Virus record (IMG/VR): IMGVR_UViG_3300046820_001896
Length of the DNA stretch: 64,000 bases
Source of the DNA: a virus
Lineage: Duplodnaviria > Heunggongvirae > Uroviricota > Caudoviricetes
Strand: one strand, 5' to 3'
The notes under the pieces were generated by a model. The model was not told the origin of the DNA and did no database searches. It worked only from the letters and a program-made list of their open reading frames with translations. Position numbers and translations under genes: made by a program. Of the stretch, positions 1 through 64,000 are shown one piece after another. How positions within the stretch are numbered: position 1 is the stretch's first letter; each line of letters starts with the position of its first letter.

Positions 1-52
1 GCGAAAAGCAAGTGTGCCAGCACCAGCGAATGTATCGAGTATGATTCTAAAT

Positions 53-127
53 GGTAACGTAGCAAAGAGGCCTTGCACTTTCTTCATACGGAAGCTAACA
101 TTGGTTCGAATCCAATCGTTACCACCA
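53..127 (+). tRNA. tRNA-Met (or Ile2), anticodon CAU
   Basis: Cloverleaf: acceptor GGTAACG/CGTTACC, D-stem GCAA/TTGC, anticodon loop TTCATAC, T-arm ATTGG-TTCGAAT-CCAAT, encoded CCA. Confidence 0.75.
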
Positions 128-149
128 GTTGTTGATATATAATTAGTAC

Positions 150-224
150 GCCGGTTTAGCTCAGTGGTAGAGCAACCGCCTTGTAAGCGGTAGGTCGTCA
201 GTTCAATCCCGACAACCGGCACCA
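150..224 (+). tRNA. tRNA-Thr (UGU)
   Basis: Acceptor GCCGGTT/AACCGGC, D-arm GCTCAGTGGTAGAGC, anticodon loop CTTGTAA, T-loop TTCAATC, encoded CCA. Confidence 0.8.
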
Positions 225-232
225 AAGTTTTT

Positions 233-306
233 GCTCTATTCGTATATTGGTATTATATCGGTTTTGTAGTCCGACGAAGGTGGTTCGATTCCATCATGGA
301 GCACCA
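233..306 (+). tRNA. tRNA, anticodon probably UGU (Thr-like); weak D-arm
   Basis: Acceptor GCTCTAT/ATGGAGC, T-arm GGTGG-TTCGATT-CCATC, encoded CCA. Anticodon stem has one mismatch, loop TTTGTAG, D-stem only 3 bp. Confidence 0.45.
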
Positions 307-316
307 ATAAATTTAT

Positions 317-393
317 CGGAGTGTAGCGCAGTCTGGTAGCGCACCTGGTTTGGGACCAGGGGGTCCAAGGTTCGAATCCTTGTACTCCGACCA
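317..393 (+). tRNA. tRNA-Pro (UGG)
   Basis: Acceptor CGGAGTG/TACTCCG, anticodon stem CCTGG/CCAGG, loop TTTGGGA, T-loop TTCGAAT, encoded CCA. Confidence 0.8.
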
Positions 394-406
394 TTTAGGA
401 GTTAGT

Positions 407-598
407 ATGAGTGATGGTGGAAAAGGATGTAAACCAAGACCGTTTAGTGTATCACAAGATGAATATGATAAACGATGGGATACAATTTTTCAACGTGATC
501 TTCCAAAAGAAGAAAACGTTGAAGAAGTAAAAGATGAAAAAGAAGTAAAAATTAAAGCAACTATCCCAGATTTAAAAATCAAAGGTAGTGTAGATTAA
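407..598 (+). CDS. small hypothetical protein (63 aa), start revised to MSDGGKG
   Basis: ORF between tRNAs. AGGAG RBS at 396-400. The upstream part of track ORF 350-598 overlaps tRNA-Pro. Confidence 0.3.
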   Translation: MSDGGKGCKPRPFSVSQDEYDKRWDTIFQRDLPKEENVEEVKDEKEVKIKATIPDLKIKGSVD

Positions 599-603
599 TA
601 TAT

Positions 604-679
604 GCGGGATTAGCTCAGTTGGTAGAGCGATACCTTGCCAAGGTATAGGTCGAGAGTTCGAGCCTCTTATCCCGCTCCA
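604..679 (+). tRNA. tRNA-Gly (GCC)
   Basis: Acceptor GCGGGAT/ATCCCGC, D-arm GCTCAGTTGGTAGAGC, anticodon loop TTGCCAA, T-loop TTCGAGC, encoded CCA. Confidence 0.85.
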
Positions 680-685
680 AATAAT

Positions 686-768
686 GCCCCGATGGTGGAA
701 TGGTAGACACGCTGGTCTTAGAAGCCAGTGCCTAGTGCGTGAGAGTTCGAGTCTCTCTTGGGGCACCA
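686..768 (+). tRNA. tRNA-Leu (UAG), type II with long variable arm
   Basis: Acceptor GCCCCGA/TTGGGGC, anticodon stem CTGGT/GCCAG, loop CTTAGAA, variable arm GCCTAGTGCGT, T-loop TTCGAGT, encoded CCA. Confidence 0.8.
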
Positions 769-784
769 CATAATATAGGATGAT

Positions 785-1042
785 ATGATAAAGCCATTAC
801 GTAAGAACGTTATAATCGAAGAGATCGCTACTGAAAATGTATCGAGTTCAGGAATTATTCTACAAGGTAAACGCACTGATGTTAAACATTCAAAAGTGTT
901 AGCTATTGGAGATAACGTTACAGAAGTAAAAGTTGATGATGTAGTAGTAGTTGATTGGCAGTATGCATCAAAATCATCATATAAAGATAAAACGTTTTTT
1001 GTAATCGCAGAGGAAAATGTGATTGCAGTTGTAGAAGAATAA
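785..1042 (+). CDS. GroES/Cpn10-like co-chaperonin (functional analogue of T4 gp31)
   Basis: 85 aa. IKPL..VIIEE..E..SSGIILQG...VLAIGD..DVVVV...IAVVE aligns along the whole GroES sequence, including the mobile loop. Confidence 0.7.
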   Translation: MIKPLRKNVIIEEIATENVSSSGIILQGKRTDVKHSKVLAIGDNVTEVKVDDVVVVDWQYASKSSYKDKTFFVIAEENVIAVVEE

Positions 1043-1043
1043 T

Positions 1044-1119
1044 CCCAATTAAGCTAATCTAGTGAAAGCGCTGGTCTGAAAAGCCAGATAGTCTGGAGCG
1101 TAACCAGAAGTTGGGACCA
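1044..1119 (+). tRNA. atypical tRNA-like element; best fold gives anticodon GAA (Phe) with non-canonical T-loop AGCGTAA
   Basis: Acceptor CCCAATT/AGTTGGG plus A and CCA, anticodon stem CTGGT/GCCAG with loop CTGAAAA, T-arm TCTGG-AGCGTAA-CCAGA, 3-bp D-stem. Confidence 0.3.
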
Positions 1120-1123
1120 ATGC

Positions 1124-1198
1124 GCGCGATTAGTATAATGGACAATATTCGAGGCTACGAACTTCGAGATGGTGGTTCGATTCCATCATTGCGCACCA
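1124..1198 (+). tRNA. tRNA-Arg (ACG)
   Basis: Acceptor GCGCGAT/ATTGCGC, anticodon stem CGAGG/CTTCG, loop CTACGAA, T-arm GGTGG-TTCGATT-CCATC, encoded CCA. Confidence 0.8.
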
Positions 1199-1206
1199 GA
1201 GACAGT

Positions 1207-1301
1207 GCTCCTGTAGTTTAACGGTAAAACTCCAAGCTTATACCTTGGCGATGTCTCTAGATGAGGGAATGATATCGGTTCGAATCCGGTCGGGAGTACC
1301 A
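1207..1301 (+). tRNA. tRNA-Ile-like (UAU) with an unusually long (~25 nt) variable/inserted region
   Basis: Acceptor GCTCCTG/CGGGAGT (two G-U pairs), D-arm GTTT-AACGGTA-AAAC, perfect anticodon stem CCAAG/CTTGG with loop CTTATAC, T-arm ATCGG-TTCGAAT-CCGGT, encoded CCA. 25 nt lie between the anticodon and T arms. Confidence 0.45.
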
Positions 1302-1310
1302 AAGTACTAC

Positions 1311-1340
1311 ATGTACAAATTGTGTTGAATGTGATATAAT
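1311..1340 (+). promoter_or_regulatory. middle-type promoter: ATGTACAA box, 16-nt spacer, TG-extended -10 (TGATATAAT)
   Basis: Matches the window-wide motif ATGTACAA-N16-TATAAT, 25 nt upstream of ATG 1366. Confidence 0.55.
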
Positions 1341-1365
1341 AGATTATACATTGTAAAGGAATAAT

Positions 1366-1941
1366 ATGCAAATCAATCTTCGTAAAGCAAACGCTATTCA
1401 GTCTGAAATCCGCAAGGCAATCAGCAGCGTAAAGGTAGAAAATAACATCACAGTAAGTGAATTCACTAGTGATGTAGATGCAGCTTTGAGTAAAGGTGCA
1501 TTAGAGTTCAACCAAGCGGTTGAACGTAAAGAAGCGCTTAACGATGCGCTATTCCAAATTCGTGCTGCAGTTGGTCGTGCAAACGCATCTGCAGGTATTA
1601 GCGATCTTTTGGCTGAAGTTGAAAACTTCGATGCGAAGATCAACCTAAAAACAGTTGTTGCAACAAGCACACCACGTAAAGAGATCACAGAGATCAATGC
1701 ACGTATCGTGAAAGCTAAGTCTGCTACTGGCGATAGAATGTCACTGTATGGTGATCGTCTAAGCAACGTAGAAACTGGTGTTGCAACAGAAGAAGCTATT
1801 CGCGTAGCTAAAGAGGAAGTAAAACGCCTTAAGCGCGAAAAGCAAGCATTAAGCGATAAGCTTTTGCAGTTGAATGTCAATACTCTAATTGAGTTGACAG
1901 ATAAAACAAAGGTAACTTTGACTGCAGAAGGCATTATCTAA
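1366..1941 (+). CDS. hypothetical coiled-coil protein (191 aa)
   Basis: Long ORF with promoter upstream. Antisense ORF 1398-1934 judged spurious. Confidence 0.5.
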   Translation: MQINLRKANAIQSEIRKAISSVKVENNITVSEFTSDVDAALSKGALEFNQAVERKEALNDALFQIRAAVGRANASAGISDLLAEVENFDAKINLKTVVATSTPRKEITEINARIVKAKSATGDRMSLYGDRLSNVETGVATEEAIRVAKEEVKRLKREKQALSDKLLQLNVNTLIELTDKTKVTLTAEGII

Positions 1942-2210
1942 AGTTTTGAAGATAGTGATGATAGGAGAGCCTTGCATTTTGACAAGCGCACAAAACTATC
2001 CATTACTGGATAGGTTTAAGCCCTGAAAGCTTAATCCGAACAATCGACCAACTTATACATAATTGCTCTCGAATAACATGACTCGAAAAGTCGCTGCTTA
2101 TTGCTCTCGAGAACCAATTGTTTGTGGTCTGCTTATTGCAAATTGCTTAATGCAGATTGCTGAGCGACTTGTCGCAGGTTTGAATTGATTCATTATCTTC
2201 ATCTTAATAT

Positions 2211-2284
2211 GTCTCGGTGGTGTAATGGCAGCACTGCGGTCTCCAAAACCGTTAGTGGGGGTTCGAGTCCCTCCCGGGATGCCA
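2211..2284 (+). tRNA. tRNA-Trp (CCA)
   Basis: Acceptor GTCTCGG/CCGGGAT (two G-U pairs), D-arm GTGT-AATGGCA-GCAC, anticodon stem GCGGT/ACCGT with loop CTCCAAA, T-arm GGGGG-TTCGAGT-CCCTC, encoded CCA. Confidence 0.7.
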
Positions 2285-2341
2285 AACAATGGCGTGGGTA
2301 GCAAGGAAAGATAGATTAGATTCTACACCTGCGTCGCCAAT

Positions 2342-2415
2342 GCGGGATTAGTTTAGTGGTAAAACGACATCCTTCCAAGTTGTAGTTGCGAGTTCGATTC
2401 TCGCATCCCGCTCCA
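2342..2415 (+). tRNA. tRNA-Gly (UCC)
   Basis: Acceptor GCGGGAT/ATCCCGC (same acceptor as Gly-GCC), anticodon loop CTTCCAA, T-arm GCGAG-TTCGATT-CTCGC, encoded CCA. One U-U mismatch in the anticodon stem. Confidence 0.7.
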
Positions 2416-2443
2416 ATAAAGAATTGCTGCTAATTTTTAAAGA

Positions 2444-2677
2444 ATGTTTTATATAATAACTAAAGATGGTTTCACATTGAATGCTAGTCCAACGTTGGAT
2501 GATGCAATGATTTTTGCTAAACATTATGGACGGTTTGTAACCATCAAAGGGAAAGATTTTGAAGCATGTGGTGTATTTGGCGTAGATTCTATTAAAGACG
2601 GAATATGTCCAGATGGCATTGCATATGATTGGAATAAAAAATCACGCATTGGTCGTGTAAAGAAAGAACGTAAATGA
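2444..2677 (+). CDS. hypothetical protein (77 aa)
   Basis: ORF between tRNAs. Confidence 0.4.
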   Translation: MFYIITKDGFTLNASPTLDDAMIFAKHYGRFVTIKGKDFEACGVFGVDSIKDGICPDGIAYDWNKKSRIGRVKKERK

Positions 2678-2705
2678 AACGAAAACATAAACCTCGAAAA
2701 CCTAT

Positions 2706-2780
2706 GGGGGTATAACTTAACGGCTAAAGTACCTGGCTTTTAACCAGATAATCAGAGTTCGATTCTCTGTGCCCCTACCA
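2706..2780 (+). tRNA. tRNA-Lys (UUU)
   Basis: Acceptor GGGGGTA/TGCCCCT, D-arm ACTT-AACGGCTA-AAGT, anticodon loop CTTTTAA, T-arm CAGAG-TTCGATT-CTCTG, encoded CCA. Confidence 0.75.
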
Positions 2781-2818
2781 TAAATCAAAGTATATTCACT
2801 GAGTGTATTTCGATCTAT

Positions 2819-2892
2819 GGTGTTAGTAGTGTAGTGGCTGCACGATTGTCTGTGAAACAATAAGAGAGGGTTCGATTCCCCCTTTCACCCCA
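2819..2892 (+). tRNA. tRNA-His (GUG) with encoded G-1 opposite discriminator C
   Basis: G-1 at 2819. Acceptor GTGTTAG/CTTTCAC (two central U-U), D-arm GTGT-AGTGGCT-GCAC, anticodon stem ATTGT/ACAAT with loop CTGTGAA, T-loop TTCGATT, CCA at 2890-2892. Confidence 0.6.
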
Positions 2893-3010
2893 AAATTTAT
2901 GCCTCGGTAGTTTAAAAGTAGAACACCCTCCTTACAAGTGGAAGACGGCGGAGCGTTACCGCAACGAGGTACCAAGATAAATAGTTAGAAGAGAAACAAA
3001 TGAGGTAGTT

Positions 3011-3568
3011 ATGAATGTGCTGGCATTAGACGTAGGTGGAATTCCACGTCAATGGTTAAACTTAGAACAAGCTATATTGTATCAAGCTAAAGGCCAAGTT
3101 GCTTGGTCTCTTGGTGATACAATCGCGAAGTTTCGTGGAGGTGTACAGAATGATGGAACAGAATCAATTCTTGAAACACCTTCTATCATCGCCATTAAAG
3201 GTGGTGAAGGTTTTAATCCAGCGAAGTTTGGTACAGTGGTTCTTAGCAATAAGACATTATTTGGTAGAGATCGTCATGTCTGCGCCTACTGCGGTAATCA
3301 TTTTACTTCTAATCATCTTTCCCGTGATCATATCGTTCCTATGTCACGTGGTGGTGAGAATAAGTGGATGAACGTAGTAACATCTTGCAAGAAATGTAAC
3401 TCACAAAAGAGTGACAAATCTTTGAAAGAAGCAGGTTTAGAGTTACTGTACATGCCTTACGAACCAAATCACTACGAACATATTATCCTTCAGAACCGCA
3501 ATATTCTTGCAGATCAAATGGATTATCTTCGGACAGGTGTACCAAAACATTCACGTGTTTTGTCTTAA
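3011..3568 (+). CDS. HNH endonuclease (free-standing, homing-endonuclease-like)
   Basis: HNH motif HVCAYCGNHF...RDHIVPMSRGG...NVVTSCKKCNSQK. Sits immediately after the tRNA island. Confidence 0.7.
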   Translation: MNVLALDVGGIPRQWLNLEQAILYQAKGQVAWSLGDTIAKFRGGVQNDGTESILETPSIIAIKGGEGFNPAKFGTVVLSNKTLFGRDRHVCAYCGNHFTSNHLSRDHIVPMSRGGENKWMNVVTSCKKCNSQKSDKSLKEAGLELLYMPYEPNHYEHIILQNRNILADQMDYLRTGVPKHSRVLS

Positions 3569-3578
3569 ATCAACGAAT

Positions 3579-3602
3579 GGAGGCTTATGCCTCCATTTTT
3601 TT
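3579..3602 (+). terminator. rho-independent terminator
   Basis: GGAGGC-TTAT-GCCTCC followed by ATTTTTTT. Confidence 0.6.
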
Positions 3603-3616
3603 GGATATATAATATT

Positions 3617-4162
3617 ATGAAAAGCTATATTTCTGTATTTGATAATGTTCTTGAAGAAGACTTTTGTAAAAATCTTCGAGAGAAATTTGAACGAAGTAAA
3701 GATGTTTGGGTTAGACGTGACGATAAGTTTAAAACATTTAATGAGATCAACTTCGGTCAATATCCAATTTTTGCTGAAGAGCAAAATACTATTCTTTCTA
3801 AAGTTCAGCCATACGTACAAAAGTACTGTGAGCAATGGGATATTAAATTTTTCCCAGAACAAATTGGCTTCGAACAAGTGCGTATGAAAAAATACGAAGT
3901 CGGTGGAAAAGAAGAGTTTCGCCATCACGTTGACGTAGGCGATTATGCATCTGCTCGACGTTTTCTTGTCATGTTTTTTTATCTCAATAATGTTGCTGAA
4001 GGCGGTGAAACTGCTTTCATTGGTATTAATGACGATCAACGGGTTTCACCCAAAACAGGTCGCTTGCTAATGTTTCCACCAATGTGGACACATCCTCATG
4101 CAGGTTTGCCACCTATCACCAATCCAAAATATATCGTAGGTACATACCTGCATTATACCTAA
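3617..4162 (+). CDS. 2OG-Fe(II) oxygenase superfamily protein (prolyl-hydroxylase-like); start revised to MKSY
   Basis: HxD (RHHVDVGD) and a distal His (THPHAG) with GGETAF and RLLMFP motifs. The first 10 codons of the track ORF lie inside the upstream terminator. Confidence 0.6.
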   Translation: MKSYISVFDNVLEEDFCKNLREKFERSKDVWVRRDDKFKTFNEINFGQYPIFAEEQNTILSKVQPYVQKYCEQWDIKFFPEQIGFEQVRMKKYEVGGKEEFRHHVDVGDYASARRFLVMFFYLNNVAEGGETAFIGINDDQRVSPKTGRLLMFPPMWTHPHAGLPPITNPKYIVGTYLHYT

Positions 4163-4170
4163 AGTACTAC

Positions 4171-4200
4171 ATGTACAGCAGGATATTTTTGTGGTATAAT
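4171..4200 (+). promoter_or_regulatory. middle-type promoter ATGTACAG-N16-TATAAT (TGTGG extended -10)
   Basis: Shares the 17-mer AAAGTACTACATGTACA with the promoter at 1301. Confidence 0.55.
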
Positions 4201-4224
4201 ATAACCTATACTTAAGGAATAATA

Positions 4225-5157
4225 ATGCGTATTGCAGTAGCCAGTGATGTGCACCTAGAATTTGGTCCACTACTATTAAAAAATGAACAGAATGCAGATG
4301 TGCTTATCTTGAGTGGTGACATCTGCACAGCTAAAGGTCTTGACTATGCTGCAGGAAGCGGCATGTATGGTGATACGTATTCTACTTCTAAAAATCAACG
4401 ATTCATCGACTTCTTCAAAGCAATAACATTTCAATTTCCTCATGTGATCTATGTGTTAGGAAATCACGAGAGCTACAACTTTGATATCAAGTACACAGCT
4501 AAACACATCAAAGAACAGTTGCAACAATTCACAAACTTGTATGTTCTTGATGATGAATGTAAAAAAATTGATGATGTAACTTTCATCGGTGGTACCATGT
4601 GGACTGATATGAATAAAGAAGATCCACTAACATTATTTCATATCAAGAGCAGAATGAATGACTTCCGCGTTATCAAAAATGGTAATCGTGAAGTATTTCG
4701 CACTGTACCAATCTATGAATACAATGAAGATGGTAGCTTAAAGAAAGATGAGAATGGCTACAATATCCCAATTGGTCATAAGAAAAAGGCTGAAGTAGCA
4801 TCATTTAGCCCAGAAGATTCTGTTGAAATGCATAAAAGATTTAAACAGTATGTCGAAGTAGTTACAGATTTTTTAGGTGAGAATCCTAACAAATATGTTG
4901 TATGTACACATCATAGTCCTAGTTTTCAAAGTATGGCTCCATGGTATGCGAACGATCAACTAATGAATGGTGCATATCATAGTAATTTAGAAGAATTGAT
5001 GGAACGTCGTCCATGTATCAAATTGTGGACACATGGACATACACATGAACCATTCGACTATATGGTACACAACACAAGAGTTGTTTGTAATCCACGTGGT
5101 TATATTGGTCATGAACAACGCGCAAGAGATTTTGAATTAAAATACGTGGACGTTTAA
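4225..5157 (+). CDS. calcineurin-like metallophosphoesterase
   Basis: DVHLE, GDICTAKG, GNHE, THHSP and GHTH motifs. Confidence 0.7.
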   Translation: MRIAVASDVHLEFGPLLLKNEQNADVLILSGDICTAKGLDYAAGSGMYGDTYSTSKNQRFIDFFKAITFQFPHVIYVLGNHESYNFDIKYTAKHIKEQLQQFTNLYVLDDECKKIDDVTFIGGTMWTDMNKEDPLTLFHIKSRMNDFRVIKNGNREVFRTVPIYEYNEDGSLKKDENGYNIPIGHKKKAEVASFSPEDSVEMHKRFKQYVEVVTDFLGENPNKYVVCTHHSPSFQSMAPWYANDQLMNGAYHSNLEELMERRPCIKLWTHGHTHEPFDYMVHNTRVVCNPRGYIGHEQRARDFELKYVDV

Positions 5158-5604
5158 ATGGTAAACAAATCTTGGGTATTAGATGTGCATGAAGGTGAAG
5201 ACGGTGATAAATACATAGTCTTCACCGAAGAAATGCTTGAGGCCTCTGGATTTAAATTAGGTGATGAACTTGATTGGATTAATAATCATGATGGGAGTTG
5301 GACTTTGACTAAGAAACAAGATAAAGTATGGGTAATGGTTGAGTGTGTATCTACATTTCGTATGCGATACATGGTTGAAGCACCAGCAGATCATCCAGAA
5401 TATGCGCTAGATGATGTAACTATGGAAACTGCAAAAGAGTTTTCACAAGAGTTTATCGGTGAACAAATTATGTCTCATCGAGTAGTTACCGAAAAGCAAG
5501 CTTTAGAAATCTGCGATATAGATAACAACTATTGTCAAGATTGGACTAAAGCTCAAAAAATCAAAGCATTCTTTACTAAAGAAGGCGAAAAGAAGGATTA
5601 TTAA
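5158..5604 (+). CDS. hypothetical protein (148 aa)
   Basis: ORF; ATG overlaps the upstream stop (TAAATG). Confidence 0.5.
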   Translation: MVNKSWVLDVHEGEDGDKYIVFTEEMLEASGFKLGDELDWINNHDGSWTLTKKQDKVWVMVECVSTFRMRYMVEAPADHPEYALDDVTMETAKEFSQEFIGEQIMSHRVVTEKQALEICDIDNNYCQDWTKAQKIKAFFTKEGEKKDY

Positions 5605-5825
5605 TGGGTGATATTCTACACGGTGCAATGGGTAACGAAAATGAACGTCGTTATAAACAAGCAGTCGAAAGATTGAGCACAAAAGGATATGAAGAAATTT
5701 ATTTGTTATTAAAAGATATTCAAATGGATGTACAAACTTTGTATTATGATGAACGCCTTTCACTCACAAGAAATCAATGGGCTGCAATTTCTCGAATTCA
5801 TAATATAATGAAAGATTTGACATGA
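5604..5825 (+). CDS. hypothetical protein (73 aa)
   Basis: ORF in an overlapping operon. Confidence 0.4.
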   Translation: MGDILHGAMGNENERRYKQAVERLSTKGYEEIYLLLKDIQMDVQTLYYDERLSLTRNQWAAISRIHNIMKDLT

Positions 5826-6520
5826 AAGTAAATATTGGTCCATATGTAAATTGGGTTGGACCGTATCAAATCGCTGATAAAATTTTTTTCTGGGTTGAAA
5901 AATATCCAGAGGAAGAACTTGAAAATCGTTGGGATTATAAACTTCATGATAAGTTTGGCACATGGTTAGCTTCTACTTGGGTTGCAGATTTTTGCCAGTG
6001 GGTTCATAATTTCCAAAAACGAAAAGTAAAAGTAAAGATTGATTATTACGATCATTGGTCGTGTGATGCAACACTAGCACCAATCGTTTTACCATTACTT
6101 AAAAGCCTTAAAGAACACAAACATGGATCAGGTTATATTGAATTAGAAGATGTACCTGAAGCTATGCGTTTAACTAGCACAGAAGATTATGATGCTCAAT
6201 CAACATTTGAGTTTTATAATGATCCTGATTTAACGCGTCAAAATATTCAGTGTGATATTCATACTCGTTATGAATGGGTATTAGATGAAATGATTTGGGC
6301 ATTTGAACAGCTCAATGATGATAATTGGGAAGAACAATATTGGATCACACATCCAGAGATTGACTTTACTGAGTATCCAGAAGACGAAGGTAAAACTTCA
6401 AAACCGCTTCGTTGGAAAGTTAAAGGTGAATGTGATTGGGTAGGACGTCAGAAACATCAAGATCGTATCAATAATGGACTGCGTTTATTTGGTAAGTATT
6501 TTCAAACTTTATGGGATTAA
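5822..6520 (+). CDS. hypothetical protein (232 aa), Trp-rich
   Basis: ORF. Confidence 0.5.
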   Translation: MKVNIGPYVNWVGPYQIADKIFFWVEKYPEEELENRWDYKLHDKFGTWLASTWVADFCQWVHNFQKRKVKVKIDYYDHWSCDATLAPIVLPLLKSLKEHKHGSGYIELEDVPEAMRLTSTEDYDAQSTFEFYNDPDLTRQNIQCDIHTRYEWVLDEMIWAFEQLNDDNWEEQYWITHPEIDFTEYPEDEGKTSKPLRWKVKGECDWVGRQKHQDRINNGLRLFGKYFQTLWD

Positions 6521-6708
6521 TTATGTTAAAACTTTTATTCGTTGTTGCAATTGTTGTTATCATTATTGCATGTGGTCCAATCGCAACTATTCTATCGCTA
6601 AACACACTGTTTAATCTTGCAATTCCTATTACATTTGATACATGGATCTCTGCATTTTGGTTAGCAGCAGTGGTTGGTGGAACAATCAGTTATTCAAAGA
6701 GCAAATAA
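6511..6708 (+). CDS. small hydrophobic membrane protein (65 aa)
   Basis: Two predicted TM segments. Confidence 0.35.
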   Translation: MGLIMLKLLFVVAIVVIIIACGPIATILSLNTLFNLAIPITFDTWISAFWLAAVVGGTISYSKSK

Positions 6709-7043
6709 TGGATCTACTAATTGGTATAGTAACAGGAGTTATATTAACTCTTATTGTGTTAAATATTCTTGCTAAAGCTGTTGATGAAATTAGAAATAAA
6801 CAACTCGACAAGAAACTAGAAGAAGGGTTACAAAAGCTTAGAGAAGTTGTAATTCCTAGTCGCATCGAAGTAGTCAATGGCATGTTGTTTTTGTACAACA
6901 AAGAAAATGGCGAATTCATAGCACAAGGTAAAAACTTCATTGAGTTAAACGATAATGCAAAAGCTCGTTATCCTGAGAAACTATTTAATGTACCTCAAAA
7001 CGAGATTGATGCAGTAACTAAAGGAATATCAATAAAGGTATGA
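6708..7043 (+). CDS. membrane-anchored protein (111 aa), start revised to MDLLIGIV
   Basis: TAATG overlap with the upstream gene; N-terminal TM helix. Confidence 0.4.
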   Translation: MDLLIGIVTGVILTLIVLNILAKAVDEIRNKQLDKKLEEGLQKLREVVIPSRIEVVNGMLFLYNKENGEFIAQGKNFIELNDNAKARYPEKLFNVPQNEIDAVTKGISIKV

Positions 7044-7315
7044 TTAACGATAATAAATTTTATACGATAGTTGTAGCTATTACTATTTTACTTGGTGGAT
7101 GCATTGCATGGGGAATTATTTCAAGTAATAATCGTGCAGAAGCTGTTAAGTTGGCTTTAGAAAAAGGTCAAAATCCATTATATGTTAAGTGTTCAATGAA
7201 TACTACAACAACAGAAGAGTGCCAATCTATGATTATGGCTATGTCACTCTCAGGTCAATTTAAGGACGCCTCAGCTCCTATTTCAGTCTCACCAGCAAGT
7301 TACCCTAAAAAGTAA
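7040..7315 (+). CDS. small membrane/secreted protein (91 aa)
   Basis: N-terminal hydrophobic segment. Confidence 0.4.
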   Translation: MINDNKFYTIVVAITILLGGCIAWGIISSNNRAEAVKLALEKGQNPLYVKCSMNTTTTEECQSMIMAMSLSGQFKDASAPISVSPASYPKK

Positions 7316-7323
7316 TATAAATA
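7316..7323 (+). promoter_or_regulatory. T4-type late promoter TATAAATA
   Basis: Exact TATAAATA 24 nt upstream of the PAAR gene ATG. Confidence 0.55.
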
Positions 7324-7346
7324 CAGATATCTAAAAGGATATCTGT

Positions 7347-7673
7347 ATGCCAGGAATTGCTAGAGTTGGTGTTGACAAAGCCGGTGGAGTAGTCACCGGT
7401 AATTTAGCTCCCACAGTTTTCGTAAATGGTTCACCTATCGTAGTGATAGGTGCAACTATTGCAGGTCACGGACTTGCTCCTCACGCTTCTCCAACTATGG
7501 TTGAAGGAGCTGTTGACGTGTTTGCGAATGGTATAGGTATATGTAGAACTGGCGATTTGGCATCGTGCGGTCATGCTATTTCAGGTTCAGATAATGTATT
7601 AACAGGATTTTACCCAAATCCGGGACCTACACGATTTGGTATTTCGAAATTTGGTGTGGAGAAACAAGGATAA
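7347..7673 (+). CDS. PAAR-repeat protein (gp5.4-like spike tip)
   Basis: 108 aa. Three PAAR-like repeats (VGD.AGG...T.N.SP.V...GA..AGHG.APH.S). Confidence 0.6.
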   Translation: MPGIARVGVDKAGGVVTGNLAPTVFVNGSPIVVIGATIAGHGLAPHASPTMVEGAVDVFANGIGICRTGDLASCGHAISGSDNVLTGFYPNPGPTRFGISKFGVEKQG

Positions 7674-7674
7674 T

Positions 7675-8094
7675 ATGGCATTAAAATATGCAGATAACGT
7701 TGGATCACAATTATTTGATCCTATTGGAGAAACAGATACTTTTGTAGTAGTAGAATCTGTTACATCATTTCCAGCAAATATATCACCAACTGATTTTGCT
7801 GTAGCAACTATTGCTAACGATGATAATAGTTTAACAGAATCGATTAAAATTACTTTTATTGATCGTCCTACTAGAACATTGACAATAGAACGAGGATACG
7901 ATGATTCGACACCGCGCAATTGGCCAAAAGGATCTAAATTAGAAATTCGTATTTCATCTGGTTTTTTCAGAGCATTTGAAGAACAGGTAAATACATATAC
8001 CGACGATGCAATTTCTGCATTAGAAACTTCATCGAATACAACAACAGAAGCTAAATCTAAAGCAGCATTTGCAGTTGCTTTTGTATTAAGCTAA
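7675..8094 (+). CDS. hypothetical protein (139 aa), start revised to MALKYADN
   Basis: ORF; the upstream extension overlaps the PAAR gene. Confidence 0.45.
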   Translation: MALKYADNVGSQLFDPIGETDTFVVVESVTSFPANISPTDFAVATIANDDNSLTESIKITFIDRPTRTLTIERGYDDSTPRNWPKGSKLEIRISSGFFRAFEEQVNTYTDDAISALETSSNTTTEAKSKAAFAVAFVLS

Positions 8095-8103
8095 GGAGAT
8101 TAA

Positions 8104-8733
8104 ATGTCTTTTGATTTTGAATTTACGCAAGAAAAACTTGCACACGTTATTCCTAACGCAAAGTATGGAGTAGAAACATGGCACAAAGAATTGGTAGAAC
8201 TTTTACCAGTTTTTGAAATTACTACAGTTGGTCGTGTTGCTGCATTTGTTGCGCAAACTGCTCATGAATCTGGTGGTTATACAGCACTAAAAGAAAACTT
8301 AAACTATAGTGCTGAAGGTTTGCATAAACTATGGCCAAATCGTTTCCCAACGGTTGAGTCAGCTATGCCTTATAATCGTAATCCGCAAGCTATCGCTAAT
8401 AAAGTTTACTCATCACGTATGGGTAACGGAGATGAACATAGCGGTGAAGGTTGGTTGTATTGCGGTCGTGGTCTACTACAATTGACTGGTAAAGCAAACT
8501 ATTCTGCATTCGCACAATACGCAGGTATGTCAGTAGAAGATGCACCTGAATATATCGAATCTCCACGCGGTGCTGTACACTCAGCATGTTGGTTCTGGTA
8601 TTCAAATGACTTGAATACATACGCAGATGCTGGTGATTTCACTGGTATGACTAAGCGTATCAATGGTGGTACAATCGGTTTAGACGATCGTATCAAACAT
8701 TATAATCACGCTGTAGAGATTTTCTCAGCGTAA
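8104..8733 (+). CDS. endolysin, glycoside hydrolase family 19 (chitinase-like lysozyme)
   Basis: AAFVAQTAHESGGY...GEGWLYCGRGLLQLTGKANY match GH19 catalytic motifs. No signal peptide. Confidence 0.8.
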   Translation: MSFDFEFTQEKLAHVIPNAKYGVETWHKELVELLPVFEITTVGRVAAFVAQTAHESGGYTALKENLNYSAEGLHKLWPNRFPTVESAMPYNRNPQAIANKVYSSRMGNGDEHSGEGWLYCGRGLLQLTGKANYSAFAQYAGMSVEDAPEYIESPRGAVHSACWFWYSNDLNTYADAGDFTGMTKRINGGTIGLDDRIKHYNHAVEIFSA

Positions 8734-8768
8734 CATAATATACACACTTTAACATAAGGAATGTTACA

Positions 8769-9002
8769 ATGAAAAAATTAATGTTAGCATTAGCGATTAC
8801 GTTTGGTATGACTAGTGTTTATGCTGCTGATCCAAAACCAGCACCGAAATTAGATTGCACAAAACCAGCAAATAAGAGTAAAGGTCCATGTCTTAAAGCA
8901 CCTGAGTCAAAAACAAAGGTAGAGATTAAGAAACCTGAGAAAAAGAAAGCTGCACCTGCTGCAACACAAAAGAAAGCTGCAGAAAATAACGCTAAACAAT
9001 AA
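8769..9002 (+). CDS. small secreted Lys-rich protein (77 aa)
   Basis: Signal peptide MKKLMLALAITFGMTSVYA. Confidence 0.45.
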   Translation: MKKLMLALAITFGMTSVYAADPKPAPKLDCTKPANKSKGPCLKAPESKTKVEIKKPEKKKAAPAATQKKAAENNAKQ

Positions 9003-9061
9003 GCGTTGCAGAGAACAAGCTTTTTATAGATATCTCTATAAGGGCCGGGGGAAATAATAAA

Positions 9062-9086
9062 GGGGACGAAAGTCCCCTTTTTTTAT
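9062..9086. terminator. bidirectional rho-independent terminator
   Basis: GGGGAC-GAAA-GTCCCC flanked by an A-run and a T-run, between convergent genes. Confidence 0.65.
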
Positions 9087-9098
9087 GCTTACTACTAT

Positions 9099-9653
9099 TT
9101 AAATAGTAATCGGTACAACTAACCATATACCTTGTGTTAGTAATAGAAGACCTATTACACCAACACCGAGGCTTGCATAATACATTCGCATATTGACAGC
9201 GATGATAGATGCGGATAATAAAACAATGGCGAGTTGGAATAACATTCCAGAGAATGTCAACCATGGACCATGTTTACGTGCTTCTTCACGTTCAGCTTCG
9301 TATGCTCTTGCTTTAGCTAAAAGTTCTTTCTTACCTTCACCAGATACTGGATCAGATTCGTATCTTTCGATCTTTGCTTTTAGTTTATCGGCTCTCGCAT
9401 GATCGCCTCTGTCTTTAGCTGTTTCGTATTCTGCTTCAGCTAATGATTGTTTCAATGATTTAGCTTGAAAGAATCCATACGTATTAGACGCTTTTAACAA
9501 ATTAGTCATCGCTGATCCGCTAAAGCTATTAGCAAAATATGTGTTTAATGCTAAGAACAATGCCATAATGACAATCACTAAACCAGCTTTGTCTTTAATT
9601 TGTGCTTCACGTTCGCTACGTGTCAATGGTTTCTTTTCTACAACTTCAGTCAT
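9099..9653 (-). CDS. membrane protein (184 aa, DUF4337-like topology)
   Basis: One TM segment near the N-terminus, a charged coiled-coil middle, and two C-terminal TM segments. Confidence 0.5.
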   Translation of the reverse strand: MTEVVEKKPLTRSEREAQIKDKAGLVIVIMALFLALNTYFANSFSGSAMTNLLKASNTYGFFQAKSLKQSLAEAEYETAKDRGDHARADKLKAKIERYESDPVSGEGKKELLAKARAYEAEREEARKHGPWLTFSGMLFQLAIVLLSASIIAVNMRMYYASLGVGVIGLLLLTQGIWLVVPITI

Positions 9654-9663
9654 ATAATTTCCT

Positions 9664-10158
9664 TTATTTTCCTGCTAATGGGTTATCCAAAGCTTTCTGA
9701 ATCTTATTATCTATCTCTTTACGTACGTTACGGATTTCACGATCTACTTCTTTTTGAGCTTCTGTTGCTTCACGTGCAGATTGTTTAGCTGAACGTTCTA
9801 CTTGTTCAACAACTCCTTCTAAACGACGGATATCATTCTTAAGATCATTCTTGATATCACGTGTGTAGTCATTTGTCTTTGAGCTGTTTTCTTCGATGAC
9901 AGCTAACTTTTTATGCACTTCAGTCAAATCTGGTGTAACATACTCAGCAATCTTTTTCTTCATGCTTTGATAGTCTTTATATACTTCGAATACGCCGTAT
10001 AAACCACCAAGTGTTGATGATACGATTGTTGCTGCAATCATCAATTTAGCTGGAGTAAATTCATAACCACCAATACTAATTACAGTATTAGCACTCATGT
10101 ATTTTTCTTTAGCATCTGCTAAATCGTCTATCTTTTTGTTTAAGTTTTTATCTGACAT
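9664..10158 (-). CDS. coiled-coil membrane protein (164 aa)
   Basis: TM segment IAATIVSSTLGGLYGVF plus a long charged helix. Confidence 0.5.
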   Translation of the reverse strand: MSDKNLNKKIDDLADAKEKYMSANTVISIGGYEFTPAKLMIAATIVSSTLGGLYGVFEVYKDYQSMKKKIAEYVTPDLTEVHKKLAVIEENSSKTNDYTRDIKNDLKNDIRRLEGVVEQVERSAKQSAREATEAQKEVDREIRNVRKEIDNKIQKALDNPLAGK

Positions 10159-10348
10159 TTTCTTCCCTTATTTCCACACTATATGTGTGCTTTTCTTTGT
10201 TGAACTAGATTTAGCAACTGGTTTTACAGGTGCTTTTCGTTTTTGTGGTGATTGAGCCTTAGTACAATTCAATTCGTAAAGCGTATAAAGGGATAGTGCT
10301 AAGGATATCACTGAAATTACATAAGCTACAAATGGCATATAATCCATG

Positions 10349-12292
10349 TCAATCCTTTCTGTTATATTGTGAATCAACCATATCATAGTGCACTTTATCT
10401 GAAGGACCAAATAGTCCCATACTTGCACGACGATTATCAATAGTCTTTTGATTGTTGTATACTGTAAATGGTTTGTAACCTGCCACATCTGGCATTTTTA
10501 CTTGATAAGCATCAAATCCTGGAGTAAAACCCATTGCTTGGATAACTACGTTTTGAATTTGCTTTTGCTGTTCCATATCAGCAGCTTTACCCATGTTTCC
10601 AGCTAAATTTTTACCATCCTCAACTGCTTTAGCTTTTGCTGCTGCTTCACGTCTTGCTTGAAGTTCTTGGCGTGCAGTTGGTTTTGGACTATCTGAAGTT
10701 TTACTATTATTTGTTGATGCAGTTGTTGTAGATCCACCAGAAGATGCTTGTGTATTTGATGGAGCATTTTCTTTAGGTTCTTCTTTTTTGGCTGGTGCAG
10801 GTGCTGTAGCGACTGACGTAACAGAAGTTGGTGAAGATGTGCTCGTAGAACTAACTGAAGGTGTTAAACTAACAGCAGTAGTCGCTGCTGCCGCAGGAGA
10901 CGCAGATGTAGATGTTGATGTAACAACGTTATTAACAACTGGATCTGATATCACCGCTACAGGAGTTGATGATGTATTTGTATTAGATGCTACAACTACA
11001 GTTTCGGCAACAGTAGTTGTTGTCGTAGTAGTAGGTGTGTTTTGTCTTTGTAATGCTTGTTGAGTAGCATACGCTTCACCATAATTTGGGCAACGAGTAG
11101 AATACAAACCGCTTATTGTACATTGTTGACTAAAATATGCTTCTTGATATCCTGGACAATCTGTAGCATATAACGCATTGATAGAACATTGCTGTGCTTT
11201 GTAAGCTTGTTGATAACCACTACACGTTGTAGAATATAATGGATTTAATGAACATTGTAATTCTAAATAAGCTGTCGCATAACCTGGACAGTTCACAGAA
11301 TATAGTGTATTCAATGAACATTGTTGCTCGAAGTATGCTTGTTGATAACCACTACATGTTGTAGAATATAATGGATTAATAGAGCATTGTTGTTGTAAAT
11401 AAGCAGCTTGATAACCTGGACATTGTTGACTATACAATGGATTTGTAGAGCATTGTTGTGTTAAGTGTGCAGCTGCATATCCTGGACAAGATGGATCAAA
11501 TAATGCACTTATTGTACATTGTTGAGCAGTGTAAGCAACTTGATATCCTGGACATGTTGGTGATGATAATGGATTGATGATACACATGTCAACTGGACCT
11601 GTACCATTAGGTGCTTGCCAACTAAAAATACTTGCACTTCCAGGCGTAATGTTTAAACCTCGGCCGTGATAGTATTGATAATACTCACCATTTGCCAAGT
11701 TACCAGACATACCTGAAGTAACTGCATTCCATTGTACCATGGCACCAGCAATTCGTGTATCAACTAAACCAGCAGAGTTGATTTTAATCTCAAAACTATT
11801 ACCGCCTTGTGATGAACAACATTGACTTAAATTATACCAACCATATGTCATACTATTACCTTCACGCAGGTAATATTGGTTTTGGCCATTCCAAGAATAT
11901 AAATCTGTGTGTATACCAAAAATAGAGTAATTGTAACGAGGATCTGTTGTTGTTCTTAAATCAACACCTGTACAACATAATCCATAAGCACCGCTTTGCA
12001 TTGGATCTTGGAACGTTACAACGCCATTAGTCATTGCCCATGAATTATTGAACACTCTACCAAAAAATGGAAAATCAAAACCTAATGGAACATTGCGCCA
12101 ATCGTCATCAGCTGCAGTAATATTAACTGCATTTGGATTTGTGCGAATATTTTGTAAAGGTAAAGCATTAGCGCCTGTTCCAACTGTTATCGACAATCCA
12201 GGAGGAGCACCAGGAATTTGGATCGTAACAAGTTCAGCACGTGCAACAACCGTGCTTACTAATAATAGTAAGGACACAAGTAAGCGCTTCAT
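10349..12292 (-). CDS. secreted repeat protein: N-terminal globular domain, then eight ~20-aa Cys repeats (CPGYQxAYxxQQCSxNPLYS), a Thr/Ser linker, and a C-terminal domain
   Basis: 647 aa. Signal peptide MKRLLVSLLLLVSTVVARA. Eight tandem repeats with two Cys each. Roughly 120 aa of low-complexity T/S/A/P sequence. Confidence 0.6.
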   Translation of the reverse strand: MKRLLVSLLLLVSTVVARAELVTIQIPGAPPGLSITVGTGANALPLQNIRTNPNAVNITAADDDWRNVPLGFDFPFFGRVFNNSWAMTNGVVTFQDPMQSGAYGLCCTGVDLRTTTDPRYNYSIFGIHTDLYSWNGQNQYYLREGNSMTYGWYNLSQCCSSQGGNSFEIKINSAGLVDTRIAGAMVQWNAVTSGMSGNLANGEYYQYYHGRGLNITPGSASIFSWQAPNGTGPVDMCIINPLSSPTCPGYQVAYTAQQCTISALFDPSCPGYAAAHLTQQCSTNPLYSQQCPGYQAAYLQQQCSINPLYSTTCSGYQQAYFEQQCSLNTLYSVNCPGYATAYLELQCSLNPLYSTTCSGYQQAYKAQQCSINALYATDCPGYQEAYFSQQCTISGLYSTRCPNYGEAYATQQALQRQNTPTTTTTTTVAETVVVASNTNTSSTPVAVISDPVVNNVVTSTSTSASPAAAATTAVSLTPSVSSTSTSSPTSVTSVATAPAPAKKEEPKENAPSNTQASSGGSTTTASTNNSKTSDSPKPTARQELQARREAAAKAKAVEDGKNLAGNMGKAADMEQQKQIQNVVIQAMGFTPGFDAYQVKMPDVAGYKPFTVYNNQKTIDNRRASMGLFGPSDKVHYDMVDSQYNRKD

Positions 12293-12294
12293 GC

Positions 12295-12768
12295 TTACTC
12301 TTTACTTTTTACTTTTTGTGGCTTGCGATCTGGATCTGCTTCCCAGATTTGTTTAGCCTGTTCACCGATTTTGCCATCTGCTGGACATGGTGTACCAGCA
12401 TTCATCATAGCTGTGAATACACGTTCATCTTGGCATAAAGTTGATACAGCTGCAACTTTCATACCCATATCGTATAATGAACGAGCTAATTTTAAGCGTT
12501 CGCAGTTCTTATCGGTAACACTACCGCCAAAAGAAATGCCCAACACTTGAGTTTGAGCAGCGCCTGAATATCCTACTGCACAGACGTCACTATTGATAAC
12601 TGTAATTGCTGGTGCAACTGCAGTTGGAGGAGGAGATTTTACTGTTGTTGTGCTATTTGAAGTAGAATCTGTTGTGGATCTACTTGTCGAGTCGGTAACA
12701 ATTGGTTGAGCAATTGTTAATGATGTAGTCATAACAAAAAGCACCGTTGCGGCGATCTTTTTGTACAT
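12295..12768 (-). CDS. secreted Ser/Thr-rich protein (158 aa), start revised to MYKKIAAT
   Basis: Signal peptide, S/T-rich stretch, Cys-containing C-terminal domain. Confidence 0.5.
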   Translation of the reverse strand: MYKKIAATVLFVMTTSLTIAQPIVTDSTSRSTTDSTSNSTTTVKSPPPTAVAPAITVINSDVCAVGYSGAAQTQVLGISFGGSVTDKNCERLKLARSLYDMGMKVAAVSTLCQDERVFTAMMNAGTPCPADGKIGEQAKQIWEADPDRKPQKVKSKE

Positions 12769-12834
12769 GGTTTTTCCTGTTTTAGTTATTATAATGAAAC
12801 CAGTGGCATTTTTTGCCACCATGACACTTATTGT

Positions 12835-12846
12835 TATTTATAAATA
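12835..12846. promoter_or_regulatory. back-to-back late promoters (TATTTATAAATA): TATAAATA on both strands
   Basis: Plus-strand TATAAATA at 12839-12846 is upstream of 12854. Its reverse complement at 12835-12842 is upstream of the minus-strand operon starting at 12768. Confidence 0.5.
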
Positions 12847-12853
12847 AAAGCAT

Positions 12854-13363
12854 ATGAAAACGCACATTTTAGGCAATGGTCCTTCCAATATATTATATGA
12901 ACCAAGCGATGGATACGTAATCGGTTGTAATGTACAAACCCATCCAGTTGATATATCAATTGCTGTTGATATAAAACCATTCCATTTGTACATGGCAAAT
13001 AGGATGATTTTTCAAGGTAAACCTATCATCACTTCTCAATATGCTATGGATGGAATTAAACATAAAGACATTGAGAAAGAACTAGACATCATTTATAAGT
13101 TACCTTTTTTAGAAAAATATATGAGTGCAGGTCATATCGCTGCAAAATGGGCAATTGATAATGGATACACAGAAATTCATCTATGGGGATTTGACTCAAT
13201 TTGGTCAGATAGCCAAGAAACAAAAACTGACATACTAATTCCTAGAGATAGACGGCAACACGACTTACCTATCCATTGGAGAGAAAAATGGCAACAATTT
13301 AAAACATACAACATAATCGTGCATAACACAATAGAAGGCACACAACTGAAAGACTTAATATGA
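12854..13363 (+). CDS. hypothetical protein (169 aa), possibly Rossmann-like
   Basis: ORF after a late promoter; GNGPS..GCN..HLWGFD pattern. Confidence 0.5.
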   Translation: MKTHILGNGPSNILYEPSDGYVIGCNVQTHPVDISIAVDIKPFHLYMANRMIFQGKPIITSQYAMDGIKHKDIEKELDIIYKLPFLEKYMSAGHIAAKWAIDNGYTEIHLWGFDSIWSDSQETKTDILIPRDRRQHDLPIHWREKWQQFKTYNIIVHNTIEGTQLKDLI

Positions 13364-13638
13364 ACAAGAACCAAATACAAGAGATTGATTTCGATTTCGG
13401 GTTTACTGCTGTCGATGAGGAAGAACTTGAAGCGGTACAAACAGTCACTGCACAAGTAGAAGCAACAAGCGGGGAAGTAGAGACACTTAAAGAAAAGTTG
13501 AAGACGCTACGTGCATGTATCGAACCACTACTAAAGAATCTGGAAGCAAATCCTGAGAAAGCATACATCCACTGGCCAGATCGTACAAGCAAGGTTAAGG
13601 CATTTAGGAGTAAATTAGACTCGATACAAAAGTTCTAA
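13360..13638 (+). CDS. hypothetical acidic protein (92 aa)
   Basis: ORF; ATGA overlap. Confidence 0.45.
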   Translation: MNKNQIQEIDFDFGFTAVDEEELEAVQTVTAQVEATSGEVETLKEKLKTLRACIEPLLKNLEANPEKAYIHWPDRTSKVKAFRSKLDSIQKF

Positions 13639-13679
13639 TTTCACCTGGTGAAATGCACCACATCCAAGTCCCTCCGTGC

Positions 13680-13707
13680 AAGCCAATGATTTCATTGGCT
13701 TTTTCTT
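13680..13707 (+). terminator. rho-independent terminator
   Basis: AAGCCAATGA-TT-TCATTGGCTT followed by TTTTC. Confidence 0.6.
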
Positions 13708-13741
13708 GCTGAAAAAAAAGTGAAAATATTTCGCCCAGGCT

Positions 13742-13771
13742 ATGTACAAACTGCAGGAAACGCTGTATAAT
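13742..13771 (+). promoter_or_regulatory. middle-type promoter ATGTACAA-N16-TATAAT
   Basis: Motif match, 32 nt upstream of 13803. Confidence 0.5.
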
Positions 13772-13802
13772 GGTTACATAAATTGAAAAAGCGAGGTAAA
13801 TT

Positions 13803-14150
13803 ATGAAATACACATTAGACGAAGGCATCTCAAAAGCTGTACAACTTATGCAAGATAGTTACATTAATTTGTACAAAGCTCGCGCTGATGACAATGCTGC
13901 ACGCAAAGTTTTTGCTGCAGAACAAGTAGAAAAGTTTATCAAAACTACACGTATTGAAAAAGGTCGTAACTATGTAAAAATTGCCGCTGATGGTAGCGTT
14001 AAATTTTTTGTCGTAGCAAAAGCAACAAAAGGTTTTAATGTCGGTGATATTTTGAAAGCTGCATCGTGGCGTGCACCAGCAACAAACTTTGCACGCGGTA
14101 ACGTTATCGATGGAGATTTTAGTCAAATTACATGGACAGGAGCATACTAA
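13803..14150 (+). CDS. hypothetical protein (115 aa)
   Basis: ORF. Confidence 0.5.
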   Translation: MKYTLDEGISKAVQLMQDSYINLYKARADDNAARKVFAAEQVEKFIKTTRIEKGRNYVKIAADGSVKFFVVAKATKGFNVGDILKAASWRAPATNFARGNVIDGDFSQITWTGAY

Positions 14151-14302
14151 TGATTCGAGTAGTAATTGGTTTTCTGATAGTTTTTGGTGCAGTTGGTGGC
14201 ATGGACAGTGGTACTGATGCGCAATTACCTGCACAGATCGCTCTGGCGGTTACAGGATTGGCATTGATGTACTTTGGTACTAAAAAAATAAATGCGAATT
14301 AA
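14150..14302 (+). CDS. small two-TM membrane protein (50 aa)
   Basis: TAATG overlap. MIRVVIGFLIVFGAV...LAVTGLALMYFG. The stop lies inside the palindrome GCGAATTAATTCGC. Confidence 0.3.
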   Translation: MIRVVIGFLIVFGAVGGMDSGTDAQLPAQIALAVTGLALMYFGTKKINAN

Positions 14303-14314
14303 TTCGCAAAAAGC

Positions 14315-14344
14315 ATGTACAAACAAGAAAAAGTGTGGTATAAT
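14315..14344 (+). promoter_or_regulatory. middle-type promoter ATGTACAA-N16-TATAAT (TGTGG extended -10); near-leaderless
   Basis: The -10 ends 5 nt before ATG 14350. Confidence 0.5.
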
Positions 14345-14349
14345 TAATC

Positions 14350-14508
14350 ATGACAAAACGAAAGGTAACTCGCAAAGCAAATCCGATAGCGAAAGATTTG
14401 CGTACACCGAAGTACCGCATGCGTGTTGTCAAAAGCAAGAAAGCTTACACACGTAAGCAACGTAGTGAAATCATTAACATTGAAATGGAGTTAAATCATG
14501 GGTCGTAA
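14350..14508 (+). CDS. small basic protein (52 aa) resembling ArfA (alternative ribosome-rescue factor)
   Basis: MTKRKVTRKANPIAKDLRTPKYRMRVVKSKKAYTRKQR. The pattern N.I....P..R.RV.K.KK..Y.RK resembles the ArfA core (from memory; no search possible). Confidence 0.35.
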   Translation: MTKRKVTRKANPIAKDLRTPKYRMRVVKSKKAYTRKQRSEIINIEMELNHGS

Positions 14509-14983
14509 AGCACGTGTTTATCAAGCAGAATTTGTTCAAAAGTTCGAAGACAAGTTCTATTCAGAATTCCCTCAAGTAAAGAGTGGTGGTACATTCCTTT
14601 GGAAAGATGCAGTTAAAGTCATGCGTCAACTTGGTTTGAATCCACGTAACGGTAACGAATATCCGTTTTACTTCTTTACTAACAAAGTTTCGAAAGGCGT
14701 TTACAAAATGCCAACGAAACCAGCATTGATCGCTGGTACACCTGCAGCAACTGCAGCAAGCATCGTTAAATCGAAGCAACCAAAGGTAGCGAAGACGCCT
14801 AAAGCGACAGTAGCTCGCGTGTCCGCACCGAAAGTCACCACAGCTGTGACACGTATTAAGAAGTCAGATAAGTCCGATTCAGATATCGGCACTGGTGGAT
14901 TCGACAACGATGTATCATTCGATGACGTAGCATCTCTGCGCGGCGAATTTGGTCTCGGCGAATTCCGTAACACACTAGACTAA
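14498..14983 (+). CDS. hypothetical protein (161 aa) with basic A/K/T-rich middle
   Basis: ORF. Confidence 0.5.
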   Translation: MGRKARVYQAEFVQKFEDKFYSEFPQVKSGGTFLWKDAVKVMRQLGLNPRNGNEYPFYFFTNKVSKGVYKMPTKPALIAGTPAATAASIVKSKQPKVAKTPKATVARVSAPKVTTAVTRIKKSDKSDSDIGTGGFDNDVSFDDVASLRGEFGLGEFRNTLD

Positions 14984-15070
14984 GCTCCTTTCCTTTCGCT
15001 TAGACTGACCACCACATTCGGGAGAATCTGGCTATATAGGTCGCCGCATTAGAGTAAGCGGCTCCATTTA

Positions 15071-15259
15071 TTGAAAGGCTATATGATTAGACTTTGGTTG
15101 GCATTTTTCGTAATATTTTTTCTGTTTTATGTTGGTATTCCTACATTCCATAAACTCACTGGTCGTGAGAAGTGGGCTGTAACGAAGATCGCATTGTACA
15201 GTTTTGTGTGCTCTTTGCTTGCAATCGGCGCAATGATTTTGATCGTGATTTTATTTTAA
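15071..15259 (+). CDS. small membrane protein (62 aa), possible SPFH partner
   Basis: Two TM helices; immediately upstream of the SPFH gene. Confidence 0.35.
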   Translation: MKGYMIRLWLAFFVIFFLFYVGIPTFHKLTGREKWAVTKIALYSFVCSLLAIGAMILIVILF

Positions 15260-15267
15260 GGATTTAT

Positions 15268-16065
15268 ATGAAGACATCTATGAAACTCTTGGCTATCGCA
15301 ATGGCCGTCGCTGCACTCCCAGCATGTACACGTATTGAGACTGGCGAAGTCGGTGTACGAGTTGGTTTCGATAAACAAGTTCAACAAGGCGAACTCTTGC
15401 CTGGTTCGTTCAATCAAGTGTTGATTGGTGATGTGCTTACATTCCCAATCAAAGATGTGAACGTTAAGCTCGAAGATATGACACCTGTTGCAAAAGACAA
15501 TAGCACAATGAAAGACTTCGATGCTGTTGTAATCTATAACATCAATCAAGCACAAGTCGCTGAGCTCTATAGCCAAAAGAGTCAAGCATTCCACGCTCGT
15601 CATAACGGCGACATCTATCTGATGTACAACTATATCGTTCAAACTACTCGTAATGCTATTTACAAAGAAGCACGTAAATACGAAGCATTAGACATGGCTG
15701 ACAATCGTCAAGCAATGGAACAAGCAATCAAAGAACAGATCCAGAAATCACTCGCTGAAGAAAAGCTTGATGGTAGTTTGATGATCGGTCAAGTGTTGAT
15801 TCGTAACATCGTTCCTGCTGATTCAGTCGTTGAGAGTGCAAACGCATTGGTTCGTGCAAAGAACGAACTAAAGCAAAAAGAAGTTGAAGTGCGTACAGCT
15901 AAAATGGAAGCTGAACGTATGCAAGCATTGTCCAATCAAGGTGCAAGTTCTATCGCATACATGAATGCTCAAGCTGCATTGAACATCTCTGAAGGTATTA
16001 AGAACGGTAAAGTGCAAACCATCGTTGTACCTAGCAACATGACTGGCTTGATGATTGGAAAATGA
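15268..16065 (+). CDS. SPFH/band-7 (prohibitin/HflC-like) lipoprotein, start revised to MKTSMKLL
   Basis: Lipobox LPAC after the signal peptide. SPFH core ETGEVGVRVGF...; C-terminal coiled coil. Confidence 0.6.
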   Translation: MKTSMKLLAIAMAVAALPACTRIETGEVGVRVGFDKQVQQGELLPGSFNQVLIGDVLTFPIKDVNVKLEDMTPVAKDNSTMKDFDAVVIYNINQAQVAELYSQKSQAFHARHNGDIYLMYNYIVQTTRNAIYKEARKYEALDMADNRQAMEQAIKEQIQKSLAEEKLDGSLMIGQVLIRNIVPADSVVESANALVRAKNELKQKEVEVRTAKMEAERMQALSNQGASSIAYMNAQAALNISEGIKNGKVQTIVVPSNMTGLMIGK

Positions 16066-16310
16066 TGATTATTAATAAAGATACACTCCGCAAAGAACTT
16101 AAAGAAGGTGTGAAAACGATCACCTTCACTAAGACTGATGGCACTCAACGTGTATTGAAGTGCACTCTACAAGAATTTGTGTTGCCACAAGTAGATGCTA
16201 CTAAATTAGTAACTGCCAAAAAGCAGAACGATGAAGCACTTGCAGTGTGGGACATTGAGAACGCAGGGTGGAGATCATTTAGGTATGATTCAATCATCAG
16301 CGTCGTATAA
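16062..16310 (+). CDS. hypothetical protein (82 aa)
   Basis: ORF; ATGA overlap. Confidence 0.35.
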   Translation: MMIINKDTLRKELKEGVKTITFTKTDGTQRVLKCTLQEFVLPQVDATKLVTAKKQNDEALAVWDIENAGWRSFRYDSIISVV

Positions 16311-17046
16311 AGCTTTTGTCATTCATAAAGAAGATCAAGAGATAAGCAGTAAACTTGCTCAGGCTTGTGTAAACACGGGTAAAAAATTTGGTATACATGT
16401 TGAGAAGGTCAATGGACTATATCAACAAACTGCACAAGAATTTTTAGCTCATCACAACCTAAGACCTTATTTAGAGAATGGCAAAGAGACTCTACTAACA
16501 AAACAATTCCCACGAAAGGGTGTTTTGGCGAGTCATTATATGATGTGGTTGAAGTGTGCAGAGTTGGACGAACCAATCATCATCTTAGAACATGATGCTT
16601 TCTTTGTTCGACCTCTGCCAGAGGTTCATGGAAAGTTTACAGACTTTCTATCGCTTGATCCTCACACGAATGATCCTACTCAAGACACAGCTGAGTCACG
16701 TGCCACTTTCATAATGAATCCTAAATTATATGGAGAAAAAGTTATGAAAGATGGACCACAGACGATCGAACGTTTCTATGGTTATGGTAATTATACAGAT
16801 GAAATTAACTTCGAGCAGTTGAGGAATAGGTTCATTCGTGGTTCTCATGGATATATCATTACACCTGATGCATGTAAAAAACTTTTTAAAGTGATTGAAG
16901 AAATTGGTTATGTTACTAGTGATGTACAACTCAATTCATTATTCATAGAGATGTACATACTACAACCAAACGTAGTGCGAGTTAATGATTTTTTCTGCAA
17001 TACTTTTAATCATCAACGATATTCACATTGTAGTACCACAGTATAA
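16285..17046 (+). CDS. glycosyltransferase family 25-like (LPS/oligosaccharide glycosyltransferase), start revised to MIQSS
   Basis: GVLASHYMMWLKCAELDEPIIILEHDAFF resembles the GT25 GC.LSH...W...ILEDD motif. Confidence 0.5.
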   Translation: MIQSSASYKAFVIHKEDQEISSKLAQACVNTGKKFGIHVEKVNGLYQQTAQEFLAHHNLRPYLENGKETLLTKQFPRKGVLASHYMMWLKCAELDEPIIILEHDAFFVRPLPEVHGKFTDFLSLDPHTNDPTQDTAESRATFIMNPKLYGEKVMKDGPQTIERFYGYGNYTDEINFEQLRNRFIRGSHGYIITPDACKKLFKVIEEIGYVTSDVQLNSLFIEMYILQPNVVRVNDFFCNTFNHQRYSHCSTTV

Positions 17047-17048
17047 GC

Positions 17049-17078
17049 ATGTACTGCAGGAAATTAATGTGGTATAAT
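17049..17078 (+). promoter_or_regulatory. middle-type promoter ATGTACTG-N16-TATAAT
   Basis: Motif match with TGTGG extended -10. Confidence 0.5.
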
Positions 17079-17097
17079 AATACAATGAGGAGAAAAT

Positions 17098-18294
17098 ATG
17101 GCAACAGTAAAGATTAATGGTAAGGCTTTCAAGCCACCAAAAAAGCGTATCACAAACCCATTGATGGTTGATGAGAAGTACACTGGAGAGGAACCGATCT
17201 TTGCTGGTGTCGAATTCAAAGACGAGACTCATCGCAAAGTCTCGTTAATGAGAGCTTTTAATTATTACAACTACTTCAATAGCGGTAAACACTTTAAGAA
17301 AGACTTGATTAAATATGCTAAAGACGAACTTAAATTCAGTAAAGACAAGCTTGAATTGTTGGATAGCTCGCCTGATTGGACTGCTGAACTACAATCTGGA
17401 GCTCTTTTGCGTATGCGTAGTCGCGGTCTTGTTCTTCGCGATGCAGAGTTTAAATACATAAACAACGTTCTCGAAAAAATGATGCTTGCGACTACACGCA
17501 AGATCAAAGAAGATGCTGTTGAAGATGCAAAAGATGCAGCAAACGGTCATGTTAAACGTGAAGTCATATCAGTACAAGAACGTCTTCGAATGAAAGTGGA
17601 TGCAACTGTATTAGGCGATCTCGAAGACATGCTCGATCAATGGATTATGGGAGAATCACCATTCATTGATGTATACGAAGCAATGAAAGCAGCCATTTTA
17701 CCTGCAATGGCATCTAAACATATCATTGATTGGTCTCAAAGGCATCTTGTGGAGATTCAAGGTGCTATAAATAAGACAGATCCTCAGTTAGTTGAGGGTT
17801 ATTCTCATCTTACATTAAAACGTAAGAAAGAATTTGCATCATGGTTCGAGGGTATTATTGCAGATGCTCAGCGTTTTGGTACTAACACTAAGACTGTCCG
17901 CAAAGCCCGTACGAAAAAACCTGTATCTCTCGAGAAACAAGTCTCGAAGCTCAAATACTTGAAGGAGTCGCCCGAGCATAAATTAGTTTCGATCAATCCG
18001 TCTCTGATAATCGGTGCCACAGAGTTGTGGACTTACAATGTTAAGTACAAATCTCTAACGCGCTATATCGCTGAGTCAGGTCTTGGGTTTGAAATCAAGG
18101 GCACTTCCCTTATCAAGTTTAATACTTCCGAATCCCAAACACGTACACTACGTAAGCCTGAAGAAACGTTATCAGAGGTGCTGTCGTCTTCAAAAACGAA
18201 AGCAGCCAAACTTTTTGCTTCACTTACTACGAAGCCTAAAGAACCAAATGGACGGATCAACGAAGATACGATCATTTTAAAGGTAACTAAATGA
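17098..18294 (+). CDS. hypothetical protein (398 aa)
   Basis: Long ORF. Confidence 0.55.
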   Translation: MATVKINGKAFKPPKKRITNPLMVDEKYTGEEPIFAGVEFKDETHRKVSLMRAFNYYNYFNSGKHFKKDLIKYAKDELKFSKDKLELLDSSPDWTAELQSGALLRMRSRGLVLRDAEFKYINNVLEKMMLATTRKIKEDAVEDAKDAANGHVKREVISVQERLRMKVDATVLGDLEDMLDQWIMGESPFIDVYEAMKAAILPAMASKHIIDWSQRHLVEIQGAINKTDPQLVEGYSHLTLKRKKEFASWFEGIIADAQRFGTNTKTVRKARTKKPVSLEKQVSKLKYLKESPEHKLVSINPSLIIGATELWTYNVKYKSLTRYIAESGLGFEIKGTSLIKFNTSESQTRTLRKPEETLSEVLSSSKTKAAKLFASLTTKPKEPNGRINEDTIILKVTK

Positions 18295-18821
18295 CAGAAA
18301 TATTAATCGCGATCACTACATGGATATCGGCGTTGGTAAACCCGATTCCATTAAATGAGCAAGATGTATATTGTCTAACACGTAACGCATACTACGAAGC
18401 GAAAGGGGATTCGCAGATGTCACAGATCGCTGTGACACACGTAGTTTTAAATCGCATGAAAGATCCAGGTTTTCCTAAGAGTGCCTGCGATGTAGTCTAT
18501 CAAAAGACTAAACACGAAGCAAAGACTACATGTCAGTTTTCGTGGACATGCGATCGCCGATTAATGGGTCAACTTGCACCGCAAGAATCCGATATTTGGC
18601 AAGATTCTTTAGAATCAGTTCGTCAAGCACTAAAGATGTATTATCATCGCAATGTTGACGTAACACAAGGATCTACATTTTATCATGCGCACTATGTCAA
18701 TCCACAATGGAGAGGCGTAGAACGAGTAACAACAATTGGTAGCCACATATATTATAAGGTAAATGAAAAATGTCAGAACAACCAGAAGGCATGTTCACAA
18801 AAAAGTCGTTCAGCGATTTAG
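18291..18821 (+). CDS. SleB-like cell-wall hydrolase (Hydrolase_2 family)
   Basis: CLTRNAYYEAKGDS...IAVTHVVLNRMKD...CDVVYQ...CQFSW resembles the SleB/CwlJ hydrolase core. Confidence 0.6.
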   Translation: MTEILIAITTWISALVNPIPLNEQDVYCLTRNAYYEAKGDSQMSQIAVTHVVLNRMKDPGFPKSACDVVYQKTKHEAKTTCQFSWTCDRRLMGQLAPQESDIWQDSLESVRQALKMYYHRNVDVTQGSTFYHAHYVNPQWRGVERVTTIGSHIYYKVNEKCQNNQKACSQKSRSAI

Positions 18822-19006
18822 TTCAAGAACGAGTTAAGAAGGATCGATCAACATACCTCGATGCAATCATGGATATTTGCAAAGAGCGTATGTTAGATCC
18901 AGAAGACGTGGCAAAAATGTTGAGTAATCCTATTAAAGCCAAACTCGAGGCTGAAGGGATGAATCTTGGTTATTTAAAGAAAAAGAATGAGTTACAGTTC
19001 GATTGA
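18770..19006 (+). CDS. small protein (78 aa) in the position of T4 gp33/dsbA
   Basis: Located immediately upstream of gp59-gp32, as in T4. Confidence 0.35.
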   Translation: MSEQPEGMFTKKSFSDLVQERVKKDRSTYLDAIMDICKERMLDPEDVAKMLSNPIKAKLEAEGMNLGYLKKKNELQFD

Positions 19007-19607
19007 TGGCTTCACAGCATACCAAAAGTATATTGCAATTAAGTTGCACTTTGAATCAAAGACGTATGACTATTTCAAATACAATGGTAAATCGAGCGTA
19101 ACTCCTAAATCATTCTTTGCTCGTAGAGATAAGTACTTCTTTGCGAAACTAGTGAGGACGTATGGCATCGACGAGTTACCATACTTTTTTGCTTGTAACT
19201 TTGCACATCATGGTACGAAGTGGGTTGGTGGATTAACTGACGATCAAGCTGATGAGACGTATAAGTCTTATAAAAGTTTGTTAGAAAGTTTCACATATCG
19301 CTTCAAAAATGATATAGATAAAATTATATCGGTGAACGACTTCAAAAGTTTGTTTGTGGTAGAGGATGGACAACATCCTAAACTCGTTAAGATGTTAATT
19401 CAAAACGAGATACCACTCGAGACCTTTGTTGTCCTTAATCGATACATAGACTTCATGCCGAAGTTCGACAAAGAGATAACAGATCCCATCATGTGGCCTG
19501 ATATCTCGCTGAAGATCAGAAAGTATGATAAGTTTATTTCGGTGAATAACAAAAAAGTCGCAGAGGCGTTAAAAGATTGTTTACAATCGAATGCCGTTGT
19601 GGTATAA
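18987..19607 (+). CDS. 59: gp59 helicase-loading protein
   Basis: RRDKYFFAKLVRTYGIDELPYFFACNF matches T4 gp59 RRDKYFFQKLSEKY...; 206 aa; adjacent to gene 32. Confidence 0.75.
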   Translation: MSYSSIDGFTAYQKYIAIKLHFESKTYDYFKYNGKSSVTPKSFFARRDKYFFAKLVRTYGIDELPYFFACNFAHHGTKWVGGLTDDQADETYKSYKSLLESFTYRFKNDIDKIISVNDFKSLFVVEDGQHPKLVKMLIQNEIPLETFVVLNRYIDFMPKFDKEITDPIMWPDISLKIRKYDKFISVNNKKVAEALKDCLQSNAVVV

Positions 19608-19608
19608 T
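19579..19608 (+). promoter_or_regulatory. middle-type promoter variant GTTTACAA-N16-TATAAT (TGTGG extended -10)
   Basis: Inside the gp59 3' end, upstream of gene 32. Confidence 0.45.
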
Positions 19609-19653
19609 AGTTATTCCATACAATGTTAAACACTGCTATATAAGGAACATAAT

Positions 19654-20550
19654 ATGTCATTAGCAAATCTCAAAGCAAATCGCGTTTCAGCGATCAACAA
19701 ACTAGTTGCAGCAGCCGAAAAAGTCGGCGGTGGTCAGCAACAATCTTTCGAAGACAATCGCATGTGGAAACCTGAGGTCGACAAAGCTGGTAACGGTTTT
19801 GCGGTCATTCGTTTCTTGCCAGCACCCGAAGGTGATGATTATCCATGGACTCGTTATTGGGACCACGGTTTTCAAGGTCCTGGTGGTTGGTACATCGAAA
19901 AGTCTTTGACTTCCATCGGTGGTCAAGATCCAGTTTCTGAAATCAACTCTAAACTATGGAATAGTGGTTTAGAATCTGATAAGGATATCGCACGTAAACA
20001 GAAGCGTCGTCTTCACTACGTATCGAACATCCTCGTTGTTTCAGATCCAGCTCATCCCGAAAATGAAGGTAAAGTATTCCTCTTCCAATATGGTAAGAAG
20101 ATCTATGACAAGATGATGGATGTTATGCAACCACAATTCCAAGACGAAACACCGGTTAATCCTTTCGATCTATGGGAAGGTGCAAACTTTAAGTTGAAGA
20201 TTCGCAACGTTGAAGGTTATCGTAACTATGACAAATCAGAGTTCGATAAGCAAAGCGCTGTTGCAAATGGCGATGAAGAAGAACTTGAAGCAATCTATTC
20301 TAAGTGCTACTCACTCAAAGAGTTCACTGATCCTAAGACTTACAAAACTTATGATGAATTGAAAGCAAAGCTCGAGCGTGTATTGGGTGGTTCCGCACCA
20401 CGTACTACTGCTGAGTCCATCACTCTTGATGAATCAGCTACTGCACCATCAGTTGGTAAGACTAAGTTCGCACCAGTTGAAGCATCAGATGACGAAGCAG
20501 GTGACGACGAAACTTTGTCATACTTCTCACGTCTAGCTAAAGAAGCTTAA
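19654..20550 (+). CDS. 32: gp32 single-stranded DNA-binding protein
   Basis: Collinear with T4 gp32: NGFAVIRFLP, WYIEKS, VSNILVVSDPAHPENEGKVF, GKKIYDKM, and an acidic C-terminus. 298 aa. Confidence 0.9.
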   Translation: MSLANLKANRVSAINKLVAAAEKVGGGQQQSFEDNRMWKPEVDKAGNGFAVIRFLPAPEGDDYPWTRYWDHGFQGPGGWYIEKSLTSIGGQDPVSEINSKLWNSGLESDKDIARKQKRRLHYVSNILVVSDPAHPENEGKVFLFQYGKKIYDKMMDVMQPQFQDETPVNPFDLWEGANFKLKIRNVEGYRNYDKSEFDKQSAVANGDEEELEAIYSKCYSLKEFTDPKTYKTYDELKAKLERVLGGSAPRTTAESITLDESATAPSVGKTKFAPVEASDDEAGDDETLSYFSRLAKEA

Positions 20551-20559
20551 TTGAGTTAT

Positions 20560-20585
20560 GGGTGGGGGAAACTCCACCCATTTTA
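20560..20585 (+). terminator. rho-independent terminator after gene 32
   Basis: GGGTGG-GGGAAACT-CCACCC followed by ATTTTAT. Confidence 0.55.
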
Positions 20586-20589
20586 TACT

Positions 20590-21003
20590 ATGAATGAACA
20601 CGACGAATTTTTCCCCTTCGAAATCAACCACGATATGATTATGCGCGCCGATATGATGACGTGCACACATGACTGTGTCCGTATGATTCAGAAGAACGAA
20701 TACCTAACTGTAGGTGAATACTTACAGAGCATTACAACAAGTCAACTCGACGAGATGCTAGATGTTGCAGAGAATGAAGACAATCCAAAGATGGAGGAAT
20801 TCCTTCTTATTGCAGAGATGCTAGCACGAGCAGAAGGTTTAGAAGGATCAGAGGATTTTGATGTACTTCATAAACGACTAAATATTTTCCTTGCATTGAT
20901 TGCAATTGAGAGTCTCTATCGTAGAGGTATGATTAGAATCTATCGCGAGAATATGTCATTCGGCGATGATATGAATACGAAGAAAATAGCAGAGAAGTTG
21001 TAA
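20590..21003 (+). CDS. hypothetical protein (137 aa), start revised to MNEHDEFF
   Basis: The track ORF start lies inside the terminator hairpin. Confidence 0.5.
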   Translation: MNEHDEFFPFEINHDMIMRADMMTCTHDCVRMIQKNEYLTVGEYLQSITTSQLDEMLDVAENEDNPKMEEFLLIAEMLARAEGLEGSEDFDVLHKRLNIFLALIAIESLYRRGMIRIYRENMSFGDDMNTKKIAEKL

Positions 21004-21318
21004 ATGGCTGGTGTTTACAAGCAAAAAGAATGTAAGCAGTGCGGAGAGGTTCACAGAAAACGTGGACCTTTTTGCTCTCAAGCTTGTTCTAATTCTTTTC
21101 GTGAAGTAGGCATAAAGACAAAGCTATTGCATTCTCATAATGCTAAAGAATGGAAGAAAACACCCGAAGGTGTAGCGAGTACAAAGAAGTTTGCGCGTGA
21201 TATTGAGACTCATAAGAAGAATGAGGAACGTAGAGCAAACGGTGAATATGTATTACAAGAAGATGATTGGTATGTGCTACCACCATCTGATTATGATGAC
21301 GATGGTATTGAACTATGA
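21004..21318 (+). CDS. hypothetical protein with N-terminal Cys4 zinc-ribbon (104 aa)
   Basis: CKQCGEV...CSQACS. Confidence 0.45.
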   Translation: MAGVYKQKECKQCGEVHRKRGPFCSQACSNSFREVGIKTKLLHSHNAKEWKKTPEGVASTKKFARDIETHKKNEERRANGEYVLQEDDWYVLPPSDYDDDGIEL

Positions 21319-21509
21319 CAAACAGAGATAAACAAAAAGCAAGATGTGAGTTGATGGTTGAAGCATTAGTTGGTAAAGAAATGGCACCAAAATGGTGGGC
21401 ATCTCCAAATAAAGCATTTAAAGATCAAACACCATTCGTTGCTTTTGAATTAAATTCAGATGAAGTGCATGATTATTTGGCATGGCATTGTTACGGAGGA
21501 TTCGCATAA
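21315..21509 (+). CDS. hypothetical protein (64 aa)
   Basis: ORF; ATGA overlap. Confidence 0.35.
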   Translation: MTNRDKQKARCELMVEALVGKEMAPKWWASPNKAFKDQTPFVAFELNSDEVHDYLAWHCYGGFA

Positions 21510-21669
21510 TGGTACCATGGATTGATGTGATTAATTTTTTAGGATTTAACATCTCATACGTAAAAAGTGATCGTATGTGGAATTGGGGTTTCCACATAGG
21601 ATGGGCATATAAACGATTTAATATTTCGTTAAATATAAATCCCACAATTAAAGATGATTATGGGTTGTC

Positions 21670-21921
21670 ATGATGTATGTAATAGCAGGAACTTATGAAG
21701 AATATAATAATTTCATAAAAGGTAGAAATTACAACACTAGTGAATATAAGTATGTTACCAACGCAAATAGTTTGCGAGGTGTGACAGATCCCCATGGTTT
21801 TTTTGTGGGAACTTGGGAGAAAAGACTCGATCGTGATGATATTCTCTCTCAATTGTGGATGTGTACACGTACACGAAATCCTTTACTCGACGATATCATC
21901 GAAGAAGTCGATAAAGGTTAA
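21670..21921 (+). CDS. hypothetical protein (83 aa)
   Basis: ORF. Confidence 0.35.
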   Translation: MMYVIAGTYEEYNNFIKGRNYNTSEYKYVTNANSLRGVTDPHGFFVGTWEKRLDRDDILSQLWMCTRTRNPLLDDIIEEVDKG

Positions 21922-21936
21922 TTAAAGGAAATAAAA

Positions 21937-22518
21937 ATGAATGTATATATTTTGTTAGATCGTAGTGGCTCAATGCAAACCATGTGGGGAGAAGCATTAG
22001 GTTCAATCAATGGTTATGTTAAGAAGTTAAACAAAAAAGATAAAGTGCACTTAGCCGTATTTGATAGCGTATCGCATGATGTAGTACGTGATTGCACAGT
22101 TGAGAAGTGGAAAGATATCAACACTGAAGAAGTATCTCCAAGAGGTGGTACACCATTATATGACTCATGCGGCAAAGTCATGTCATTGGCTGAAGAAGCA
22201 GACGCACGTAAAACATTAATGGTTGTAATGACTGATGGATTTGAGAACGCATCACATGAGTATACACAAGCAGCGATCAAAGCTAAAGTAGAATCATGGA
22301 CTGATAAGAAATGGGAAGTAGTATTCCTTGGTGCAAACTTTGATGCAGTTGAATCCGTATCGAACTCTATCGGTGTAGTTGGTTCTAAGACATTGAACTA
22401 TGGTGTCGGTAATTTTGCTCGCGGTATGGATACATTGATGGCATCTACTATGGCATACGCTAGTGGTGCATCAATCAACTTTAGCGACGCAGATAAGCAA
22501 GCAGCAGCAGGAAAATAA
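21937..22518 (+). CDS. von Willebrand factor type A (vWA) domain protein
   Basis: MIDAS motif DRSGSM with downstream T and D residues; Rossmann-like alternation. Confidence 0.6.
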   Translation: MNVYILLDRSGSMQTMWGEALGSINGYVKKLNKKDKVHLAVFDSVSHDVVRDCTVEKWKDINTEEVSPRGGTPLYDSCGKVMSLAEEADARKTLMVVMTDGFENASHEYTQAAIKAKVESWTDKKWEVVFLGANFDAVESVSNSIGVVGSKTLNYGVGNFARGMDTLMASTMAYASGASINFSDADKQAAAGK

Positions 22519-22539
22519 CTCGCAACGCAATTACATGCA

Positions 22540-22562
22540 GCCACCTTCGGGTGGCTTTTTTA
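22540..22562 (+). terminator. rho-independent terminator
   Basis: GCCACC-TTCG-GGTGGC followed by TTTTTT. Confidence 0.65.
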
Positions 22563-22565
22563 TTG

Positions 22566-22595
22566 GTGTACAGCAGAGAATAAATGTGGTATAAT
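22566..22595 (+). promoter_or_regulatory. middle-type promoter GTGTACAG-N16-TATAAT
   Basis: Motif match. Confidence 0.45.
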
Positions 22596-22626
22596 ATACC
22601 CATAACTGCAATTTTTAAGGATTACA

Positions 22627-22938
22627 ATGAGTGAATATACACCCGATCGATGGGTTTTGGTTGAATTGACTGTCACAGAGACAGGTGAGACACACACGAA
22701 AGTGTTTGCTGGTTGGTACGGCGGATACGGTGGTGCAGACTCATGGAAATTATCTTCGGGTGTTGTGAACACTGAAGATCGTGATGACTATTATGAATTC
22801 ACCAATCATAGTGGATCTGTCTATCGATGCTATAAGAATGCACAAGGAATGGGTGCATATATGAGTAGCGTTTACAGCGGTTTCCAACGTGATGCTGAGA
22901 AGACCGGTAAGTTTACCATGAATGTATTGAACATGTAA
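22627..22938 (+). CDS. hypothetical protein (103 aa)
   Basis: ORF. Confidence 0.45.
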   Translation: MSEYTPDRWVLVELTVTETGETHTKVFAGWYGGYGGADSWKLSSGVVNTEDRDDYYEFTNHSGSVYRCYKNAQGMGAYMSSVYSGFQRDAEKTGKFTMNVLNM

Positions 22939-22939
22939 T

Positions 22940-23221
22940 ATGTTGACACTATTTAAAACTGTTACAGAAGATGAAGCACGACCAGTGCCTCAAGAATCTC
23001 TTGATGAGATACTCATAGAACTATTAAATTATGGACAACCACGAATTGGTGTCTATGGTAGTGATATGAAATGGCATTGTAACGTTGAAATGAATACTAA
23101 CACAATCGGATCAGATTTTAAAGTACGTTCAGAATGGAATCATGCAACTCCGATTGAAGCAGCAAAAATATGCAGAGATCGTGTAGTGAAAGCAGTAGCA
23201 ATCTATAAGGAAATCAAATGA
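22940..23221 (+). CDS. hypothetical protein (93 aa)
   Basis: ORF. Confidence 0.4.
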   Translation: MLTLFKTVTEDEARPVPQESLDEILIELLNYGQPRIGVYGSDMKWHCNVEMNTNTIGSDFKVRSEWNHATPIEAAKICRDRVVKAVAIYKEIK

Positions 23222-23469
23222 TTTTAGATTATGAGAATCGTATCTATCTGAGCAAGCGCAACTTGCTGACCCTTCTATCCAAACTCGAGCGATTCGAGAA
23301 AGGTGAGGAGACTAAGTGTACGATCATTAAGAATGCCAATCCATTAGATCCATATTGTCAAACCATTGACGAGATCGCAGTCATTGCCATTCCCGATGAA
23401 CACTACTATACAAAGAGAAGTGCTGGACCTATGCACCCATCAGATGAAGCAAACATTAAAGGTAAGTGA
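23218..23469 (+). CDS. hypothetical protein (83 aa)
   Basis: ORF; ATGA overlap. Confidence 0.4.
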   Translation: MILDYENRIYLSKRNLLTLLSKLERFEKGEETKCTIIKNANPLDPYCQTIDEIAVIAIPDEHYYTKRSAGPMHPSDEANIKGK

Positions 23470-23813
23470 TGTTACAATACTCTGAAGAATACGATGCGTA
23501 TTATGACGACCAAACCAATGAATGGGTTGATAGTCGGTGTTGTGATCCCGCATGTGAATATTGTAGCAATAGACCAAAGAAACCTATGCATGAGACAAAC
23601 ACTGACAATCCTATTGATTTCCCACCTGTAAAGAATGATCTCGTATATCGGCTAAACAAACGAGCTGAGATTCGCCGTCAAATCACCACACGAAAATCAG
23701 TACAGGAAGGTGCACCTGATAGGATTGCAGACCTATTAGAGGAAGCAGCACAGAGGATCGCCATCCTCGAGAAGAACATTGCTATGATGAAGGAAGAAAA
23801 CAATGGAAAATGA
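23466..23813 (+). CDS. hypothetical protein (115 aa)
   Basis: ORF; ATGA overlap. Confidence 0.4.
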   Translation: MMLQYSEEYDAYYDDQTNEWVDSRCCDPACEYCSNRPKKPMHETNTDNPIDFPPVKNDLVYRLNKRAEIRRQITTRKSVQEGAPDRIADLLEEAAQRIAILEKNIAMMKEENNGK

Positions 23814-24138
23814 ATGTAAGCGCGAATTGAATTGGTGGGAACACTACCCACTACATCAACTATGGTGCAATGATCTGTGCCCACTAGTCCCACGATTCTC
23901 ATATCGACCTAAGGATGAATGGAATGCCGCAGATGTGAGTGTGCATTGGCTTATTTTCCACGTATGGACACTCAGTCATGTAAGCATTCAATTTGACCTT
24001 GAAATCTCCCCATCCTGTATCGGGTTCGGTGCCATCCTTCCGTATCTTCGTGTGTTTGTTGGTCCTCGTCATATGCATGGACCAATCGGCCAGTTTTTCT
24101 ATAAGTACCTCACACGTAAAGGAACCTCAAGATGGTAA
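23803..24138 (+). CDS. hypothetical Trp/His-rich protein (111 aa)
   Basis: ORF. Confidence 0.35.
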   Translation: MENECKRELNWWEHYPLHQLWCNDLCPLVPRFSYRPKDEWNAADVSVHWLIFHVWTLSHVSIQFDLEISPSCIGFGAILPYLRVFVGPRHMHGPIGQFFYKYLTRKGTSRW

Positions 24139-24332
24139 AATCATTCCTTCATACAGAAGACATAGATCGCATCAAGGCACTGATGGAAGCCATTGATTAT
24201 GATGGTAACTTTGAGATCGAGATCGATGAATCCTCAGGCATAGGAAGGACAGTCATTGTACATGTACCATATTCAGTCAATTCATTGCGTGGTACATTTT
24301 CTTATATTATTTCAAATGTGGAGAACTGGTAA
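24132..24332 (+). CDS. hypothetical protein (66 aa)
   Basis: ORF. Confidence 0.35.
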   Translation: MVKSFLHTEDIDRIKALMEAIDYDGNFEIEIDESSGIGRTVIVHVPYSVNSLRGTFSYIISNVENW

Positions 24333-24841
24333 TGAGTAACTATGAAAAACATGCATTGATGGAATTCCGTGCTGCAGGATGGATAGATGAGAATGGTAAT
24401 TATATCGATGAGATGCAAGAGATGATTTGTCGTCATGTACTTGCATTACTTGATGTATTCGATGGTGAGGGACATAGTGGATCCTCTGCACCGTATGCTA
24501 TCAATTTATTCTCCAAACTTGCTAAGTTTGATCCTGTTGTGCCATTGACTGGTGAAGATTGGGAATGGACTGAGGTAAGCGAACGAATGGGTAGCAAGTG
24601 TTGGCAAAACAAACGATGCGGTAAGGTGTTCAAGGATGAGGATGGACGAGCATACGATATCGATGGGAAAGTTTTTTGGGAATGGAGTGGTACGAAGGAA
24701 GATCCATATAAGTCGCACTACACATGCCGAGAATCTCGTGTGTATGTCACCTTCCCATATACTCCATCGACTGAGTATGTGTATCGATACTCTGATGCCA
24801 CTCCACCTGCCCCACCACAAACAGAGCAAGGGTTACTATGA
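24332..24841 (+). CDS. hypothetical protein (169 aa)
   Basis: ORF. Confidence 0.45.
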   Translation: MSNYEKHALMEFRAAGWIDENGNYIDEMQEMICRHVLALLDVFDGEGHSGSSAPYAINLFSKLAKFDPVVPLTGEDWEWTEVSERMGSKCWQNKRCGKVFKDEDGRAYDIDGKVFWEWSGTKEDPYKSHYTCRESRVYVTFPYTPSTEYVYRYSDATPPAPPQTEQGLL

Positions 24842-25017
24842 GCATAAGTTATGTAACCATTATGGTTGTAATATGGATGAACTCCGCGGGCCCTCAGATC
24901 ACAGTCACAGAGGTCAGTTCAGCATCTAATTGTTATGAGGCAAAAATGCAGATCGAGGCCTATGGCAAAAAGTTTAGGAAAGACTGGGATGTCAACGTAT
25001 TATGCATCAAGAAGTAA
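24838..25017 (+). CDS. small membrane protein (59 aa)
   Basis: ATGA overlap; hydrophobic N-terminus. Below the track's length threshold. Confidence 0.25.
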   Translation: MSISYVTIMVVIWMNSAGPQITVTEVSSASNCYEAKMQIEAYGKKFRKDWDVNVLCIKK

Positions 25018-25293
25018 AGAAGTGGTGTAATCGGTGTCAGAGGTACCACGATGCCAAACCGGTCGATCCACAAAAAATCATAGAACAACATGCCATGGAT
25101 CTTGCCAAACACATAGATCGTATGGTCATAGAGGAACTAAAGAATGAAAAATGACGCAATATTCTATGGATCAATTGTAGCTATGTTTGCATTCATGACA
25201 GGTAGTCCATTCATTGCACTAACGATCTTCCTCCTCTCCCTCTTGGCATCATAATAATAGTCTATCGTTTTGCATGTAATACTATCTTCCTAC

Positions 25294-25322
25294 ATGTACA
25301 AACTCACCCATTGTGATAGAAT
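25294..25322 (+). promoter_or_regulatory. middle-type promoter ATGTACAA-N15-TAGAAT
   Basis: Motif match with slightly shifted spacing. Confidence 0.4.
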
Positions 25323-25355
25323 AGGTTCTAACAGATTAAGAAAAGGACTAAGAAA

Positions 25356-25541
25356 ATGTACGGATACCTGCAAAGCTCATATGAACAAGACTTGGAAGTA
25401 GTCAAAGCCAAACTCGCCGAGGAAGGCATTCTCCACTACACAACATATAAGGCTAATCACTGTGTTGGTGTAAATTATGGTCGAGTCAGTGCATATTATA
25501 TTGTTCGTAATGGTAAGGTTGTAGATGTCCAAATCGATTGA
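25356..25541 (+). CDS. hypothetical protein (61 aa)
   Basis: ORF after a promoter. Confidence 0.35.
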   Translation: MYGYLQSSYEQDLEVVKAKLAEEGILHYTTYKANHCVGVNYGRVSAYYIVRNGKVVDVQID

Positions 25542-25607
25542 AAATTTCCTCGCTAAACTCGCCTCTGATAAAGAGATCATGAACGTATTGAAAAGAATGG
25601 CTAATAA

Positions 25608-25850
25608 ATGAATACTAAGACTCGCACCCTCTACTCCCTCGAACTCGACATTTGCTCAGAATACCCAACCTCTGAACTCGATCAGGACATGTCAAACTAT
25701 GGATTAGTAGCTGAACTCATCGATCCAAATGGACCAGGAGGAGGCAATCCAGTCTACAAATTCTCATCATATAATAAGGACGACCTTCTCGCCTTCGCCG
25801 AGGTATGTGGATATGATGATGCAGAGGAATACCTCGAGGAAACAGTATGA
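25608..25850 (+). CDS. hypothetical acidic protein (80 aa)
   Basis: ORF. Confidence 0.35.
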   Translation: MNTKTRTLYSLELDICSEYPTSELDQDMSNYGLVAELIDPNGPGGGNPVYKFSSYNKDDLLAFAEVCGYDDAEEYLEETV

Positions 25851-26010
25851 ACAAAATAGAATACGATAACACCACCTCTCTTACCCATTTCATGGACCTA
25901 TTCACTATCAATAGATTAGAGAGAACGATCTACTTTGAGGAGAACTGCACTCCCCAAAACACCGAACTCATTAATTCATGTAAAGTAGTAGTAGAACATC
26001 TAAAAGCTGT

Positions 26011-26238
26011 ATGGGGGATCAAGTAATGGATGCAGCACTAAAAGTAGTCTTCGCAGCATTGATCATCACGTTCATTGGCTTCTTCGTGTATGTCATCCCA
26101 TTAGACATGGATAGGACAAAAAGAGCAGAACAATTAGCCACAGAGATGGGATGTACGTATATCGGTAATGCAAGGGATTTAAACTCGGTCAAGTTCTTCC
26201 AGTGCGGTGAGAATATAGTACTAAGGAGAGTGAAATGA
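26011..26238 (+). CDS. small membrane protein (75 aa)
   Basis: TM helix AALIITFIGFFVYVI. Confidence 0.35.
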   Translation: MGDQVMDAALKVVFAALIITFIGFFVYVIPLDMDRTKRAEQLATEMGCTYIGNARDLNSVKFFQCGENIVLRRVK

Positions 26239-26396
26239 CAGACTTCGAACAAGATTGCCTCCATCATTATGGGAAGATCCTCATAGGCAAGTACAAACAT
26301 TATTGCTGTGAATGGGATTTCTTACCCATAGACGAAACATGTCAAGAATTCTTTGCATGCACATGCTTTGATGATAAGGAATCTAATGTCAGATAG
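26235..26396 (+). CDS. small Cys-rich protein (53 aa)
   Basis: AAGGAGAG RBS; ATGA overlap. Below the track's length threshold. Confidence 0.3.
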   Translation: MTDFEQDCLHHYGKILIGKYKHYCCEWDFLPIDETCQEFFACTCFDDKESNVR

Positions 26397-26527
26397 AAAG
26401 AACAGAGACATAGGCAACAAAAGAGAACATCAAAAGAATAAGCCACAATGTGATTGTTGGTTATGTCGAGAAGGTAAGACAAAAAAGCGTGTCATAAGGG
26501 ATAAGGACATAAGAAAGGAACTCGGTT

Positions 26528-26719
26528 ATGCAAGAATCGGACTCAATAACATATAAGTGTATAGAATGTGGTAATGATGCCACATGGATTAGATCAACAC
26601 AATTTGCAGGGGATCATCCATTTTGTGAGGAACATGCAAAGCAAGAGGAAGGATTTGGTATAAACGACTCATATGAGTATTGGTACCAGATAGAAACAAA
26701 GGTTCTAGGTAGCAACTGA
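26528..26719 (+). CDS. small zinc-ribbon protein (63 aa)
   Basis: CIECG...CEEH. Confidence 0.35.
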   Translation: MQESDSITYKCIECGNDATWIRSTQFAGDHPFCEEHAKQEEGFGINDSYEYWYQIETKVLGSN

Positions 26720-26852
26720 AGCTCGCTCCCATGCCATCCTGTGAAATAAAGGGATTAAATGAGTAGTCCCCAGAGCCAAGAAGACCCGTGTAAGCCAATG
26801 ATCTGTATAGACAAATAATACTGTACTGAAACGGTAGACTACTCAAATAAAC

Positions 26853-26882
26853 ATGTACAAGGGGCTGTGGGTGTGGTATTAT
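26853..26882 (+). promoter_or_regulatory. middle-type promoter ATGTACAA-N16-TATTAT
   Basis: Motif match. Confidence 0.45.
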
Positions 26883-26915
26883 CTATCCATAGATTGAATA
26901 ACATAAGGATAGTAA

Positions 26916-27839
26916 ATGACTCAAGTTTCTGTAATGATCGCCTTTGACAAGGCTGCTGGCAAGTTCAAGTGTTCTATTAATGGTCAGAAGTTTACCACGA
27001 CCAAACAGTCTTACATCGAATACATGTTCAAGCAAATCACTGGTCAAAAGCGTACATTCAAAGACATCGAGGCAATGCAAAAAGCCACTGTTGAGAAGTT
27101 TGGCATCAACGAACGATTTGGTTTCGTGGAGAAGATCGTAGGCATGGTCGCCACTGGCATCCAGCCATCTACAGTGATCACCGGTCAAGGTGGTTTGGGC
27201 AAGACATACACTGTCATGAAGACTCTCAAGGCTTCTGGTCTCCAAGACTACAATGAATTAATCCAACGTTTGCCTTCTGGCTCTACGATCCAAATGTCTA
27301 AGGTGTATGTCACTGTCAAAGGTTACTCTACTCCTAAGGGTTTGTACCGTACTCTGTTCGAGAATCAGAATGCAACCATTGTGTTCGATGACTGTGATTC
27401 TATCCTCAAAGACCCTGTTGCCCTTAACTTGCTCAAAGGTGCTTTGGACTCCTATGGCAAGCGCATCATCTCTTGGAATGCAGAGTCCTTTGGCAAGGAC
27501 GACGAGTTGCCACGTAGCTTCGAGTTCAAAGGTCGTGTAGTGTTCATCTCTAACATGGACCAAGACAAGATTGACCAGGCAATCCGTAGTCGTTCTATGA
27601 TGATTGACTTGTCCATGACAGACGATCAGAAAATCGACCGTATGGCTCACATTGCAGACAGCGAAGAATTCATGCCAGAATACGACGCTAAAGTCAAGTC
27701 CGATTCACTTGCTCTGATCCGCGAAGTTAAAGACGATGCTAAAGAAATCAGTCTCCGTACTTTGATCAGTGTTTGTAAGATCCGCGCAGCTAACCCTGTG
27801 GACTACAAAGACCTCGCAACTTACATCTTGACTAACTAA
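26916..27839 (+). CDS. P-loop NTPase / AAA-family ATPase
   Basis: Walker A GQGGLGKTY, Walker B IVFDDCD, sensor-like SN. Confidence 0.6.
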   Translation: MTQVSVMIAFDKAAGKFKCSINGQKFTTTKQSYIEYMFKQITGQKRTFKDIEAMQKATVEKFGINERFGFVEKIVGMVATGIQPSTVITGQGGLGKTYTVMKTLKASGLQDYNELIQRLPSGSTIQMSKVYVTVKGYSTPKGLYRTLFENQNATIVFDDCDSILKDPVALNLLKGALDSYGKRIISWNAESFGKDDELPRSFEFKGRVVFISNMDQDKIDQAIRSRSMMIDLSMTDDQKIDRMAHIADSEEFMPEYDAKVKSDSLALIREVKDDAKEISLRTLISVCKIRAANPVDYKDLATYILTN

Positions 27840-28000
27840 TTGGGAGTTTTTATGTTGACAGACAAAGAGATATGCGACCTCAGGGATGAGATCCAGATCA
27901 TGATTATTCAGAAGGTCCAGGAGAGACTCGATCCGAACTTGTCTATTGATGAATGTGTCGAGCAGACAGACGAGATCATGGACTTTATTAAGGAGATGAT

Positions 28001-28195
28001 GTGAAGCTGTTCAGGGAGACGACTAAGGATTGGCAGCAGCCTACCCCCAATCATGCCTATGTACTGTCAGATGACAAACAGTGGATGTATGGGTATGTCA
28101 AGGCTGGTACACGGGACCTGATCACCCTCTCCAAGAGGATTAGGTTTGATGCCAGGTACAGGACATTTGTAGCATTAAAGAAAGGACAAATATGA
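28001..28195 (+). CDS. hypothetical protein (64 aa), GTG start
   Basis: AGGAG RBS 5 nt upstream of the GTG. Confidence 0.35.
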   Translation: MKLFRETTKDWQQPTPNHAYVLSDDKQWMYGYVKAGTRDLITLSKRIRFDARYRTFVALKKGQI

Positions 28196-28325
28196 AACTA
28201 TTCAATGCAGTGACAGACATGATCCAGGCACGGATGTACATGTGTCTATTAGGAGTAATCATTGTTGTGGTAGGGATGCTCTCCCCACAATTAGCGCTTA
28301 AGTGTGTACAGACAGGAGTCAACAG

Positions 28326-28520
28326 ATGAAGAAATACACAGCATCCACCAGATGGACACAACCGTATCATTACATCACCGGATGGAGAAAACGTCAGACC
28401 ATCAATAGAGTATTAGATGATCTACATACACAGCAACTAGACTTCATTGATGCAGCAGTAGATCAGTCAGATTTGTCAGATGCAAAGACAATCATTGCTC
28501 ATATCATGCAGAAACAATAG
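28326..28520 (+). CDS. hypothetical protein (64 aa), start revised to MKKYTAST
   Basis: ATGA overlap with the small membrane ORF at 28192-28329. Confidence 0.35.
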   Translation: MKKYTASTRWTQPYHYITGWRKRQTINRVLDDLHTQQLDFIDAAVDQSDLSDAKTIIAHIMQKQ

Positions 28521-28531
28521 TATACAGGCAG

Positions 28532-28565
28532 GGGTACCTATAGGAAACTAAGGTACCCTTTTATT
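28532..28565 (+). terminator. rho-independent terminator
   Basis: GGGTACCT-loop-AGGTACCC followed by TTTTATT. Confidence 0.6.
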
Positions 28566-28981
28566 AAGGTTCCATATTAATAGGAGACCATCTATAAGTT
28601 ACATACTCGGTTAAACCGTTGTCGTCCGTCACAAAGACAAAAAATAAAAAATTCCCCCCATGGGCAGAATATCCCCAGGATGTCAGTCCCTTCCAAGGAT
28701 GAACAGTAACCAATTATCTTTTTCCAGATAATTACAGATAATTCGCCATAGAAAAATTCCCCCCAGGGTTTATCCCTTCTCCTGGGGGTAATACTGTATC
28801 CAAGAGATTAATACTATACAACCTTCACATTGTTCCCCCCTTAGGTTGTTTGTTTCTCATGATACAGAATGTATCCCATTGTATACAGAATACTGCAGTT
28901 TGTATACTATAAGAAACAATATTGTATCATTAATGAGTCCCTAAGCTACTTAATGACTACTATATGATCCATTACAATACC

Positions 28982-29011
28982 ATGTACAACAATATATTTC
29001 TATGGTATAAT
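28982..29011 (+). promoter_or_regulatory. middle-type promoter ATGTACAA-N16-TATAAT
   Basis: Motif match. Confidence 0.5.
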
Positions 29012-29112
29012 ATAACCATCAGTAAAAAACCGGCGGGAACCCCTTAGCAGGATATATGTCTGATTTATTAGAGCGTCGTGGGGGTCCTCTGCCTAATTAT
29101 TAAGGAGTGCGC

Positions 29113-29343
29113 GTGGGATATATTACAGTAAACGTAGATGTGGATGTAGATCTATATGACATCGATACAGAAGACTTAAGGGAAGAGTTAGAGCGTCGTG
29201 GGGGCTCTCTGTCTGATAATGATTGGGAGGACGGCGATAATAAGAACTTGCTCAATATCATCTATGAATCTCGAAGATTAGGGAAAGACTATCAAAAAGA
29301 ACTAGATACCTTAATCTTTAGGGTATTAGGGAGAATCATATAA
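29113..29343 (+). CDS. hypothetical acidic protein (~76 aa), GTG start
   Basis: AAGGAG RBS. An upstream partial duplicate of its LERRGG-coding segment is present. Confidence 0.4.
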   Translation: MGYITVNVDVDVDLYDIDTEDLREELERRGGSLSDNDWEDGDNKNLLNIIYESRRLGKDYQKELDTLIFRVLGRII

Positions 29344-29344
29344 T

Positions 29345-29372
29345 AAAAAAGGGACCTTTCGGTCCCTTTCTA
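29345..29372. terminator. bidirectional terminator between convergent operons
   Basis: AAAAAA-GGGACC-TTTC-GGTCCC-TTTCT. Confidence 0.65.
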
Positions 29373-29433
29373 ATATCCAGGAATATTTTTCCCGTCTGTC
29401 TTTGGTAAGTTATCTAAAAACTTCCTAATCTTC

Positions 29434-31176
29434 TTAACGTGCGCCACGAGCCATTGCATCTTCTGGATCCCATTTAGTTGTACGTGCTGTGAGTGGAACA
29501 ATCTGAGGTTGGCTATACTTACCTCCCTCTGGACGTGCTCTATCAAAGCTTGGGCGGCGACCTTCTGCCATGGCTTGAACGTTTGCCTCAGCTCTTGATA
29601 CCTCAGCAACAGTAGTACCTTGAACGTTCTTACTTTGAACATTACTTAGTTCGGCGGCCGCAGGTGGTTGAGGAGCAGCTATCGGTGCTTTACCTACTGT
29701 AGCACCATTCACCGTCATTTGTCCACCCGCTTGTGCAAAGGCAGTCATTCTAACCCATGGGAATTCATTGATTGCCTTCATACTATCAGGACTAATCGCA
29801 GCAAACTTAGCCATCGCATCAGCAATTCTACTTAGACCTTCAGCAGTTTTTAATAAACCATCACCAGCTCTTGATAACTTTAAAATCTGATCAACAGGAG
29901 AATCTTGACCAATAGTTAATAGGTTAGAGATTAATGTGCCTAAACCTGCTGCTGCTTGACCTACGGCGAATGCAGCCATAGCAGCACCTAATGCACCAAG
30001 TGCACCAGCTGTAGTTAATAATCCTGTTCCATCTACCTTAGCAAGTCTTTCTAGACCAGCTGTAAATGTGTCCATTGTTCCTGCGACTACTTCAAATGCC
30101 TTCGCAGCAATATACAATGCACCAGCAACAGCGATCATGGCCGCAGCACCAAGTAATGCAACAGGTGCAGTTGCGCCTAATAATAACACTGCTGCTACTA
30201 ATCCGCCTAATACTACAACACCTTTAGCTATACCTTCCCAATCAAGAGCAGCAAACTTACCCATTGATTCGCTTAAGATAAACATCGCACCTGCAACAGC
30301 TAAGATTGTTAATGCGCCTGTGGCTCCGTTCATTAGTTTAGTAGCGATAGCCAATGCACCTAATACTACAATACCTTTAGCTACTTCTGACCAATCTAAT
30401 TTACTAAACTGTCTAAATGATTCTGCTAAGATAAGCATAGCACCACCGATTGCTAAGAGTGGTTTCCAACTATCTTTACCGTTTCCTTTACCAATTACAG
30501 CACCAGCAACAGTTAATGCACCAAGGGTTAATAATCCCTTAGACATATCTGACCATGAAAGTTTACTAAAATCACCAAATGCTTTTGCTAAGACCCAAAT
30601 TGCAGCAGCCATAGCAAGTAAACCTTTACCTGCATTGAACATGCCTTCGCCAAGATCTTTCATCATGGAGCCGAAGTTACCCTTCTTAGCATCCTTCTCT
30701 TTATCACCCTTCATAGCTTTTGCTTGAGGAGATTCTTTAGGATTTTGAAGCGCAGCAAGGATAGCTTCGTTATGCTTTGTCTGTTCAGCAGTTAATTCTT
30801 TTTGTTTTAGTCTATCTGCTTCAGCCGCTTCATGCATGGCTTTCATACTTTCTGCAGAGTCAACCATTTCATTGTTGATTTTCTGCAAAGCATAGTTAGA
30901 ACTAGTCGCTAAGTCTAATATTGCGTCTTGATGTTCGCGAATAAATCCAGCTAAAACAACAAGATTATCGTTAAAAGCTTTAGTATTATAAGCAGTAGCC
31001 CAAGTTTCAGATGCTATGGAAGCTATATTTGTTTTTATATCTTCAGCAATACTTTTTAAAGAAGCATTACGCTCATCATCTTTTGGCTGTGCCTCGATCA
31101 TGAGCGCATTGGTTTTTTGCACCTCTTGAATAAGAGCTGCAATATTTTCTTTAGACGTTACGTACTTGGTTGCCAT
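29434..31176 (-). CDS. tail tube tape-measure / baseplate hub protein (gp29-like)
   Basis: 580 aa (T4 gp29 is 590 aa). About five tandem ~45-aa hydrophobic repeats (F.KL.W...AKG...LGAL). Coiled-coil N-terminus. Position next to hub genes. Confidence 0.6.
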   Translation of the reverse strand: MATKYVTSKENIAALIQEVQKTNALMIEAQPKDDERNASLKSIAEDIKTNIASIASETWATAYNTKAFNDNLVVLAGFIREHQDAILDLATSSNYALQKINNEMVDSAESMKAMHEAAEADRLKQKELTAEQTKHNEAILAALQNPKESPQAKAMKGDKEKDAKKGNFGSMMKDLGEGMFNAGKGLLAMAAAIWVLAKAFGDFSKLSWSDMSKGLLTLGALTVAGAVIGKGNGKDSWKPLLAIGGAMLILAESFRQFSKLDWSEVAKGIVVLGALAIATKLMNGATGALTILAVAGAMFILSESMGKFAALDWEGIAKGVVVLGGLVAAVLLLGATAPVALLGAAAMIAVAGALYIAAKAFEVVAGTMDTFTAGLERLAKVDGTGLLTTAGALGALGAAMAAFAVGQAAAGLGTLISNLLTIGQDSPVDQILKLSRAGDGLLKTAEGLSRIADAMAKFAAISPDSMKAINEFPWVRMTAFAQAGGQMTVNGATVGKAPIAAPQPPAAAELSNVQSKNVQGTTVAEVSRAEANVQAMAEGRRPSFDRARPEGGKYSQPQIVPLTARTTKWDPEDAMARGAR

Positions 31177-31177
31177 A

Positions 31178-31627
31178 TTAACTTACCTTTGGTGGTACTG
31201 CAATAACTGGTGGTGGTTTTGCCACCGCTGGTGCAGCCACTGATGGTACAGCTACAGATGGTACAGACACTGATGGTGCTGGAACTGCAGGTGTTACTGA
31301 TGGAGTTACTGGAGTTGGAACTGCTGCACCACCATTATTAGCACCACCTAATTTTTCTTGTGTACGACCATAAGCTGCGATACCAAGGATTGCACCCATA
31401 GCCATATGGAAAAGTCCTGCGCCTTGTAAAGTAATAGGCGACCATTGTGTTTCAACTTTTCCACCACCAATAACTTGAACTAAAGACCAAAGAATAGGGA
31501 ATAAAACAAAGTCGGCTGTACAAACAACCATGTACATCCATCCCATCATTGGACGCCATTTGCTGTTCATCCAATCTTCTTTTTTCTTTTCGCTTTCGCT
31601 CATTTGTGGTTTGACTTCTTCTGTCAT
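31178..31627 (-). CDS. 3-TM membrane protein, DUF3154/GTA-holin-3TM-like, adjacent to tape measure
   Basis: KWRP..GW motif followed by TM helices; Pro/Val/Ala-rich C-terminus. Confidence 0.4.
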   Translation of the reverse strand: MTEEVKPQMSESEKKKEDWMNSKWRPMMGWMYMVVCTADFVLFPILWSLVQVIGGGKVETQWSPITLQGAGLFHMAMGAILGIAAYGRTQEKLGGANNGGAAVPTPVTPSVTPAVPAPSVSVPSVAVPSVAAPAVAKPPPVIAVPPKVS

Positions 31628-31830
31628 ATTAGTTTCCTACATCTTTCCGTATTTGGAATTTACTTGTTTTATTCTATCATTTTCTTCTTTAACATATTCA
31701 ACTAACATAGCAACGTAAACTTCTCTCTCCCATGGCAACATCTCGTTCAATTCAGTCAAACTATACTTGTGATGTTGCATCATAATGAAATTACCTCGAT
31801 AATGGTTAGCGAGGTCGTCATGTGAGAGAG

Positions 31831-32553
31831 CTATGCGAAAAAATGCTGCAAACCTTCGACAGTGATGTCGTTGTCTGAGCCACATTTCTCACATTTAAAA
31901 CTAACCTGATGGGATAGTTTTGGAATCGATACGAAGAATTCTTGGATCTTAGCAAACTGCTGAGAGTTTAATGAATCAATAAATTCTTCAATATCTTTTT
32001 TCTGCATATCTTTTGCTTGATAAACGTTCTCTGTATCAAAGATTGATTCTACACAAGCAGTAATAATATTAAATGTTGTCTTAATATCACTTGAATCAGA
32101 GGACATAGTCTTAGACACATCTTCTGAGTTTGGATATTTAAGTGTAATACCAACTGTATCTGTCAACATAATCTTTGGATCAACTTTCTCACCAAATTTA
32201 ATCTCAACATCATTCAAGTTGATAGTAACATTATTAGTAGTTTTACATTCTCCGCACTCATAACCAACCGTAGATGTTTCACCTACAGATTTAGCACGAA
32301 GCTTTAAGAATAATAATTCTAATTCAGATGTTGGTAATGCTTTGATGTTTAGTTCACCAAATGTACATGTACCAATAACTTCTTGAATTGTCTTAAGGAT
32401 ATGTTTTTGATCCTTAGACTCTAACGCCATCATTAATAGTTTTTCTTCCTTAACTAAGTAAGGACGATATGAAACCGTTTTCTTTGAAATCGGCAATTCA
32501 ACTTCATATTTCGGTGTGTTTAAAATAATAGGTAAAGACATAATATACTCCAA
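31831..32553 (-). CDS. baseplate hub-region protein with two CxxC zinc-ribbon motifs (gp51/gp26 position)
   Basis: CGECK...CEKCG; 240 aa; synteny with the T4 26-51-27-28-29 block. Confidence 0.35.
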   Translation of the reverse strand: MEYIMSLPIILNTPKYEVELPISKKTVSYRPYLVKEEKLLMMALESKDQKHILKTIQEVIGTCTFGELNIKALPTSELELLFLKLRAKSVGETSTVGYECGECKTTNNVTINLNDVEIKFGEKVDPKIMLTDTVGITLKYPNSEDVSKTMSSDSSDIKTTFNIITACVESIFDTENVYQAKDMQKKDIEEFIDSLNSQQFAKIQEFFVSIPKLSHQVSFKCEKCGSDNDITVEGLQHFFA

Positions 32554-32559
32554 TAAAAA

Positions 32560-33210
32560 TTAAAAACCAAATGTTTTTCCAACTGATCCAAGAAGCACTT
32601 TGCCTTTGGATAGAATAGATTCTACAAAACCCTCTTCATACCAATCATCGTACGCTAGGGTAATTTGCATACGTTGTGTTTGATTCTCACCGCTATTAGT
32701 TACTTCATAACCTGCAATAGTAGTAGGAAATGCATTGCGTAATGTACATGTGTAAACAGGAACATCGCGTTGATCCAATTGCTGGATAATAACATCCGTA
32801 GCATATTGAGACTTATATTTAATTGTCATCGAACGACGGTCAACGATCTGATTAAACCACTTTTCGAAATACTTTTTCATAAAGTGGTCATTTGTAATAT
32901 GGAATGAGAATGTAACATCATCATTCATATATGTGTATGGCATCTTTACAGCCAATAAGTTATTCTGTAAATCATTAGTTGCAATTTGGCGACCTGGCAT
33001 TGTCACTGAATCACACAAAATTGATACATCTCGTGGATCATTGATACCCAATAAACCACCACCAGTGTTTGCGCCTTGGTCAAATACTTTTGCAATTAGA
33101 TCTTGTGGATCAAAACTAATTAATGGCAATGCCATGTAGACTGCAAAACGGTTTTGCGGAGCTAGTCCACCGCGTTTGCTAATTACTGATTTAAACTTGT
33201 CGATTTGCAT
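32560..33210 (-). CDS. virion/baseplate protein (216 aa)
   Basis: Contiguous with hub genes; C-terminal beta-rich segment. Confidence 0.4.
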   Translation of the reverse strand: MQIDKFKSVISKRGGLAPQNRFAVYMALPLISFDPQDLIAKVFDQGANTGGGLLGINDPRDVSILCDSVTMPGRQIATNDLQNNLLAVKMPYTYMNDDVTFSFHITNDHFMKKYFEKWFNQIVDRRSMTIKYKSQYATDVIIQQLDQRDVPVYTCTLRNAFPTTIAGYEVTNSGENQTQRMQITLAYDDWYEEGFVESILSKGKVLLGSVGKTFGF

Positions 33211-33812
33211 TATGCTCTGTATCCTGTAACCATTTGTTTAGATTCTCTCCAAACTTTGGTCTTATTTGCACCAACGAACTTTTCAGTTGGTAAAAAGATG
33301 GCAATTTCCCATTCAGATGAAGGAATTAACATAATCCTAGAATCGACTTGGGAGAACAAGTATTTTTTAAAGCACGGTCTAAACCATCTAAACTTTGCTG
33401 CAGAATTTAAGATATTATAATTAATTTTAAACTTTGTAGTCTCGTCATAATTGTCATTATTATTGGTTAACATTAAATTATCCAATAAACGAGCTCGTGG
33501 TGCTGGAGCAATATAATGTAAATTCATGCCATAGAATCCGCCTTCTGCAGGCGCTACGGCAACGATCAAAGGAAAACGGTCAAAATATGGTAATGTATCT
33601 TTATTCAATGCATCATAAATGAAATGATACATGAAACCTGGTCTGAATTTTGTTTTTCTGATGAAGTGTGGATCTTTTAGGAATTGCAACGAATTGATGT
33701 TGCCCTTAAGACTTTTTACCTTCTCGCCAAACCATTTTTTAGATGCATTAGAACGTTCAGGCACTGTCATGCCTTTGCGCATCTTGTCGAATAAACTTGT
33801 TGTTGTAGCCAT
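33210..33812 (-). CDS. virion structural protein (200 aa)
   Basis: Contiguous; start overlaps the upstream stop. Confidence 0.4.
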   Translation of the reverse strand: MATTTSLFDKMRKGMTVPERSNASKKWFGEKVKSLKGNINSLQFLKDPHFIRKTKFRPGFMYHFIYDALNKDTLPYFDRFPLIVAVAPAEGGFYGMNLHYIAPAPRARLLDNLMLTNNNDNYDETTKFKINYNILNSAAKFRWFRPCFKKYLFSQVDSRIMLIPSSEWEIAIFLPTEKFVGANKTKVWRESKQMVTGYRA

Positions 33813-33820
33813 ACTTCTAT

Positions 33821-34264
33821 TTATGTAAGTAATCTGATGCCCATGGATTTAATTGTGTCTTCAGTCCAAATAACAAATTGCCAATTACGGTCATTTGCGT
33901 AGTCTGTAGCAGCTTTCCATTTGCATTGATTTTTAACGAATGTTCTAGCTTCCTCTAAATACTTTTTGGTTTGTCTAGAAGGTTTCTTTGGAGGTAGTGT
34001 TTGAGACTTTGGTTTAATCTCTACTAGGAATGTGCCTTGGGCAGTAGTGTACTTGACATCAACAAAGTATCGATGCCATTTTTTATCTAGTGGGAGATAA
34101 TAAGGCACAACTATCTCCTCAGAACTCCATTTAAGGACCTGATCATTTGAGTCGCACCATCGAAATACTTGCATCTCCCAATGGGATCTGTAGACGACAT
34201 TCTTAAAATCGCCATCATATTTCGCAGGGTTCTTCACCCTATAAAAACCTTTGTAAGTTGCCAT
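33821..34264 (-). CDS. PD-(D/E)xK-like small protein (147 aa), possibly head-completion gp4-like
   Basis: D...EIKP motif (FVDVKY...FLVEIKP). The size equals T4 gp4 and the position is next to the baseplate genes. Confidence 0.35.
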   Translation of the reverse strand: MATYKGFYRVKNPAKYDGDFKNVVYRSHWEMQVFRWCDSNDQVLKWSSEEIVVPYYLPLDKKWHRYFVDVKYTTAQGTFLVEIKPKSQTLPPKKPSRQTKKYLEEARTFVKNQCKWKAATDYANDRNWQFVIWTEDTIKSMGIRLLT

Positions 34265-34271
34265 ATAAATA
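34264..34271 (+). promoter_or_regulatory. late promoter TATAAATA
   Basis: Exact match 34 nt upstream of 34305. Confidence 0.5.
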
Positions 34272-34304
34272 CTAGAAAGAGAAATTTCACCTTATAGGGT
34301 ATCT

Positions 34305-35204
34305 ATGGCAATTCTTACAGATCTAGTTGGCAGTGTAAAGTCAACAATTACTAAAATTTTAGGTGTCGACCTATTCACAAATCCATTTGGAGCTCAGGTA
34401 AGTTACCGATATCCTCTTGGAGACGTGGCAAAATATGAGAACGTTATTAAGTTTTCAGCTTTAGCTCGTGTGAAGAAAAGCAGTGTAGTAGATGTGCGAG
34501 TTCCTAAGCTAGCTGAAAAGCCATTAGGAAGTGTTACACTATACATGCCAGCTGGTGTTTCAGTTAATGATAACTTATCATACGATAATGCTGATACAGG
34601 TCTTGGCGGTATGGCACTTAATGCAGCAGGTTCATCAGCAAACCCTGGTGAATTTATTGATAAAGTAAAAGAAAACGCTAAACCACTTGCTCAAACAGCA
34701 GTTATTGCTGGTCTAAGCAGATTATCCCAAGAAAAAGGTTTAGGCGGTGCAGCTCAACAAGCACAAATTAATGCTGGTGTTGTTGCTAACCCTCACACTC
34801 AAATGTTGTTTAAGACTCCTGCGCTTAGACAGTTTACATATAGTTTTAAGATGATCCCTCGTTCACAAGCAGAAGCTCGTGAAATTATTAAGATTGTACA
34901 ATTTTTCCGTATTGCTGCATATCCAGAACTTGGTGGCGGTGGTGGTGATACTAGTGGAGAAGGTACTCTTGAAATGGCAACGTTCAAGTTCCCAGATATT
35001 TTCGAAATCACTTATTTAAATAGAGGTGTTGAAAACGAAAATATGATTGCTGTTATGAATTCATATCTTACTTCTGTTACTGTAACATATAACACAAATA
35101 GTCCAACATTCCATAAAGATGGTATGCCAGCTGAAGTTGATTTACAGCTTACATTCCAAGAATCTAAAGCACTCAACAGAGCGCTTATCAAAAAAGGTTA
35201 CTAA
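34305..35204 (+). CDS. baseplate tail-tube junction protein, gp48/gp54 (gp19-fold) family-like
   Basis: 299 aa. C-terminal ...PAEVDLQLTFQE is typical of the gp19/48/54 family. Located upstream of gp27/gp5. Confidence 0.5.
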   Translation: MAILTDLVGSVKSTITKILGVDLFTNPFGAQVSYRYPLGDVAKYENVIKFSALARVKKSSVVDVRVPKLAEKPLGSVTLYMPAGVSVNDNLSYDNADTGLGGMALNAAGSSANPGEFIDKVKENAKPLAQTAVIAGLSRLSQEKGLGGAAQQAQINAGVVANPHTQMLFKTPALRQFTYSFKMIPRSQAEAREIIKIVQFFRIAAYPELGGGGGDTSGEGTLEMATFKFPDIFEITYLNRGVENENMIAVMNSYLTSVTVTYNTNSPTFHKDGMPAEVDLQLTFQESKALNRALIKKGY

Positions 35205-35205
35205 A

Positions 35206-35922
35206 ATGTCAGTGTATTTCCAAGGTTTTCCTACAATTCAATATGACGTCGATGATGATAGACACTTCATCGAAGTCACTGATATTTTTAGAACTGTTAG
35301 ACCAAAGCAATCATTAAAAGATGATCTGTTATTGTATAGCAAATATACAATTAAAGACGGAGAACGTCCAGATCATGTTTCGCAAAAGCTTTATGGTTCT
35401 ATTGATTATTATTGGACATTCTTTATGGTTAACGAGAAGTTAGTTAACTACCACACAGATTGGCCATTATCACGTCAAGAATTAGAAGATCATATTGCAT
35501 TGAAATATGATGGATATGCACTAACAGTTGATAGCGACATATCTACTTTATTCACTAAAAATGAAACAATCCAAGGTTTAGTATCTGGTGCAACTGCAAC
35601 AATAACTCAAAAAGATTGCAATACAGATACTATTCGAATACTTAATGTAGTTGGTCAATTTAGAGCTAATGAATTAATTAGAGGATTGACAAGCAACGAT
35701 ACAGTTCAAATTACGGGTCAAATTCCATTCTATGATGCAACTCATCATTATGAAGGACCGAATTCTACAATTACAGATAAAGCTCATGGAATTCCAATAA
35801 CAAATTCAGAATACGAATTCAACTTGAATGAAGAAAAAACTGAAATTAAAGTTATTCGACCACAATACATAATGCGTGTATCTGAGCAATTCTTCCAACA
35901 AATTAATCCGACAGCAGAATAA
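35206..35922 (+). CDS. baseplate protein with LysM-like motif (gp53/gp26-like), start revised to MSVYFQG
   Basis: TIKDGERPDHVSQKLYGSIDYYW resembles a LysM/gpX-like motif; the track start overlaps the upstream gene. Confidence 0.4.
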   Translation: MSVYFQGFPTIQYDVDDDRHFIEVTDIFRTVRPKQSLKDDLLLYSKYTIKDGERPDHVSQKLYGSIDYYWTFFMVNEKLVNYHTDWPLSRQELEDHIALKYDGYALTVDSDISTLFTKNETIQGLVSGATATITQKDCNTDTIRILNVVGQFRANELIRGLTSNDTVQITGQIPFYDATHHYEGPNSTITDKAHGIPITNSEYEFNLNEEKTEIKVIRPQYIMRVSEQFFQQINPTAE

Positions 35923-37181
35923 TGGCAGCATTAGGTAAATTAGACTATTCGATAGATGAAGCAACACTGACTTCGTCTACTGGTGAAGTATTCAAATTTA
36001 AAGATTTGATTAGTGGTATAGACATATATGAATCATTATTATCTCCATATATTAAAGTGGATTTAACAATTGGTGATGCCGCAAACTTATTTGAAACTGC
36101 TCCAATTATTGGACAAGAAAAAGTTGAATTGACTATCACTGAAGGTCCACATAAAATTACTAGAACATTTTATGTTGCTGGTATGTCAAACTTTATCAAA
36201 GGCAATAATCAAGCCACAATGTATGTGTTGAAATTGATTACGCCTGAACAAATGATGAATAGTTTGTTATTGGTTTCGCAATCATTTAGCGGTACTATCG
36301 ATCAATCTATCGAACAAATTGTAAAAGATTATTTAAAAAGTAAAATTGCCAATAAAGAACAATCTGCTGGTAATTACAGCGTTGTCATTCCAAATTGGAA
36401 TCCATTTCAAGCTATCGATTGGTTAGCTCGTAGAGCAATGACTGCAAAGAAAATGCCATTTGCTTTTTATGAAACATGGAAAGATGGTTTTCAGTTTGAA
36501 TCATATGAATCTATGTTCAAAAAGAAAGTGTACAATAAATTTGTTCATAAAGGTGGTACAACTGCAGAGAGTGATGCTGAAAACCAAGCTGCATCATATA
36601 ACGTTGCATTTGAATATGATTTAGCAGACTATGCTAATACGCATAAAAATACATTACGTGGAACGTTTGGTTCTGGTATGTGGGTAATTGATATTGCAAC
36701 TAAGACATATAAGTTTGTTCAATATAATTATGAAAAAGATTTTGATAAAAAAGATCATTTAGATAAAAAAGCTTTCGTTAACCCAGATTTTAAAGTAAAT
36801 GGTAAAAAAATATCTGAATACGATTCTATTCATCATGTAGTTAATAAAAATACAAAAGCATTTGGTGAAAAAGCTACTAATAATTATAACAATGAAGCAG
36901 AATACACAAAACTTGAAGGCGATCCATTCATTTATCAACTAACATTAAACAAAATGAACTTAGCTGTTCGTGGAAGATGTGATTTAAGCCCAGGTAAGAT
37001 TATTGATTTTGCTGTAGATAGAGCTAAACCTTCTGTATATGGTAATACTAAAGATGAGAACGAATATATTTCTGGCAAGTATCTTGTATTAAATACTCAC
37101 CACAAATTAGCATCTGGTAAATTTGTAACTATTTTTGATGCTGTTCGTGATTCTCTTGGTAAGAAAGTGAAAAAAGCATAA
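35922..37181 (+). CDS. 27: baseplate hub subunit gp27-like
   Basis: 419 aa, immediately upstream of and overlapping gp5 (ATGA); typical gp27-gp5 pairing. Confidence 0.5.
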   Translation: MAALGKLDYSIDEATLTSSTGEVFKFKDLISGIDIYESLLSPYIKVDLTIGDAANLFETAPIIGQEKVELTITEGPHKITRTFYVAGMSNFIKGNNQATMYVLKLITPEQMMNSLLLVSQSFSGTIDQSIEQIVKDYLKSKIANKEQSAGNYSVVIPNWNPFQAIDWLARRAMTAKKMPFAFYETWKDGFQFESYESMFKKKVYNKFVHKGGTTAESDAENQAASYNVAFEYDLADYANTHKNTLRGTFGSGMWVIDIATKTYKFVQYNYEKDFDKKDHLDKKAFVNPDFKVNGKKISEYDSIHHVVNKNTKAFGEKATNNYNNEAEYTKLEGDPFIYQLTLNKMNLAVRGRCDLSPGKIIDFAVDRAKPSVYGNTKDENEYISGKYLVLNTHHKLASGKFVTIFDAVRDSLGKKVKKA

Positions 37182-38422
37182 TGAAAAACTATATGAATTG
37201 GTGGACTGGTGTTGTAGAAGATCGCGCAGATCCACAAGAATTGGGTCGTGTGCGTGTTCGTATTTTTGGACATCATACCGATGATATTGATAAAATTAAA
37301 TTAGGTGATTTGCCATGGGCTCATGTGATGATGCCTACTACATCTGCATCTATTTCAGGTTTAGGTTGGTCACCGACAGGTTTAGTTGAAGGTTCATGGG
37401 TTGTTGGTTTCTTCGCTGACGGAGAAAATTGCCAAGATCCTATTGTGTTAGGTTCTATTCATGGATATCCAACTCAACCAGGTGAAGAGAAAAAAGCTTT
37501 TAAGGATTACACAGGTGCATATCCTCGTTGGTTAAATGACACCGATGTATCATATACTGCGCGTGGAAAATGGAAAGAACACCAATCGTATTTTGCAAGA
37601 TATGGTGAAATGGTTAAAGGCATTGAGCAATCAACAAAGCCCACATTAAAAACTGTTGATGCTGATGCAACTGATGAAGCACGTCAAACTTGGGATGAAC
37701 CAGAACCAAGACGTGGAGTTCCAGGAGCATATCCGTTTATTCATACTTACGAATCTGAATCTGGAATTGTCAGAGAAATAGATGATACTAATGCTGCTTC
37801 GCGTATTACTGAATATCATCCAGCTGGCACATTTTATGAAATTTTACCAGATGGCGATAAAGTAACTAAAGTTTCAGGTGATAATTATGAAATTATTATT
37901 GCATCTGATAATATTTTAGTTCGTGGCACTAGAACAACTACTATTGAAGGTGATTGTCGTCATCTTGTAAAAGGTGATTACATCGTCGAAGTAATGGGCG
38001 ATTATAATTTAAAAGTGCATGGTAATAGAAATACTAAAGTTACTTTAAATGATAATATGGAAGTAGTAGGTAATTATAACTTAAACGTTGCTGAAGATTT
38101 TTTAACACGTGTTGGTAAAAACCAAACATTATTAATTGACGTTGATAAAACTGAAAGTATTGGTGGAAAATCTACATTAACTGTAACTGGTACAGTTGAT
38201 TTGGTGCTTTTAGATACGTATAGTATGTTCTCTAATGGAGCACAACAAATATCAACAAATTCTACACAACAATTTTTATCAAAAGATGGATTAAATATTG
38301 GATCTGAAGCTGCAACAGTTGTTAAGTGTAATTCAAATATGACTTATGAAGTTTCTGGAACATTCAATATTAATGCTGGTCCAACATTCCAAGTTTTAGC
38401 AGATAAGATAGAGTTGAACTAA
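37181..38422 (+). CDS. 5: gp5 baseplate hub/cell-puncturing spike (OB-fold plus beta-helix), lacking a lysozyme domain
   Basis: N-terminus NYMNWWTGVVEDRADPQELGRVRVRIFGHH matches T4 gp5 NNLNWFVGVVEDVMDP..GRVRVRVHGLH. C-terminal V.G.....V beta-helix repeats. Confidence 0.75.
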   Translation: MKNYMNWWTGVVEDRADPQELGRVRVRIFGHHTDDIDKIKLGDLPWAHVMMPTTSASISGLGWSPTGLVEGSWVVGFFADGENCQDPIVLGSIHGYPTQPGEEKKAFKDYTGAYPRWLNDTDVSYTARGKWKEHQSYFARYGEMVKGIEQSTKPTLKTVDADATDEARQTWDEPEPRRGVPGAYPFIHTYESESGIVREIDDTNAASRITEYHPAGTFYEILPDGDKVTKVSGDNYEIIIASDNILVRGTRTTTIEGDCRHLVKGDYIVEVMGDYNLKVHGNRNTKVTLNDNMEVVGNYNLNVAEDFLTRVGKNQTLLIDVDKTESIGGKSTLTVTGTVDLVLLDTYSMFSNGAQQISTNSTQQFLSKDGLNIGSEAATVVKCNSNMTYEVSGTFNINAGPTFQVLADKIELN

Positions 38423-38423
38423 T

Positions 38424-39713
38424 ATGACAAATAAAGTTTGTGGTGTAAATGCCGCTTTAGATGAAGCAAAAGCAGGAATTAATTCTTTAAAAGATAAAAT
38501 TTCTGGTGGATTAGACTCGATTGGAGATTTAGGTGGTTTAGCAACTACTATTAAAAATAAACTTGCTGAGGTAAATGTACCTCAACTTCCAACAATAAAT
38601 CTTCAAGCAGAATTAGCTAATTTACCTAAATTAACTCCTGAAGAATATGCAGCCAAAGTAGCTGAATTAAAAAAAGCTTTTGGAGATGCAGTTCCAAATT
38701 TAGATAATATTATTTCTAAAATTCCTAAACCAGCAGGCGTGGATGGAGTTGGCCAAAAAGATATTTTTGCAGATTTAAAAGCTTTAGCTGGTGATGTTGG
38801 TGCTGCTGTTAGAAAGGCACAAGAAGAACTCGCAAACTTAAGCATTGATTCTGTTGTTGCTGATGTATGTAAAGAAGTACCAAACGTAGAAGTAGTTACT
38901 ACTACTGAAACTGTTAAAATTGCTGATCCAAAAACTGGTAAAGAAACTAAAGTTGAAGTTCCTGTAACATCTCCACCAGTTGAAAAAGCAAAACCACCTA
39001 CAACACCAAAAGAAAATCCTAAAAAAGAAATACCACCTTCAGAACCTCCTGCAAAAGGTTTTACTTTTAATTTTACAAGAGAAAAATTAATTGCTGCAGG
39101 TGGAAAAGAAGCAGGACCATGGTATGATGCTATGGTAGAAATGTTGCCAAAATATAACATCACAACTCCTGAAAGAGTTGCCGCATTTATTGGTAACGTA
39201 AGAGCTGAATCTACATGGACTAAGTTGTCTGAAAATTTAAATTATGGAGCTAAGTACTTATTTGAAAGATTAAATCCTGGACGTATTCGTTTTCCAACTT
39301 ATGAGGATGCTGTTAAAGTAGAAAGAAAACCAGAACCTATTGCTAACATAATTTATATGGTTGGTCGTAAATTGCTAGATCCACAACCAGGTGATGGTTG
39401 GAAATTTAGAGGGCGTGGATTGATTGGTTTAACCTTTAAAGATGAATATTTAAGAGCTTCTAAAGCAATCTATAATGATGATAGATTGGTACAAAATCCA
39501 GATTTAGTTGCAACTGATAGAACTACAGCAATCTTAACTGCATGTTATTTCTTTAAACGCAATAATATGAATCCATGGGCAGATAAACAAGATTGGGGAA
39601 ATTGTAGAAGTATCGTTAATGCTGGTTCTCCTGGTAAAGATCCTAAAATTATTCACGGATATGAGTCTGGAGTAAAATTTCAACAAGATGCATATAACGT
39701 TCTGAAAGGTTAA
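38424..39713 (+). CDS. tail-associated lysin: coiled-coil, Pro/Lys linker, C-terminal GH19 domain
   Basis: VAAFIGNVRAESTW...GWKFRGRGLIGLTFKDEY resembles GH19. Sits between gp5 and gp25. Confidence 0.65.
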   Translation: MTNKVCGVNAALDEAKAGINSLKDKISGGLDSIGDLGGLATTIKNKLAEVNVPQLPTINLQAELANLPKLTPEEYAAKVAELKKAFGDAVPNLDNIISKIPKPAGVDGVGQKDIFADLKALAGDVGAAVRKAQEELANLSIDSVVADVCKEVPNVEVVTTTETVKIADPKTGKETKVEVPVTSPPVEKAKPPTTPKENPKKEIPPSEPPAKGFTFNFTREKLIAAGGKEAGPWYDAMVEMLPKYNITTPERVAAFIGNVRAESTWTKLSENLNYGAKYLFERLNPGRIRFPTYEDAVKVERKPEPIANIIYMVGRKLLDPQPGDGWKFRGRGLIGLTFKDEYLRASKAIYNDDRLVQNPDLVATDRTTAILTACYFFKRNNMNPWADKQDWGNCRSIVNAGSPGKDPKIIHGYESGVKFQQDAYNVLKG

Positions 39714-39724
39714 TAAATAGGATC

Positions 39725-40162
39725 ATGCGTACACAACATCCATCAGATTTATTAACACCAAAAGCTTCTATCGTAGCAAAAAGTTATGTTCACACTGATT
39801 TAGATTTGACTTTTACACCAAATCCAGTCACTGGCGATATTAATGCTATTAAAGATATTGAAGCTATTAAGCGTTCTGTTAAAAACTTAATCTTAACTAA
39901 CTTCCAAGAGCGTCCATTTCAACCTGAAATAGGTTCTGGAGTGCGTGGATTGCTATTTGAATTAGCAGATCCAATTACGATGCATGATATTAAGCAAGCA
40001 ATTGCTCGTACTATTAAAAACTTTGAACCAAGAGTTAACTTGATTGATGTATCGGTAAACGATGATTTTGATAATAATTCATATAATGTCGACATAACAT
40101 TTCAAATTATTGCTAATGAATTAATTGGCAATGCAACAATCATACTAGAGAGATTACGATAA
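39725..40162 (+). CDS. 25: gp25 baseplate wedge protein (GPW/gp25 family)
   Basis: 145 aa. The motif F.PE.GSG.R.LLFE resembles T4 gp25 F.PEFGC.L...LFE. Adjacent to gp6. Confidence 0.7.
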   Translation: MRTQHPSDLLTPKASIVAKSYVHTDLDLTFTPNPVTGDINAIKDIEAIKRSVKNLILTNFQERPFQPEIGSGVRGLLFELADPITMHDIKQAIARTIKNFEPRVNLIDVSVNDDFDNNSYNVDITFQIIANELIGNATIILERLR

Positions 40163-42090
40163 TGGCATCTAACCTAAGAGTTACTGAGTTAGATTTTTTC
40201 CAAATTAGAGAAAACTTCAAAACTTATCTAAAAGCTCAACAAGATAAAGGTAAATTCACCGACTATGACTTCGACGGGTCAGGTATGTCTGTGCTTTTAG
40301 ATATTTTAGCATATAATACTCACTACAATGCGGTGAATGCTAATATGGCACTTAATGAAGTGTTCTTAGATACTGCAGAACGTCGCAATAACGTTGTTTC
40401 TCTAGCTAAAATGATTAGTTATGTACCTCGTTCTGTTACAGCACCATTTTCATCAGTTGATATTGTAGTAAATTCTCCAACTGGTGCACCGGTATCATTA
40501 ACGTTAGATCGTGGTACAGTTTTTAATACTACTATTGATGATCAACAATATACGTTTGTTAATTTAGAAGGCATCACAATTACACCACAAGACGAAGTTA
40601 TTACCACAATTAGTGGTCAACAAACTTTGACTACTACGAACTATAACGTTTATCGTTTCCCAGAAGTAAAATTATACGAAGGCACTTTAACTAATATTGA
40701 ATATACTGTTGATTCATTTGATGAAGGATTCTATTTCCAAATTCCAGATGAAAAAGCTGATATCACAACTTTAGTAGTTAAAGTAAAAGCAAATTCTGCT
40801 TCAACAAGACAAGAAGTGTTTACACTGGCAACAGATTTTACTACTATTCGTGAAGACACAGCAGCATATTTCTTACAAGAAGGTCTTGATGGAAAATTTG
40901 AAGTATATTTTGGCGATGGTGTTACTGGTAAAGCATTAGAAGGCGGTAACGTAGTAACTTTAGAATGGTTAAGCACTAATGGTATTGCTGCAAATGGTGC
41001 TTCGGTATTCGTTTTAGCTGATACGATTTCAGGCAATTCAGATGTTGATGTTGCAACAATTAATAAAGCAACTGGCGGTGCTGAAAGAGAAGATCTAGCA
41101 TCTATCAAATTTAATGCTCCTTTATCATATTTGGCACAAAATAGAGTTGTTACAGCTGAAGACTATAAGTCAATGGTTGCTAATAACTATGGTGATGTTG
41201 AAACAGTAACTGTTTGGGGTGGTGAAGAGAATGATCCACCACAATATGGTAAAGCATATATCTGTATCAAACCTAAAACAGCGGCTGCGTTAAATGATGT
41301 TGAGAAAAAATTCATTATTGATAATATTTTAAGAACAAAAAATGTGGTTTCTATCACTCCAGTATTAGTAGATCCGCAATATACGTATTTGTTTTTCAAT
41401 GTTAATTTTAAATATAATCCAAACTTAACAGATTCGACTTCTGGACAATTAAAAACGATCGTAAATGACGTAATTGTCAATTATAATAACACAGATTTGA
41501 AAAAATTCGATGGAGTTTTCCGTCATTCTAAGATGACTCGTTTAATTGACTCGTCCGACGCTGGTATTTTAAGTTCTTCTGTGCGAGTATTCATGCAAAA
41601 GCGCTTACAACCTACTTTGGACGTGAAAAAACGCTATGAAATGCAATTTTCAGCTCCAATTGTGGGCGCAAGAAGCAATCCAAATGAACCTATCTTAAAA
41701 TCTAGCGGTTTTACACACAATGGAGTAACACAATACATCGAAGATCGTGTTTTATTAGCGGGAGAAGTAAATTCTCATGCTGATGAGAATGCAACGCATG
41801 TTTTACAAATGTATCGTATAGTAAACAACCAAAAAGTCATTTCAAACTCAGATGTTGGTTATATTAACGCTGATACAGGTTTAGTTGTATTAACTGGATT
41901 ACAGATTTCAGCTGTGCCAAACACATTTGTTAATTTTACAGCTATCCCAGCTTCTGATGATATTGCTCCTAAGCGTGAACAATTATTAGAAATTGATATT
42001 GCTCTTTGTACTGTAACTCCTACAATTGATACTATCGCAGTTGGTAGTTCAAATGCTGGTATCGGTTATACAACTACTAAGCGTAACTAA
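40162..42090 (+). CDS. 6: gp6 baseplate wedge protein
   Basis: 642 aa. DYDFDGSGMSVLLDILAYNTHY matches T4 gp6 DYDFEGSRLNVLCDLLAYNT. Confidence 0.8.
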   Translation: MASNLRVTELDFFQIRENFKTYLKAQQDKGKFTDYDFDGSGMSVLLDILAYNTHYNAVNANMALNEVFLDTAERRNNVVSLAKMISYVPRSVTAPFSSVDIVVNSPTGAPVSLTLDRGTVFNTTIDDQQYTFVNLEGITITPQDEVITTISGQQTLTTTNYNVYRFPEVKLYEGTLTNIEYTVDSFDEGFYFQIPDEKADITTLVVKVKANSASTRQEVFTLATDFTTIREDTAAYFLQEGLDGKFEVYFGDGVTGKALEGGNVVTLEWLSTNGIAANGASVFVLADTISGNSDVDVATINKATGGAEREDLASIKFNAPLSYLAQNRVVTAEDYKSMVANNYGDVETVTVWGGEENDPPQYGKAYICIKPKTAAALNDVEKKFIIDNILRTKNVVSITPVLVDPQYTYLFFNVNFKYNPNLTDSTSGQLKTIVNDVIVNYNNTDLKKFDGVFRHSKMTRLIDSSDAGILSSSVRVFMQKRLQPTLDVKKRYEMQFSAPIVGARSNPNEPILKSSGFTHNGVTQYIEDRVLLAGEVNSHADENATHVLQMYRIVNNQKVISNSDVGYINADTGLVVLTGLQISAVPNTFVNFTAIPASDDIAPKREQLLEIDIALCTVTPTIDTIAVGSSNAGIGYTTTKRN

Positions 42091-42104
42091 TAAAGGTAAG
42101 AAGT

Positions 42105-43028
42105 ATGGCTGACGTCACTAAAAGAATAAGTCCATCGAATCCAAAGTTTTATTCTTTGGATTCAATTTTACCTGAGCACTTAAAAGAAAATACAAAATTT
42201 ACACAATTTTTACAAGAGTATTTTAATTGGATGCAACTTGATGAGACTTCACCGGTCTCAGTCATCAATACACTTGATAAATTTCGTGATGCAGATTTAA
42301 TTAATGAAAATTTTCTAAAGTATTTAGAGCGTGAACTTGCAATTTCTATTCCTGGTAATTTACCAAATACTGACAAGCGAAAACTTTATAAACAAGTAAA
42401 CGACATCTATCGAGCTAAAGGTTCAATTCCTTCGTTCGAAGCATTGTTCAATTTGTTATACGGCGATGATATTGAACTATATTATCCTCGTATTGACCTG
42501 ATGAAGTTATCTGATGGTAATTGGAGCGAAGATGAAAATCGTTATTTGAATAAAGGTAGCTTTTTATCTGATTATAACTACATTCAAGACAGTTATTACT
42601 ATCAAGATTATTCATATGTTATTAAAACAAGAAAACCATATGAACAATGGCAAGCTGCAGTTAGAAAAATGCTACATCCTTCTGGATTTGCATTATTTGG
42701 TAGAGTAACTATTGTAAGTCAAGCCACTGTTAAAAGATTGAAGTCACCAAAACTTCAACCTGGAAGTAGATTTACAAGTTATGACAGAGTAATTCCAATC
42801 AGATTAGCTGTTGTAAAAGCAACTACTACTGTTGTTGAGATAGATTCATTCTTAGAAACGACATACTTTTCAGTTGGTGCAAAATTTGGGCCATCTTTCA
42901 GTTTATTAGACAAAATTAAGTTTATCATCGATCAACCAATCAATGCTTATATGCAATTTACATTGAAGGATGCTAGAGATGGTAATGGATTCAACGTATT
43001 ACCAGGTTCTGTAATAACGGTATCCTGA
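42105..43028 (+). CDS. baseplate wedge-region protein (307 aa; gp7/gp8/gp53 position)
   Basis: Synteny only. Confidence 0.4.
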   Translation: MADVTKRISPSNPKFYSLDSILPEHLKENTKFTQFLQEYFNWMQLDETSPVSVINTLDKFRDADLINENFLKYLERELAISIPGNLPNTDKRKLYKQVNDIYRAKGSIPSFEALFNLLYGDDIELYYPRIDLMKLSDGNWSEDENRYLNKGSFLSDYNYIQDSYYYQDYSYVIKTRKPYEQWQAAVRKMLHPSGFALFGRVTIVSQATVKRLKSPKLQPGSRFTSYDRVIPIRLAVVKATTTVVEIDSFLETTYFSVGAKFGPSFSLLDKIKFIIDQPINAYMQFTLKDARDGNGFNVLPGSVITVS

Positions 43029-43031
43029 GCA

Positions 43032-43039
43032 TATAAATA
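43032..43039 (+). promoter_or_regulatory. late promoter TATAAATA
   Basis: Exact match upstream of 43066. Confidence 0.5.
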
Positions 43040-43065
43040 GTTAAAGTACATAATAAGGACATAAA

Positions 43066-44394
43066 ATGTCAGCAATCATCACTACAAAATTTCGTTATCA
43101 AACTGCCGTAAATCTCATCAACGCGATGGGTGGCAATGGTTCTCAAGCCGACGACAAATATTACTTATTCATTGGTCGCACAGAAGAATGGCAAGATGAC
43201 GATAATCCTCCATTACCTGAAGACAGCGTAAGTCAAGAAAATGACGCACGCTTTAATATGCTTTCGCTAAAGCTTATTACTGCACCTAAGATTAGTCACG
43301 TTATTCCACGTTACAACTGGACTTCTGGTCAAACATACACAGAATTTGATGATCAAGATGAAGCTTTAACTACTAAACGTTTCTATGTTTACACTGAAGA
43401 TGATTTAAGCGTTTATAAGTGTATTAAAGCTGGTGCTGGTGCATCAGTTGTCAAACCTAGTGGAACAGATTTAACTATTGGTAATGTATTGTCTGATGGA
43501 TATCAATGGAAATATATGTTCACGTTGACTGGTTCAGCGATTGGAACATTTACTACTTCTCAGTTTATCCCTGTTAAAACTCTTGCTACAGACGATCTAA
43601 CTTATCAATGGGATGTACAACAAGCAGCTATTCCTGGTGCTATTTGGAGAATCAAAGTTACTAATGGCGGTACAGGTTATCAATCAAAGCCAACTGTAAC
43701 AATTGAAGGTAACGGTACAGGTTGTGTTGTACAAGCTGATGACATCACGCTAACTGGTGGTGTTATTACACAAATTTTAGTAAAAGCTGCGAATGTTGGT
43801 CAAGATTATTCACAAGCAAAAGTTGTATTCACAGGCGGTGGTCCAACTTCAACAGCTTCAGCACGTGCAATCATTACACCTAATGGTGGTCATGGTTCAG
43901 ATCCTATCCAAGAACTTGGCGGATATTATGCTATGATTACATCTACTTTAGCTGGTGATGAAGGTACAGGAGACTTTATTATTGATAATGGTTTCCGTCA
44001 AATTGGCATCTTGCGCAATCCTATAGATACTGCTACAGATGAAATTGGCGAAGCTACTACTTACTTAGCATGTACAAAGTTAGAATACTCTAATTTAGTT
44101 GGTGGTACATTTGCAGTAGGTGATACTGTGATTGGTGCAACATCTGGAGCAGAAGCAATTATTGATTCAGTTGGTACTGGATTTATTTTAGTACACCAGA
44201 ATATTGGTACAGGATTTACTGCATTTACTGCAACAGAATCTATTGAAGTTGGTTCAGTAAGCGCAACGTTAGACACAATTACAGAACCAGAAATCGATTT
44301 AAATAGCGGTGAAGTATTGTATATTGAAAACATTTCTCCTGTTACTCGTAACGAAAACCAAACAGAAGATATTAAATTAGTTTTAGAGCTATAA
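43066..44394 (+). CDS. virion structural protein (442 aa) with GGTGY/GGxG beta-rich repeats
   Basis: In the late operon; Gly/Thr-rich. Confidence 0.45.
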   Translation: MSAIITTKFRYQTAVNLINAMGGNGSQADDKYYLFIGRTEEWQDDDNPPLPEDSVSQENDARFNMLSLKLITAPKISHVIPRYNWTSGQTYTEFDDQDEALTTKRFYVYTEDDLSVYKCIKAGAGASVVKPSGTDLTIGNVLSDGYQWKYMFTLTGSAIGTFTTSQFIPVKTLATDDLTYQWDVQQAAIPGAIWRIKVTNGGTGYQSKPTVTIEGNGTGCVVQADDITLTGGVITQILVKAANVGQDYSQAKVVFTGGGPTSTASARAIITPNGGHGSDPIQELGGYYAMITSTLAGDEGTGDFIIDNGFRQIGILRNPIDTATDEIGEATTYLACTKLEYSNLVGGTFAVGDTVIGATSGAEAIIDSVGTGFILVHQNIGTGFTAFTATESIEVGSVSATLDTITEPEIDLNSGEVLYIENISPVTRNENQTEDIKLVLEL

Positions 44395-44409
44395 CACAAA
44401 GGCAAAAAC

Positions 44410-47400
44410 ATGTCACTGAAGATTTTTTCACAAGCTCCTTACAACGATGACTACGATGAAACGAAGAAATATCTTCGTATGTTGTTTCGTCCAGGAGTTT
44501 CATTACAGGTACGAGAGTTAAATCAGCTACAAACTTATCTGCAAACTCAAATTCAGCGTTTAGGTTTACATTTATTTAAAGAAGGCTCAATGGTCATTCC
44601 AGGTCAAACTGCGATTGACACAAAAATTGTATATTTAAAAATTCAACCTGAAACAAACGGCGTTGAAATTAGTACTATTCTTGCAGATTTGGTTGGTAAG
44701 ACTATTACCGGTGCTAGCGGTGTACAAGCTCAGGTTCTTACATACGCTGCAGAAGAAGATACAGATCCTATTACATTATTCGTGCGTTATGTTGCATCTT
44801 CTGATGATGAAGAAACAAAAACATTTTCTGCCGAAGAATTATTAACTACTACTATCGATAGTGAAGAATACACATTACAAATTCTTCCATCGACTGATAC
44901 TCCAGTTGGTTTTGGTTCTATTGCATCTATCGAAGCTGGTGTTTATTTTATTAAGAGTCAATTTGTACAAGTTGATTCTGCTACAATCATTCTTTCTAAA
45001 TATAGCAATACACCGACATATCGAGTTGGTTTATTGGCAACAGAAAACATTGTAACATCTAATTCTGATGCTTCACTAAATGACAACGCCAATGGTTCTC
45101 CAAATGAGAATGCTCCTGGTGCTCATCGTTACCAATTATTATTAACATTTGCAAAATTAGCAGTTGATTCAGAATTAGACGAAAACTTTATTGAATTACT
45201 TCGTATTGAAAATGGTGAACTAAAGAGTAAAGTAGAAACATCTACATATTCTGAACTTGCTAAAACATTAGCACGTCGTACATTTGACGAATCTGGTAAC
45301 TATACAGTTCGTCCATTCAAATTAGCAATTCGCGAACATCGTAATAACGATCGCGGGCAATGGCAAGCATTTACTGAATATCGTTTAGGTGACATTGTAA
45401 AGAGCGGTGATAATTATTTCACAGCTATGGAAACTGCTACGTCTGGTAGTATCGAACCAGCTACTACTTTCTCTGAAACAAATCCATATCAAATCTATTC
45501 AGATAATAACATGGATTGGAACTATACTCCACGACCATCGTTTAATCGTGGTTACAAAACACCAGAAAACGGTGGTTCAGAATCTTCATTTGCAGTTGCT
45601 ATTGAACCTGGTAAAGGTTATGTACAAGGTTATGAAATCGAGAAGATTGCTACTGAATTCTTAGAAGTTCCTAAGTCAAGAGAATTTGCACGCATTGATA
45701 GTGATTCAATCGATATCAAGTACGGAAACTATGTTTATGTTTCTAACGTACGTGGTGTACCTGATTGCACAACATATCCAACAATCACTTTATACGATCA
45801 ATTAACTCCATCAACAAATTCTCAAGCTTCTGGTGCAGGTAATGCGATTGGTACCGCTCGTCTTCGTGCATTCGAATATGATTCAGGTACTCCTGGTGCA
45901 TCTGCAGTTTATAAAGCATATTTGTTCGACCTTCAAATGGAAGCTGGTTATACATTTGAACGTGATGTTAAACAATTCTTTTATGATTCAGGAACAACAT
46001 TAAGCAACTTCGTTGCAGATGTTTCACAAATTTATACTACATTAAGCGGTACAGTTAGCGGATCATCTACAACTGTTACAGGCGTTGGTACAAAGTTTAC
46101 AACTGAATTAAAAGTTGGAGATTATATTCGTGTTGAAGATTCTGCTGGAGCATTAGAAGTTCGCAGAGTTACTTCAATCACAAATAACACAACACTTGCT
46201 ATTGCTTCTGCTTTTAGCGGTACAGTTACTGGTAAAACATTTCAACGTGTGATGACACAAGTGCAAGATCCAAGTTTCACTGGATTGATTTTCCCTCTTG
46301 CACAATCATTTATTCGCAAAGTTCGTGGTGGTGAAAATGATGCTACATTTGCAACATCATACACAACTACACAAAAATTCACAGGTTCTACTTCATCAGG
46401 TCAATCAACACTGACAATTTCAGTTGGTGCTGCATCTGGTGCAACAACTCTTGGTACAGAATTTAATCCTTCAGCAAATAAAAATGAATTCGTTGTAATT
46501 AATAGATCAACTGGACGTCCAGTTAATCCAACTGCAATTAATTTATTAAATAATGGCGCGGATGCACAAATTACTGGTTTAAGTCAATCTTCTTCATATA
46601 CTGTATTTGCTCCAGTTCGTAAAGCTGGCACAATTGCACAAGAAAAGAAGAAAACACTTGTAAGCAATGCAGTAAAAGACTTCACTTCTATTGGTGCAGT
46701 TCAACCATTAACATTGTCTCTTGGTAAAGCTGACGGCTATCGCATTGTTGCTATTCGCATGAAGAATAGCGGATTCACTGCATCATCTAATCCAACTGAA
46801 ACTACTGATATTACTGATTGGTACACATTTGATAATGGTCAACGTGAAACACACTATGATGTAGCTACAATCACACGTAAACCTGGATATCCAGTTCCAA
46901 AGGGTGCTGTTCGTGTAATTTTTGATTATTTCGATCACACAGCTGGTACTGCCGGTGACTACTTTACAGTAGACTCATATTCAGATATTCCATTTGAAAA
47001 TATTCCATACTTCACGCCTGCTGGTGGCATGATTGCTCTTGCTGATGTTATGGATTTCCGTCCACGTATTAATGATGTTGGTACAGGTTATAGTAGCACA
47101 GGTGCTTCTCCATCAGAGTTGCCAAAACTTGGATTTGAAACAATTGCAAGTTACTCACACTATCTTGCACGTCGCGATAAATTAGCATTAGATATCGAAG
47201 GCAGATTCTTTACAATTTCTGGTGTAGCAAGTACTGCTCCGCAAGAACCAAAAGATCCAGCTCTTGGAATGATGTTAGCTAAGTTAAATGTTTCTCCATA
47301 CACAGCTTTCCCAAGCGATGGTTCTGTTACAATTGAAACTATCGATACTAAACGTTACACAATGCGTGATATCGGTAAGTTAGATAAGCGTATCGAAAAC

Positions 47401-50400
47401 TTAGAATACTACACAGCGCTTTCATTGTTAGAAAACGAAACAAAATCTCTTGCAATTAAAGACGATGTTGGCTTAGAACGTTTCAAAAATGGTTTCATTG
47501 TCGATAATTTCAAAGGTCAAGACTTAGGTGACGTAGCTTCTATTGACTATCGTTGCTCTATCGATATGACTGCACAAGAATTACGTCCATTTTACACAAT
47601 GGATAACGTAAACCTTGTTGAAGAAAACCAGATTAATGCTGATAGAACTTCTGACGGTTACCAATTGACAGGCGATATCATCACATTGCCATATACACAC
47701 TTTAAGTTTATCACTCAACCATTTGCGTCACGCACTGAGAACGTTAACCCATTTGCGGTGTTTACATTCTTAGGTCAAATGTCATTGAATCCACCATCTG
47801 ATGATTGGTTTGAAACAGATCGTCGTCCAGATATTATTACAAACGTAGAAGGTAACTTCTCTGCTGTACAAACACAACTTGAAAAACAAGGTGTTCTTGG
47901 CACAGTGTGGAATGCATGGCAAACAACATGGACAGGTCAAACACGTAATATTGATCGCTTAGTTGTTTCACGTGGCTTCGATAGTACAAACTATGGTCTT
48001 GGCGCTGGTCGTTGGATGGATCGTCGTACATTTACTGCTGCTGAACTTCGTGCTATTGGTGGTGATGCTCCATCATTTGGTAATGGTGCTGCTGGTGCTC
48101 GTGTATTGACATTCCAAACACAAGCTACAACAATTGGACAATCACGTTCAGGTATCACAACATCTGTTGTTCCTAAGGTAGACTATGAAGTTGTTGGAGA
48201 TAAAGTTCTTCAAACTTCTGTTATTCCTTACATTCGTGCACGTGAATTATTATTTGTTTGCCGTGGTTTAAAACCTAACACTAAATTAAATCCATTCTTT
48301 GATGATGCATCTATTCAAGCATATGTAACTCCTGCTACTCGTCTTCCAATTACTCAAAATGGTTCATTAGAATTCGATACAGAAACTAATGCTGGTGCGG
48401 CAGCAAATGACATTGGTCGTCAAGTTGGTGGTAAACCAGAAGTATCATTCAACAAGGGTGATGTTGTGTATGTTAAAACGCGTGGTGGTACAACATACAA
48501 CTCACAAGTAACATCGCCAGCTCGTGGTGTTGCAGTGTTGAAAGAAAAAACTACTGACACTGGTGCAGAAGCTGTTTATGTTCTAAACGTAACTGGTACT
48601 TTCCAAGGTGGAGACGTTATCAAAGGTTCTCTATCAGGTGCTGAATATATTATTCAAGGATCTGGTTCAATTGCTACTGCAACTCAAGGTTCAAACTTAG
48701 TAACTAACTTTAACGGTAACTTAGCTGGTGTATTCTCAATTCCAAATACAGATAGCATGCGCTTCCGTACAGGTGTTCGTGAATTTAAGTTAAGCGATAG
48801 CGTAACTGGTGGTAACGATTTTACAACACAAGGTCGTGGCACATATCGTGCTCAAGGTACATTAGAAACTAAACAGCGTTCTGTTAATGCTGTGCGTAAC
48901 TCTGAAATTGTTACACGTCCTGCATCAGAAACACGTACACAAGAGATCTTCTCTCCTGAACGTATCGTACGTGATACTGGTTGGTATGACCCTCTTGCCC
49001 AAACTATTATGATTGGTTCTAAGGGCGGTGCATTCTTAACTAAAGTTGATATCTTCTTCTCTACTAAAGATGCAAACATTCCAGTTAACTTACAAATTCG
49101 TGAATCTGTAAACGGTTACCCAGGTCCAGGTATTCTACCTTTCTCTAAGGTTACATTAAACCCAGATCAAATCATAACATCTAATGATGCATCTTTAGCA
49201 ACTACATTTACATTTGAATCTCCAGTTTATGTTCAAGACGAGACTGAATACTGTATCGTTCTTCTATCTGATTCAAACAACTATCGTGTTTGGATTTCAC
49301 AACTTGGTGAAAAAAATATTGGTACAGATCGTTTCATCTCTGAACAACCATACGCAGGTGTATTGTTTAAATCACAAAACGCTTCTACATGGACTGCTAA
49401 CCAAGAACAAGATTTGAAGTTCACAGTATATCGTGCTGAGTTTAATACAAACACAGAAGGCGTGGCTACATTCACTAATGATATCCTTCCTCCTGCTGTA
49501 TTAGATGGAAATCCATTTAAGACAACACTAGATTCGTCTAAGGTTCGTGTATCACATCGTAATCACGGCATGCCAGCAGGTTCAACAGTAATCATTTCTA
49601 ACGTTGCAGATGGAGACTATAACGGTATCGTTACAACATCTACTTCTGGTCTAAACGGTGAATTCATTATTAGCAACCCAGAACCAGATTCATATGTTAT
49701 CGATACTGGTACTGATGCTGATGCAACTGGTTTTGTTGGTGGTACAGATGTGGTTGTTTCTGAGAACGTTCCAATGGATGCTGCTCAGTTAATTACTCAA
49801 TCACAAACATTCTCTGACACAACATTATCATATGAAATGTTGACAACAGATTTATCATATAATCTTGCGACTGAAGCAACTAGCGTAATTCCAAATGAAA
49901 CAGTATACTTTGGCACATCTCAACAAGTTGCTTCTGCTATTAACGAAGAAACTGCTACTCCATTAAATGGTTCAAAGTCATTGAAAGTTATTGCAAGATT
50001 GAATACAGATAATTCTGCATTATCTCCAATCATTGATACTTCACGCTTATCAGTTGCAACAATCAAAAACCGTGTTGATAATTTCACATACGCTACTAAG
50101 AACGTTGCAGGTTTAGATGATATCATCGTAGCAGATGCAATTTCTGGTTTCACTTTCGATTCTGGAAGCCCTGGTACAATCTTTGTTCCAAGTACAGCAA
50201 GATCTGCGGTGCGTTCTATCACAGTTGGAAAATATGTTTCTGTAAGTGGTACAACAAGCAATAACACAACAATTCCTGTGTTAGTCACAGCAGTTGCAGC
50301 AAATGGTTCATCAATCACGACTAATTATGCTGGATTTACAACAGAATCTCCAGCAAATACTACTATCACATTGAAAGATAATTTCATCGATGAAAGTGTA

Positions 50401-50766
50401 CCAATTGGTGGTTCTGCGACATCTAAGTACTTAACTCGTTTAATTAACTTAGAACAACCTTCAACGTTCTTGAAAGTTATGTTCGCAGCAAACATTCCTG
50501 CGGTCACTGATTCAGACATTGAAGTTTGGTACAAGTTAATCCCAACTGGTACAAACGGTGATATCTCTCAACATTCATTTGTGCGTGCTACAACTCCTCT
50601 TAAGAACGTTAAGAGAACATCTAACCCAGACGAGTTCGTAGATGTACAATACGATTTGACAGATCTTCCAGCATTTGATGGTGTTGTTGTTAAGTTAGTA
50701 TTTAAGTCTGGCAATAGTGCTCAACCTCCACGCGTTAAAGAGTTGAGAGTAATTGCTTGTGCATAA
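44410..50766 (+). CDS. giant virion structural protein (2118 aa), putative baseplate/fibre component
   Basis: Single uninterrupted ORF. Thr/Ser/Gly-rich beta composition. CBM5/12-like W..Y..GD.V.SG.NYF motif at ~aa 310. Confidence 0.6.
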   Translation: MSLKIFSQAPYNDDYDETKKYLRMLFRPGVSLQVRELNQLQTYLQTQIQRLGLHLFKEGSMVIPGQTAIDTKIVYLKIQPETNGVEISTILADLVGKTITGASGVQAQVLTYAAEEDTDPITLFVRYVASSDDEETKTFSAEELLTTTIDSEEYTLQILPSTDTPVGFGSIASIEAGVYFIKSQFVQVDSATIILSKYSNTPTYRVGLLATENIVTSNSDASLNDNANGSPNENAPGAHRYQLLLTFAKLAVDSELDENFIELLRIENGELKSKVETSTYSELAKTLARRTFDESGNYTVRPFKLAIREHRNNDRGQWQAFTEYRLGDIVKSGDNYFTAMETATSGSIEPATTFSETNPYQIYSDNNMDWNYTPRPSFNRGYKTPENGGSESSFAVAIEPGKGYVQGYEIEKIATEFLEVPKSREFARIDSDSIDIKYGNYVYVSNVRGVPDCTTYPTITLYDQLTPSTNSQASGAGNAIGTARLRAFEYDSGTPGASAVYKAYLFDLQMEAGYTFERDVKQFFYDSGTTLSNFVADVSQIYTTLSGTVSGSSTTVTGVGTKFTTELKVGDYIRVEDSAGALEVRRVTSITNNTTLAIASAFSGTVTGKTFQRVMTQVQDPSFTGLIFPLAQSFIRKVRGGENDATFATSYTTTQKFTGSTSSGQSTLTISVGAASGATTLGTEFNPSANKNEFVVINRSTGRPVNPTAINLLNNGADAQITGLSQSSSYTVFAPVRKAGTIAQEKKKTLVSNAVKDFTSIGAVQPLTLSLGKADGYRIVAIRMKNSGFTASSNPTETTDITDWYTFDNGQRETHYDVATITRKPGYPVPKGAVRVIFDYFDHTAGTAGDYFTVDSYSDIPFENIPYFTPAGGMIALADVMDFRPRINDVGTGYSSTGASPSELPKLGFETIASYSHYLARRDKLALDIEGRFFTISGVASTAPQEPKDPALGMMLAKLNVSPYTAFPSDGSVTIETIDTKRYTMRDIGKLDKRIENLEYYTALSLLENETKSLAIKDDVGLERFKNGFIVDNFKGQDLGDVASIDYRCSIDMTAQELRPFYTMDNVNLVEENQINADRTSDGYQLTGDIITLPYTHFKFITQPFASRTENVNPFAVFTFLGQMSLNPPSDDWFETDRRPDIITNVEGNFSAVQTQLEKQGVLGTVWNAWQTTWTGQTRNIDRLVVSRGFDSTNYGLGAGRWMDRRTFTAAELRAIGGDAPSFGNGAAGARVLTFQTQATTIGQSRSGITTSVVPKVDYEVVGDKVLQTSVIPYIRARELLFVCRGLKPNTKLNPFFDDASIQAYVTPATRLPITQNGSLEFDTETNAGAAANDIGRQVGGKPEVSFNKGDVVYVKTRGGTTYNSQVTSPARGVAVLKEKTTDTGAEAVYVLNVTGTFQGGDVIKGSLSGAEYIIQGSGSIATATQGSNLVTNFNGNLAGVFSIPNTDSMRFRTGVREFKLSDSVTGGNDFTTQGRGTYRAQGTLETKQRSVNAVRNSEIVTRPASETRTQEIFSPERIVRDTGWYDPLAQTIMIGSKGGAFLTKVDIFFSTKDANIPVNLQIRESVNGYPGPGILPFSKVTLNPDQIITSNDASLATTFTFESPVYVQDETEYCIVLLSDSNNYRVWISQLGEKNIGTDRFISEQPYAGVLFKSQNASTWTANQEQDLKFTVYRAEFNTNTEGVATFTNDILPPAVLDGNPFKTTLDSSKVRVSHRNHGMPAGSTVIISNVADGDYNGIVTTSTSGLNGEFIISNPEPDSYVIDTGTDADATGFVGGTDVVVSENVPMDAAQLITQSQTFSDTTLSYEMLTTDLSYNLATEATSVIPNETVYFGTSQQVASAINEETATPLNGSKSLKVIARLNTDNSALSPIIDTSRLSVATIKNRVDNFTYATKNVAGLDDIIVADAISGFTFDSGSPGTIFVPSTARSAVRSITVGKYVSVSGTTSNNTTIPVLVTAVAANGSSITTNYAGFTTESPANTTITLKDNFIDESVPIGGSATSKYLTRLINLEQPSTFLKVMFAANIPAVTDSDIEVWYKLIPTGTNGDISQHSFVRATTPLKNVKRTSNPDEFVDVQYDLTDLPAFDGVVVKLVFKSGNSAQPPRVKELRVIACA

Positions 50767-50992
50767 AGCTGTTAAAGTTGAAAATGAAGTAGGTCTCTAC
50801 CGAGACCTATCTTCTGGTGCTATTGTAAATACAGACGATAGCGGTAGAAATGCATATTTAAAACAGCGCAAAGCATTGCTTAAAGCTAGAGAAGAAACTG
50901 AACAAAACACTAGGGACATTCAAGAGCTTAAAGGGGAAGTTCAAGACATTAAGCAGATGCTAAGTCAGATTTTAGCACATGTCCAAAAATAA
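50753..50992 (+). CDS. small coiled-coil protein (79 aa)
   Basis: ORF overlapping the end of the giant gene. Confidence 0.35.
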   Translation: MLVHKAVKVENEVGLYRDLSSGAIVNTDDSGRNAYLKQRKALLKAREETEQNTRDIQELKGEVQDIKQMLSQILAHVQK

Positions 50993-51003
50993 GAGAGAAG
51001 TAA

Positions 51004-52095
51004 ATGTCTGTCATAAACGTAAGTTTAGAAGATACATTCGAACAATGGAGAATTAAGACTAATCAGCTTGGTTCTACCATTGGTGATGCAGCTTCTCTTC
51101 AAACAACTTCAACAAATTTAGTTGCAGCAATCAATGAAGTTCGCAGTAATGCGGTCGTTGATGGTATCGTCACGACTTATGGCAATATATTTCAAATTAA
51201 TATTGATGAAGGCGATTCAGCTGAATTAATATTAGATTTGGACGGTAACTTAACATTAGCTGGTGATTTAATTGCTGACGTTACAGGTAACCTAAATGGT
51301 AATGCTAATACAGCAACGAAACTTCGTAATGGTCGTATTATCTCTATTACTGGTGATGCGACATGGGATGTAGTATTTGATGGATCTGCTAATGCAACCG
51401 GTCAATTGCAAATCAATCCAACAGGTGTTGTACCAGGAACATTTACTAAAGTTACTGTTGATGGAGATGGTAGAATATATGAAGGTTTTGATTTAGAAGA
51501 TACTGATGTTATTGCTGCTCTTGGATATACACCAGTAAGTGAAGATGCAGGTTATGATAATCCAAGTTGGCTGACTTCTATTAATGGTAATAAAATTAAT
51601 AGTGCAAGCAATATTACAATTGCTAACTTAACTGTTGGAAGTAGAGTATATCTTGGAAACGGTTCTGCAACTGCTCCAAGTATCGGGTTTTCTTCTGATG
51701 CTGCTCAAGATACTGGAATTTATTGGGGTGGAGATGGTTACACTTTCTTCACCAACAATGGTGTAAAAAGCGGTGAGATTCAACCTGGCGGAAACTTAGT
51801 GATGGTTGGTAACGTTGGTGGTTATTCAGATATTCGTCTTAAAAGGGATATTGAAACTATCAAAGGCGCTCTTGATATTGTTAATCAGTTAAGAGGCATC
51901 TATTATACGTCTATAGATACTAATGAACGTAGCGTTGGTGTTGTAGCTCAAGAAGTACAAAACAAAATTCCAGAATTAATTAGAGTTGGTGAAAATGGAA
52001 TGCTTTCAGTTTCATATGGAAACATGGGAGGTCTTCTTTTACAAGCTATCAATGAATTGACAGAGAGAGTAAAAGCTATCGAAGCTAAATTATGA
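51004..52095 (+). CDS. tail fibre/spike protein with C-terminal S74-type intramolecular chaperone (autoproteolytic) domain
   Basis: SDIRLKRDIETIKGALDIVNQLRGIYYT...GVVAQEVQ..PELI...G.L.V.YG.....L..AINEL matches the endosialidase/L-shaped-fibre chaperone domain. Confidence 0.7.
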   Translation: MSVINVSLEDTFEQWRIKTNQLGSTIGDAASLQTTSTNLVAAINEVRSNAVVDGIVTTYGNIFQINIDEGDSAELILDLDGNLTLAGDLIADVTGNLNGNANTATKLRNGRIISITGDATWDVVFDGSANATGQLQINPTGVVPGTFTKVTVDGDGRIYEGFDLEDTDVIAALGYTPVSEDAGYDNPSWLTSINGNKINSASNITIANLTVGSRVYLGNGSATAPSIGFSSDAAQDTGIYWGGDGYTFFTNNGVKSGEIQPGGNLVMVGNVGGYSDIRLKRDIETIKGALDIVNQLRGIYYTSIDTNERSVGVVAQEVQNKIPELIRVGENGMLSVSYGNMGGLLLQAINELTERVKAIEAKL

Positions 52096-52502
52096 CTTTA
52101 CAAACAACAGGATTAATCACTCTTAGAGATATAGCAAATGAGGCTGGGCAACCAACCTCATTTTCGCCTTCCCTATCGTGGGTTAAATCAATCGTAAAAC
52201 CCGCAAATAGACTTCCAACTAATGAGATTGACGATGTCTATGGATTTGCATATTTCCAAAAAAATTCTGAAGGCAACTGTGCTAACGGAAATTGTACAGC
52301 AAATTGTAATTGTGGAAATATTCAATGTACTAACTGCGCTATTACTGGAACAGTAAATTGTACAAACTGCGATACACAAGCTTGGTTACAACCAAATTGT
52401 AATTGTGCTTGCACATATAATTGTAACCAAACACAAATTAGCTATAACTGTGCGTGTGCTTGTGCATGCGCTTGTGCTTGTGCTGATGGTGGCGGTGGAT
52501 AA
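52092..52502 (+). CDS. Cys/Asn-rich protein (136 aa): ~60-aa N-terminal region, then an 18-Cys core of NC/CxNC repeats ending in (CA)6-DGGGG
   Basis: Seen in translation. (TGYGCN)6 microsatellite at 52448-52485. ATGA-coupled to the fibre gene upstream and directly followed by a rSAM-SPASM enzyme. Confidence 0.55.
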   Translation: MTLQTTGLITLRDIANEAGQPTSFSPSLSWVKSIVKPANRLPTNEIDDVYGFAYFQKNSEGNCANGNCTANCNCGNIQCTNCAITGTVNCTNCDTQAWLQPNCNCACTYNCNQTQISYNCACACACACACADGGGG

Positions 52503-52523
52503 ATAGTTATTTGAGGCGATATT

Positions 52524-53957
52524 ATGATATTTGAAATTTTAGCAGAACGCAGTGAAAAAGATAGAAAAACATTTTTTTACGATAATATAAAAAATGTCTT
52601 ATCTTCAGAGGATGGTTTCATATTTAGTGTGGAAAATAAAAAAACACACAATCATATTGCTATACCATTTTCTAAAAAATCCCCATTGAAAAAATCAAAG
52701 AATATTACAAAACTAAAGATCCAAATGGGTCTTTCGTGTAACTATTCTTGCGACTATTGTTCTCAAAAGTTTGTTGGTCGTCCACCAGAAACCAATAAAA
52801 AAGACATTGATGACTTTATGAAAAAGTTAGAGGTGTTAGAATTCACAGAAGAACAAGGTTTATCAGTAGAATTTTGGGGAGGAGAGCCATTCGTTTATTG
52901 GAAAACTATGAAGCCTCTCGCAGAAGCTATTATGGAAAAGTTTTCTCATTGGAAAAATAGACCTAAGTTTTCAGTGATCACAAACGGTTCTATCTTAACA
53001 AGAGACATTTGTGCTTGGTTATATTACATGGGGTTTTATGTTTCAATTAGTCATGACGGTCCAGGGCAAAGTGTCAGAGGTCCTGATCCATTCGAAGACG
53101 AAGAAGCAAAAAAGATCGTATTAGAATTTTACAAAATAATGAAGCCACAAGGTAGAATTAGTTTTAATTCTATGCTTAATTCTAAAAATAAAAATCGGAA
53201 AGCAATTCACGAATGGTTTATCAATTTTACTGGAGATCCCGAAGTTCCTTTAGGAGAAGGTGCTTTAGTTGATGCATATGATTTAGATGGTATGAATAAT
53301 TCACTATCTACTAAAGAAGAACATTTTGAATTTAGAAGAAATTCTTTTAATGATATTAGATCGAATAATGGTTATATTGGATTTGGAACTATATTACAAA
53401 AAATAGATGGTTTTACTAATTCAGTGATGAATCAACTACCAGCTTCTGGATTAGGACAAAAGTGTGGAATGGATGATCAACATGTTTTAGCGATTGATAT
53501 GAAAGGCAATGTATTAACTTGTCAAAATGTATCTGCTGTTGAAACTGCAATGAATGGTGAATCTCATTTAGGCGGAAACTTAGATGACTACGATAATGTA
53601 GAGTTAAAATCTTCTACTCATTGGGCAAATAGAGAAGAGTGTTCAAAGTGCCCAGTTTTGCATCTATGCAAAGGTTCTTGTATGTTTTTAGATGGTCAGT
53701 TTTGGAAAACAACATGCGATAATGCTTATTCTGATAACATTTCACTTTTTGCTTTAGCATTCGAAAAGATGACATCAGGGTATATTCCATTGTACATAAA
53801 TAGTAATGAATTATCCCCAGAAAGAAAAGATATTTGGGGAACAATATTAAGCCATAAAGAAGAACCTACTAAAAAAATTATTCCTATTATTGCTGTAAGC
53901 GAAAAAACAGTATTAAATGATGTAGAAGTCTATACACAAGCAAAGGTAACACAATGA
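52524..53957 (+). CDS. radical SAM enzyme with C-terminal SPASM domain (peptide/protein-modifying maturase class)
   Basis: CNYSCDYC (Cx3Cx2C), GGEP-like FWGGEPF, auxiliary cluster CSKCPVLHLCKGSC (Cx2Cx5Cx3C) plus upstream Cys. Confidence 0.8.
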   Translation: MIFEILAERSEKDRKTFFYDNIKNVLSSEDGFIFSVENKKTHNHIAIPFSKKSPLKKSKNITKLKIQMGLSCNYSCDYCSQKFVGRPPETNKKDIDDFMKKLEVLEFTEEQGLSVEFWGGEPFVYWKTMKPLAEAIMEKFSHWKNRPKFSVITNGSILTRDICAWLYYMGFYVSISHDGPGQSVRGPDPFEDEEAKKIVLEFYKIMKPQGRISFNSMLNSKNKNRKAIHEWFINFTGDPEVPLGEGALVDAYDLDGMNNSLSTKEEHFEFRRNSFNDIRSNNGYIGFGTILQKIDGFTNSVMNQLPASGLGQKCGMDDQHVLAIDMKGNVLTCQNVSAVETAMNGESHLGGNLDDYDNVELKSSTHWANREECSKCPVLHLCKGSCMFLDGQFWKTTCDNAYSDNISLFALAFEKMTSGYIPLYINSNELSPERKDIWGTILSHKEEPTKKIIPIIAVSEKTVLNDVEVYTQAKVTQ

Positions 53958-54274
53958 TATTAATTGATGTAGAAAGTCAAAATTTGCCTGAATTAATTCG
54001 TTTATATAAGACTATTCCTTATGTTGTCCAAATAAGATGCAATAAAATATTAAGACAGCATTATAAAGATTTTGTAGGAGAAGATGGTTTGTATGTTGCA
54101 TGTTTAGTGCAGGTGAAGTCAGGCGAAGACAAATATTTAAAGTTTGAAGATATCTTATCTAAAGAGGTGTGGGATGATCCCATGCAATATCAATATTGTC
54201 TGCAGAATATGAAATTAAAAATAGATGATTACATAGAAAATGATGTTCTTCCAAAAACACCATATAGCGAGTAA
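53954..54274 (+). CDS. small protein (106 aa), paralogue A of a tandem pair
   Basis: Shares V.Q.R....L.Q.F.DLVG.DG....CL....E.F.K...IDDYI..D..P with 54277-54573. Confidence 0.45.
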   Translation: MILIDVESQNLPELIRLYKTIPYVVQIRCNKILRQHYKDFVGEDGLYVACLVQVKSGEDKYLKFEDILSKEVWDDPMQYQYCLQNMKLKIDDYIENDVLPKTPYSE

Positions 54275-54276
54275 TT

Positions 54277-54573
54277 ATGGAAACACCTAATTTATTAACT
54301 TTAGTAAATCGTCTTAGACAAACTGAACATGTTACGCAAGTTAGATATCACCAAGTTTTAAAACAACGTTTTAGAGATTTAGTTGGAGTAGATGGTATTT
54401 CAATTGTATGTTTACTTACTAATAAAGCTAATCCTGAAAATTTTGTGAAAATTGTAACTATTTTAGAAGCTTCAGTAATTGAGAATTTAGAACGACATGA
54501 TGCTATCATAGAAGATATTAAAACAAGAATCGATGATTATATCATCAGAGATATAAGGCCACCAAAATTCTAA
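54277..54573 (+). CDS. small protein (98 aa), paralogue B of a tandem pair
   Basis: Paralogous to 53954-54274. Confidence 0.45.
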   Translation: METPNLLTLVNRLRQTEHVTQVRYHQVLKQRFRDLVGVDGISIVCLLTNKANPENFVKIVTILEASVIENLERHDAIIEDIKTRIDDYIIRDIRPPKF

Positions 54574-55307
54574 TGTTAACAGATCAAGAAATTAATGACT
54601 ATTACGATAGTCTTGTGCCAGTTATGCCAAGACCAGAAGATCGTGTCGTAGATATGTCATTTAAAAATACTAATACCAACATTCTAATATCTGCCGGTAG
54701 ATTATTAGCTGTTGCCAATTATTCTGCAAGCGTAAAAGCATTAGCAGAATTTAATAAATCTAATATTTTTACATTTCAATTAGTAGGAATGGAAGAACGT
54801 CCAAATTTATATTTTCAAAAAAATAAATGTTGGAGAATTCGTGTTACTGAAGATGGTAAAGCTTGGCAAGATTCGCCTAATATTGAATCAATCGAACAAT
54901 TATATGATTTTATTTTAATCTCTCAAAAAGCTGCAGTCTTAGATGTTATTCATCGTCGTTTAGATATGAATAGACGTAGAGAAATTAAAGCTGCACAAGG
55001 TCAAAATCACATCTATTTTGCAAAATATTTAGAAGCAAAAGAAATCCTTGAAAAAGGAATTACTGAAGATCCTATTTGTAAATATCCATTTGTTACTGGA
55101 TATGCTGATTTAGTCGGAATGGATATTGTAGAAGCATCTAAGCGCATTAAATTTAAGTATGAAACTCGTGCATCATTTTTAGCAGAAAATGAAACGCTTA
55201 GATTAAAATATACTGCATTCGTTAAACAGCAAACTACTCTGGAAGATTTAGGTGCTGTGTTAGAACAATTTAAAGCTGAAAGCACAAAGTACGGCGATTC
55301 ACTATGA
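54573..55307 (+). CDS. hypothetical protein (244 aa)
   Basis: ORF; ATGA overlap. Confidence 0.5.
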   Translation: MLTDQEINDYYDSLVPVMPRPEDRVVDMSFKNTNTNILISAGRLLAVANYSASVKALAEFNKSNIFTFQLVGMEERPNLYFQKNKCWRIRVTEDGKAWQDSPNIESIEQLYDFILISQKAAVLDVIHRRLDMNRRREIKAAQGQNHIYFAKYLEAKEILEKGITEDPICKYPFVTGYADLVGMDIVEASKRIKFKYETRASFLAENETLRLKYTAFVKQQTTLEDLGAVLEQFKAESTKYGDSL

Positions 55308-56425
55308 GCACTATATTTTATAATAGTTATGATATCTTCGTAAATGAAGCATATCATGAAAAACGCAATCAAATTCCAGGTGGTCATGCATTTGGTGGTT
55401 ATTTTCAATTATTTTCTAGCAATATTACATCTATTGACAGAACGAATACATTTAGTATACCACTAAAGACTACTGTATTACCTCATCTTCAAATGCCAAA
55501 AATGAGAACATTCACTAAATCATTTAGTGATATTTGTGATGATAGAGCCATTGAATTGATGAATAAAGCTAAGACAGATAATCGTAAGATTGCGGTTATG
55601 TACAGCGGAGGAATTGATTCTACTGTTATTCTGTGTGCTTTATTAAAGAACTGCACAGAACAAGATTTAAAAAACCATGTAATTGTGCTTTTGACAGATC
55701 ATAGTATTTTAGAAAATCCTAATTTTTATAATGACTATATTATCAAAAAGTTTGAATGTGTTTCAAGTTATAGATTTCCATATTTCCTAGGGAATGATGA
55801 TTACATCGTAATTTCTGGTGAAAATGCAGATCAATTGTTTGGTTCACAAGTAGTTGCTAAATTTATTGCATATCGTTCGTTTGATTATTTGTTTACTCCA
55901 TTAGATCAAGCTGCTGGGGATATCATTGATTGGATGACTATGAAATTGCAAGATGAATATAAAAAATATGCGCCTTATTATTGGCAAATGTTTAGACATC
56001 TTTGCAATGCTGCTCCGATTCCTATTGATAACGTATATAAATTTTTCTGGTGGATTAACTTTACAAACAAATGGCAATCAGTATATGTTCGTATTTTACC
56101 ATACGCTAAAAATAGAAGTAATATTAAATTAGAAGATAATTACACTACGTTTTTCTGCCCGCAAGATTTCCAATTGTGGTCATTAAATAATCCAGATAAT
56201 CTAGTAAAAGAATCTTTAGATAATGTAAAATATATCGCAAAAGATTATATTTTAGATTTTAATGGAGATCAATCTTACTATAAAAAACCTAAGATTGGTA
56301 GCTTAACTAATATTGTGAAGCAAAAAGAAATTGTTATGTTATTAAATGATGATATGACATTTACAAATGACTACCCAGATAGTCAACACTGGAATGAAAC
56401 AAACACTTTTTCGGAGATGATGTAA
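55304..56425 (+). CDS. PP-loop ATP pyrophosphatase (adenine-nucleotide alpha-hydrolase; asparagine-synthetase-C-terminal-like)
   Basis: IAVMYSGGIDSTVILCAL matches the SGGxDS PP-loop. Confidence 0.55.
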   Translation: MSTIFYNSYDIFVNEAYHEKRNQIPGGHAFGGYFQLFSSNITSIDRTNTFSIPLKTTVLPHLQMPKMRTFTKSFSDICDDRAIELMNKAKTDNRKIAVMYSGGIDSTVILCALLKNCTEQDLKNHVIVLLTDHSILENPNFYNDYIIKKFECVSSYRFPYFLGNDDYIVISGENADQLFGSQVVAKFIAYRSFDYLFTPLDQAAGDIIDWMTMKLQDEYKKYAPYYWQMFRHLCNAAPIPIDNVYKFFWWINFTNKWQSVYVRILPYAKNRSNIKLEDNYTTFFCPQDFQLWSLNNPDNLVKESLDNVKYIAKDYILDFNGDQSYYKKPKIGSLTNIVKQKEIVMLLNDDMTFTNDYPDSQHWNETNTFSEMM

Positions 56426-57069
56426 TGATTATTGAAAACAAGATTGATGTGCTAGATACGATGTATCCTTGTTATGCTGAAAAAGTAGTAAATGCATTAT
56501 ATCACTCTAAAGCATATTGTACATTATATGGATATATTATGTCAGGAGAAGTTACATTTCCTAATGGAAGTGTAGCTGTAGAAGGGCAATATTTTTGTTA
56601 TTGGACTGGTGAAGGTGATTCTATTAGAACTACTGGTGAAGTTTACATATTCACACGCTTTGGATTCAAAGGACAAAACACCATTGGTGGTCCAATTGAA
56701 GAAAGCGGTCGTTTAGTTTATATAGATTCTTGTTCTGATAGTTTATTGGTGTATCCTCCTAGAATGGGAGATCCATCTTTAAACTTATTACAATTTCCTT
56801 CTGCTGTCAAACAATCGTATCATATCCATCCGAGCATTAGACTTGGAGTAGTTGTAAAAGGTAAAGGATATGCTTGTATCAAAAAAGCATATGAAGAAGA
56901 ACAAATTGAATTAAAGCCAGGTGTTATGTTCTGTATAGAAGAAAGAGAACAACATCGTTTTATGACAACATACGATGAAATGACAGTTATAGCATTCCAT
57001 CCAGACGGTGATTGGGGTCCAACTGATCATAATCACACAATGTTAAACAGAACATATATTACGAAATAA
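56425..57069 (+). CDS. cupin-fold protein (214 aa)
   Basis: YHIHPS...G..Y...E...H two-motif cupin pattern; HPDGDWGPTDHNH. Confidence 0.45.
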   Translation: MIIENKIDVLDTMYPCYAEKVVNALYHSKAYCTLYGYIMSGEVTFPNGSVAVEGQYFCYWTGEGDSIRTTGEVYIFTRFGFKGQNTIGGPIEESGRLVYIDSCSDSLLVYPPRMGDPSLNLLQFPSAVKQSYHIHPSIRLGVVVKGKGYACIKKAYEEEQIELKPGVMFCIEEREQHRFMTTYDEMTVIAFHPDGDWGPTDHNHTMLNRTYITK

Positions 57070-57081
57070 TCGGAGAAAAAT

Positions 57082-57441
57082 ATGGCAGCGCCAAATATCG
57101 TTAACGTTTCAAACATTACTGGAAAAACAGCTGTAATGTTTGTTACTACATCTGCGCAAGATCTTATCACAAATCCTGCATCTAGCAATAAAGTTTTAAA
57201 ACTAAATAGTTTGACTATTGCTAACGTTAACGGAACTGCAGCTGCATCTGTGACTGTTAGTATTTTTAGAAGTTCATCAGAGTATAAACTTGCACATACT
57301 GTTTTCGTTCCAGCAAATGCTACTTTAGTTGTAGTATCAAAGGATAGTGGAATTTATTTAGAAGAAGGCGATAGTTTACGCATTGTCGGATCAGCAAATA
57401 ATTATTTGCATGCAGTATGTGGATATGAGAGCATTAGTTAA
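57082..57441 (+). CDS. hypothetical virion-module protein (119 aa)
   Basis: ORF in the fibre module. Confidence 0.45.
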   Translation: MAAPNIVNVSNITGKTAVMFVTTSAQDLITNPASSNKVLKLNSLTIANVNGTAAASVTVSIFRSSSEYKLAHTVFVPANATLVVVSKDSGIYLEEGDSLRIVGSANNYLHAVCGYESIS

Positions 57442-58073
57442 TGTCTTTACGCAACAAAGGTAAAGCTGGTTATATTGGATACGACCGTGTTAGTAGTCCT
57501 GATGTTGGAAGCGGTATATGGAACTTAAACCAACATCACACAGCTGTATCTGATTATAGTTGGGCTGGTCAGTCTGTATACACAAACTATGATGGAAATT
57601 TAAATGGTTTTACTGTTAGCGGAGCTACTACTAGCAGTAATGCCATATATGTTCCAGGAAATAGTTATGCATATAGAGATATGATATCTCCGTTCACTAG
57701 TTTATTATTTAAAACAATGACTTTTGAAGTTTATATTAGCGGCGGAGTATGTGGTGTATTAATTGGAAGTTCTACTGCCGGTAGAGGACCTTTATTAAAA
57801 CTAGATGCACGTGGCGGCAGTAATTATAGCGGTATGATGTTCCAAACTTCTTGGACTGTTAGAGGTGATCCTCCAGTTACCGGTGTGCAATTACCAGCGA
57901 ATTCATGGGTACCTGTGCGACTAGAAGTTAATAATGCGATGCGTATTGACTGGTCTGCAAATAATAGGTATGATCGTCAACCTATTCTTTTATCTGGTCC
58001 ATTTATTACATTCCTTGGATTAGGCGGCGGCGGTTATTTTAGAAATATTAGAGTTTATAATGGTGTATCATAA
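57441..58073 (+). CDS. hypothetical beta-rich protein (210 aa); N-terminal GIWNLNQ motif shared with the next gene
   Basis: ATGA overlap. The shared motif is SGIWNLNQ here and NGIWHLKQ in the next gene. Confidence 0.45.
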   Translation: MSLRNKGKAGYIGYDRVSSPDVGSGIWNLNQHHTAVSDYSWAGQSVYTNYDGNLNGFTVSGATTSSNAIYVPGNSYAYRDMISPFTSLLFKTMTFEVYISGGVCGVLIGSSTAGRGPLLKLDARGGSNYSGMMFQTSWTVRGDPPVTGVQLPANSWVPVRLEVNNAMRIDWSANNRYDRQPILLSGPFITFLGLGGGGYFRNIRVYNGVS

Positions 58074-59266
58074 TGTATAACGGCGGAATATTTGGTAAAA
58101 AAAATTATCCAAACGTTTTTAATGCTAATGGTATATGGCATTTAAAACAAGTTGGGGATTTTATACATCGTGGTGAATGGTATTTTGCAAGAAGCGCAAC
58201 TGTTAATGCTACTTCATTTTTAGAAGGTGATACTATCACTGTTACAATTAATGCTCCAAGCTTACCAGACGGTACAAAACTATATTGGACTATTAATACT
58301 GTTTCAGGAACTATTCGTACAGATGATTTCGATAATCGTATTTTGAATGGTCCGCTTTCTATTATTAATGGAAAAGATACGACTAGTAGAAAATTAGAAA
58401 CAAGTAAACAAGGAGATGGTAATAGATCATTTACTATTGCTATTAGAACTGAATCTGTAGAAGGTCCAATTATTGCAACTACTCCTGTTTTAACACTAGA
58501 CGACGTAGCTCGTGGCGGTAATGCCATTTTTGATAGAGGTGGATATCGATATCATAAATTTACTTCTTCTGGTAATTTCCTTTGTAATCGTTCTCTCGGT
58601 TTAACTGTATTTGCAGTTGGCGGAGGCGGTGGCGGTGGCGGTAATGGTGGAGGTGGCGGCGGTGGCGGAGGTATCGTATATACAAATATCTCTGTTGGAG
58701 CTGGAACTTATTTTATTGGAATAGGTGGAGGAGGAAGCGCAGCTCCTAATGGTAGTGTACACGGAGGAAACGGTGGAGCTACCACATTTCAAGGATTTAT
58801 AACTGCTAATGGCGGTGGCGGTGGTGGCTCTCGAGACACAGATCGTAACGGTTATTATGGTGGTTCAGGTGGTGGTGGATCTAGTAATGGTGGAGGAGGT
58901 GGCGGTACTCCTGGCCAAGGTAATAATGGTGGTAATGGTATTATTGCTGGTTCTGGTGAAGTCCAATCTACTGGCGGTGGTGGCGGTGGATATGGCGGTG
59001 GTGGACAAAACGGTGCTGCTAAAGATGCTGGTAATGGTGGACCAGGAGGTGCATTTGATCCAACTGCCGACGGTACTGCAGAATATTATTCTGGCGGCGG
59101 AGGTGGAGGTAGAACTGTTTTCGGTACTACTGGTTCAAATGGTCAAGGGCAAGGTGTCAATAGAGGTGGAGGAGGTAAAGGCGGTTCTGGAGGATCGACT
59201 TCATTTGCTGCTCAAGCTGGAGACACAGGCTATTGTGTAATTCGTTATTTGATTCCGAGTAATTAA
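58073..59266 (+). CDS. glycine-rich protein (397 aa) with poly-Gly tracts; candidate receptor-binding adhesin
   Basis: GGGGGGGGNGGGGGGGGG and multiple GGxGG runs encoded by GGY repeats. Confidence 0.5.
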   Translation: MYNGGIFGKKNYPNVFNANGIWHLKQVGDFIHRGEWYFARSATVNATSFLEGDTITVTINAPSLPDGTKLYWTINTVSGTIRTDDFDNRILNGPLSIINGKDTTSRKLETSKQGDGNRSFTIAIRTESVEGPIIATTPVLTLDDVARGGNAIFDRGGYRYHKFTSSGNFLCNRSLGLTVFAVGGGGGGGGNGGGGGGGGGIVYTNISVGAGTYFIGIGGGGSAAPNGSVHGGNGGATTFQGFITANGGGGGGSRDTDRNGYYGGSGGGGSSNGGGGGGTPGQGNNGGNGIIAGSGEVQSTGGGGGGYGGGGQNGAAKDAGNGGPGGAFDPTADGTAEYYSGGGGGGRTVFGTTGSNGQGQGVNRGGGGKGGSGGSTSFAAQAGDTGYCVIRYLIPSN

Positions 59267-59267
59267 T

Positions 59268-59636
59268 ATGGCAACATACGCTCAAATAGATGAAAATGAT
59301 TTTGTAGTAAATGTTATAGTTGCTGAAGAAGAATTTATTGCTTCTTTACCTAATACTGCTGAATTTATACAAACATCCAGAAATACGTATGGAGGAGTAC
59401 ATGTATTAGGCAAAACTCCGCTTAGAAAAAATTATGCAGCTATTGGTTATTTTTACGATAGAAATAGAGATGCATTTATTCCGCCAAAGCTTTTTGATTC
59501 ATTCGTATTTAATGAAGATACATGTCAATGGGATCCTCCTATTCCATGTCCAAATAAAGATGGATACATGTATAAATGGAATGAAAATACAATCTCATGG
59601 ATAGAGCAATTAATTCCTCCAGATGATTCGGCGTAA
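59268..59636 (+). CDS. hypothetical protein (122 aa)
   Basis: ORF. Confidence 0.45.
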   Translation: MATYAQIDENDFVVNVIVAEEEFIASLPNTAEFIQTSRNTYGGVHVLGKTPLRKNYAAIGYFYDRNRDAFIPPKLFDSFVFNEDTCQWDPPIPCPNKDGYMYKWNENTISWIEQLIPPDDSA

Positions 59637-59647
59637 GCAGTAAATCA

Positions 59648-59655
59648 TATAAATA
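59648..59655 (+). promoter_or_regulatory. late promoter TATAAATA
   Basis: Exact match upstream of 59689. Confidence 0.5.
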
Positions 59656-59688
59656 AAGCCAGAATAACAATATTTTGGATTTGCATTA

Positions 59689-60027
59689 ATGTCTCAGTTA
59701 GTTAACCTAGTTATCGACCAAGGATCAGACTTCGTAGCCACGTTGGATATCGAAGATTCCATTGGTACTGCATTGGATTTAGCTCCATACACAGTGCGTG
59801 GTCAAATTAGAAAGACATACACTTCGCTTACAGCAACAGTAATTGGTTGCACAAAAACAGATAACAGAGGCGAAGTAAAATTAACGCTGACAAATGAACA
59901 AACGTCAGCTATGCGTGACGGTCGTTATGTGTATGATATTGAGATTGTCCATTCAATTTTAGGCACAGTAATTCGTGTTGTTGAAGGACAAGTAACAGTA
60001 ACTCCTAGAGCAACTCGACCAGCGTAA
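59689..60027 (+). CDS. hypothetical protein (112 aa)
   Basis: ORF after a late promoter. Confidence 0.4.
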   Translation: MSQLVNLVIDQGSDFVATLDIEDSIGTALDLAPYTVRGQIRKTYTSLTATVIGCTKTDNRGEVKLTLTNEQTSAMRDGRYVYDIEIVHSILGTVIRVVEGQVTVTPRATRPA

Positions 60028-60036
60028 GAGGCATAA

Positions 60037-60261
60037 ATGACAACATTAAGATCAAGAATTAAACTTGACACACCAGTCACAGTACGTACTTTTGCTCTTG
60101 GTATCACATCGTTAAATTTACTAGATTTAAATGACGTAGATTCCACTGAATTAGAAGATGGTGCGATGATGATATATGATGCTGATACTGCAAAATTCAA
60201 ACTAACAGCTACGATCGATCATCCTCGATCAAAAGTAAAAATCATCGGAGGAAAGTACTAA
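60037..60261 (+). CDS. hypothetical protein (74 aa)
   Basis: ORF. Confidence 0.35.
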   Translation: MTTLRSRIKLDTPVTVRTFALGITSLNLLDLNDVDSTELEDGAMMIYDADTAKFKLTATIDHPRSKVKIIGGKY

Positions 60262-60264
60262 ACC

Positions 60265-61656
60265 ATGGCAACGATTATTAAAATCAAAAACTCGGGCACA
60301 AGCGGCTCACCAAGTACGCTTGCAACAGGAGAGTTAGCCTATTCATATCTATCACAAGATTCTATTGAAGGTCTTGTTGTTGCCAATGGCGGTGATCGCT
60401 TATATATTGGTACTGGTGACGAAGTTGCTGGTGAAGCAACAAACATCGTACATATTGGCGGTAAGTATTATATGGATATGTTGGATCACCAAAACGGTGT
60501 TCTAACAGTTAATTCTGCAGTAATTACAGATTCTAACAATAAAGTAAATCAATTTAACGTTGATAACTTACGTTTAGATGCTAATACACTTTCTATCACA
60601 GAAACAAACGGTGATTTACGTTTAGCAGCTAATGGTACTGGTAAAATCCGTTTTGACTCTGACTTAGTATTAGACACATCTGCTGTTGATACTATCAGTT
60701 CTTCACGTGAAGATGGTAATATTTTTATTGCCCCAGGTTCTACTGGTTATGTTCAGTTCTCTTCACAAAACGCTATTCGTTTACCAGTAGGTAATACATC
60801 AACACGCGACTCATCACCTTTACAAGGTATGGTACGTTATAACACTACGGATGGTTGGTTTGAAGGTTATGACGGTACAGACTGGATTTCGTTAAATCGT
60901 TTAATTGATTCAGCATCTTCTGGTAATGATACAAAGATTACTGTTGAAAATGCAACAGGTGTAAACAATGATCAAATCCGTATGTGGACTGACGGTGTTG
61001 AACGTCAACGTGTTGAAGCAACTGGTGAAACAAAGTTCTCTGATGATTTAACAGCAGTATCTCCAGTTGGTACACAAATCAAGAACAATAGAATTTCTAC
61101 ATTCGGTTCTGACATTCTTTACCTTGATCCATCAACAGGTGTATCAAATACTGGTTCTGTTGTTATTGAAGGTAACTTAACTATCAAGGGTGTTACAACA
61201 ACAGTTTCAGCTGCATCAGCACAGTCAAATAATCCTACAATGATTTTAGGTTATCAATCTGATGCTGAAGGTGCAGAAACTGCAATGACTGCGCCTGATG
61301 GTCTTGATAAAGGTATTGAATTTAGATGGCACAATGGTACTGCAGCTAAATCAGGTTTCTTTGGTTATGATTCATCTGCAAAGCGCTTCACATTCATTGA
61401 AGATGCTACTAACTCAGACGATGCATTCTCTGGTACACCATCAGATGTACGTTTCGGTAATGCATTACTAACAGAACTATCATTCTCTGTATTCACAGCT
61501 AACTCAGTACCTTGGGTTGATGTGAACGGTGACACATCATTTATTACTGGCGATGATGCTAGCGTATATAATGGTGGTGACACAACTGGTCAAGTTTTAC
61601 AAATGAATTCATCTGGTCTTCCAGTATTCAGCCATATTGATTGTGGCACATATTAA
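60265..61656 (+). CDS. tail fibre-like protein (463 aa)
   Basis: N-terminal SGTSGSPSTLATGELAYSY anchor-type motif; Thr/Ser/Asn-rich beta repeats. Confidence 0.5.
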   Translation: MATIIKIKNSGTSGSPSTLATGELAYSYLSQDSIEGLVVANGGDRLYIGTGDEVAGEATNIVHIGGKYYMDMLDHQNGVLTVNSAVITDSNNKVNQFNVDNLRLDANTLSITETNGDLRLAANGTGKIRFDSDLVLDTSAVDTISSSREDGNIFIAPGSTGYVQFSSQNAIRLPVGNTSTRDSSPLQGMVRYNTTDGWFEGYDGTDWISLNRLIDSASSGNDTKITVENATGVNNDQIRMWTDGVERQRVEATGETKFSDDLTAVSPVGTQIKNNRISTFGSDILYLDPSTGVSNTGSVVIEGNLTIKGVTTTVSAASAQSNNPTMILGYQSDAEGAETAMTAPDGLDKGIEFRWHNGTAAKSGFFGYDSSAKRFTFIEDATNSDDAFSGTPSDVRFGNALLTELSFSVFTANSVPWVDVNGDTSFITGDDASVYNGGDTTGQVLQMNSSGLPVFSHIDCGTY

Positions 61657-61675
61657 TTAATTATAAGGATATATT

Positions 61676-61879
61676 ATGTCAGCTATTGAAGCGAGTCAAG
61701 ATTTTGTTAATAAGTTTGTAGAGAGACAACAACGAGCTATTGCGGATCTAATGAATAAAGTAATTTTATTAGAAACGCAATTAGCAGTTGCACAAGATAG
61801 AGTTAAAGCTTTAGAAGCTGTAGCTCAAAAAGAAGATAAAAAAGAAGACTTTAAGTCGTCAGAAATTAAAGAAGACTAA
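61676..61879 (+). CDS. small coiled-coil protein (67 aa)
   Basis: ORF. Confidence 0.35.
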   Translation: MSAIEASQDFVNKFVERQQRAIADLMNKVILLETQLAVAQDRVKALEAVAQKEDKKEDFKSSEIKED

Positions 61880-62349
61880 TGGCAACTAATGGTACAACAG
61901 TAACGCTAAAGAAGAATACTACACATGATGTAGAACCTACTTCTTTATATCAAGCTGAATTAGCAATTAATACAGCTGATGCAAAAATCTTCGCGCAACG
62001 TGATGATGGTGTTATTTTGTCCCAATCTATTGGTACAGTTCAAGCTAATTATTATGTAGCTAGTACTACTACATCAAATCAAGTTATTGATTCATTTGAT
62101 GCAACGATTTATCGTTCTGCAAAATATGTAGTACAGTGTACACATGCAACGCTAGGTTATCAAACAATTGAAATTTTAGTAATGCACGATGGTACAAATG
62201 TTTATATTACTCGTTATGGTTTAATGTTTACTGCTAATGAATTAGCAGAATTTAGTGTAGCTAAAGATGATGATCAAATACAACTCTTAGCAACACCAAC
62301 AAATACCAATACAACGTTTAAATTCACAAGAACCGTTGTTCAGGCATAA
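61879..62349 (+). CDS. virion structural protein (156 aa)
   Basis: N-terminal motif PTSLYQAELAINTAD is similar to the anchor motif of 60265. Confidence 0.45.
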   Translation: MATNGTTVTLKKNTTHDVEPTSLYQAELAINTADAKIFAQRDDGVILSQSIGTVQANYYVASTTTSNQVIDSFDATIYRSAKYVVQCTHATLGYQTIEILVMHDGTNVYITRYGLMFTANELAEFSVAKDDDQIQLLATPTNTNTTFKFTRTVVQA

Positions 62350-62350
62350 G

Positions 62351-62358
62351 TATAAATA
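62351..62358 (+). promoter_or_regulatory. late promoter TATAAATA
   Basis: Exact match upstream of 62365. Confidence 0.5.
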
Positions 62359-62364
62359 CAAGAT

Positions 62365-62646
62365 ATGGCAACAATTAATAAAGCATTCATCGTAAAAGAT
62401 AACTTAGTTATTGATCAAGCACCTGGTCGACAATTTGTCATTCCAGTTGGGCTTGACGCCGATAGACCAGGTGTTAATGGTTTACCTGAACCAATTCCTG
62501 GAACTATTCGTCTTAATGAAAATAGAGGCGTTGTAGAAATTTTTAATAGTTCTGAAGAATGGCAATCTGTTGCTTCTGCTGGTGATGCTGTCAACGCTCA
62601 AGGTGCTGAAGAAATTGCTTTAGTACAATCAATTATTTTTGGATAA
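62365..62646 (+). CDS. hypothetical protein (93 aa)
   Basis: ORF. Confidence 0.4.
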   Translation: MATINKAFIVKDNLVIDQAPGRQFVIPVGLDADRPGVNGLPEPIPGTIRLNENRGVVEIFNSSEEWQSVASAGDAVNAQGAEEIALVQSIIFG

Positions 62647-62649
62647 GAT

Positions 62650-62991
62650 ATGGCATCAGTAAGTAATATCACAAATAAAGTACTTAAGAATTTAGGTAAA
62701 GATGAACAAACATTGATTTCAACATCATCTGTTCAAAAAGGCGCATGCGTTGGTTTAAGTCTTGCTAATTTAACACAACAAGTTGTTAAAGCATCGGTAT
62801 TTGTTACCGATGCGACTGATGTTAAAGGTTACTATATTAAAGATTTAGAGATTGCTCCTAATAGTAGTGCACGAATTATTAACGGTGGTGAAAAGTTATT
62901 GCTAGCACCATCTAATTCTGTAAGCGTTGTATGTGATACGTGGGATGCATTAGATGTTGTATTCTCTCTTGTTGTTATTACATACTCATAA
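62650..62991 (+). CDS. hypothetical protein (113 aa)
   Basis: ORF. Confidence 0.4.
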   Translation: MASVSNITNKVLKNLGKDEQTLISTSSVQKGACVGLSLANLTQQVVKASVFVTDATDVKGYYIKDLEIAPNSSARIINGGEKLLLAPSNSVSVVCDTWDALDVVFSLVVITYS

Positions 62992-63000
62992 GGTTAATAT

Positions 63001-63798
63001 ATGACAACACCATACGTTTTAGGTCAATCAGTAGGAGATTTTGAAAATTCTCCTGGCGTATATCTTTTTGCTTTGCGCCGCACAGAAGAAGGTGATTTAT
63101 ATCTTCTTAAAGTAAATTTAAATGATCCAAATGATTCAGCACAATTATTTGGTGACGATATGCCTGCAGAATTTGCAGACTATACATTTCCTGGCGACGA
63201 CTATTTCGATGGTCGTGACGAAGCCAGATTATTAGAATATAGTACAGATGATGTAAAATATGAGCAATGGAAATGGGAAGATTCAATTAGATCTTACTAC
63301 ATTGACACGGAAGGTAATTTTGTATTAGTTACTGGTGAAAATATTGAATTGCCAGCAATCGAAGATATACAAATTCCAACTGGTCATGAACAAACGTTTG
63401 ATATTGTTGGAGAAAACTTCAATATTAATTTATACGATAAACTAATTTCAATGGGTTGGAATGGTTTATCTGAAGTAACTGTGAATATTACTGGTAATAT
63501 CGGTTCTACGAATCCAGTAAAACCTGCATTATTGATCACTAAACAATTTAAGAATGGTTTGACGATCATAAATACAGGTAATATCATAGGATGTAACGGC
63601 AATTTACAACACGATCCTGTAGATAATAGATATAATGGCGTTGCTATTGTAGTTGAAACTACAGTTGATTCATTTACAAACAGCGGACTTGTCAAGGCTG
63701 GCTCATTTAATAGAGCTTACGCTAATGTTTTCAGAGGATTTAATAATATTGATTCTTGGCAAAACAACGGTGGATCTTGGATAGGTTACGACGATTAA
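63001..63798 (+). CDS. hypothetical acidic structural-module protein (265 aa)
   Basis: ORF. Confidence 0.45.
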   Translation: MTTPYVLGQSVGDFENSPGVYLFALRRTEEGDLYLLKVNLNDPNDSAQLFGDDMPAEFADYTFPGDDYFDGRDEARLLEYSTDDVKYEQWKWEDSIRSYYIDTEGNFVLVTGENIELPAIEDIQIPTGHEQTFDIVGENFNINLYDKLISMGWNGLSEVTVNITGNIGSTNPVKPALLITKQFKNGLTIINTGNIIGCNGNLQHDPVDNRYNGVAIVVETTVDSFTNSGLVKAGSFNRAYANVFRGFNNIDSWQNNGGSWIGYDD

Positions 63799-63839
63799 TT
63801 TTAGAGCACTCAAACTGCAATATCAAAGGGAATAACAAA

Positions 63840-64000
63840 TGGCAGAGTTTAAACTAGGTAGACTTAAATTCGTATGGAAAGGTCAGTGGACTGCTTCTGC
63901 TACGTATGTAAAAGATGACATCGTTCGTCACGGTGGTAAATCTTATGTGTGCGTACAAGGACACGTTGCTGGTGGTACTCTATACTCAGATTCTGCCAAA
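63840..64000 (+). CDS. 5' end of a structural protein with CBM5/12-like motif (partial, runs off the window)
   Basis: WKGQWTASATYVKDDIVRHGGKSYVCVQGH fits W..W.....Y..GD.V...G..Y.C. Confidence 0.4.

Follow-up and report, generated by a model that had tools for sequence, protein, structure and literature searches.

We find that ten co-oriented sites in the window, the whole 64,000-nucleotide (64-kb) stretch of DNA analysed here, are probably early (pre-replicative) promoters served by the host RNA polymerase with its primary, sigma70-type factor, with no phage activator taking part. The window belongs to an uncultured myovirus of the T4-like kind. Its gp32 shares ~55% identity with the gp32 of cyanophage, Pelagibacter and Methylophilales phages, and the window probably represents 64 kb of a genome of >140 kb. 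The sites lie between 1311 and 29011; they share (A/G)TGTACA and TATAAT, with 17 bp between the TGTACA core and the -10, and mostly have TGTGG before the -10. On this reading, ATGTACAA...TATAAT is an ordinary T4-like early promoter whose -35 hexamer has one base changed in this lineage, and the TGTACA promoters reveal no new regulatory mechanism. The sites and two neighboring stem-loops are as follows.

1311-1340, + strand: promoter, ATGTACAA-N16-TATAAT with TGTGA before the -10; directly after a tRNA (1207-1301); ATG at 1366, 25 nt on, opens a 191-aa ORF, with further tRNAs, an HNH gene and a 2OG-Fe(II) oxygenase gene downstream.
4171-4200, + strand: promoter, ATGTACAG-N16-TATAAT with TGTGG; ATG at 4225, 24 nt on; metallophosphoesterase operon downstream, long-range hairpin (z = -5.1) upstream.
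13680-13701, + strand: terminator-like stem-loop, AAGCCAATGATTTCATTGGCTT then a T-run; the 13742 promoter lies 40 nt further downstream.
13742-13771, + strand: promoter, ATGTACAA-N16-TATAAT without TG at -15/-14; ATG at 13803, 31 nt on.
14315-14344, + strand: promoter, ATGTACAA-N16-TATAAT with TGTGG; small hairpin TGCGAATTAATTCGCA just upstream.
17049-17078, + strand: promoter, ATGTACTG-N16-TATAAT with TGTGG; ATG at 17098, 19 nt on, of a 398-aa phrog_11903 gene, with cell-wall hydrolase, gp33 and gp59 after it.
19579-19608, + strand: gene 32 promoter, GTTTACAA-N16-TATAAT with TGTGG.
22539-22556, + strand: intrinsic-terminator-like hairpin, AGCCACCTTCGGGTGGCT then TTTTTT, abutting the 22566 promoter (a terminator/promoter composite).
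22566-22595, + strand: promoter, GTGTACAG-N16-TATAAT with TGTGG; ATG at 22627, 31 nt on, where a run of small ORFs starts, a Tad3 homologue among them.
25294-25322, + strand: weaker variant promoter, ATGTACAA with a 16-bp core spacer, -10 TAGAAT and TGTGA; ATG at 25356, 33 nt on.
26853-26882, + strand: promoter, ATGTACAA-N16-TATTAT with TGTGG; ATG at 26916, 33 nt on, of an AAA-type ATPase gene (phrog_1250); promoter conserved in contig L002.
28982-29011, + strand: promoter, ATGTACAA-N16-TATAAT with TATGG; serves small ORFs at 29056 and 29107-29343, with a hairpin terminator (29343-29374) at the end.

A first-pass annotation had listed these ten copies as a repeated bipartite signal, and the repetition is real. 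The strict pattern ATGTACAR-N16-TATAAT matched five times, always on the + strand (1311, 4171, 13742, 14315 and 28982), and never in 100 dinucleotide-preserving shuffles of the window (chance expectation 0). The common form (C)ATGTACA(A/G)-N16-TATAAT that the annotation gave to all ten, with 19579 marked as a variant, holds strictly for these five, but the other five deviate: 17049, 19579 and 22566 in the box, 26853 in the -10 and 25294 in both -10 and spacer. Its distance of exactly 16 nt between box and -10 stands for nine of the ten sites, 25294 being one base shorter. Since 16 bp from the 8-mer means 17 bp from the core hexamer (17 bp in 9/10 sites, 16 bp in 1/10), the TGTACA core spans -35 to -30 and so fills the canonical sigma70 -35 slot. 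The -10 element is TATAAT in 8/10, TATTAT in 1/10 and TAGAAT in 1/10, all fitting sigma70 TAnnnT. The pentamer before it is TGTGG in six sites, as the annotation had seen, TGTGA in two, TATGG in one and CGCTG in one, so that nine of the ten carry the TG at -15/-14 of a sigma70-type extended -10.

Allowing at most one mismatch in total with the 17-bp spacer, we recovered nine sites on the + strand of the window and none on the - strand. Scanning with a weight matrix trained on nine sites, whose own scores are therefore circular, gave 26-41 bits for the sites and 11 bits for the next best match in 128 kb (both strands); this runner-up falls inside the 6-15 bits of random-sequence maxima. The gap indicates that the promoter class is discrete and that no site was missed. 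The TGTACA hexamer alone is not enriched (52 copies in the window against 47 expected), so only the composite signal is special. A generic sigma70 scanner run over 12.8-29.5 kb also ranked these sites at the top, the best five with 10-11 of 12 consensus matches.

All ten sites fall between genes or within the final codons of the preceding ORF, are co-oriented with the next gene and have a + strand start codon 5-45 nt downstream. The genes that they serve are those of the non-structural (early/middle) block, gene 32 included, as the annotation had described. The matrix scan of both strands found no site beyond 29012, that is, none in the 29-64 kb structural module. Late-type TATAAATA sites stand before structural genes instead (7316, 12839 on both strands, 34264, 43032, 59648 and 62351), and this part of the annotation is likewise borne out.

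We compared the sites with T4 early promoters, whose consensus has GTTTAC at -36 to -31 and a GT-rich stretch before -12 (PMC1524935). In the T4 genome, the intergenic promoters upstream of motA, ndd.4 and ndd.6 read gTTTACA-N12-(T/c)GTGG-TACTAT; the counterpart in the window is aTGTACA-N12-TGTGG-TATAAT. The xTxTACA-N12-TGTGG-TAnnAT layout is identical, including the 17-bp hexamer spacing. A -35-region hexamer of the form T(T/G)(T/G)AC(A/T) lies 17 bp (±1) from the -10 in all ten sites, and the TG-extended, GT-rich stretch 5' of the -10 (TGTGG or TGTGA in 8/10) is likewise T4-like. So is the intergenic placement ahead of tRNA and replication genes and of small early ORFs. The A-rich, UP-like upstream region of T4 early promoters, around -40 to -44, may have a counterpart in a modest A-richness at -44 to -39. 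The gene 32 site (19579) carries the exact T4 early sequence GTTTAC; its box lies inside the last codons of gp59 (TGT TTA CAA, Cys-Leu-Gln). The window differs from T4 in its mostly TGTACA hexamer, with G at -34, against TTTACA, one base apart, and in its TATAAT -10, nearer to consensus than TACTAT of the three T4 examples. Against the canonical TTGACA, TGTACA matches at 4/6 positions.

As to polymerase binding, timing and start sites, we infer the following course. The near-perfect extended -10 (TGTGG-TATAAT) would be contacted by sigma regions 2.4 and 3.0, and TGTACA, 17 bp further upstream at -35 to -30, by region 4.2. With starts ~6-8 nt past the -10, the transcripts would have leaders of 0-45 nt that contain an AAGGA- or GGAG-type ribosome-binding site, and a gp33/gp55-type late machinery would later move transcription to the TATAAATA promoters. 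TTG, as a rule the portion of a -35 hexamer that counts most, is missing from TGTACA; the contact of region 4.2 may therefore be weak, and polymerase may depend mainly on the extended -10. The marine T4-like phages S-PM2, Syn9 and Melnitz, of the same supergroup, resemble the window phage: their sigma70-like early promoters are predicted, and they have early and late classes only, with no identifiable middle promoters and a late (N/T)ATAAATA. Their predictions, unlike ours, come from generic sigma70 tools, and no clade-specific TGTACA hexamer is reported there. The transcriptome of the related cyanophage Syn9 (Doron et al. 2016) reportedly has host-like promoters on middle genes and a different element on early genes, so the label 'early' rather than 'middle' is uncertain for the window sites.

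A pattern that fixed T-35, T-33, A-32 and C-31, run on the window and 13 contigs of its close clade, yielded 52 distinct promoters of the same form. T-17, G-16, T-15, G-14 and G-13 are strongly conserved among them, G stands at -34 in 41/52, and A is modestly enriched at -44 to -39 (20-30/52 per position against a 33% background). Orthologous sites retain the box and the -10 while their spacers have diverged. The 13742 site keeps both elements in L003, L007 and L012 with a varying spacer, and the 17049 site keeps a (G/A)TGTACA box and the -10 in 9/10 related loci recovered, again with divergent spacers. The L004 ortholog of 14315 has GTTTACA in place of ATGTACA. Gene 32 is preceded by (G)TTTACA-N17-TATAAT in most relatives examined and in all of the close clade. 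The window and L001-L013 differ in the genes that they carry near the sites, some orthologs being missing.

Across 80 gp32 loci of related contigs, we counted 100 TTTACA, 80 TGTACA and 25 TTGACA sites at the same spacing, with the preference following clade. TTGACA, TTTACA and TGTACA are connected by single substitutions. The strict G at -34 in the clade is unexplained by a merely tolerated weak -35, and there is a further reading, to which we give a small chance: the hexamer, having switched several times among marine T4-like clades and then stayed near-invariant in each, is matched to a lineage-specific partner. One candidate for such a partner is a factor, encoded by the phage or injected, that acts on host polymerase by remodeling or modifying it; another is a host sigma whose region 4 has altered specificity. 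If so, TGTACA would be a genuine specificity determinant splitting phage from host transcription. Since the window is only 64 kb of the genome, a phage factor may be encoded elsewhere.

The first-pass annotation went further and read the geometry as that of T4 middle promoters, implying a MotA/AsiA-like activator. TGTACA would then bind a MotA-analogous activator which, with an AsiA-like sigma-remodeling protein, drives middle-mode promoters of new box specificity (sigma appropriation). We consider this very improbable. There are real likenesses: as in T4 middle promoters, a sigma70-type -10 is joined to a conserved upstream box other than TTGACA, which differs from it at -34 and -33, positions normally key for sigma region 4, and is nonetheless strictly conserved in the clade. 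A clade-specific preference is also expected from co-evolution with a phage factor, and the sites precede replication-type genes (the gp59/gp32 region) whose T4 orthologs, such as 32 and 59, are under MotA-dependent middle control. However, the T4 MotA box, (a/t)(a/t)(a/t)TGCTTtA, stands 11-13 bp before the -10, its GCTT covering -30 to -27 (PMC1524935), whereas the box here is (A/G)TGTACA(A/G), with its core 17 bp away; the annotation had itself noted the difference from TGCTT. The layout is that of T4 early promoters, which are activator-independent, and TTTACA and TTGACA replace TGTACA in relatives, once at an orthologous site. Position, hexamer exchange and T4 early layout all speak against a MotA-type middle promoter. 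T4 middle promoters depend on MotA and AsiA, and a homologue search in the window and the related loci found neither: no MotA or AsiA Pfam domain occurs among about 65 + strand ORFs (1-29.4 kb), and tblastn with the T4 proteins gave no significant similarity in the 64-kb window or the 80 loci (best match E = 0.03, inside a 2118-aa structural ORF). Intergenic T4-type Mot box promoters are absent from the window, where the pattern matches only inside coding regions. The marine T4-like group is, moreover, reported to lack motA and asiA (PMC2984593). What looked like a 'new MotA box' is the T4 early layout altered at a single base.

T4 Alt ADP-ribosylates the alpha subunit of RNA polymerase and favors T4 early promoters. 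On this model, an injected phage protein would modify host polymerase and the -35 variant would be tuned to the modified enzyme, G/T at -34/-33 marking phage promoters apart from host ones; we hold this to be very improbable for the window phage. Published work on T4 connects position -33, in the -35 region of early promoters, with the Alt-modified alpha subunit (PMC1524935), and clade-specific hexamers fit such tuning. Against it, cyanophage-type T4-likes are reported without alt, modA and modB (PMC2984593). Unlike in T4, no Alt homologue was identified for the window phage; a Pfam scan limited to + strand ORFs within 1-29.4 kb reported no ADP-ribosyltransferase family, but this is a weak test, since Alt is a late and packaged protein that would be encoded outside this region. 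Early promoters of T4 are strong even with unmodified polymerase.

Least credible is a double role of the palindrome TGTACA as an operator, at which a dimeric phage or host repressor would occlude the -35 and shut off or gate the class: although the hexamer is a perfect 6-bp palindrome placed where a bound protein would block polymerase, and phages without AsiA must shut off early transcription somehow, the symmetry ends at the hexamer (flanks A...A, not A...T), sister clades have TTTACA or TTGACA in this position, neither of which is a palindrome, 44 further TGTACA copies are scattered at background frequency, and Pfam flagged no helix-turn-helix or other DNA-binding domain in the early region (+ strand ORFs, 1-29.4 kb).

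Returning to host-read early promoters, we noticed a stem-loop or terminator just upstream of several of them, which therefore also fit the composite PeSL (promoter-early stem-loop) cassettes known from T4-like phages (Arbiol 2010; Comeau 2014, PMC4122927). In PeSL cassettes, too, a stem-loop or terminator leads into a sigma70-like promoter, with a Shine-Dalgarno sequence and start codon after it; copies recur among the small ORFs of variable regions, and the -35/-10 consensus is lineage-specific, TTTACW-N17-TAYWAT in T4/PST against TTGACA-N17-TATAAT in RB49 (PMC4122927). Unlike in those cassettes, a clear stem-loop precedes only about 4/10 window sites (4171, 13742, 14315 and 22566) and is not evident at the other six; the one at 13680-13701 is like the stem-loop part of a PeSL cassette.

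The clade-specific, single-step -35 hexamer could act as a lineage marker, a modestly useful comparative by-product, and offers a small test case of how phage promoters track or deliberately leave the host consensus. For the uncultured marine T4-like clade, we obtain the early-promoter model aTGTACAa-N10-TGTGGTATAAT, of use in annotating operon starts, in assigning early and late genes and in recognizing a likely leaderless small ORF. The last concerns the 14315 promoter, where the ATG lies only 5 nt past the -10, and the 52-aa ORF at 14350-14508 is therefore probably leaderless, as judged from this distance.

The first-pass annotation had described ten copies of a bipartite promoter, each made of an ATGTACA-type box and a TATAAT element. 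We name the sites by their start positions:

1311 (+), promoter site
4171 (+), promoter site
13742 (+), promoter site
14315 (+), promoter site
17049 (+), promoter site
19579 (+), promoter of gene 32, overlapping the final codons of gp59
22566 (+), promoter site
25294 (+), promoter site
26853 (+), promoter site
28982 (+), promoter site

The motif itself proved real. The strict pattern ATGTACAR-N16-TATAAT matched five times in the window, always on the + strand, against 0.00 in shuffled sequences, and the other five sites are present with one or two deviations each. With the spacer fixed at 17 bp and no more than one mismatch overall, we find nine sites on the + strand and none on the - strand. 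Scanning both strands of the window with a weight matrix trained on nine of the sites, we obtained 26-41 bits for these nine and 11 bits for the runner-up position. This next-best score falls within the maxima of random sequences under the same matrix (6-15 bits); thus, the promoter class is discrete and has no further members in the window. The same scan gave nothing above noise, ruling out a weaker second subclass. A + strand start codon lies 5-45 nt downstream of every site. The earlier assignment of the motif to promoters of non-structural genes was correct. As had also been claimed, the class is absent from the structural block at 29-64 kb, where the late-promoter motif TATAAATA is found before the structural genes instead. 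Rfam matches were limited to tRNAs, with no RNA family following any of the promoters.

With TATAAT placed at -12 to -7, the 8-mer box occupies -36 to -29 and its invariant core TGTACA -35 to -30, so that the core fills the -35 slot of sigma70 with the optimal 17 bp between it and the -10. When run on 12.8-29.5 kb, a generic sigma70 scanner puts the sites at top rank, and the TGTGG before the -10 contributes the extended -10 TG and an additional upstream TG. This layout had been likened to T4 middle promoters. However, the T4 Mot box, (a/t)(a/t)(a/t)TGCTTtA, is separated from the -10 by 11-13 bp, its GCTT occupying -30 to -27 (PMC1524935), and therefore differs from the window box in both sequence and distance. 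T4 early promoters carry GTTTAC at -36 to -31 and a GT-rich stretch before -12 (PMC1524935). Reading the T4 genome directly, we find that the intergenic promoters that precede motA, ndd.4, and ndd.6 follow gTTTACA-N12-(T/c)GTGG-TACTAT, while the window sites follow aTGTACA-N12-TGTGG-TATAAT. The architecture is common to both; the window has G for T at -34, and its gene 32 site is literally GTTTACA. A scan of T4 158-169 kb with a relaxed TAnnnT -10 recovered known-type early promoters, whereas the strict -10 pattern matched almost nothing there because the -10 boxes are TACTAT. We consider it likely that the sites are early promoters used by the host primary-sigma polymerase, which would engage the extended -10 and the variant -35. 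A later temporal switch would be made by the late machinery (gp33, encoded at 18770-19006) at TATAAATA.

One alternative is that these promoters depend on a phage factor, and a MotA/AsiA-like activator had been taken as implied. That step rested on the misread geometry. Performing a Pfam scan of ~65 + strand ORFs from 1-29.4 kb, we detected gp33, gp59, Cpn10, HNH, 2OG-Fe(II) oxygenase, PAAR, GH19, Band 7, WYL_2, GT25, VWA, and Tad3 domains, but no MotA or AsiA domain. A tblastn search with the MotA and AsiA proteins of the T4 record gave no significant match in the 64-kb window or in 80 related loci (58-95% identity) recovered by a gp32-based IMG/VR search. T4-like cyanophages are without motA, asiA, alt, modA, and modB and have sigma70-like motifs at early genes (review, PMC2984593), and in phage Melnitz only early and late promoters were found (PMC9004378). 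The absence of an activator holds for the 64 kb of the window plus the literature on relatives and is not proof for the whole genome. The G at -34 is strictly kept within the window's clade. Dependence on a phage factor seems to us quite improbable.

Comparing the relatives, we found (G)TTTACA-N17-TATAAT before gene 32 in most of those examined. In the window and its close clade (L001-L013), 52 distinct promoters that follow T(G/T)TAC(A/T)-N17-TATAAT, with one -10 mismatch allowed, showed a strongly conserved TGTGG and variable spacers. Orthologous sites retain both box and -10 over diverged spacers, as at the 17049 site in 9 of the 10 related loci recovered; the 14315 site reads ATGTACA in the window and GTTTACA in its L004 ortholog. 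Across all 80 loci, 100 sites with this spacing carry TTTACA, 80 carry TGTACA, and 25 carry TTGACA. The preference is clade-specific on the gp32 tree: TGTACA is used by the window's clade and a second clade (L044/45/58/79), canonical TTGACA by the clade L055/68/48/73, and TTTACA by most others. Single substitutions connect the three hexamers, a pattern that is expected for variants of one -35 element and not easily explained by a palindromic operator or a site dedicated to an activator. TGTACA is indeed palindromic, but its symmetry stops at the hexamer and sister clades carry non-palindromic hexamers, making an operator unlikely. TGTACA alone occurs 52 times in the window against 47 expected; what stands out is the box combined with the -10 and not the box by itself, and since this frequency equals expectation, a restriction or methylation target was ruled out. 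Spacers at 4178-4184, 13752-13758, 17056-17062, and 22573-22578 share GCAGGA(A/T)A or GCAGAG directly after the -35 box, where relatives often have GCGGG or GCAGG; the shared stretch could represent a sub-motif of the spacer or be left over from cassette duplication.

The elements resemble the promoter-early stem-loop (PeSL) cassette, in which a sigma70-like early promoter is preceded by a stem-loop and followed by a Shine-Dalgarno sequence and then a start codon, and for which a role in recombination has been proposed (Comeau et al., PMC4122927). Its consensus differs by lineage: TTGACA-N17-TATAAT in RB49, TTTACW-N17-TAYWAT in T4/PST, and TTGYVH-N17-TAWWAT in KVP40 (PMC4122927). Just ahead of the promoters at 13742 and 22566 lie terminator-like hairpins, smaller hairpins precede those at 14315 and 4171, and relatives have recurrent modules upstream, among them GCGAATTAATTCGC and TTTTTAGGGGGGCC. 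The window elements appear to be a further lineage-specific form of this family. Conservation of the gene 32 5' leaders (19609-19653 in the window; L014-L050) reaches distant relatives, for example as GTGGATAATTCAG...AATACA repeats, with AGTTATTCCATACAATGTTAAAC in the window's clade; these leaders are reminiscent of the T4 gp32 autoregulatory translational operator. Downstream of gene 32, a terminator-like hairpin lies at 20558-20581. On the late side, the palindrome TATTTATAAATAA at 12835-12850 matches TATAAATA on both strands within a 31-bp divergent intergenic gap, and this late promoter (12839) apparently serves both a - strand unit (9099-12822) and a + strand unit (12854-13638).

The window carries gp32, gp59, and gp33 along with T4-type genes for baseplate and tail (gp5, gp6, gp27, gp48, and gp53-like), and its GC content runs at 30-42% along its length. 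With gp32 from Prochlorococcus and Synechococcus phages, Pelagibacter phage HTVC008M, and Methylophilales phage Melnitz, the window protein shares only ~53-56% identity. A megablast search with the 13-20 kb part of the window covered 50,697 phage records and found no close isolate; its only match was to cyanophages, at 73-76% over 170-240 bp of gene 32. IMG/VR gave no match to an exact 40-mer of the window. From the gp32 identity and the lack of a DNA-level match among phage records, the phage is uncultured and belongs to the marine/aquatic T4-like supergroup. Other features are as follows:

53-2971, tRNA cluster containing the 1311 promoter and two tRNA-Thr(TGT) copies; 12 genes by ARAGORN, 14 by Rfam (extra tRNAs at 1044-1116 and 2901-2971)
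1207-1301, tRNA called Ile(TAT), of unusual length (95 nt)
24332-24841 (+), 169-aa early-region ORF matching Pfam Tad3 (E = 8.6e-35), a type I Thoeris inhibitor; an anti-defence gene in the run of small ORFs that follows the 22566 promoter
44410-50766 (+), single 2118-aa ORF between baseplate wedge genes and a tail-fibre-like gene (51004-52095)
52524-56425, enzyme genes inside the tail-fibre/structural block, one for a radical SAM protein (477 aa, phrog_1802) and one for a 373-aa protein with weak likeness to PAPS reductase/QueC; the pair may form a modification cassette

At the 14315 promoter, the -10 is followed after only 5 nt by the start of a very basic 52-aa ORF (MTKRKVTRKANPIAKDLRTPKYRMRVV..., 14350-14508, +), whose mRNA therefore probably lacks a leader. 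The protein is conserved, with synonymous changes, in three close relatives (L001, L004, and L006) and gave weak, sub-threshold Pfam matches to DUF7230 (E = 0.015) and the alternative ribosome-rescue factor ArfA (E = 0.17). Directly upstream of the 28982 promoter, ~460 bp (28520-28980) without a convincing ORF or an Rfam match hold the repeat AAAAATTCCCCCC(A/T)GG at 28647 and 28752, plus C-run/G-run segments. The short transcription unit after this promoter ends at a hairpin (29343-29374) and contains a 33-nt direct repeat (TTAGAGCGTCGTGGGGG..., 29068-29100 and 29188-29220, 85% identical); the two copies fall within a 15-codon ORF and a 78-aa ORF (29107-29343), respectively, and both encode LERRGG.

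What the first reader, a model, noticed from the sequence alone, without database searches (positions are those of the whole stretch)
10349..12768. Two Sec-secreted proteins in a lytic T4-like genome, one with eight tandem Cys-pair repeats
The 647-aa protein has a cleavable signal peptide and a ~230-aa N-terminal domain. It then has eight copies of CPGYQxAY-xxQQCSxNPLYS (two Cys per ~20 aa), ~120 aa of Thr/Ser/Ala/Pro linker, and a C-terminal domain. Its neighbour at 12295-12768 is also signal-peptide plus S/T-rich. A divergent TATAAATA at 12835 indicates late expression. This looks like a cell-surface, periplasmic or virion-decoration module and is not expected among replication or early genes. 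Candidate roles are superinfection exclusion, receptor masking, or an adhesin exported independently of the virion.
Basis: seen in the sequence. Interest (0 to 1): 0.65.

Follow-up and report, generated by a model that had tools for sequence, protein, structure and literature searches.

The report
Conserved phage envelope module near lysis genes
The two secreted proteins are real and belong to a conserved, uncharacterised module of three or four envelope-targeted phage genes, found in thousands of freshwater and marine phages and often next to the genes that burst the host cell; its function is still untested.

Summary
ORF 10349..12292(-) encodes a 647-aa protein (p647) with five parts:
- a signal peptide;
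- a ~217-aa beta-rich head;
- eight 22-aa two-cysteine repeats;
- a ~125-aa Ser/Thr/Ala/Pro linker;
- a conserved C-terminal domain.

ORF 12295..12768(-) encodes a 157-aa protein (p157) with a signal peptide, a Ser/Thr stretch and a four-cysteine domain.

They are not a stand-alone pair. With a membrane-anchored coiled-coil protein (cc164, 9664..10158) they form a module kept in that order in every complete locus fetched. DUF4337 (9099..9653) often joins it. All 38 cc164 relatives end in NPL.

Relatives occur in other freshwater phages, and in diverged form in marine Pelagibacter podophages and the myophage Mosig. No protein matches a family of known function or a solved fold.

The module repeatedly lies beside holin, endolysin or spanin genes. 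Canonical spanins co-occur with it, so it does not replace them.

My best guess (about 0.4) is a late-made periplasmic complex, tethered to the inner membrane, that assists or regulates lysis or egress. Receptor or entry blocking is the main rival. Function is inferred from gene context only.

The parts
12835..12842 (-). T4-late-promoter-like TATAAATA, 67 nt upstream of the p157 start. It is part of the palindrome TATTTATAAATA (12835..12846), which also reads TATAAATA on the + strand.
   Evidence: The window-wide count equals chance. A (C)TAAATA motif lies at -45..-73 in 14 of 24 related loci.
12801..12821 (-). Stem-loop in the 5' UTR, between the promoter motif and the ribosome-binding site.
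   Evidence: By eye, several related loci appear to carry hairpin-like inverted repeats of different sequence at the same position in the upstream sequences (not folded or tested). Function unknown.
12295..12768 (-). p157: signal peptide (1-20), conserved Ser/Thr/Pro stretch (21-58), four-cysteine domain (59-152).
   Evidence: It matches phrog_20531 (unknown function), E 6e-16. The domain family has 1121 clusters at 50% identity. There is no PDB sequence or fold match.
12236..12292 (-). p647 signal peptide (residues 1-19, cleavage predicted after ARA).
   Evidence: Signal-peptide features are conserved while the sequence diverges in homologues.
11585..12235 (-). p647 N-terminal head (residues 20-236), beta-rich, with two invariant vicinal Cys-Cys pairs.
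11057..11584 (-). p647 stalk: eight 22-aa two-cysteine repeats (residues 237-412), each predicted as a 12-residue helix plus a 10-residue loop.
   Evidence: pLDDT exceeds 90. DNA periods of 66 and 132 bp. Copy number is 5-14 in homologues. The same repeats occur in non-T4 phages L043, L045 and L049.
10670..11056 (-). p647 low-complexity Ser/Thr/Ala/Pro/Val linker (about residues 413-541).
   Evidence: pLDDT is below 50 for residues 418-541. Measured from the last cysteine to the conserved helix, it spans 116-156 aa in homologues.
10349..10669 (-). p647 basic amphipathic helix plus conserved C-terminal domain (residues 542-647; motif FDAY..YKP..VY..Q..IDNR..MVDSQY), and the stop codon.
   Evidence: It is 27% identical over 124 aa to the C-terminus of Pelagibacter phage HTVC115P gp53 (E 2e-9). 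A weak profile match to the marine type-B proteins has E 0.014. Its type co-varies with the type of coiled-coil partner.
10168..10347 (-). Small 59-aa ORF (N-terminal transmembrane helix, basic Pro/Lys tail) filling the gap between p647 and cc164.
   Evidence: It is conserved in L002, L006 and L021 and absent or replaced in other loci. No family match.
9664..10158 (-). cc164: 37-aa N-terminal segment, one transmembrane helix (38-60), about 100-aa coiled coil, C-terminus ..ALDNPLAGK.
   Evidence: It follows p647 in every locus that extends far enough. It is 40% identical to HTVC115P gp49. All 38 of 38 family members end in NPL plus 0-4 residues.
9099..9653 (-). DUF4337 membrane protein (three predicted hydrophobic helices), last gene of the minus-strand operon.
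   Evidence: Pfam PF14235, E 1.4e-30. It is next to the module in 9 of 31 related loci.
9059..9080 (.). GC-rich hairpin with a T-run: terminator-like element between the convergent endolysin/sp77 operon and the module operon.
8104..8733 (+). Context only: GH19-type endolysin converging on the module.
   Evidence: phrog_181, E 4e-78. Pfam Glyco_hydro_19.

Best explanation
**Proposal.** p157, p647 and cc164 are the subunits of one late-expressed envelope complex. The 59-aa membrane ORF is an optional addition. DUF4337 joins the module here and in about a third of relatives.

**Shown by the sequence data.**
- p157 and p647 carry cleavable Sec signal peptides.
- Both are rich in invariant cysteines.
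- cc164 has a single transmembrane helix followed by a long coiled coil.
- The three genes are always together and in the same order.

**Inferred.**
- cc164 sits in the inner membrane with its coiled coil in the periplasm.
- Its invariant C-terminal NPL tip, the basic helix and C-terminal domain of p647, and the four-cysteine domain of p157 form the conserved core of the complex.
- The p647 head is held out on a rigid disulfide-braced repeat stalk and a ~125-aa flexible linker. It reaches towards the cell wall or outer membrane and binds a variable envelope component, probably a glycan.

**Proposed function.** The module is repeatedly encoded inside or directly beside holin, endolysin and spanin cassettes. 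I therefore propose that it acts at the lysis or egress step, as an accessory or regulator that controls when or how completely the envelope ruptures. It would work alongside the canonical holin, endolysin and spanins, not in their place.
For: **Co-inheritance.**
- The order p157, p647, cc164 is kept in all 31 related loci wherever the contig allows, while the flanking genes vary.
- The same order, with the same Cys repeats and C-terminal domain, occurs in unrelated freshwater phage contigs L043-L048 and in the marine contig L049.
- A diverged version occurs in Pelagibacter phages HTVC115P, HTVC023P, HTVC202P, Baldr and Mosig, and in the T7-like AP013540.
- The p157 domain is 55-65% identical across these phages.
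- All 38 of 38 coiled-coil partners end in NPL.
- The type of large-protein C-terminal domain co-varies with the type of partner, in 7 of 7 and 5 of 5 cases.

**Lysis linkage.**
- In L043-L048 the module is contiguous with a tail-anchored membrane protein, an Rz-like i-spanin (phrog_312), a lipobox o-spanin and a GH19 endolysin (phrog_181, E 1e-75).
- In HTVC023P the partner gene abuts a peptidase M15 endolysin.
- In Mosig a PF11351 holin lies directly upstream.
- In MW202481 a homologue of that holin (E 6e-22) and a lysozyme lie two genes downstream.
- In the window, L002 and L007/L008 a GH19 endolysin lies within 1-4 kb.
- Holin plus M15 or lysozyme is the recognised pelagiphage lysis cassette (bioRxiv 10.1101/672428).

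**Late expression.** A TATAAATA or CTAAATA motif lies upstream of p157 in the window and in 14 of 24 related loci.
Against: - There is no experimental or homology-based functional evidence. Every protein lacks a characterised family or fold match.
- Adjacency to lysis genes is not universal. In HTVC202P the M15 endolysin is about 20 kb away. In the T4-like locus L041 the neighbours are DHFR and thymidylate synthase. Most T4-like loci show no endolysin within 8 kb.
- In several phages the module also follows tail-fibre and chaperone genes. This confounds the association.
- The phages already appear to encode complete canonical lysis sets, so no missing lysis function demands this module.
- The cc164 topology is ambiguous by the positive-inside rule.
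- Co-variation of adjacent genes can reflect co-inheritance rather than physical contact.
- AlphaFold2 confidence is low for the p647 C-terminal domain and for p157.
Confidence: 0.4

Rival explanations
1. **Receptor or entry blocking.** The complex would do one of two things. It could bind and mask the phage's own receptor glycans, protecting progeny from sticking to debris. Or it could intercept incoming phage components in the periplasm, giving superinfection exclusion. The variable head would supply the specificity.
For: - The head is the variable part while the rest is conserved. This is the pattern expected of a protein that tracks variable surface structures or rival phages.
- The module directly follows tail-fibre, chaperone or Mtd-type receptor-binding genes in HTVC115P, L043-L048 and AP013540.
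- The p157 layout (signal peptide or lipobox, Ser/Thr spacer, small helical domain, and in 22% of relatives a membrane anchor) recalls Ltp-type exclusion lipoproteins. That resemblance is from my own knowledge and was not tested.
Against: - p157 and p647 have no lipobox and no outer-membrane translocation signal, and the partner is inner-membrane anchored. Surface exposure before lysis is therefore unexplained.
- The only recognisable promoter is of the late type, whereas the known T4 exclusion genes are early (my own knowledge).
- There are no matches in PADLOC.
- In HTVC023P, Mosig and L007 the module is beside lysis genes without tail-fibre genes.
Confidence: 0.2
2. **Non-canonical spanin or outer-membrane disruptor.** cc164 would be the i-spanin. 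p157 and p647 would replace the lipoprotein o-spanin and link the inner membrane to the outer membrane for the final lysis step.
For: - cc164 and its relatives have the i-spanin layout of an N-terminal transmembrane helix and a periplasmic coiled coil.
- The module occupies the T7 holin/spanin slot between the tail fibre and TerL genes in AP013540.
- A few p157 relatives combine a lipobox with a C-terminal transmembrane helix, which is a u-spanin-like topology.
Against: - Canonical i-spanin and lipobox o-spanin genes sit immediately downstream of the module in L043-L048.
- The window has its own candidates at 6705..7043 and 7040..7315.
- p157 and p647 lack any outer-membrane anchor.
- A 125-aa disordered linker is ill suited to pulling two membranes together.
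Confidence: 0.08
3. **Exported adhesin.** p647 would be folded and disulfide-bonded in the periplasm. It would be released at lysis and then act outside the cell, either decorating virions or gluing particles and cells.
For: - The head, stalk, long-linker and dock layout, together with 20 invariant cysteines, suits an extracellular protein.
- Late co-expression with lysis genes would release it together with the virions.
Against: - I know of no precedent for Sec-exported virion proteins in tailed phages.
- The membrane-anchored partner and the membrane-anchored p157 relatives argue for retention at the inner membrane.
- No similarity to structural proteins was found in PHROGs.
Confidence: 0.08
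4. **Host-physiology gene.** The module would be an auxiliary gene set that changes the infected cell's surface or nutrient capture, unrelated to lysis or exclusion.
For: - It lies in an accessory-gene region with 2OG-Fe(II) oxygenase, phosphoesterase and HNH genes.
- Sec-exported auxiliary proteins exist in T4-like cyanophages, for example PstS (my own knowledge).
Against: - No similarity to any host protein family was found.
- Apart from one 14-kb, probably phage-derived contig in a genome bin, no relatives were found in bacterial genomes.
- The promoter is of the late type.
- The three-gene architecture is strictly phage-borne across unrelated phages.
Confidence: 0.05

Closest known systems
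Two-component spanins (lambda Rz/Rz1, T7 gp18.5/18.7, T4 PseT.3/PseT.2)
   Same: - An envelope complex encoded in lysis cassettes.
- One subunit (cc164) is an inner-membrane-anchored periplasmic coiled coil with a conserved C-terminal tip.
- The partners are Sec-exported and cysteine-containing.
   Different: - No partner is a lipoprotein.
- There are three subunits rather than two.
- One subunit is a 450-1060-aa protein with a head, stalk and linker.
- Canonical spanins co-occur with the module.
Periplasmic antiholin systems (T4 holin T with antiholin RI; ICP1 TeaA with ArrA, eLife 2020, PMC7182436)
   Same: - Small exported periplasmic proteins encoded near holins that modulate lysis timing.
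- cc164 shares the N-in, single-transmembrane, periplasmic C-terminus layout of holin T.
- Mosig and MW202481 carry a PF11351-type holin, the family of TeaA, next to the module.
   Different: - No sequence or fold similarity to T, RI or ArrA.
- RI uses a signal-anchor-release domain rather than a cleavable signal peptide.
- Nothing in those systems resembles p647.
Phage exclusion or receptor-masking lipoproteins (T5 Llp, Cor of T1/phi80, Ltp of Streptococcus phage TP-J34)
   Same: - Phage-encoded Sec-exported envelope proteins.
- Ltp has a signal sequence, a Ser-rich spacer and a small helical domain, like p157.
- They are often encoded beside receptor-binding genes.
   Different: - Those are single small lipoproteins expressed early or from prophages.
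- Here p157 and p647 have no lipobox, the unit is tripartite, and the promoter is of the late type.
- The resemblance is recalled from memory, not tested.
Trimeric autotransporter and other head-stalk-anchor adhesins
   Same: The order of signal peptide, beta-rich head, repetitive rigid stalk and C-terminal docking region in p647.
   Different: - There is no beta-barrel anchor. The C-terminal domain is polar and predicted helical.
- There is no Pfam YadA-type match.
- The stalk is built of disulfide-braced helix-loop units, not a coiled coil.
PHROG 20531 and Pfam DUF4337
   Same: p157 matches phrog_20531 (E 6e-16). The fourth gene matches DUF4337 (E 1.4e-30).
   Different: Both families have no assigned function, so membership names the proteins without explaining them.

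Membership tests
Two-component spanin | i-spanin: N-terminal transmembrane helix followed by a periplasmic coiled coil | tested here: met
   cc164 has a hydrophobic helix at residues 38-60 and coiled-coil-type weak hits over residues 61-158. Relatives share the layout. Topology was not verified experimentally.
Two-component spanin | o-spanin: small outer-membrane lipoprotein with a lipobox, encoded next to or within the i-spanin gene | tested here: not met
   p157 (..SLTIA|QP) and p647 (..VARA|E) have no lipobox cysteine. No lipobox ORF adjoins cc164. The lipobox ORFs lie elsewhere: window 7040..7315 and L043 11543..11806.
Two-component spanin | It is the phage's outer-membrane disruption system (one spanin system per phage) | tested here: not met
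   An Rz-like i-spanin (phrog_312) and a lipoprotein o-spanin co-occur directly downstream of the module in L043-L048.
T4 holin T / antiholin RI lysis-inhibition pair | Sequence or profile similarity to T, RI or RIII families | tested here: not met
   No lysis-category PHROG and no Pfam holin or antiholin hit for p157, p647 or cc164.
T4 holin T / antiholin RI lysis-inhibition pair | A holin periplasmic domain bound by a small exported periplasmic protein that delays lysis | not testable with these tools
   This needs interaction and lysis-timing assays. Only the compartment and the gene neighbourhood are compatible.
Exclusion or receptor-masking lipoproteins (Llp, Cor, Ltp) | Lipoprotein signal peptide (lipobox) | tested here: not met
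   Absent from p157 and p647. Present in only a few distant p157-domain relatives, for example P0346 (LVGC) and P0271 (VLAC).
Exclusion or receptor-masking lipoproteins (Llp, Cor, Ltp) | Blocks adsorption or DNA entry of the same or related phages | not testable with these tools
   This requires plating and adsorption assays.
Carbohydrate-binding module / lectin (p647 head) | Profile or fold match to a known CBM or lectin family | tested here: inconclusive
Trimeric autotransporter adhesin | C-terminal beta-barrel membrane anchor | tested here: not met
   No Pfam anchor match. The C-terminal domain is predicted helical and is polar.
PHROG 20531 (unknown function) | Profile match of p157 | tested here: met
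   E 6.3e-16, residues 37-136 against profile positions 183-281.
Pfam DUF4337 | Profile match above the gathering score | tested here: met
   107 bits against a cut-off of 27 for ORF 9099..9653.
Known anti-phage defence proteins (PADLOC) | Profile match to a defence-system component | tested here: not met
   No hits for p157, p647, DUF4337 or the 59-aa ORF. cc164 gives only weak coiled-coil matches.

The most novel reading that the evidence does not exclude
The module would be a previously unrecognised class of phage envelope machinery. It would be a Sec-exported, disulfide-bonded complex tethered to the inner membrane, with an exchangeable head. It would either gate lysis by sensing the state of the wall or outer membrane, or be released at lysis as a periplasm-matured adhesin that masks receptors on debris or attaches to virions. 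It would be shared by podo-, sipho- and myoviruses of the most abundant aquatic bacteria.
Probability: 0.25. Interest if true: 0.8.

Novelty: new variant of a known kind. Interest (0 to 1): 0.6.

Why it matters
Lysis and egress are poorly understood in phages of streamlined planktonic bacteria such as SAR11, OM43/LD28-like methylotrophs and their freshwater relatives. These phages drive a large share of aquatic carbon turnover.

This module is widespread:
- more than 2,800 p647 homologues;
- about 1,100 p157-domain clusters at 50% identity;
- members in cultured Pelagibacter phages.

It is highly conserved in its core and has no assigned function. If it controls lysis timing, envelope rupture or the fate of progeny after lysis, it would add a new component to the holin, endolysin and spanin scheme. 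It would also give a handle on burst timing in nature.

The 22-aa two-cysteine helix-loop repeat and the four-cysteine domain also appear to be new structural units. HTVC023P, HTVC115P, Baldr and Mosig carry versions of the module, so the question can be tested directly in culture.

Tried and rejected
- **Family and sequence searches found nothing characterised.** For p647, Pfam, PHROGs, NCBIfam and PDB sequence searches gave nothing, and megablast and tblastn against 50,697 phage records also gave nothing.
- **The 'spanin substitute' idea was my working hypothesis.** I rejected it when canonical spanins were found next to the module.
- **CRP-207 gp73 is not evidence of lysis linkage.** Its 'putative lysozyme' label was dropped because the protein is the cc164 homologue and has no lysozyme domain.
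- **The DUF2730 (Mu releasin) label was not reproduced.** The label sits on the AP013540 partner protein, but Pfam does not support it (PMC9239132 was read for context).
- **No anti-phage defence match.** PADLOC gave nothing meaningful.
- **Head homology was not detected.** Profile-profile comparison of the p647 family with the marine large proteins found only a weak C-terminal match (E 0.014) and no head similarity.
- **The 'NPL' similarity is probably chance.** The NPLY in the p647 repeats resembles the NPL tip of cc164, but that repeat position is not invariant.
- **The window's own contig could not be retrieved.** The look-up of P0001 failed.
- **Bacterial genomes gave one hit only.** The scan found a single 14-kb contig in a genome bin, probably phage-derived.
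Full report
**1. What is in the sequence**

The minus strand between 12842 and 9059 carries one compact transcription unit. Its elements are, in order:
- a TATAAATA motif at 12842..12835;
- a 5' UTR hairpin;
- an AGGAAA ribosome-binding site;
- p157 (12768..12295);
- p647 (12292..10349), which starts 2 nt after the p157 stop;
- a 59-aa membrane ORF (10347..10168);
- cc164 (10158..9664);
- a DUF4337 protein (9653..9099);
- a GC-rich hairpin at 9080..9059, shared with the convergent endolysin operon.

The window is a T4-like myophage. Its gp6 baseplate wedge is 42% identical to that of Methylophilales phage Melnitz and 40% to that of Pelagibacter phage HTVC008M. gp32 and gp59 homologues lie a few kilobases away.

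**2. Check of the observation**

p647 has a textbook Sec signal peptide (MKR, then 13 hydrophobic residues, then ARA|E). It has a 217-aa head with two invariant Cys-Cys pairs. Eight exact-register 22-aa repeats with two cysteines each span residues 237-412. A ~125-aa Ser/Thr/Ala/Pro/Val stretch follows, and then a conserved C-terminal region.

AlphaFold2, run with 52 homologues, models each repeat as a 12-residue helix plus a 10-residue loop at pLDDT above 90. The head is beta-rich at moderate confidence, the linker is disordered, and the C-terminal region is low-confidence helices.

The repeats are detectable in the DNA at periods of 66 and 132 bp. Their number ranges from about 5 to 14 among 119 homologues, while the cysteines stay invariant. 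This is the behaviour of a length-adjustable stalk.

p157 starts at 12768, not at 12822. It has a signal peptide, a Ser/Thr/Pro stretch that is itself conserved, and a ~90-aa four-cysteine domain.

The TATAAATA motif is no more frequent in the window than chance predicts (8 against 7.8). However, a (C)TAAATA motif lies 45-73 nt upstream of the p157 start in 14 of 24 related loci. Late transcription is therefore plausible but not shown.

**3. It is a module, not a pair**

p647 has more than 2,800 metagenomic homologues, all unannotated. p157 saturates the search at about 8,000 homologues.

In 30 IMG/VR loci and one genome-bin contig, the order p157, p647, cc164 is invariant wherever the contig reaches. 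The flanking genes differ. DUF4337 accompanies the module in 9 of the 31 loci.

The p157 domain is 82-98% identical within this group, whereas p647 is 50-78% identical.

**4. The module extends beyond T4-like phages**

The p157 domain is 55-65% identical to proteins of Pelagibacter podophages HTVC115P, HTVC033P, HTVC023P, HTVC202P and Baldr, and of the myophage Mosig. It is more distantly related to proteins of a roseophage and of Ralstonia phage RSP15. The family has 1,121 clusters at 50% identity.

In the Pelagibacter phages examined, the following genes have a common pattern:
- First comes a large signal-peptide protein with a different head, an acidic linker and a related C-terminal region.
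- Then comes a small protein made of an N-terminal transmembrane helix and a coiled coil.

The strength of these links varies:
- p647 aligns significantly with the C-terminus of HTVC115P gp53 (27% over 124 aa, E 2e-9).
- cc164 aligns with HTVC115P gp49 (40% identity).
- The other marine large proteins ('type B') share only a motif-level, weak profile match with p647 (E 0.014).

Freshwater non-T4 contigs (L043-L048) and a Tara Oceans contig (L049) carry true p647-type proteins. These have the same CPGY..AY..QQC..NPLY repeats, with 6-17 repeat motifs.

Two regularities tie the subunits together:
- All 38 of 38 coiled-coil partners end in NPL followed by 0-4 residues.
- The two types of large-protein C-terminus pair perfectly with the two types of partner, in 7 of 7 and 5 of 5 cases.

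About a fifth of p157-domain relatives add a C-terminal transmembrane helix, and a few have a lipobox. This places the domain at a membrane surface in the periplasm.

**5. No known family or fold**

p647 matches nothing in Pfam, PHROGs, NCBIfam, PDB sequences or PADLOC.

p157 matches only phrog_20531, which has no known function. It matches nothing in the PDB, even when searched as a profile.

Fold searches also failed:
- Foldseek gave no hit at E<=0.001.

'Lectin-like' therefore remains a guess. The marine heads give only sub-threshold CBM_4_9 matches.

**6. Genomic context**

Several lineages place the module beside lysis genes:
- In L043-L048 it is followed without a gap by a tail-anchored membrane protein, an Rz-like i-spanin, a lipobox o-spanin and a GH19 endolysin.
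- In HTVC023P the partner gene abuts a peptidase M15 endolysin.
- In Mosig a PF11351 holin lies directly upstream.
- In MW202481 a homologue of that holin and a lysozyme lie two genes downstream.
- In AP013540 the module fills the slot between the tail fibre and TerL genes, where T7 keeps its holin and spanins (the T7 gene order is from my own knowledge).
- In the window, in L002 and in L007/L008 a GH19 endolysin lies within 1-4 kb.

Published work identifies PF11351 holin plus M15 or lysozyme as the pelagiphage lysis cassette (bioRxiv 10.1101/672428).

There are counter-examples:
- In HTVC202P the M15 endolysin is about 20 kb away.
- In L041 the neighbours are DHFR and ThyA.
- Most T4-like loci show no endolysin within 8 kb.

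The module also follows tail-fibre and chaperone genes in HTVC115P, L043-L048 and AP013540. Tail-fibre linkage is therefore a confounder.

**7. What the context excludes**

Canonical spanins co-occur with the module. In addition, the window has its own holin-like (6511..6708), i-spanin-like (6705..7043) and lipoprotein o-spanin-like (7040..7315) ORFs upstream of the endolysin. The module is therefore not a replacement for spanins or for the holin. I held that idea mid-way through and abandoned it.

**8. Most likely mechanism**

Shown:
- p157 and p647 carry export signals.
- The cysteines are invariant.
- The partner has a single-pass membrane anchor.
- Co-inheritance is strict.
- The core is conserved while the head is variable.
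- The module is frequently adjacent to lysis cassettes.

Inferred:
- The three proteins assemble on the periplasmic face of the inner membrane.
- cc164 provides the anchor and a spacer of variable length (74-222 aa across the family).
- The NPL tip, the p157 domain and the p647 C-terminal helix and domain form the conserved core.
- The p647 head, on its disulfide-braced stalk and long flexible linker, reaches the wall or outer membrane and binds a lineage-specific ligand.
- The complex acts at lysis or egress, as an accessory or regulator.

I put this at about 0.4. The rivals are:
- receptor or entry blocking (0.2);
- a non-canonical spanin (0.08);
- an adhesin matured in the periplasm and released at lysis (0.08);
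- a host-physiology gene (0.05).

The remaining probability is unassigned.

**9. Novelty and value**

The proteins are new families with no assigned function, and the repeat and the four-cysteine domain have no structural match. The kind of element is familiar: a phage envelope module associated with lysis genes. The tripartite architecture is not. I therefore rate it a new variant of a known kind, with a 0.25 chance that it is a genuinely new class of envelope machinery. Cultured Pelagibacter phages carry versions of it, so it is experimentally tractable.

Noticed in passing
window 6511..7315 (+): A candidate canonical lysis trio sits upstream of the endolysin. It comprises a 65-aa protein with 2-3 transmembrane helices (holin-like, 6511..6708), a transmembrane-plus-coiled-coil protein (i-spanin-like, 6705..7043) and a 91-aa lipoprotein with an LLGGC lipobox (o-spanin-like, 7040..7315) whose start overlaps the previous stop. 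A TATAAATA follows at 7316..7323. Both spanin candidates are conserved in L002.
   Followed up: partly
window 7347..8094 (+): A PAAR-motif protein (phrog_281, E 2e-16) and a tail-fibre-like protein (phrog_8469) lie between the spanin candidates and the GH19 endolysin. This is an unusual mix of tail-tip and lysis genes.
   Followed up: no
window 8769..9002 (+): A 77-aa protein with a signal peptide (not a lipobox) and a Lys/Pro-rich mature part lies directly after the endolysin. It is conserved in L002. It could be another lysis accessory, for example a cationic outer-membrane-active peptide.
   Followed up: no
window 10168..10347 (-): A 59-aa ORF with an N-terminal transmembrane helix and a basic Pro/Lys tail fills the gap between p647 and cc164. 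It is conserved in L002, L006 and L021. In L001 and L003 a small Cys-rich ORF replaces it, and other loci lack it.
   Followed up: partly
window 12801..12821 (-) and related loci: A hairpin lies in the 5' UTR of p157, between the late-promoter motif and the ribosome-binding site. By eye, several related loci appear to carry hairpin-like inverted repeats of different sequence at the same place; this was not folded or tested. If real, it would suggest a conserved RNA structure.
   Followed up: no
window 12835..12846: The palindromic TATTTATAAATA gives a TATAAATA on both strands in the 85-bp divergent intergenic region. The plus-strand copy ends only 7 nt before the ATG at 12854.
   Followed up: no
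window 9059..9080: A 9-bp GC-rich hairpin with a T-run sits between the two convergent operons (endolysin/sp77 and the module). It is a likely shared terminator.
   Followed up: no
window 38424..39713 (+): A 429-aa ORF in the baseplate gene region has BLASTP similarity to the GH19 endolysin. It may be a tail-associated wall hydrolase, in the role of T4 gp5, that uses a GH19 domain.
   Followed up: no
L036 3292..3873 (Roseobacter phage CRP-207 gp73): This gene is annotated 'putative lysozyme' in GenBank. It is actually a transmembrane coiled-coil protein ending in DNPL, the cc164 counterpart, and has no lysozyme domain in Pfam.
   Followed up: yes
L035 5374..6321 (Ralstonia phage RSP15 ORF122): The p157 four-cysteine domain also occurs in a soil Ackermannviridae phage, behind a ~200-aa Gly/Asn/Gln-rich region. 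No obvious large-protein or coiled-coil partner is annotated next to it.
   Followed up: no
L049 7091..10276 (Tara Oceans contig): A 1061-aa marine relative of p647 has 17 of the Cys-pair repeat motifs. It is followed by a 111-aa ORF matching a PagP-like lipid A acylation PHROG (E 5e-11).
   Followed up: no
window 44410..50766 (+): A 2118-aa ORF lies downstream of the baseplate genes. It was not examined.
   Followed up: no

Follow-up and report, generated by a model that had tools for sequence, protein, structure and literature searches.

A short ArfA-like protein encoded behind an early promoter in a T4-like phage

Introduction

Bacteria cannot live without non-stop ribosome rescue. To our knowledge, one of the factors involved, ArfA, has been described as limited to certain beta- and gamma-proteobacteria. 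In a survey from 2024, ArfA is listed in 0 of 2,376 alphaproteobacterial genomes (PMC11633108). ArfA (PF03889; E. coli YhdL, PDB 5U4I, 5MDV and 5H5U) is small, basic and intrinsically disordered. In the ribosomal A site, Pro23 of ArfA lies on A1492/A1493 and is accompanied by the F25-R26-x-R28-V29 strand, and the basic tail with Y39-x-R41-K42 lies in the empty mRNA tunnel (PMC5378476). The hydrophobic patch formed by L19, L24 and F25 contacts Trp319, Val198 and Phe217 of RF2, and the single change A18T in E. coli ArfA abolishes release, with RF2 still binding and catalysis blocked (PMC5378476).

The C-terminal tails of SmpB and ArfB (YaeJ), as well as BrfA and ArfT, follow a principle known from ArfA and proposed for the protein described here, that of a basic unstructured tail probing the vacant mRNA tunnel; this is a functional analogy, and no sequence relationship is claimed. 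BrfA and ArfT recruit RF2, or RF1 or RF2 (PMC8012679, PMC6299226). ArfB contains a GGQ hydrolase domain of its own; a peptide of 52 aa cannot hold one. Several phage proteins are already annotated as ArfA, namely gp30 of pelagiphage HTVC027P, gp10 of Citromicrobium phage RXM, and proteins of Pseudoalteromonas phage J2-1 and Brevundimonas phage Bambus. In the literature searched, phage ArfA is mentioned at the annotation level only; the expression of HTVC027P gp30 is reported to be high early in infection (3 h) and again late (12–15 h) (PMC12753301). Here, we analysed a 64,000-nt stretch of phage DNA, referred to as the window, and compared a small basic protein that it encodes with ArfA and its phage-borne relatives.

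Results

The 52-aa ORF is a constrained gene

The small ORF lies on the plus strand, directly behind a promoter and overlapping the next gene. The features of the locus are as follows.

14293..14308, no strand assigned: perfect 16-nt palindrome TGCGAATTAATTCGCA, adjoining the promoter upstream and terminator-like on the minus strand only
14316..14344, plus strand: early sigma-70-type promoter, 10 of 12 positions with TG in a consensus scan
14345..14349, plus strand: 5-nt discriminator TAATC between the -10 element and the ATG, without a Shine-Dalgarno sequence; leaderless or near-leaderless start predicted
14350..14508, plus strand: gene for a short ArfA-like protein of 52 aa, with an ATG start and a TAA stop at 14506–14508
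14380..14457, plus strand: conserved core N11–K36, NPIAKDLRTPKYRMRVVKSKKAYTRK, aligned by hhalign and per-column comparison to E. coli ArfA N14–K42 with GKG (3 residues) deleted
14458..14505, plus strand: variable, non-basic C-terminal tail QRSEIINIEMELNHGS, with no family conservation
14498..14983, plus strand: downstream 161-aa gene, overlapping the small ORF by 11 nt and co-transcribed with it, with its own Shine-Dalgarno sequence

The translated product of the ORF is MTKRKVTRKANPIAKDLRTPKYRMRVVKSKKAYTRKQRSEIINIEMELNHGS. A preliminary description of this DNA had reported a 52-aa ORF within 14315–14508. The end of this span holds, while its start belongs to the promoter, the ORF itself beginning at the plus-strand ATG at 14350, and the ORF is not just a random reading frame. 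Its 74 homologues share an almost invariant core, NPIAKDLRTPKYRMRVV, in which A14, D16, L17, R18, P20, K21, Y22 and R25 are invariant. Comparison of the 21-codon core among five diverged loci revealed pN values of 0.02–0.08 against pS values of 0.56–0.86. We conclude that the ORF is a genuine, strongly constrained gene. The next gene has its ribosome-binding site and its start codon within the last codons of the C-terminal tail. AlphaFold2 produced no confident fold for the 52-aa protein (pLDDT 66.6, pTM 0.25, with a low-confidence helix at residues 35–50), and the model is consistent with a disordered peptide, like ArfA off the ribosome.

The gene follows an early promoter at a distance that suggests a leaderless mRNA

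The promoter consists of the -35 element TGTACA (14316–14321), a 17-nt spacer, and the extended -10 element TGgTATAAT (14336–14344). The pattern TGTACA-N16-18-TATAAT occurs seven times in the 64,000-nt window against an expectation of 0.09. The six other promoters of this type have leaders of 24–45 nt, and five of the six have a Shine-Dalgarno sequence of the AAGGA or GAGG type close before the ATG; none precedes the 52-aa ORF. The preliminary description had placed the ATG 5 nt after the -10 element, and the sequence confirms this distance, with TAATC lying between 14344 and 14350. The -10 element and its spacing are kept in relatives (L004–L008, L014 and L016). Across four diverged lineages the spacer is either 5 nt (TAATC, ATATC) or 6 nt (ATTACT, ACTATT), with its length conserved and its sequence not, which supports the near-leaderless transcript proposed earlier. 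Since this 5–6-nt geometry without a Shine-Dalgarno sequence is conserved in diverged relatives, the 52-aa ORF is likely to be translated from a leaderless mRNA with the predicted start.

The immediate surroundings consist of ORFs of 115, 56, 161, 92 and 169 aa, which in Pfam and PHROG scans match DUFs or nothing, so the immediate context gives no functional clue; the 161-aa gene itself has no Pfam or PHROG match. Synteny of the small ORF and the 161-aa gene is found in L004, L006, L014 and L016, and the GGAG at 14487–14490 and the ATG at 14498 of the 161-aa gene are nucleotide-invariant in relatives. Upstream, the palindrome is replaced by GGGGCCCC in L006–L008. On a wider scale, the window shows a T4-like phage context with 12 tRNAs, a Tad3 homologue and gp59/gp32, and the neighbourhood is one of translation-supporting and host-takeover functions. 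A megablast search with 3.3 kb around the gene found no match among phage GenBank records, so this phage has no close sequenced relative there.

The protein family is related to ArfA

The preliminary description had suggested a search with the Pfam ArfA profile (PF03889), and this search returned no significant match, the ORF scoring 11.8 bits (E=0.17; residues 18–39 against profile positions 19–43) against a gathering threshold of 25.5 bits. Within the family, just 3 of 64 members matched this profile, with a best E value of 0.045. Pairwise BLASTP did not align the ORF with E. coli ArfA, and an NCBIfam scan of the ORF gave no match. The family profile did not retrieve E. coli ArfA from PDB sequences at E<=10, and with E. 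coli ArfA as the query, the matches listed among 90%-identity clusters were all close enterobacterial sequences.

Profile-profile comparison by hhalign, with the ArfA side built from 114 diverse sequences obtained by a representative-library search, aligned the family to ArfA with a probability of 90.4% (P=1.4e-6, score 32.1, 33 columns, 42% identity). As a control, 300 column shuffles gave a mean score of 8.3 (sd 1.8) and a maximum of 15.8, and the reversed alignment scored 10.0. An ArfA HMM scored the ORF at 9.8 bits over L17–Q37, a score matched by 1 of 5000 residue shuffles. In the opposite direction, the family HMM gave up to 18.8 bits on bona fide ArfAs, for example P0282, which carries ...VLRTPMFKQRVVKARKGKGSYQR.

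Proteins combining features of both groups were also found. SAR11 chromosomal ORFs that join an IAKDLRTPKY half identical to that of the window ORF to the KKGKGSF of ArfA, such as MKKKNFIAKDLRTPKYKKRVVKPKKGKGSFQRK, reach 31.6, 32.1 and 26.4 bits on Pfam ArfA, all above the threshold of 25.5, and a bridging ORF of 41 aa from CRP-212 reaches 33.3 bits. A large-database protein search with this bridging ORF gave no matches, so short a query having too few exact words in common with its targets. Among the annotated phage proteins, RXM gp10 scores 29.6 bits on Pfam ArfA, and the J2-1 protein exceeds both the ArfA threshold (41.3 bits) and that of DUF7230 (28.6 bits). HTVC027P gp30 stays under the ArfA threshold at 20.2 bits, and it has the NPVAKEVRTPKY half of the window ORF. 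The insert KKG[KR]GS[FY] is kept by HTVC027P gp30 and RXM gp10 and is absent from the J2-1 protein and the window ORF. These natural intermediates link the ORF family to accepted ArfA members, and the short ArfA-like form, phage-encoded like the proteins already annotated as ArfA, is a variant of them.

The resemblance to the ArfA core motif noted earlier is thus real and dependent on residue order, as judged from the hhalign score of 32, where no column shuffle exceeded 15.8, and from the single residue shuffle in 5000. Generic Lys/Arg richness, named in the preliminary description as the explanation that would undo the resemblance, does not account for it, since the profile-profile score lies beyond the column shuffles, only 1 of 5000 residue shuffles reaches the ArfA-HMM score of the ORF, and natural intermediates exist. 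Sequence comparison therefore gives good support for homology of the ORF family to ArfA despite the sub-threshold Pfam scores.

The ORF also resembles a group of small phage proteins, DUF7230 (PF23876)/PHROG 20887, exemplified by gp003 of Acinetobacter phage Ac42, with which it has in common the core RNPIAK..RTP.[YF]...VV. The ORF scores 15.8 bits (E=0.015) on DUF7230, under the 27-bit gathering threshold, 48 of the 64 homologues match this profile, and phrog_20887 matches the ORF with E=9.4e-7. Acinetobacter phages provide 69 carrier records. In Acinetobacter T4-like phages the DUF7230 gene is likewise an early-region gene close to rIIA. Ac42 and the T7-like carriers have ordinary Shine-Dalgarno leaders, unlike the fusion of promoter and ATG in the window. 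A literature search found no paper naming DUF7230.

Docking elements are largely kept and RF2-activating elements are missing or changed

Per-column comparison indicated that the family keeps the ArfA positions N14, I/L16, L/V20, P23, F/Y25, R26, R28, V29, K31, K33, K34, Y39, R41 and K42, the homologous region covering ArfA residues 14–45. The preliminary description had equated the conserved core with the part of ArfA that occupies the empty mRNA channel. This is correct for the tunnel tail; the similarity is not confined to the channel part, as the A-site mid-region (Pro23 to Glu30) is matched too. In this mid-region, which includes Pro23 and the F25-R26-x-R28-V29 strand, P20, Y22 and R25 are invariant, and R23 and V26 are present in 87% and 90% of the family, respectively. 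The basic tail of the ORF retains K28, K30, K31, Y33, R35, K36 and R38, with GKG deleted, and is shorter than that of ArfA, three basic residues after the Tyr being followed by an acidic/hydrophobic end. The KH pair (ArfA K44-H45) is present in the family consensus, and the window ORF has RS at that place.

The remaining elements differ from those of ArfA. The N-terminal minidomain (G9, I11, D13) is missing, and about 10 basic residues stand ahead of N11. In 90% of the family, Lys stands at the position of Ala18. Among the RF2-patch positions, Leu19 is replaced by an invariant Asp and Leu24 by an invariant Lys, and F25 alone is kept, as Tyr; in addition, H21 is replaced by an invariant Arg and E30 by Val.

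The genes differ in expression signals as well. In contrast to E. coli arfA, the phage gene has a normal stop codon (an in-frame TAA), and no non-stop-mRNA or RNase III hairpin was found inside the ORF (fold of 14350–14530, z=-1.0); no Rfam match was found at the ORF. The normal stop codon and the lack of an RNase III hairpin suggest that the phage gene is not regulated by tmRNA. It is further distinguished from ArfA by being phage-borne, behind an early promoter and probably on a leaderless mRNA. A 6-bp hairpin at 14443–14458 is not conserved in L006.

The short form also occurs in ordinary chromosomal contexts of streamlined SAR86 (after tatC) and SAR11 genomes, and this context suggests a non-toxic cellular role. 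Together, the window ORF, the DUF7230 proteins of many phages and overlooked chromosomal genes of 35–44 aa in SAR11 and SAR86 make up a short-ArfA clade marked by AKDLRTPKY. No experiments on members of this clade were found in the literature searched.

Discussion

We consider the best explanation, with a probability of about 0.6, to be that the small gene specifies a shortened ArfA superfamily member carried by the phage, which is expressed early and would free ribosomes stuck on broken mRNAs. Host RNA polymerase would transcribe the gene from its T4-type early promoter at the very start of infection, probably yielding a leaderless mRNA. Non-stop complexes would be expected to accumulate on cleavage of host or phage mRNAs, and the unstructured basic peptide would bind ribosomes with an empty mRNA channel and promote release of peptidyl-tRNA via a class-I release factor, after which the freed ribosomes would rejoin the pool that makes phage proteins. 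Unlike E. coli arfA, the gene would escape restraint by tmRNA. Engagement of the release factor must differ from that of E. coli ArfA, since the protein has no N-terminal minidomain and lacks two of the three hydrophobic residues of the RF2 patch. Against the rescue explanation stand the direct Pfam scores under the curated cut-offs, the shortened basic tunnel tail lacking GKG, and the missing or changed RF2-activation elements, A18T alone abolishing release in E. coli ArfA (PMC5378476).

The preliminary description had allowed for both a rescue factor and a mimic that sequesters RF2 or ribosomes. The changed RF2-activation elements would also fit a blocker of rescue, which would dock as ArfA does in the empty A site and tunnel, fail to activate a release factor, and hold stalled or vacant ribosomes, or RF2, inactive in the manner of ArfA(A18T). 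Such a plug could keep out tmRNA-SmpB, ArfA and ArfB and serve host shut-off or disturb the host response. The docking elements are retained, while charged and invariant residues have taken the place of the RF2-activating ones and no N-terminal minidomain is present; RF2 binding without catalysis has its precedent in E. coli A18T (PMC5378476), and an early promoter is typical of host-takeover genes. However, the conserved chromosomal copies of the short form, which sit in a housekeeping context in the streamlined SAR86 and SAR11 genomes, fit poorly with a protein that inhibits an essential process. The replaced positions D16, K21, R18 and T19 are moreover invariant in phages whose hosts are alpha-, beta- and gamma-proteobacteria, which suggests that a specific contact has been preserved and not that a function was lost, and the phage needs working ribosomes too. 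On this evidence a blocker is distinctly unlikely. Much less probable still, and largely refuted, is a chance or convergent resemblance, in which a generic basic RNA- or DNA-binding peptide without ArfA ancestry, in one version a mimic of the N-terminus of uS14 type Z, would have come to look like ArfA. The uS14 N-terminus has IAK..RTPK[YF] in common with the family and is the best PDB match of the family profile (E=0.65, 16 residues); the N-terminal 17-mer of Listeria uS14 scores 16.4 bits on the family HMM, and the direct Pfam ArfA score of the ORF is weak. Yet the ArfA hhalign score is about twice the shuffle maximum and the intermediates exceed the Pfam ArfA threshold, whereas hhalign of the family against uS14-Z gave a probability of 1.9% and a score of 14.6, inside the shuffle range. 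The uS14-Z proteins of T. thermophilus, M. smegmatis and M. tuberculosis score 6.7, -0.5 and -1.4 bits on the family HMM. The mimic reading was rejected, as there is no family-wide similarity beyond the RTPK[YF] pentapeptide.

The expression of the gene also allows a different account, in which the promoter at 14316–14344 chiefly serves the downstream 161-aa gene, the first base of the transcript is the T or G of the ATG or a later one, and the small ORF is weakly translated off read-through and is not leaderless. The 5-nt spacer places the A of the ATG at position 6 past the -10 element, one base short of the commonest sigma-70 start position, and a separate Shine-Dalgarno sequence, GGAG, serves the downstream gene. 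The spacing is nevertheless held at 5–6 nt while the spacer sequence varies, the A of the ATG falls at the canonical +1 in L014 and L016, longer transcripts would offer the small ORF no Shine-Dalgarno sequence, and the strong purifying selection indicates that the small protein is made. We regard this account as rather improbable.

Within the preferred reading of a rescue factor, a bolder and more doubtful proposal, advanced here tentatively, is that the AKDLRTPKY clade is a mechanistically distinct minimal rescue factor that would dock like ArfA and engage the release machinery through a different set of contacts, forming a portable, host-independent ribosome-recycling module on a leaderless early mRNA. 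A different contact set is suggested by the lack of the N-terminal minidomain and by the invariant Asp and Lys that replace the RF2-binding leucines. If this is true, the factor could act with RF1 as well as RF2, in alpha-, beta- and gamma-proteobacterial hosts, and a portable module would explain why a near-identical peptide occurs in phages of very different hosts.

The comparison ties DUF7230, a Pfam family common in phages and without an assigned function, to ArfA, and places the same short form in the chromosomes of SAR11 and SAR86, which rank with the most abundant bacteria of the sea. Therapeutic uses of phages are being studied. If the protein is release-inactive, it would be a natural inhibitor of rescue, which is relevant since rescue pathways are antibiotic targets. 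If it is active, it would define a minimal ArfA that lacks the parts known to activate RF2, making the requirements for a codon-independent release factor directly testable, and ribosome rescue would join tRNAs and tmRNA among the translation functions supplied by phages.

A constrained small gene

Sequence inspection agreed with the ORF and promoter given in the preliminary description, except for the start: position 14315 falls on the promoter, and the ORF itself begins at 14350.

14316-14344, + strand: promoter of the window ORF, with -35 TGTACA (14316-14321), a 17-nt spacer and extended -10 TGgTATAAT (14336-14344), followed by TAATC and the ATG
14350-14508, + strand: window ORF, ATG start, 52 codons, product MTKRKVTRKANPIAKDLRTPKYRMRVVKSKKAYTRKQRSEIINIEMELNHGS

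An ordinary TAA closes the ORF, whose final codons contain the GGAG and ATG of the next gene, so that the two genes share 11 nt. Searching 5.8 billion proteins recovered 74 homologues, 32-70 aa long and nearly all unnamed metagenomic or phage proteins. In the family alignment, A14, D16, L17, R18, P20, K21, Y22 and R25 are invariant and N11, K15, T19, V26, V27 and R35 are conserved in at least 90%, giving the consensus core RNPIAKDLRTPKYRMRVVxSKKxYxRK. Across five syntenic loci (53-90% protein identity), the 21-codon core showed pS of 0.56-0.86, with synonymous sites near saturation, versus pN of 0.02-0.08. The window ORF is thus a real protein gene under constraint. AlphaFold2 predicted no fold (pLDDT 66.6, pTM 0.25, coil through the core), as would be expected for a peptide that becomes ordered only on its target.

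Homology to the ribosome-binding part of ArfA

The family was compared with an alignment of E. coli ArfA, whose sequence was confirmed against the PDB, and 113 of 150 diverse ArfA representatives from a 50%-identity library, in which 205 proteins fell at E<=0.001. Using hhalign, residues 9-41 of the window ORF were paired with ArfA 12-47 through a single 3-residue gap (probability 90.4%, P=1.4e-6, score 32.1, 33 columns, 42% identity). The real core scored 28.3, the reversed alignment 10.0, and 300 column-order shuffles of the family, controlling for composition, gave a mean of 8.3 (sd 1.8, maximum 15.8). The HMM from the ArfA alignment gave the single window ORF 9.8 bits, equalled by 1 of 5000 shuffles, and the family HMM scored bona fide ArfAs at up to 18.8 bits, e.g. 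P0282, which carries ...AVLRTPMFKQRVVKARKGKGSYQR. The shuffle controls and reciprocal HMM scores exclude Lys/Arg richness as the explanation. The resemblance noted in the preliminary description is upheld, and these profile comparisons show homology of the window ORF to the ribosome-binding part of ArfA.

Direct database matches were weak. In Pfam, the window ORF reached 15.8 bits for DUF7230 (PF23876; cut-off 27) and 11.8 bits for ArfA (PF03889; E=0.17, cut-off 25.5); DUF7230 was matched by 48 of 64 aligned homologues and ArfA, weakly, by three. The NCBIfam scan gave no match, BLASTP gave no alignment to E. coli ArfA, and the family profile did not retrieve ArfA from PDB sequences; PHROG 20887, an entry without an assigned function, was matched at E=9.4e-7. 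The preliminary description had proposed the PF03889 search and named, as evidence against itself, a non-significant match explained by Lys/Arg richness. The match is indeed not significant, and taken alone these results would speak against the resemblance, but the richness explanation fails the shuffle controls.

Among PDB sequences, the family profile scored best against a ribosomal protein, uS14 type Z, at its N-terminus (AKKSMIAKQKRTPKYA, E=0.65). Homology was rejected in favour of a short local motif: hhalign against verified uS14-Z sequences gave a probability of 1.9% and a score of 14.6, inside the shuffle range, and mycobacterial uS14-Z proteins scored below 0 on the family HMM.

Natural intermediates in phages and marine bacteria

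With E. coli ArfA as the query, tblastn found ArfA-like genes in phages, among them Arash (Salmonella), pf16 (Pseudomonas), J2-1 (Pseudoalteromonas), RXM (Citromicrobium) and Bambus (Brevundimonas), and translated phage ORFs form a graded series.

Scores on the HMM from the ArfA alignment
Arash: 76 bits
pf16: 73 bits
J2-1: 41 bits
CRP-212 ORF: 38 bits
RXM gp10: 30 bits
HTVC027P gp30: 20 bits
Family of the window ORF: 2-13 bits

The CRP-212 ORF (MRQKNPVAKILRTPRYRQRKVMPKKGKGSYKR...) and RXM gp10 exceed the Pfam ArfA threshold (33.3 and 29.6 bits). The J2-1 protein exceeds both Pfam thresholds (ArfA 41.3 bits, DUF7230 28.6 bits) and shares with the window ORF the absence of the GKG insert, three residues of the ArfA tail. 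A KDLRTPKY scan, with each bacterial species represented by a single genome, yielded 27 loci, SAR11 ORFs among them.

L025 1501-1635: SAR86 short ArfA-like ORF
L033 1498-1614, L032 1498-1605, L036 1427-1534: SAR11 short ArfA-like ORFs
L018-L020, L024, L026, L028, L029, L043: further short ArfA-like loci

The SAR11 and SAR86 ORFs (35-44 aa, motif IAKDLRTPKY) lie in ordinary chromosomal context; the SAR86 ORF overlaps the end of tatC (TatC, 189 bits), and the SAR11 ORF is flanked by genes for a Trans_reg_C regulator and a PfkB kinase. In SAR11 ORFs, for instance MKKKNFIAKDLRTPKYKKRVVKPKKGKGSFQRK, the N-terminal half of the window ORF recurs verbatim, joined to the C-terminal hallmark of ArfA, the main difference being the GKG deletion in the window ORF. 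At the sequence level, natural intermediates close the gap between the family and ArfA. Three SAR11 ORFs exceed the Pfam ArfA threshold (31.6, 32.1 and 26.4 bits), and a 2024 survey reported arfA in 0 of 2,376 alphaproteobacterial genomes (PMC11633108), so these short arfA-like genes appear to have been overlooked.

Several phage annotations deserve comment. Arash gp99c (L009 517-741), annotated 'ribosomal protein L2', is a canonical ArfA, with 63% identity to E. coli ArfA residues 4-41 and its 76 bits counted from internal Met28 on. The pf16 ORF (L010, about 595-735) carries no annotation. The Roseobacter phages CRP-212 (L001 1489-1614) and CRP-13 (L002 1489-1614) have unannotated 41-aa ArfA-like ORFs, out of frame within acidic stretches of the larger annotated gp38 and gp52, beside the coat gene; these may be overlapping genes, or the long ORFs may be mis-called.

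Promoter and predicted leaderless start

The sequence TGTACA-N16-18-TATAAT occurs seven times in the window (0.09 expected by chance), with actual spacers of 16-17 nt and mostly with the extended -10 TG.

1312-1340, 4172-4200, 13743-13771, 14316-14344, 22567-22595, 28983-29011, + strand: TGTACA-type copies (motif scan)
56496-56523, - strand: TGTACA-type copy (motif scan)
Ending at 10343 and 19608, + strand; 57553-57578, - strand: looser TACA-N16-18-TATAAT extras (pattern scan)

The repeated motif, which resembles T4-type early promoters, is probably the early promoter set of the phage. Six other + strand promoters (five with the full motif, one looser TACA) have leaders of 24-45 nt, five with AAGGA- or GAGG-type Shine-Dalgarno (SD) sequences. 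The window ORF alone among those compared has its ATG 5 nt past the -10 and no SD. Comparison with relatives revealed that the -10 is kept and that the spacer to the ATG remains 5 nt (TAATC, ATATC) or 6 nt (ATTACT, ACTATT) while its sequence changes and the DNA further upstream is replaced. This bears out the near-leaderless reading, and the mRNA is probably leaderless, with a predicted start at the A of the AUG. Family members in Ac42 and a T7-like contig have ordinary SD leaders, indicating that leaderless expression would be a trait of the window's phage clade, not of the family.

At the window ORF we found no arfA-style hairpin (RNA fold z=-1.0), Rfam match or long inverted repeat; hence regulation coupled to tmRNA, as for E. 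coli arfA (PMC8012679), does not apply. Upstream of the promoter, after the small membrane-protein ORF that precedes it, is a perfect 16-nt palindrome, TGCGAATTAATTCGCA (14293-14308), with a T-run behind it on the minus strand only and flanking genes on the + strand; L006-L008, loci of relatives, carry GGGGCCCC there.

Phage context and family distribution

The window derives from an uncultured T4-like myophage with gp59 and gp32; its gp6 baseplate wedge shares 42% identity with Methylophilales phage Melnitz and 40% with pelagiphage HTVC008M, and no close DNA match was found among sequenced phages. The window ORF lies within a + strand block of small early/accessory genes, and Pfam and PHROG scans identified no characterised gene among its immediate neighbours. 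The window holds no tmRNA gene.

53-2891: tRNA gene cluster with 12 members (Met, Thr x2, Pro, Gly x2, Leu, Arg, Ile(tat), Trp, Lys, His)
7347-7673: PAAR-motif protein
10349-12292, - strand: 647-aa protein, signal peptide, about ten Cys-rich ~20-aa repeats (QQCSxNPLYSxxCxGYxxAY), then a Thr/Ser-rich region; no Pfam match
15262-16065: SPFH/Band 7 protein
16062-16310: WYL_2 (Sm-like SH3) protein
18291-18821: cell-wall hydrolase
24332-24841, + strand: Tad3 homologue, 169 aa (Pfam Tad3, type I Thoeris inhibitor, 124 bits), a likely anti-defence gene

The Cys-repeat protein is conserved among syntenic relatives, and the Band_7-WYL_2 order 3' of the window ORF is kept in related contigs. In Acinetobacter T4-like phages the homologue is likewise in the early region, adjoining rIIA. 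By tblastn, the family occurs in 102 phage records (Acinetobacter 69, Sinorhizobium 9, Roseobacter 6, Agrobacterium 5, Rhizobium 5, Pelagibacter 2, others).

Phage ArfA annotations already exist: HTVC027P gp30 is reported to be highly expressed at an early and again at a late stage of infection (PMC12753301), and RXM gp10 is mentioned in passing (PMC8953757). Our literature search found such passing mentions, no functional study of a phage ArfA and no paper naming DUF7230; reviews and the 2024 survey limit ArfA to some beta- and gamma-proteobacteria (PMC8012679, PMC11633108). What is new here is a phage ArfA that current profiles miss, short, without GKG and probably leaderless.

Residue anatomy and proposed role

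In the E. coli complex, ArfA His21-Glu30 occupies the A site, with Pro23 stacking on A1492/A1493; residues 31-48 fill the mRNA tunnel, and a cut after Met40 is inactivating; residues 2-16 form a minidomain that folds only upon RF2 opening; and the Leu19/Leu24/Phe25 patch contacts RF2 Trp319, Val198 and Phe217 (PMC5378476). Column comparison revealed that N14, I/L16, L/V20, P23, F/Y25, R26, R28, V29, K31, K33, K34, Y39, R41 and K42 are kept, as are K44-H45 in the family consensus. The minidomain positions G9, I11 and D13 are absent, the GKG insert is deleted, and A18 is replaced by Lys (90%), L19 by Asp, L24 by Lys and H21 by Arg (100% each), and E30 by Val. Thus the half that docks on the ribosome is conserved, and the half that activates RF2 is remodelled.

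We consider the window ORF a ribosome-rescue factor with a probability of about 0.6. The main rival is a blocker that would dock but leave RF2 inactive, resembling ArfA A18T, with which RF2 still binds and release is blocked (PMC5378476). The missing RF2 patch would suit a blocker, but the residues standing in for it are invariant rather than degenerate, and SAR86 and SAR11, with their streamlined genomes, carry this short form on the chromosome, which supports a benign, productive role; we regard a blocker as unlikely. For rescue and blocking alike, the release-factor contact cannot be the E. coli one. As a rescue factor, the peptide would bind ribosomes lacking mRNA in their channel and promote release via a class-I release factor. 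Ribosomes would thus be recycled during infection, when phage or host nucleases that cut mRNA are expected to produce non-stop complexes.
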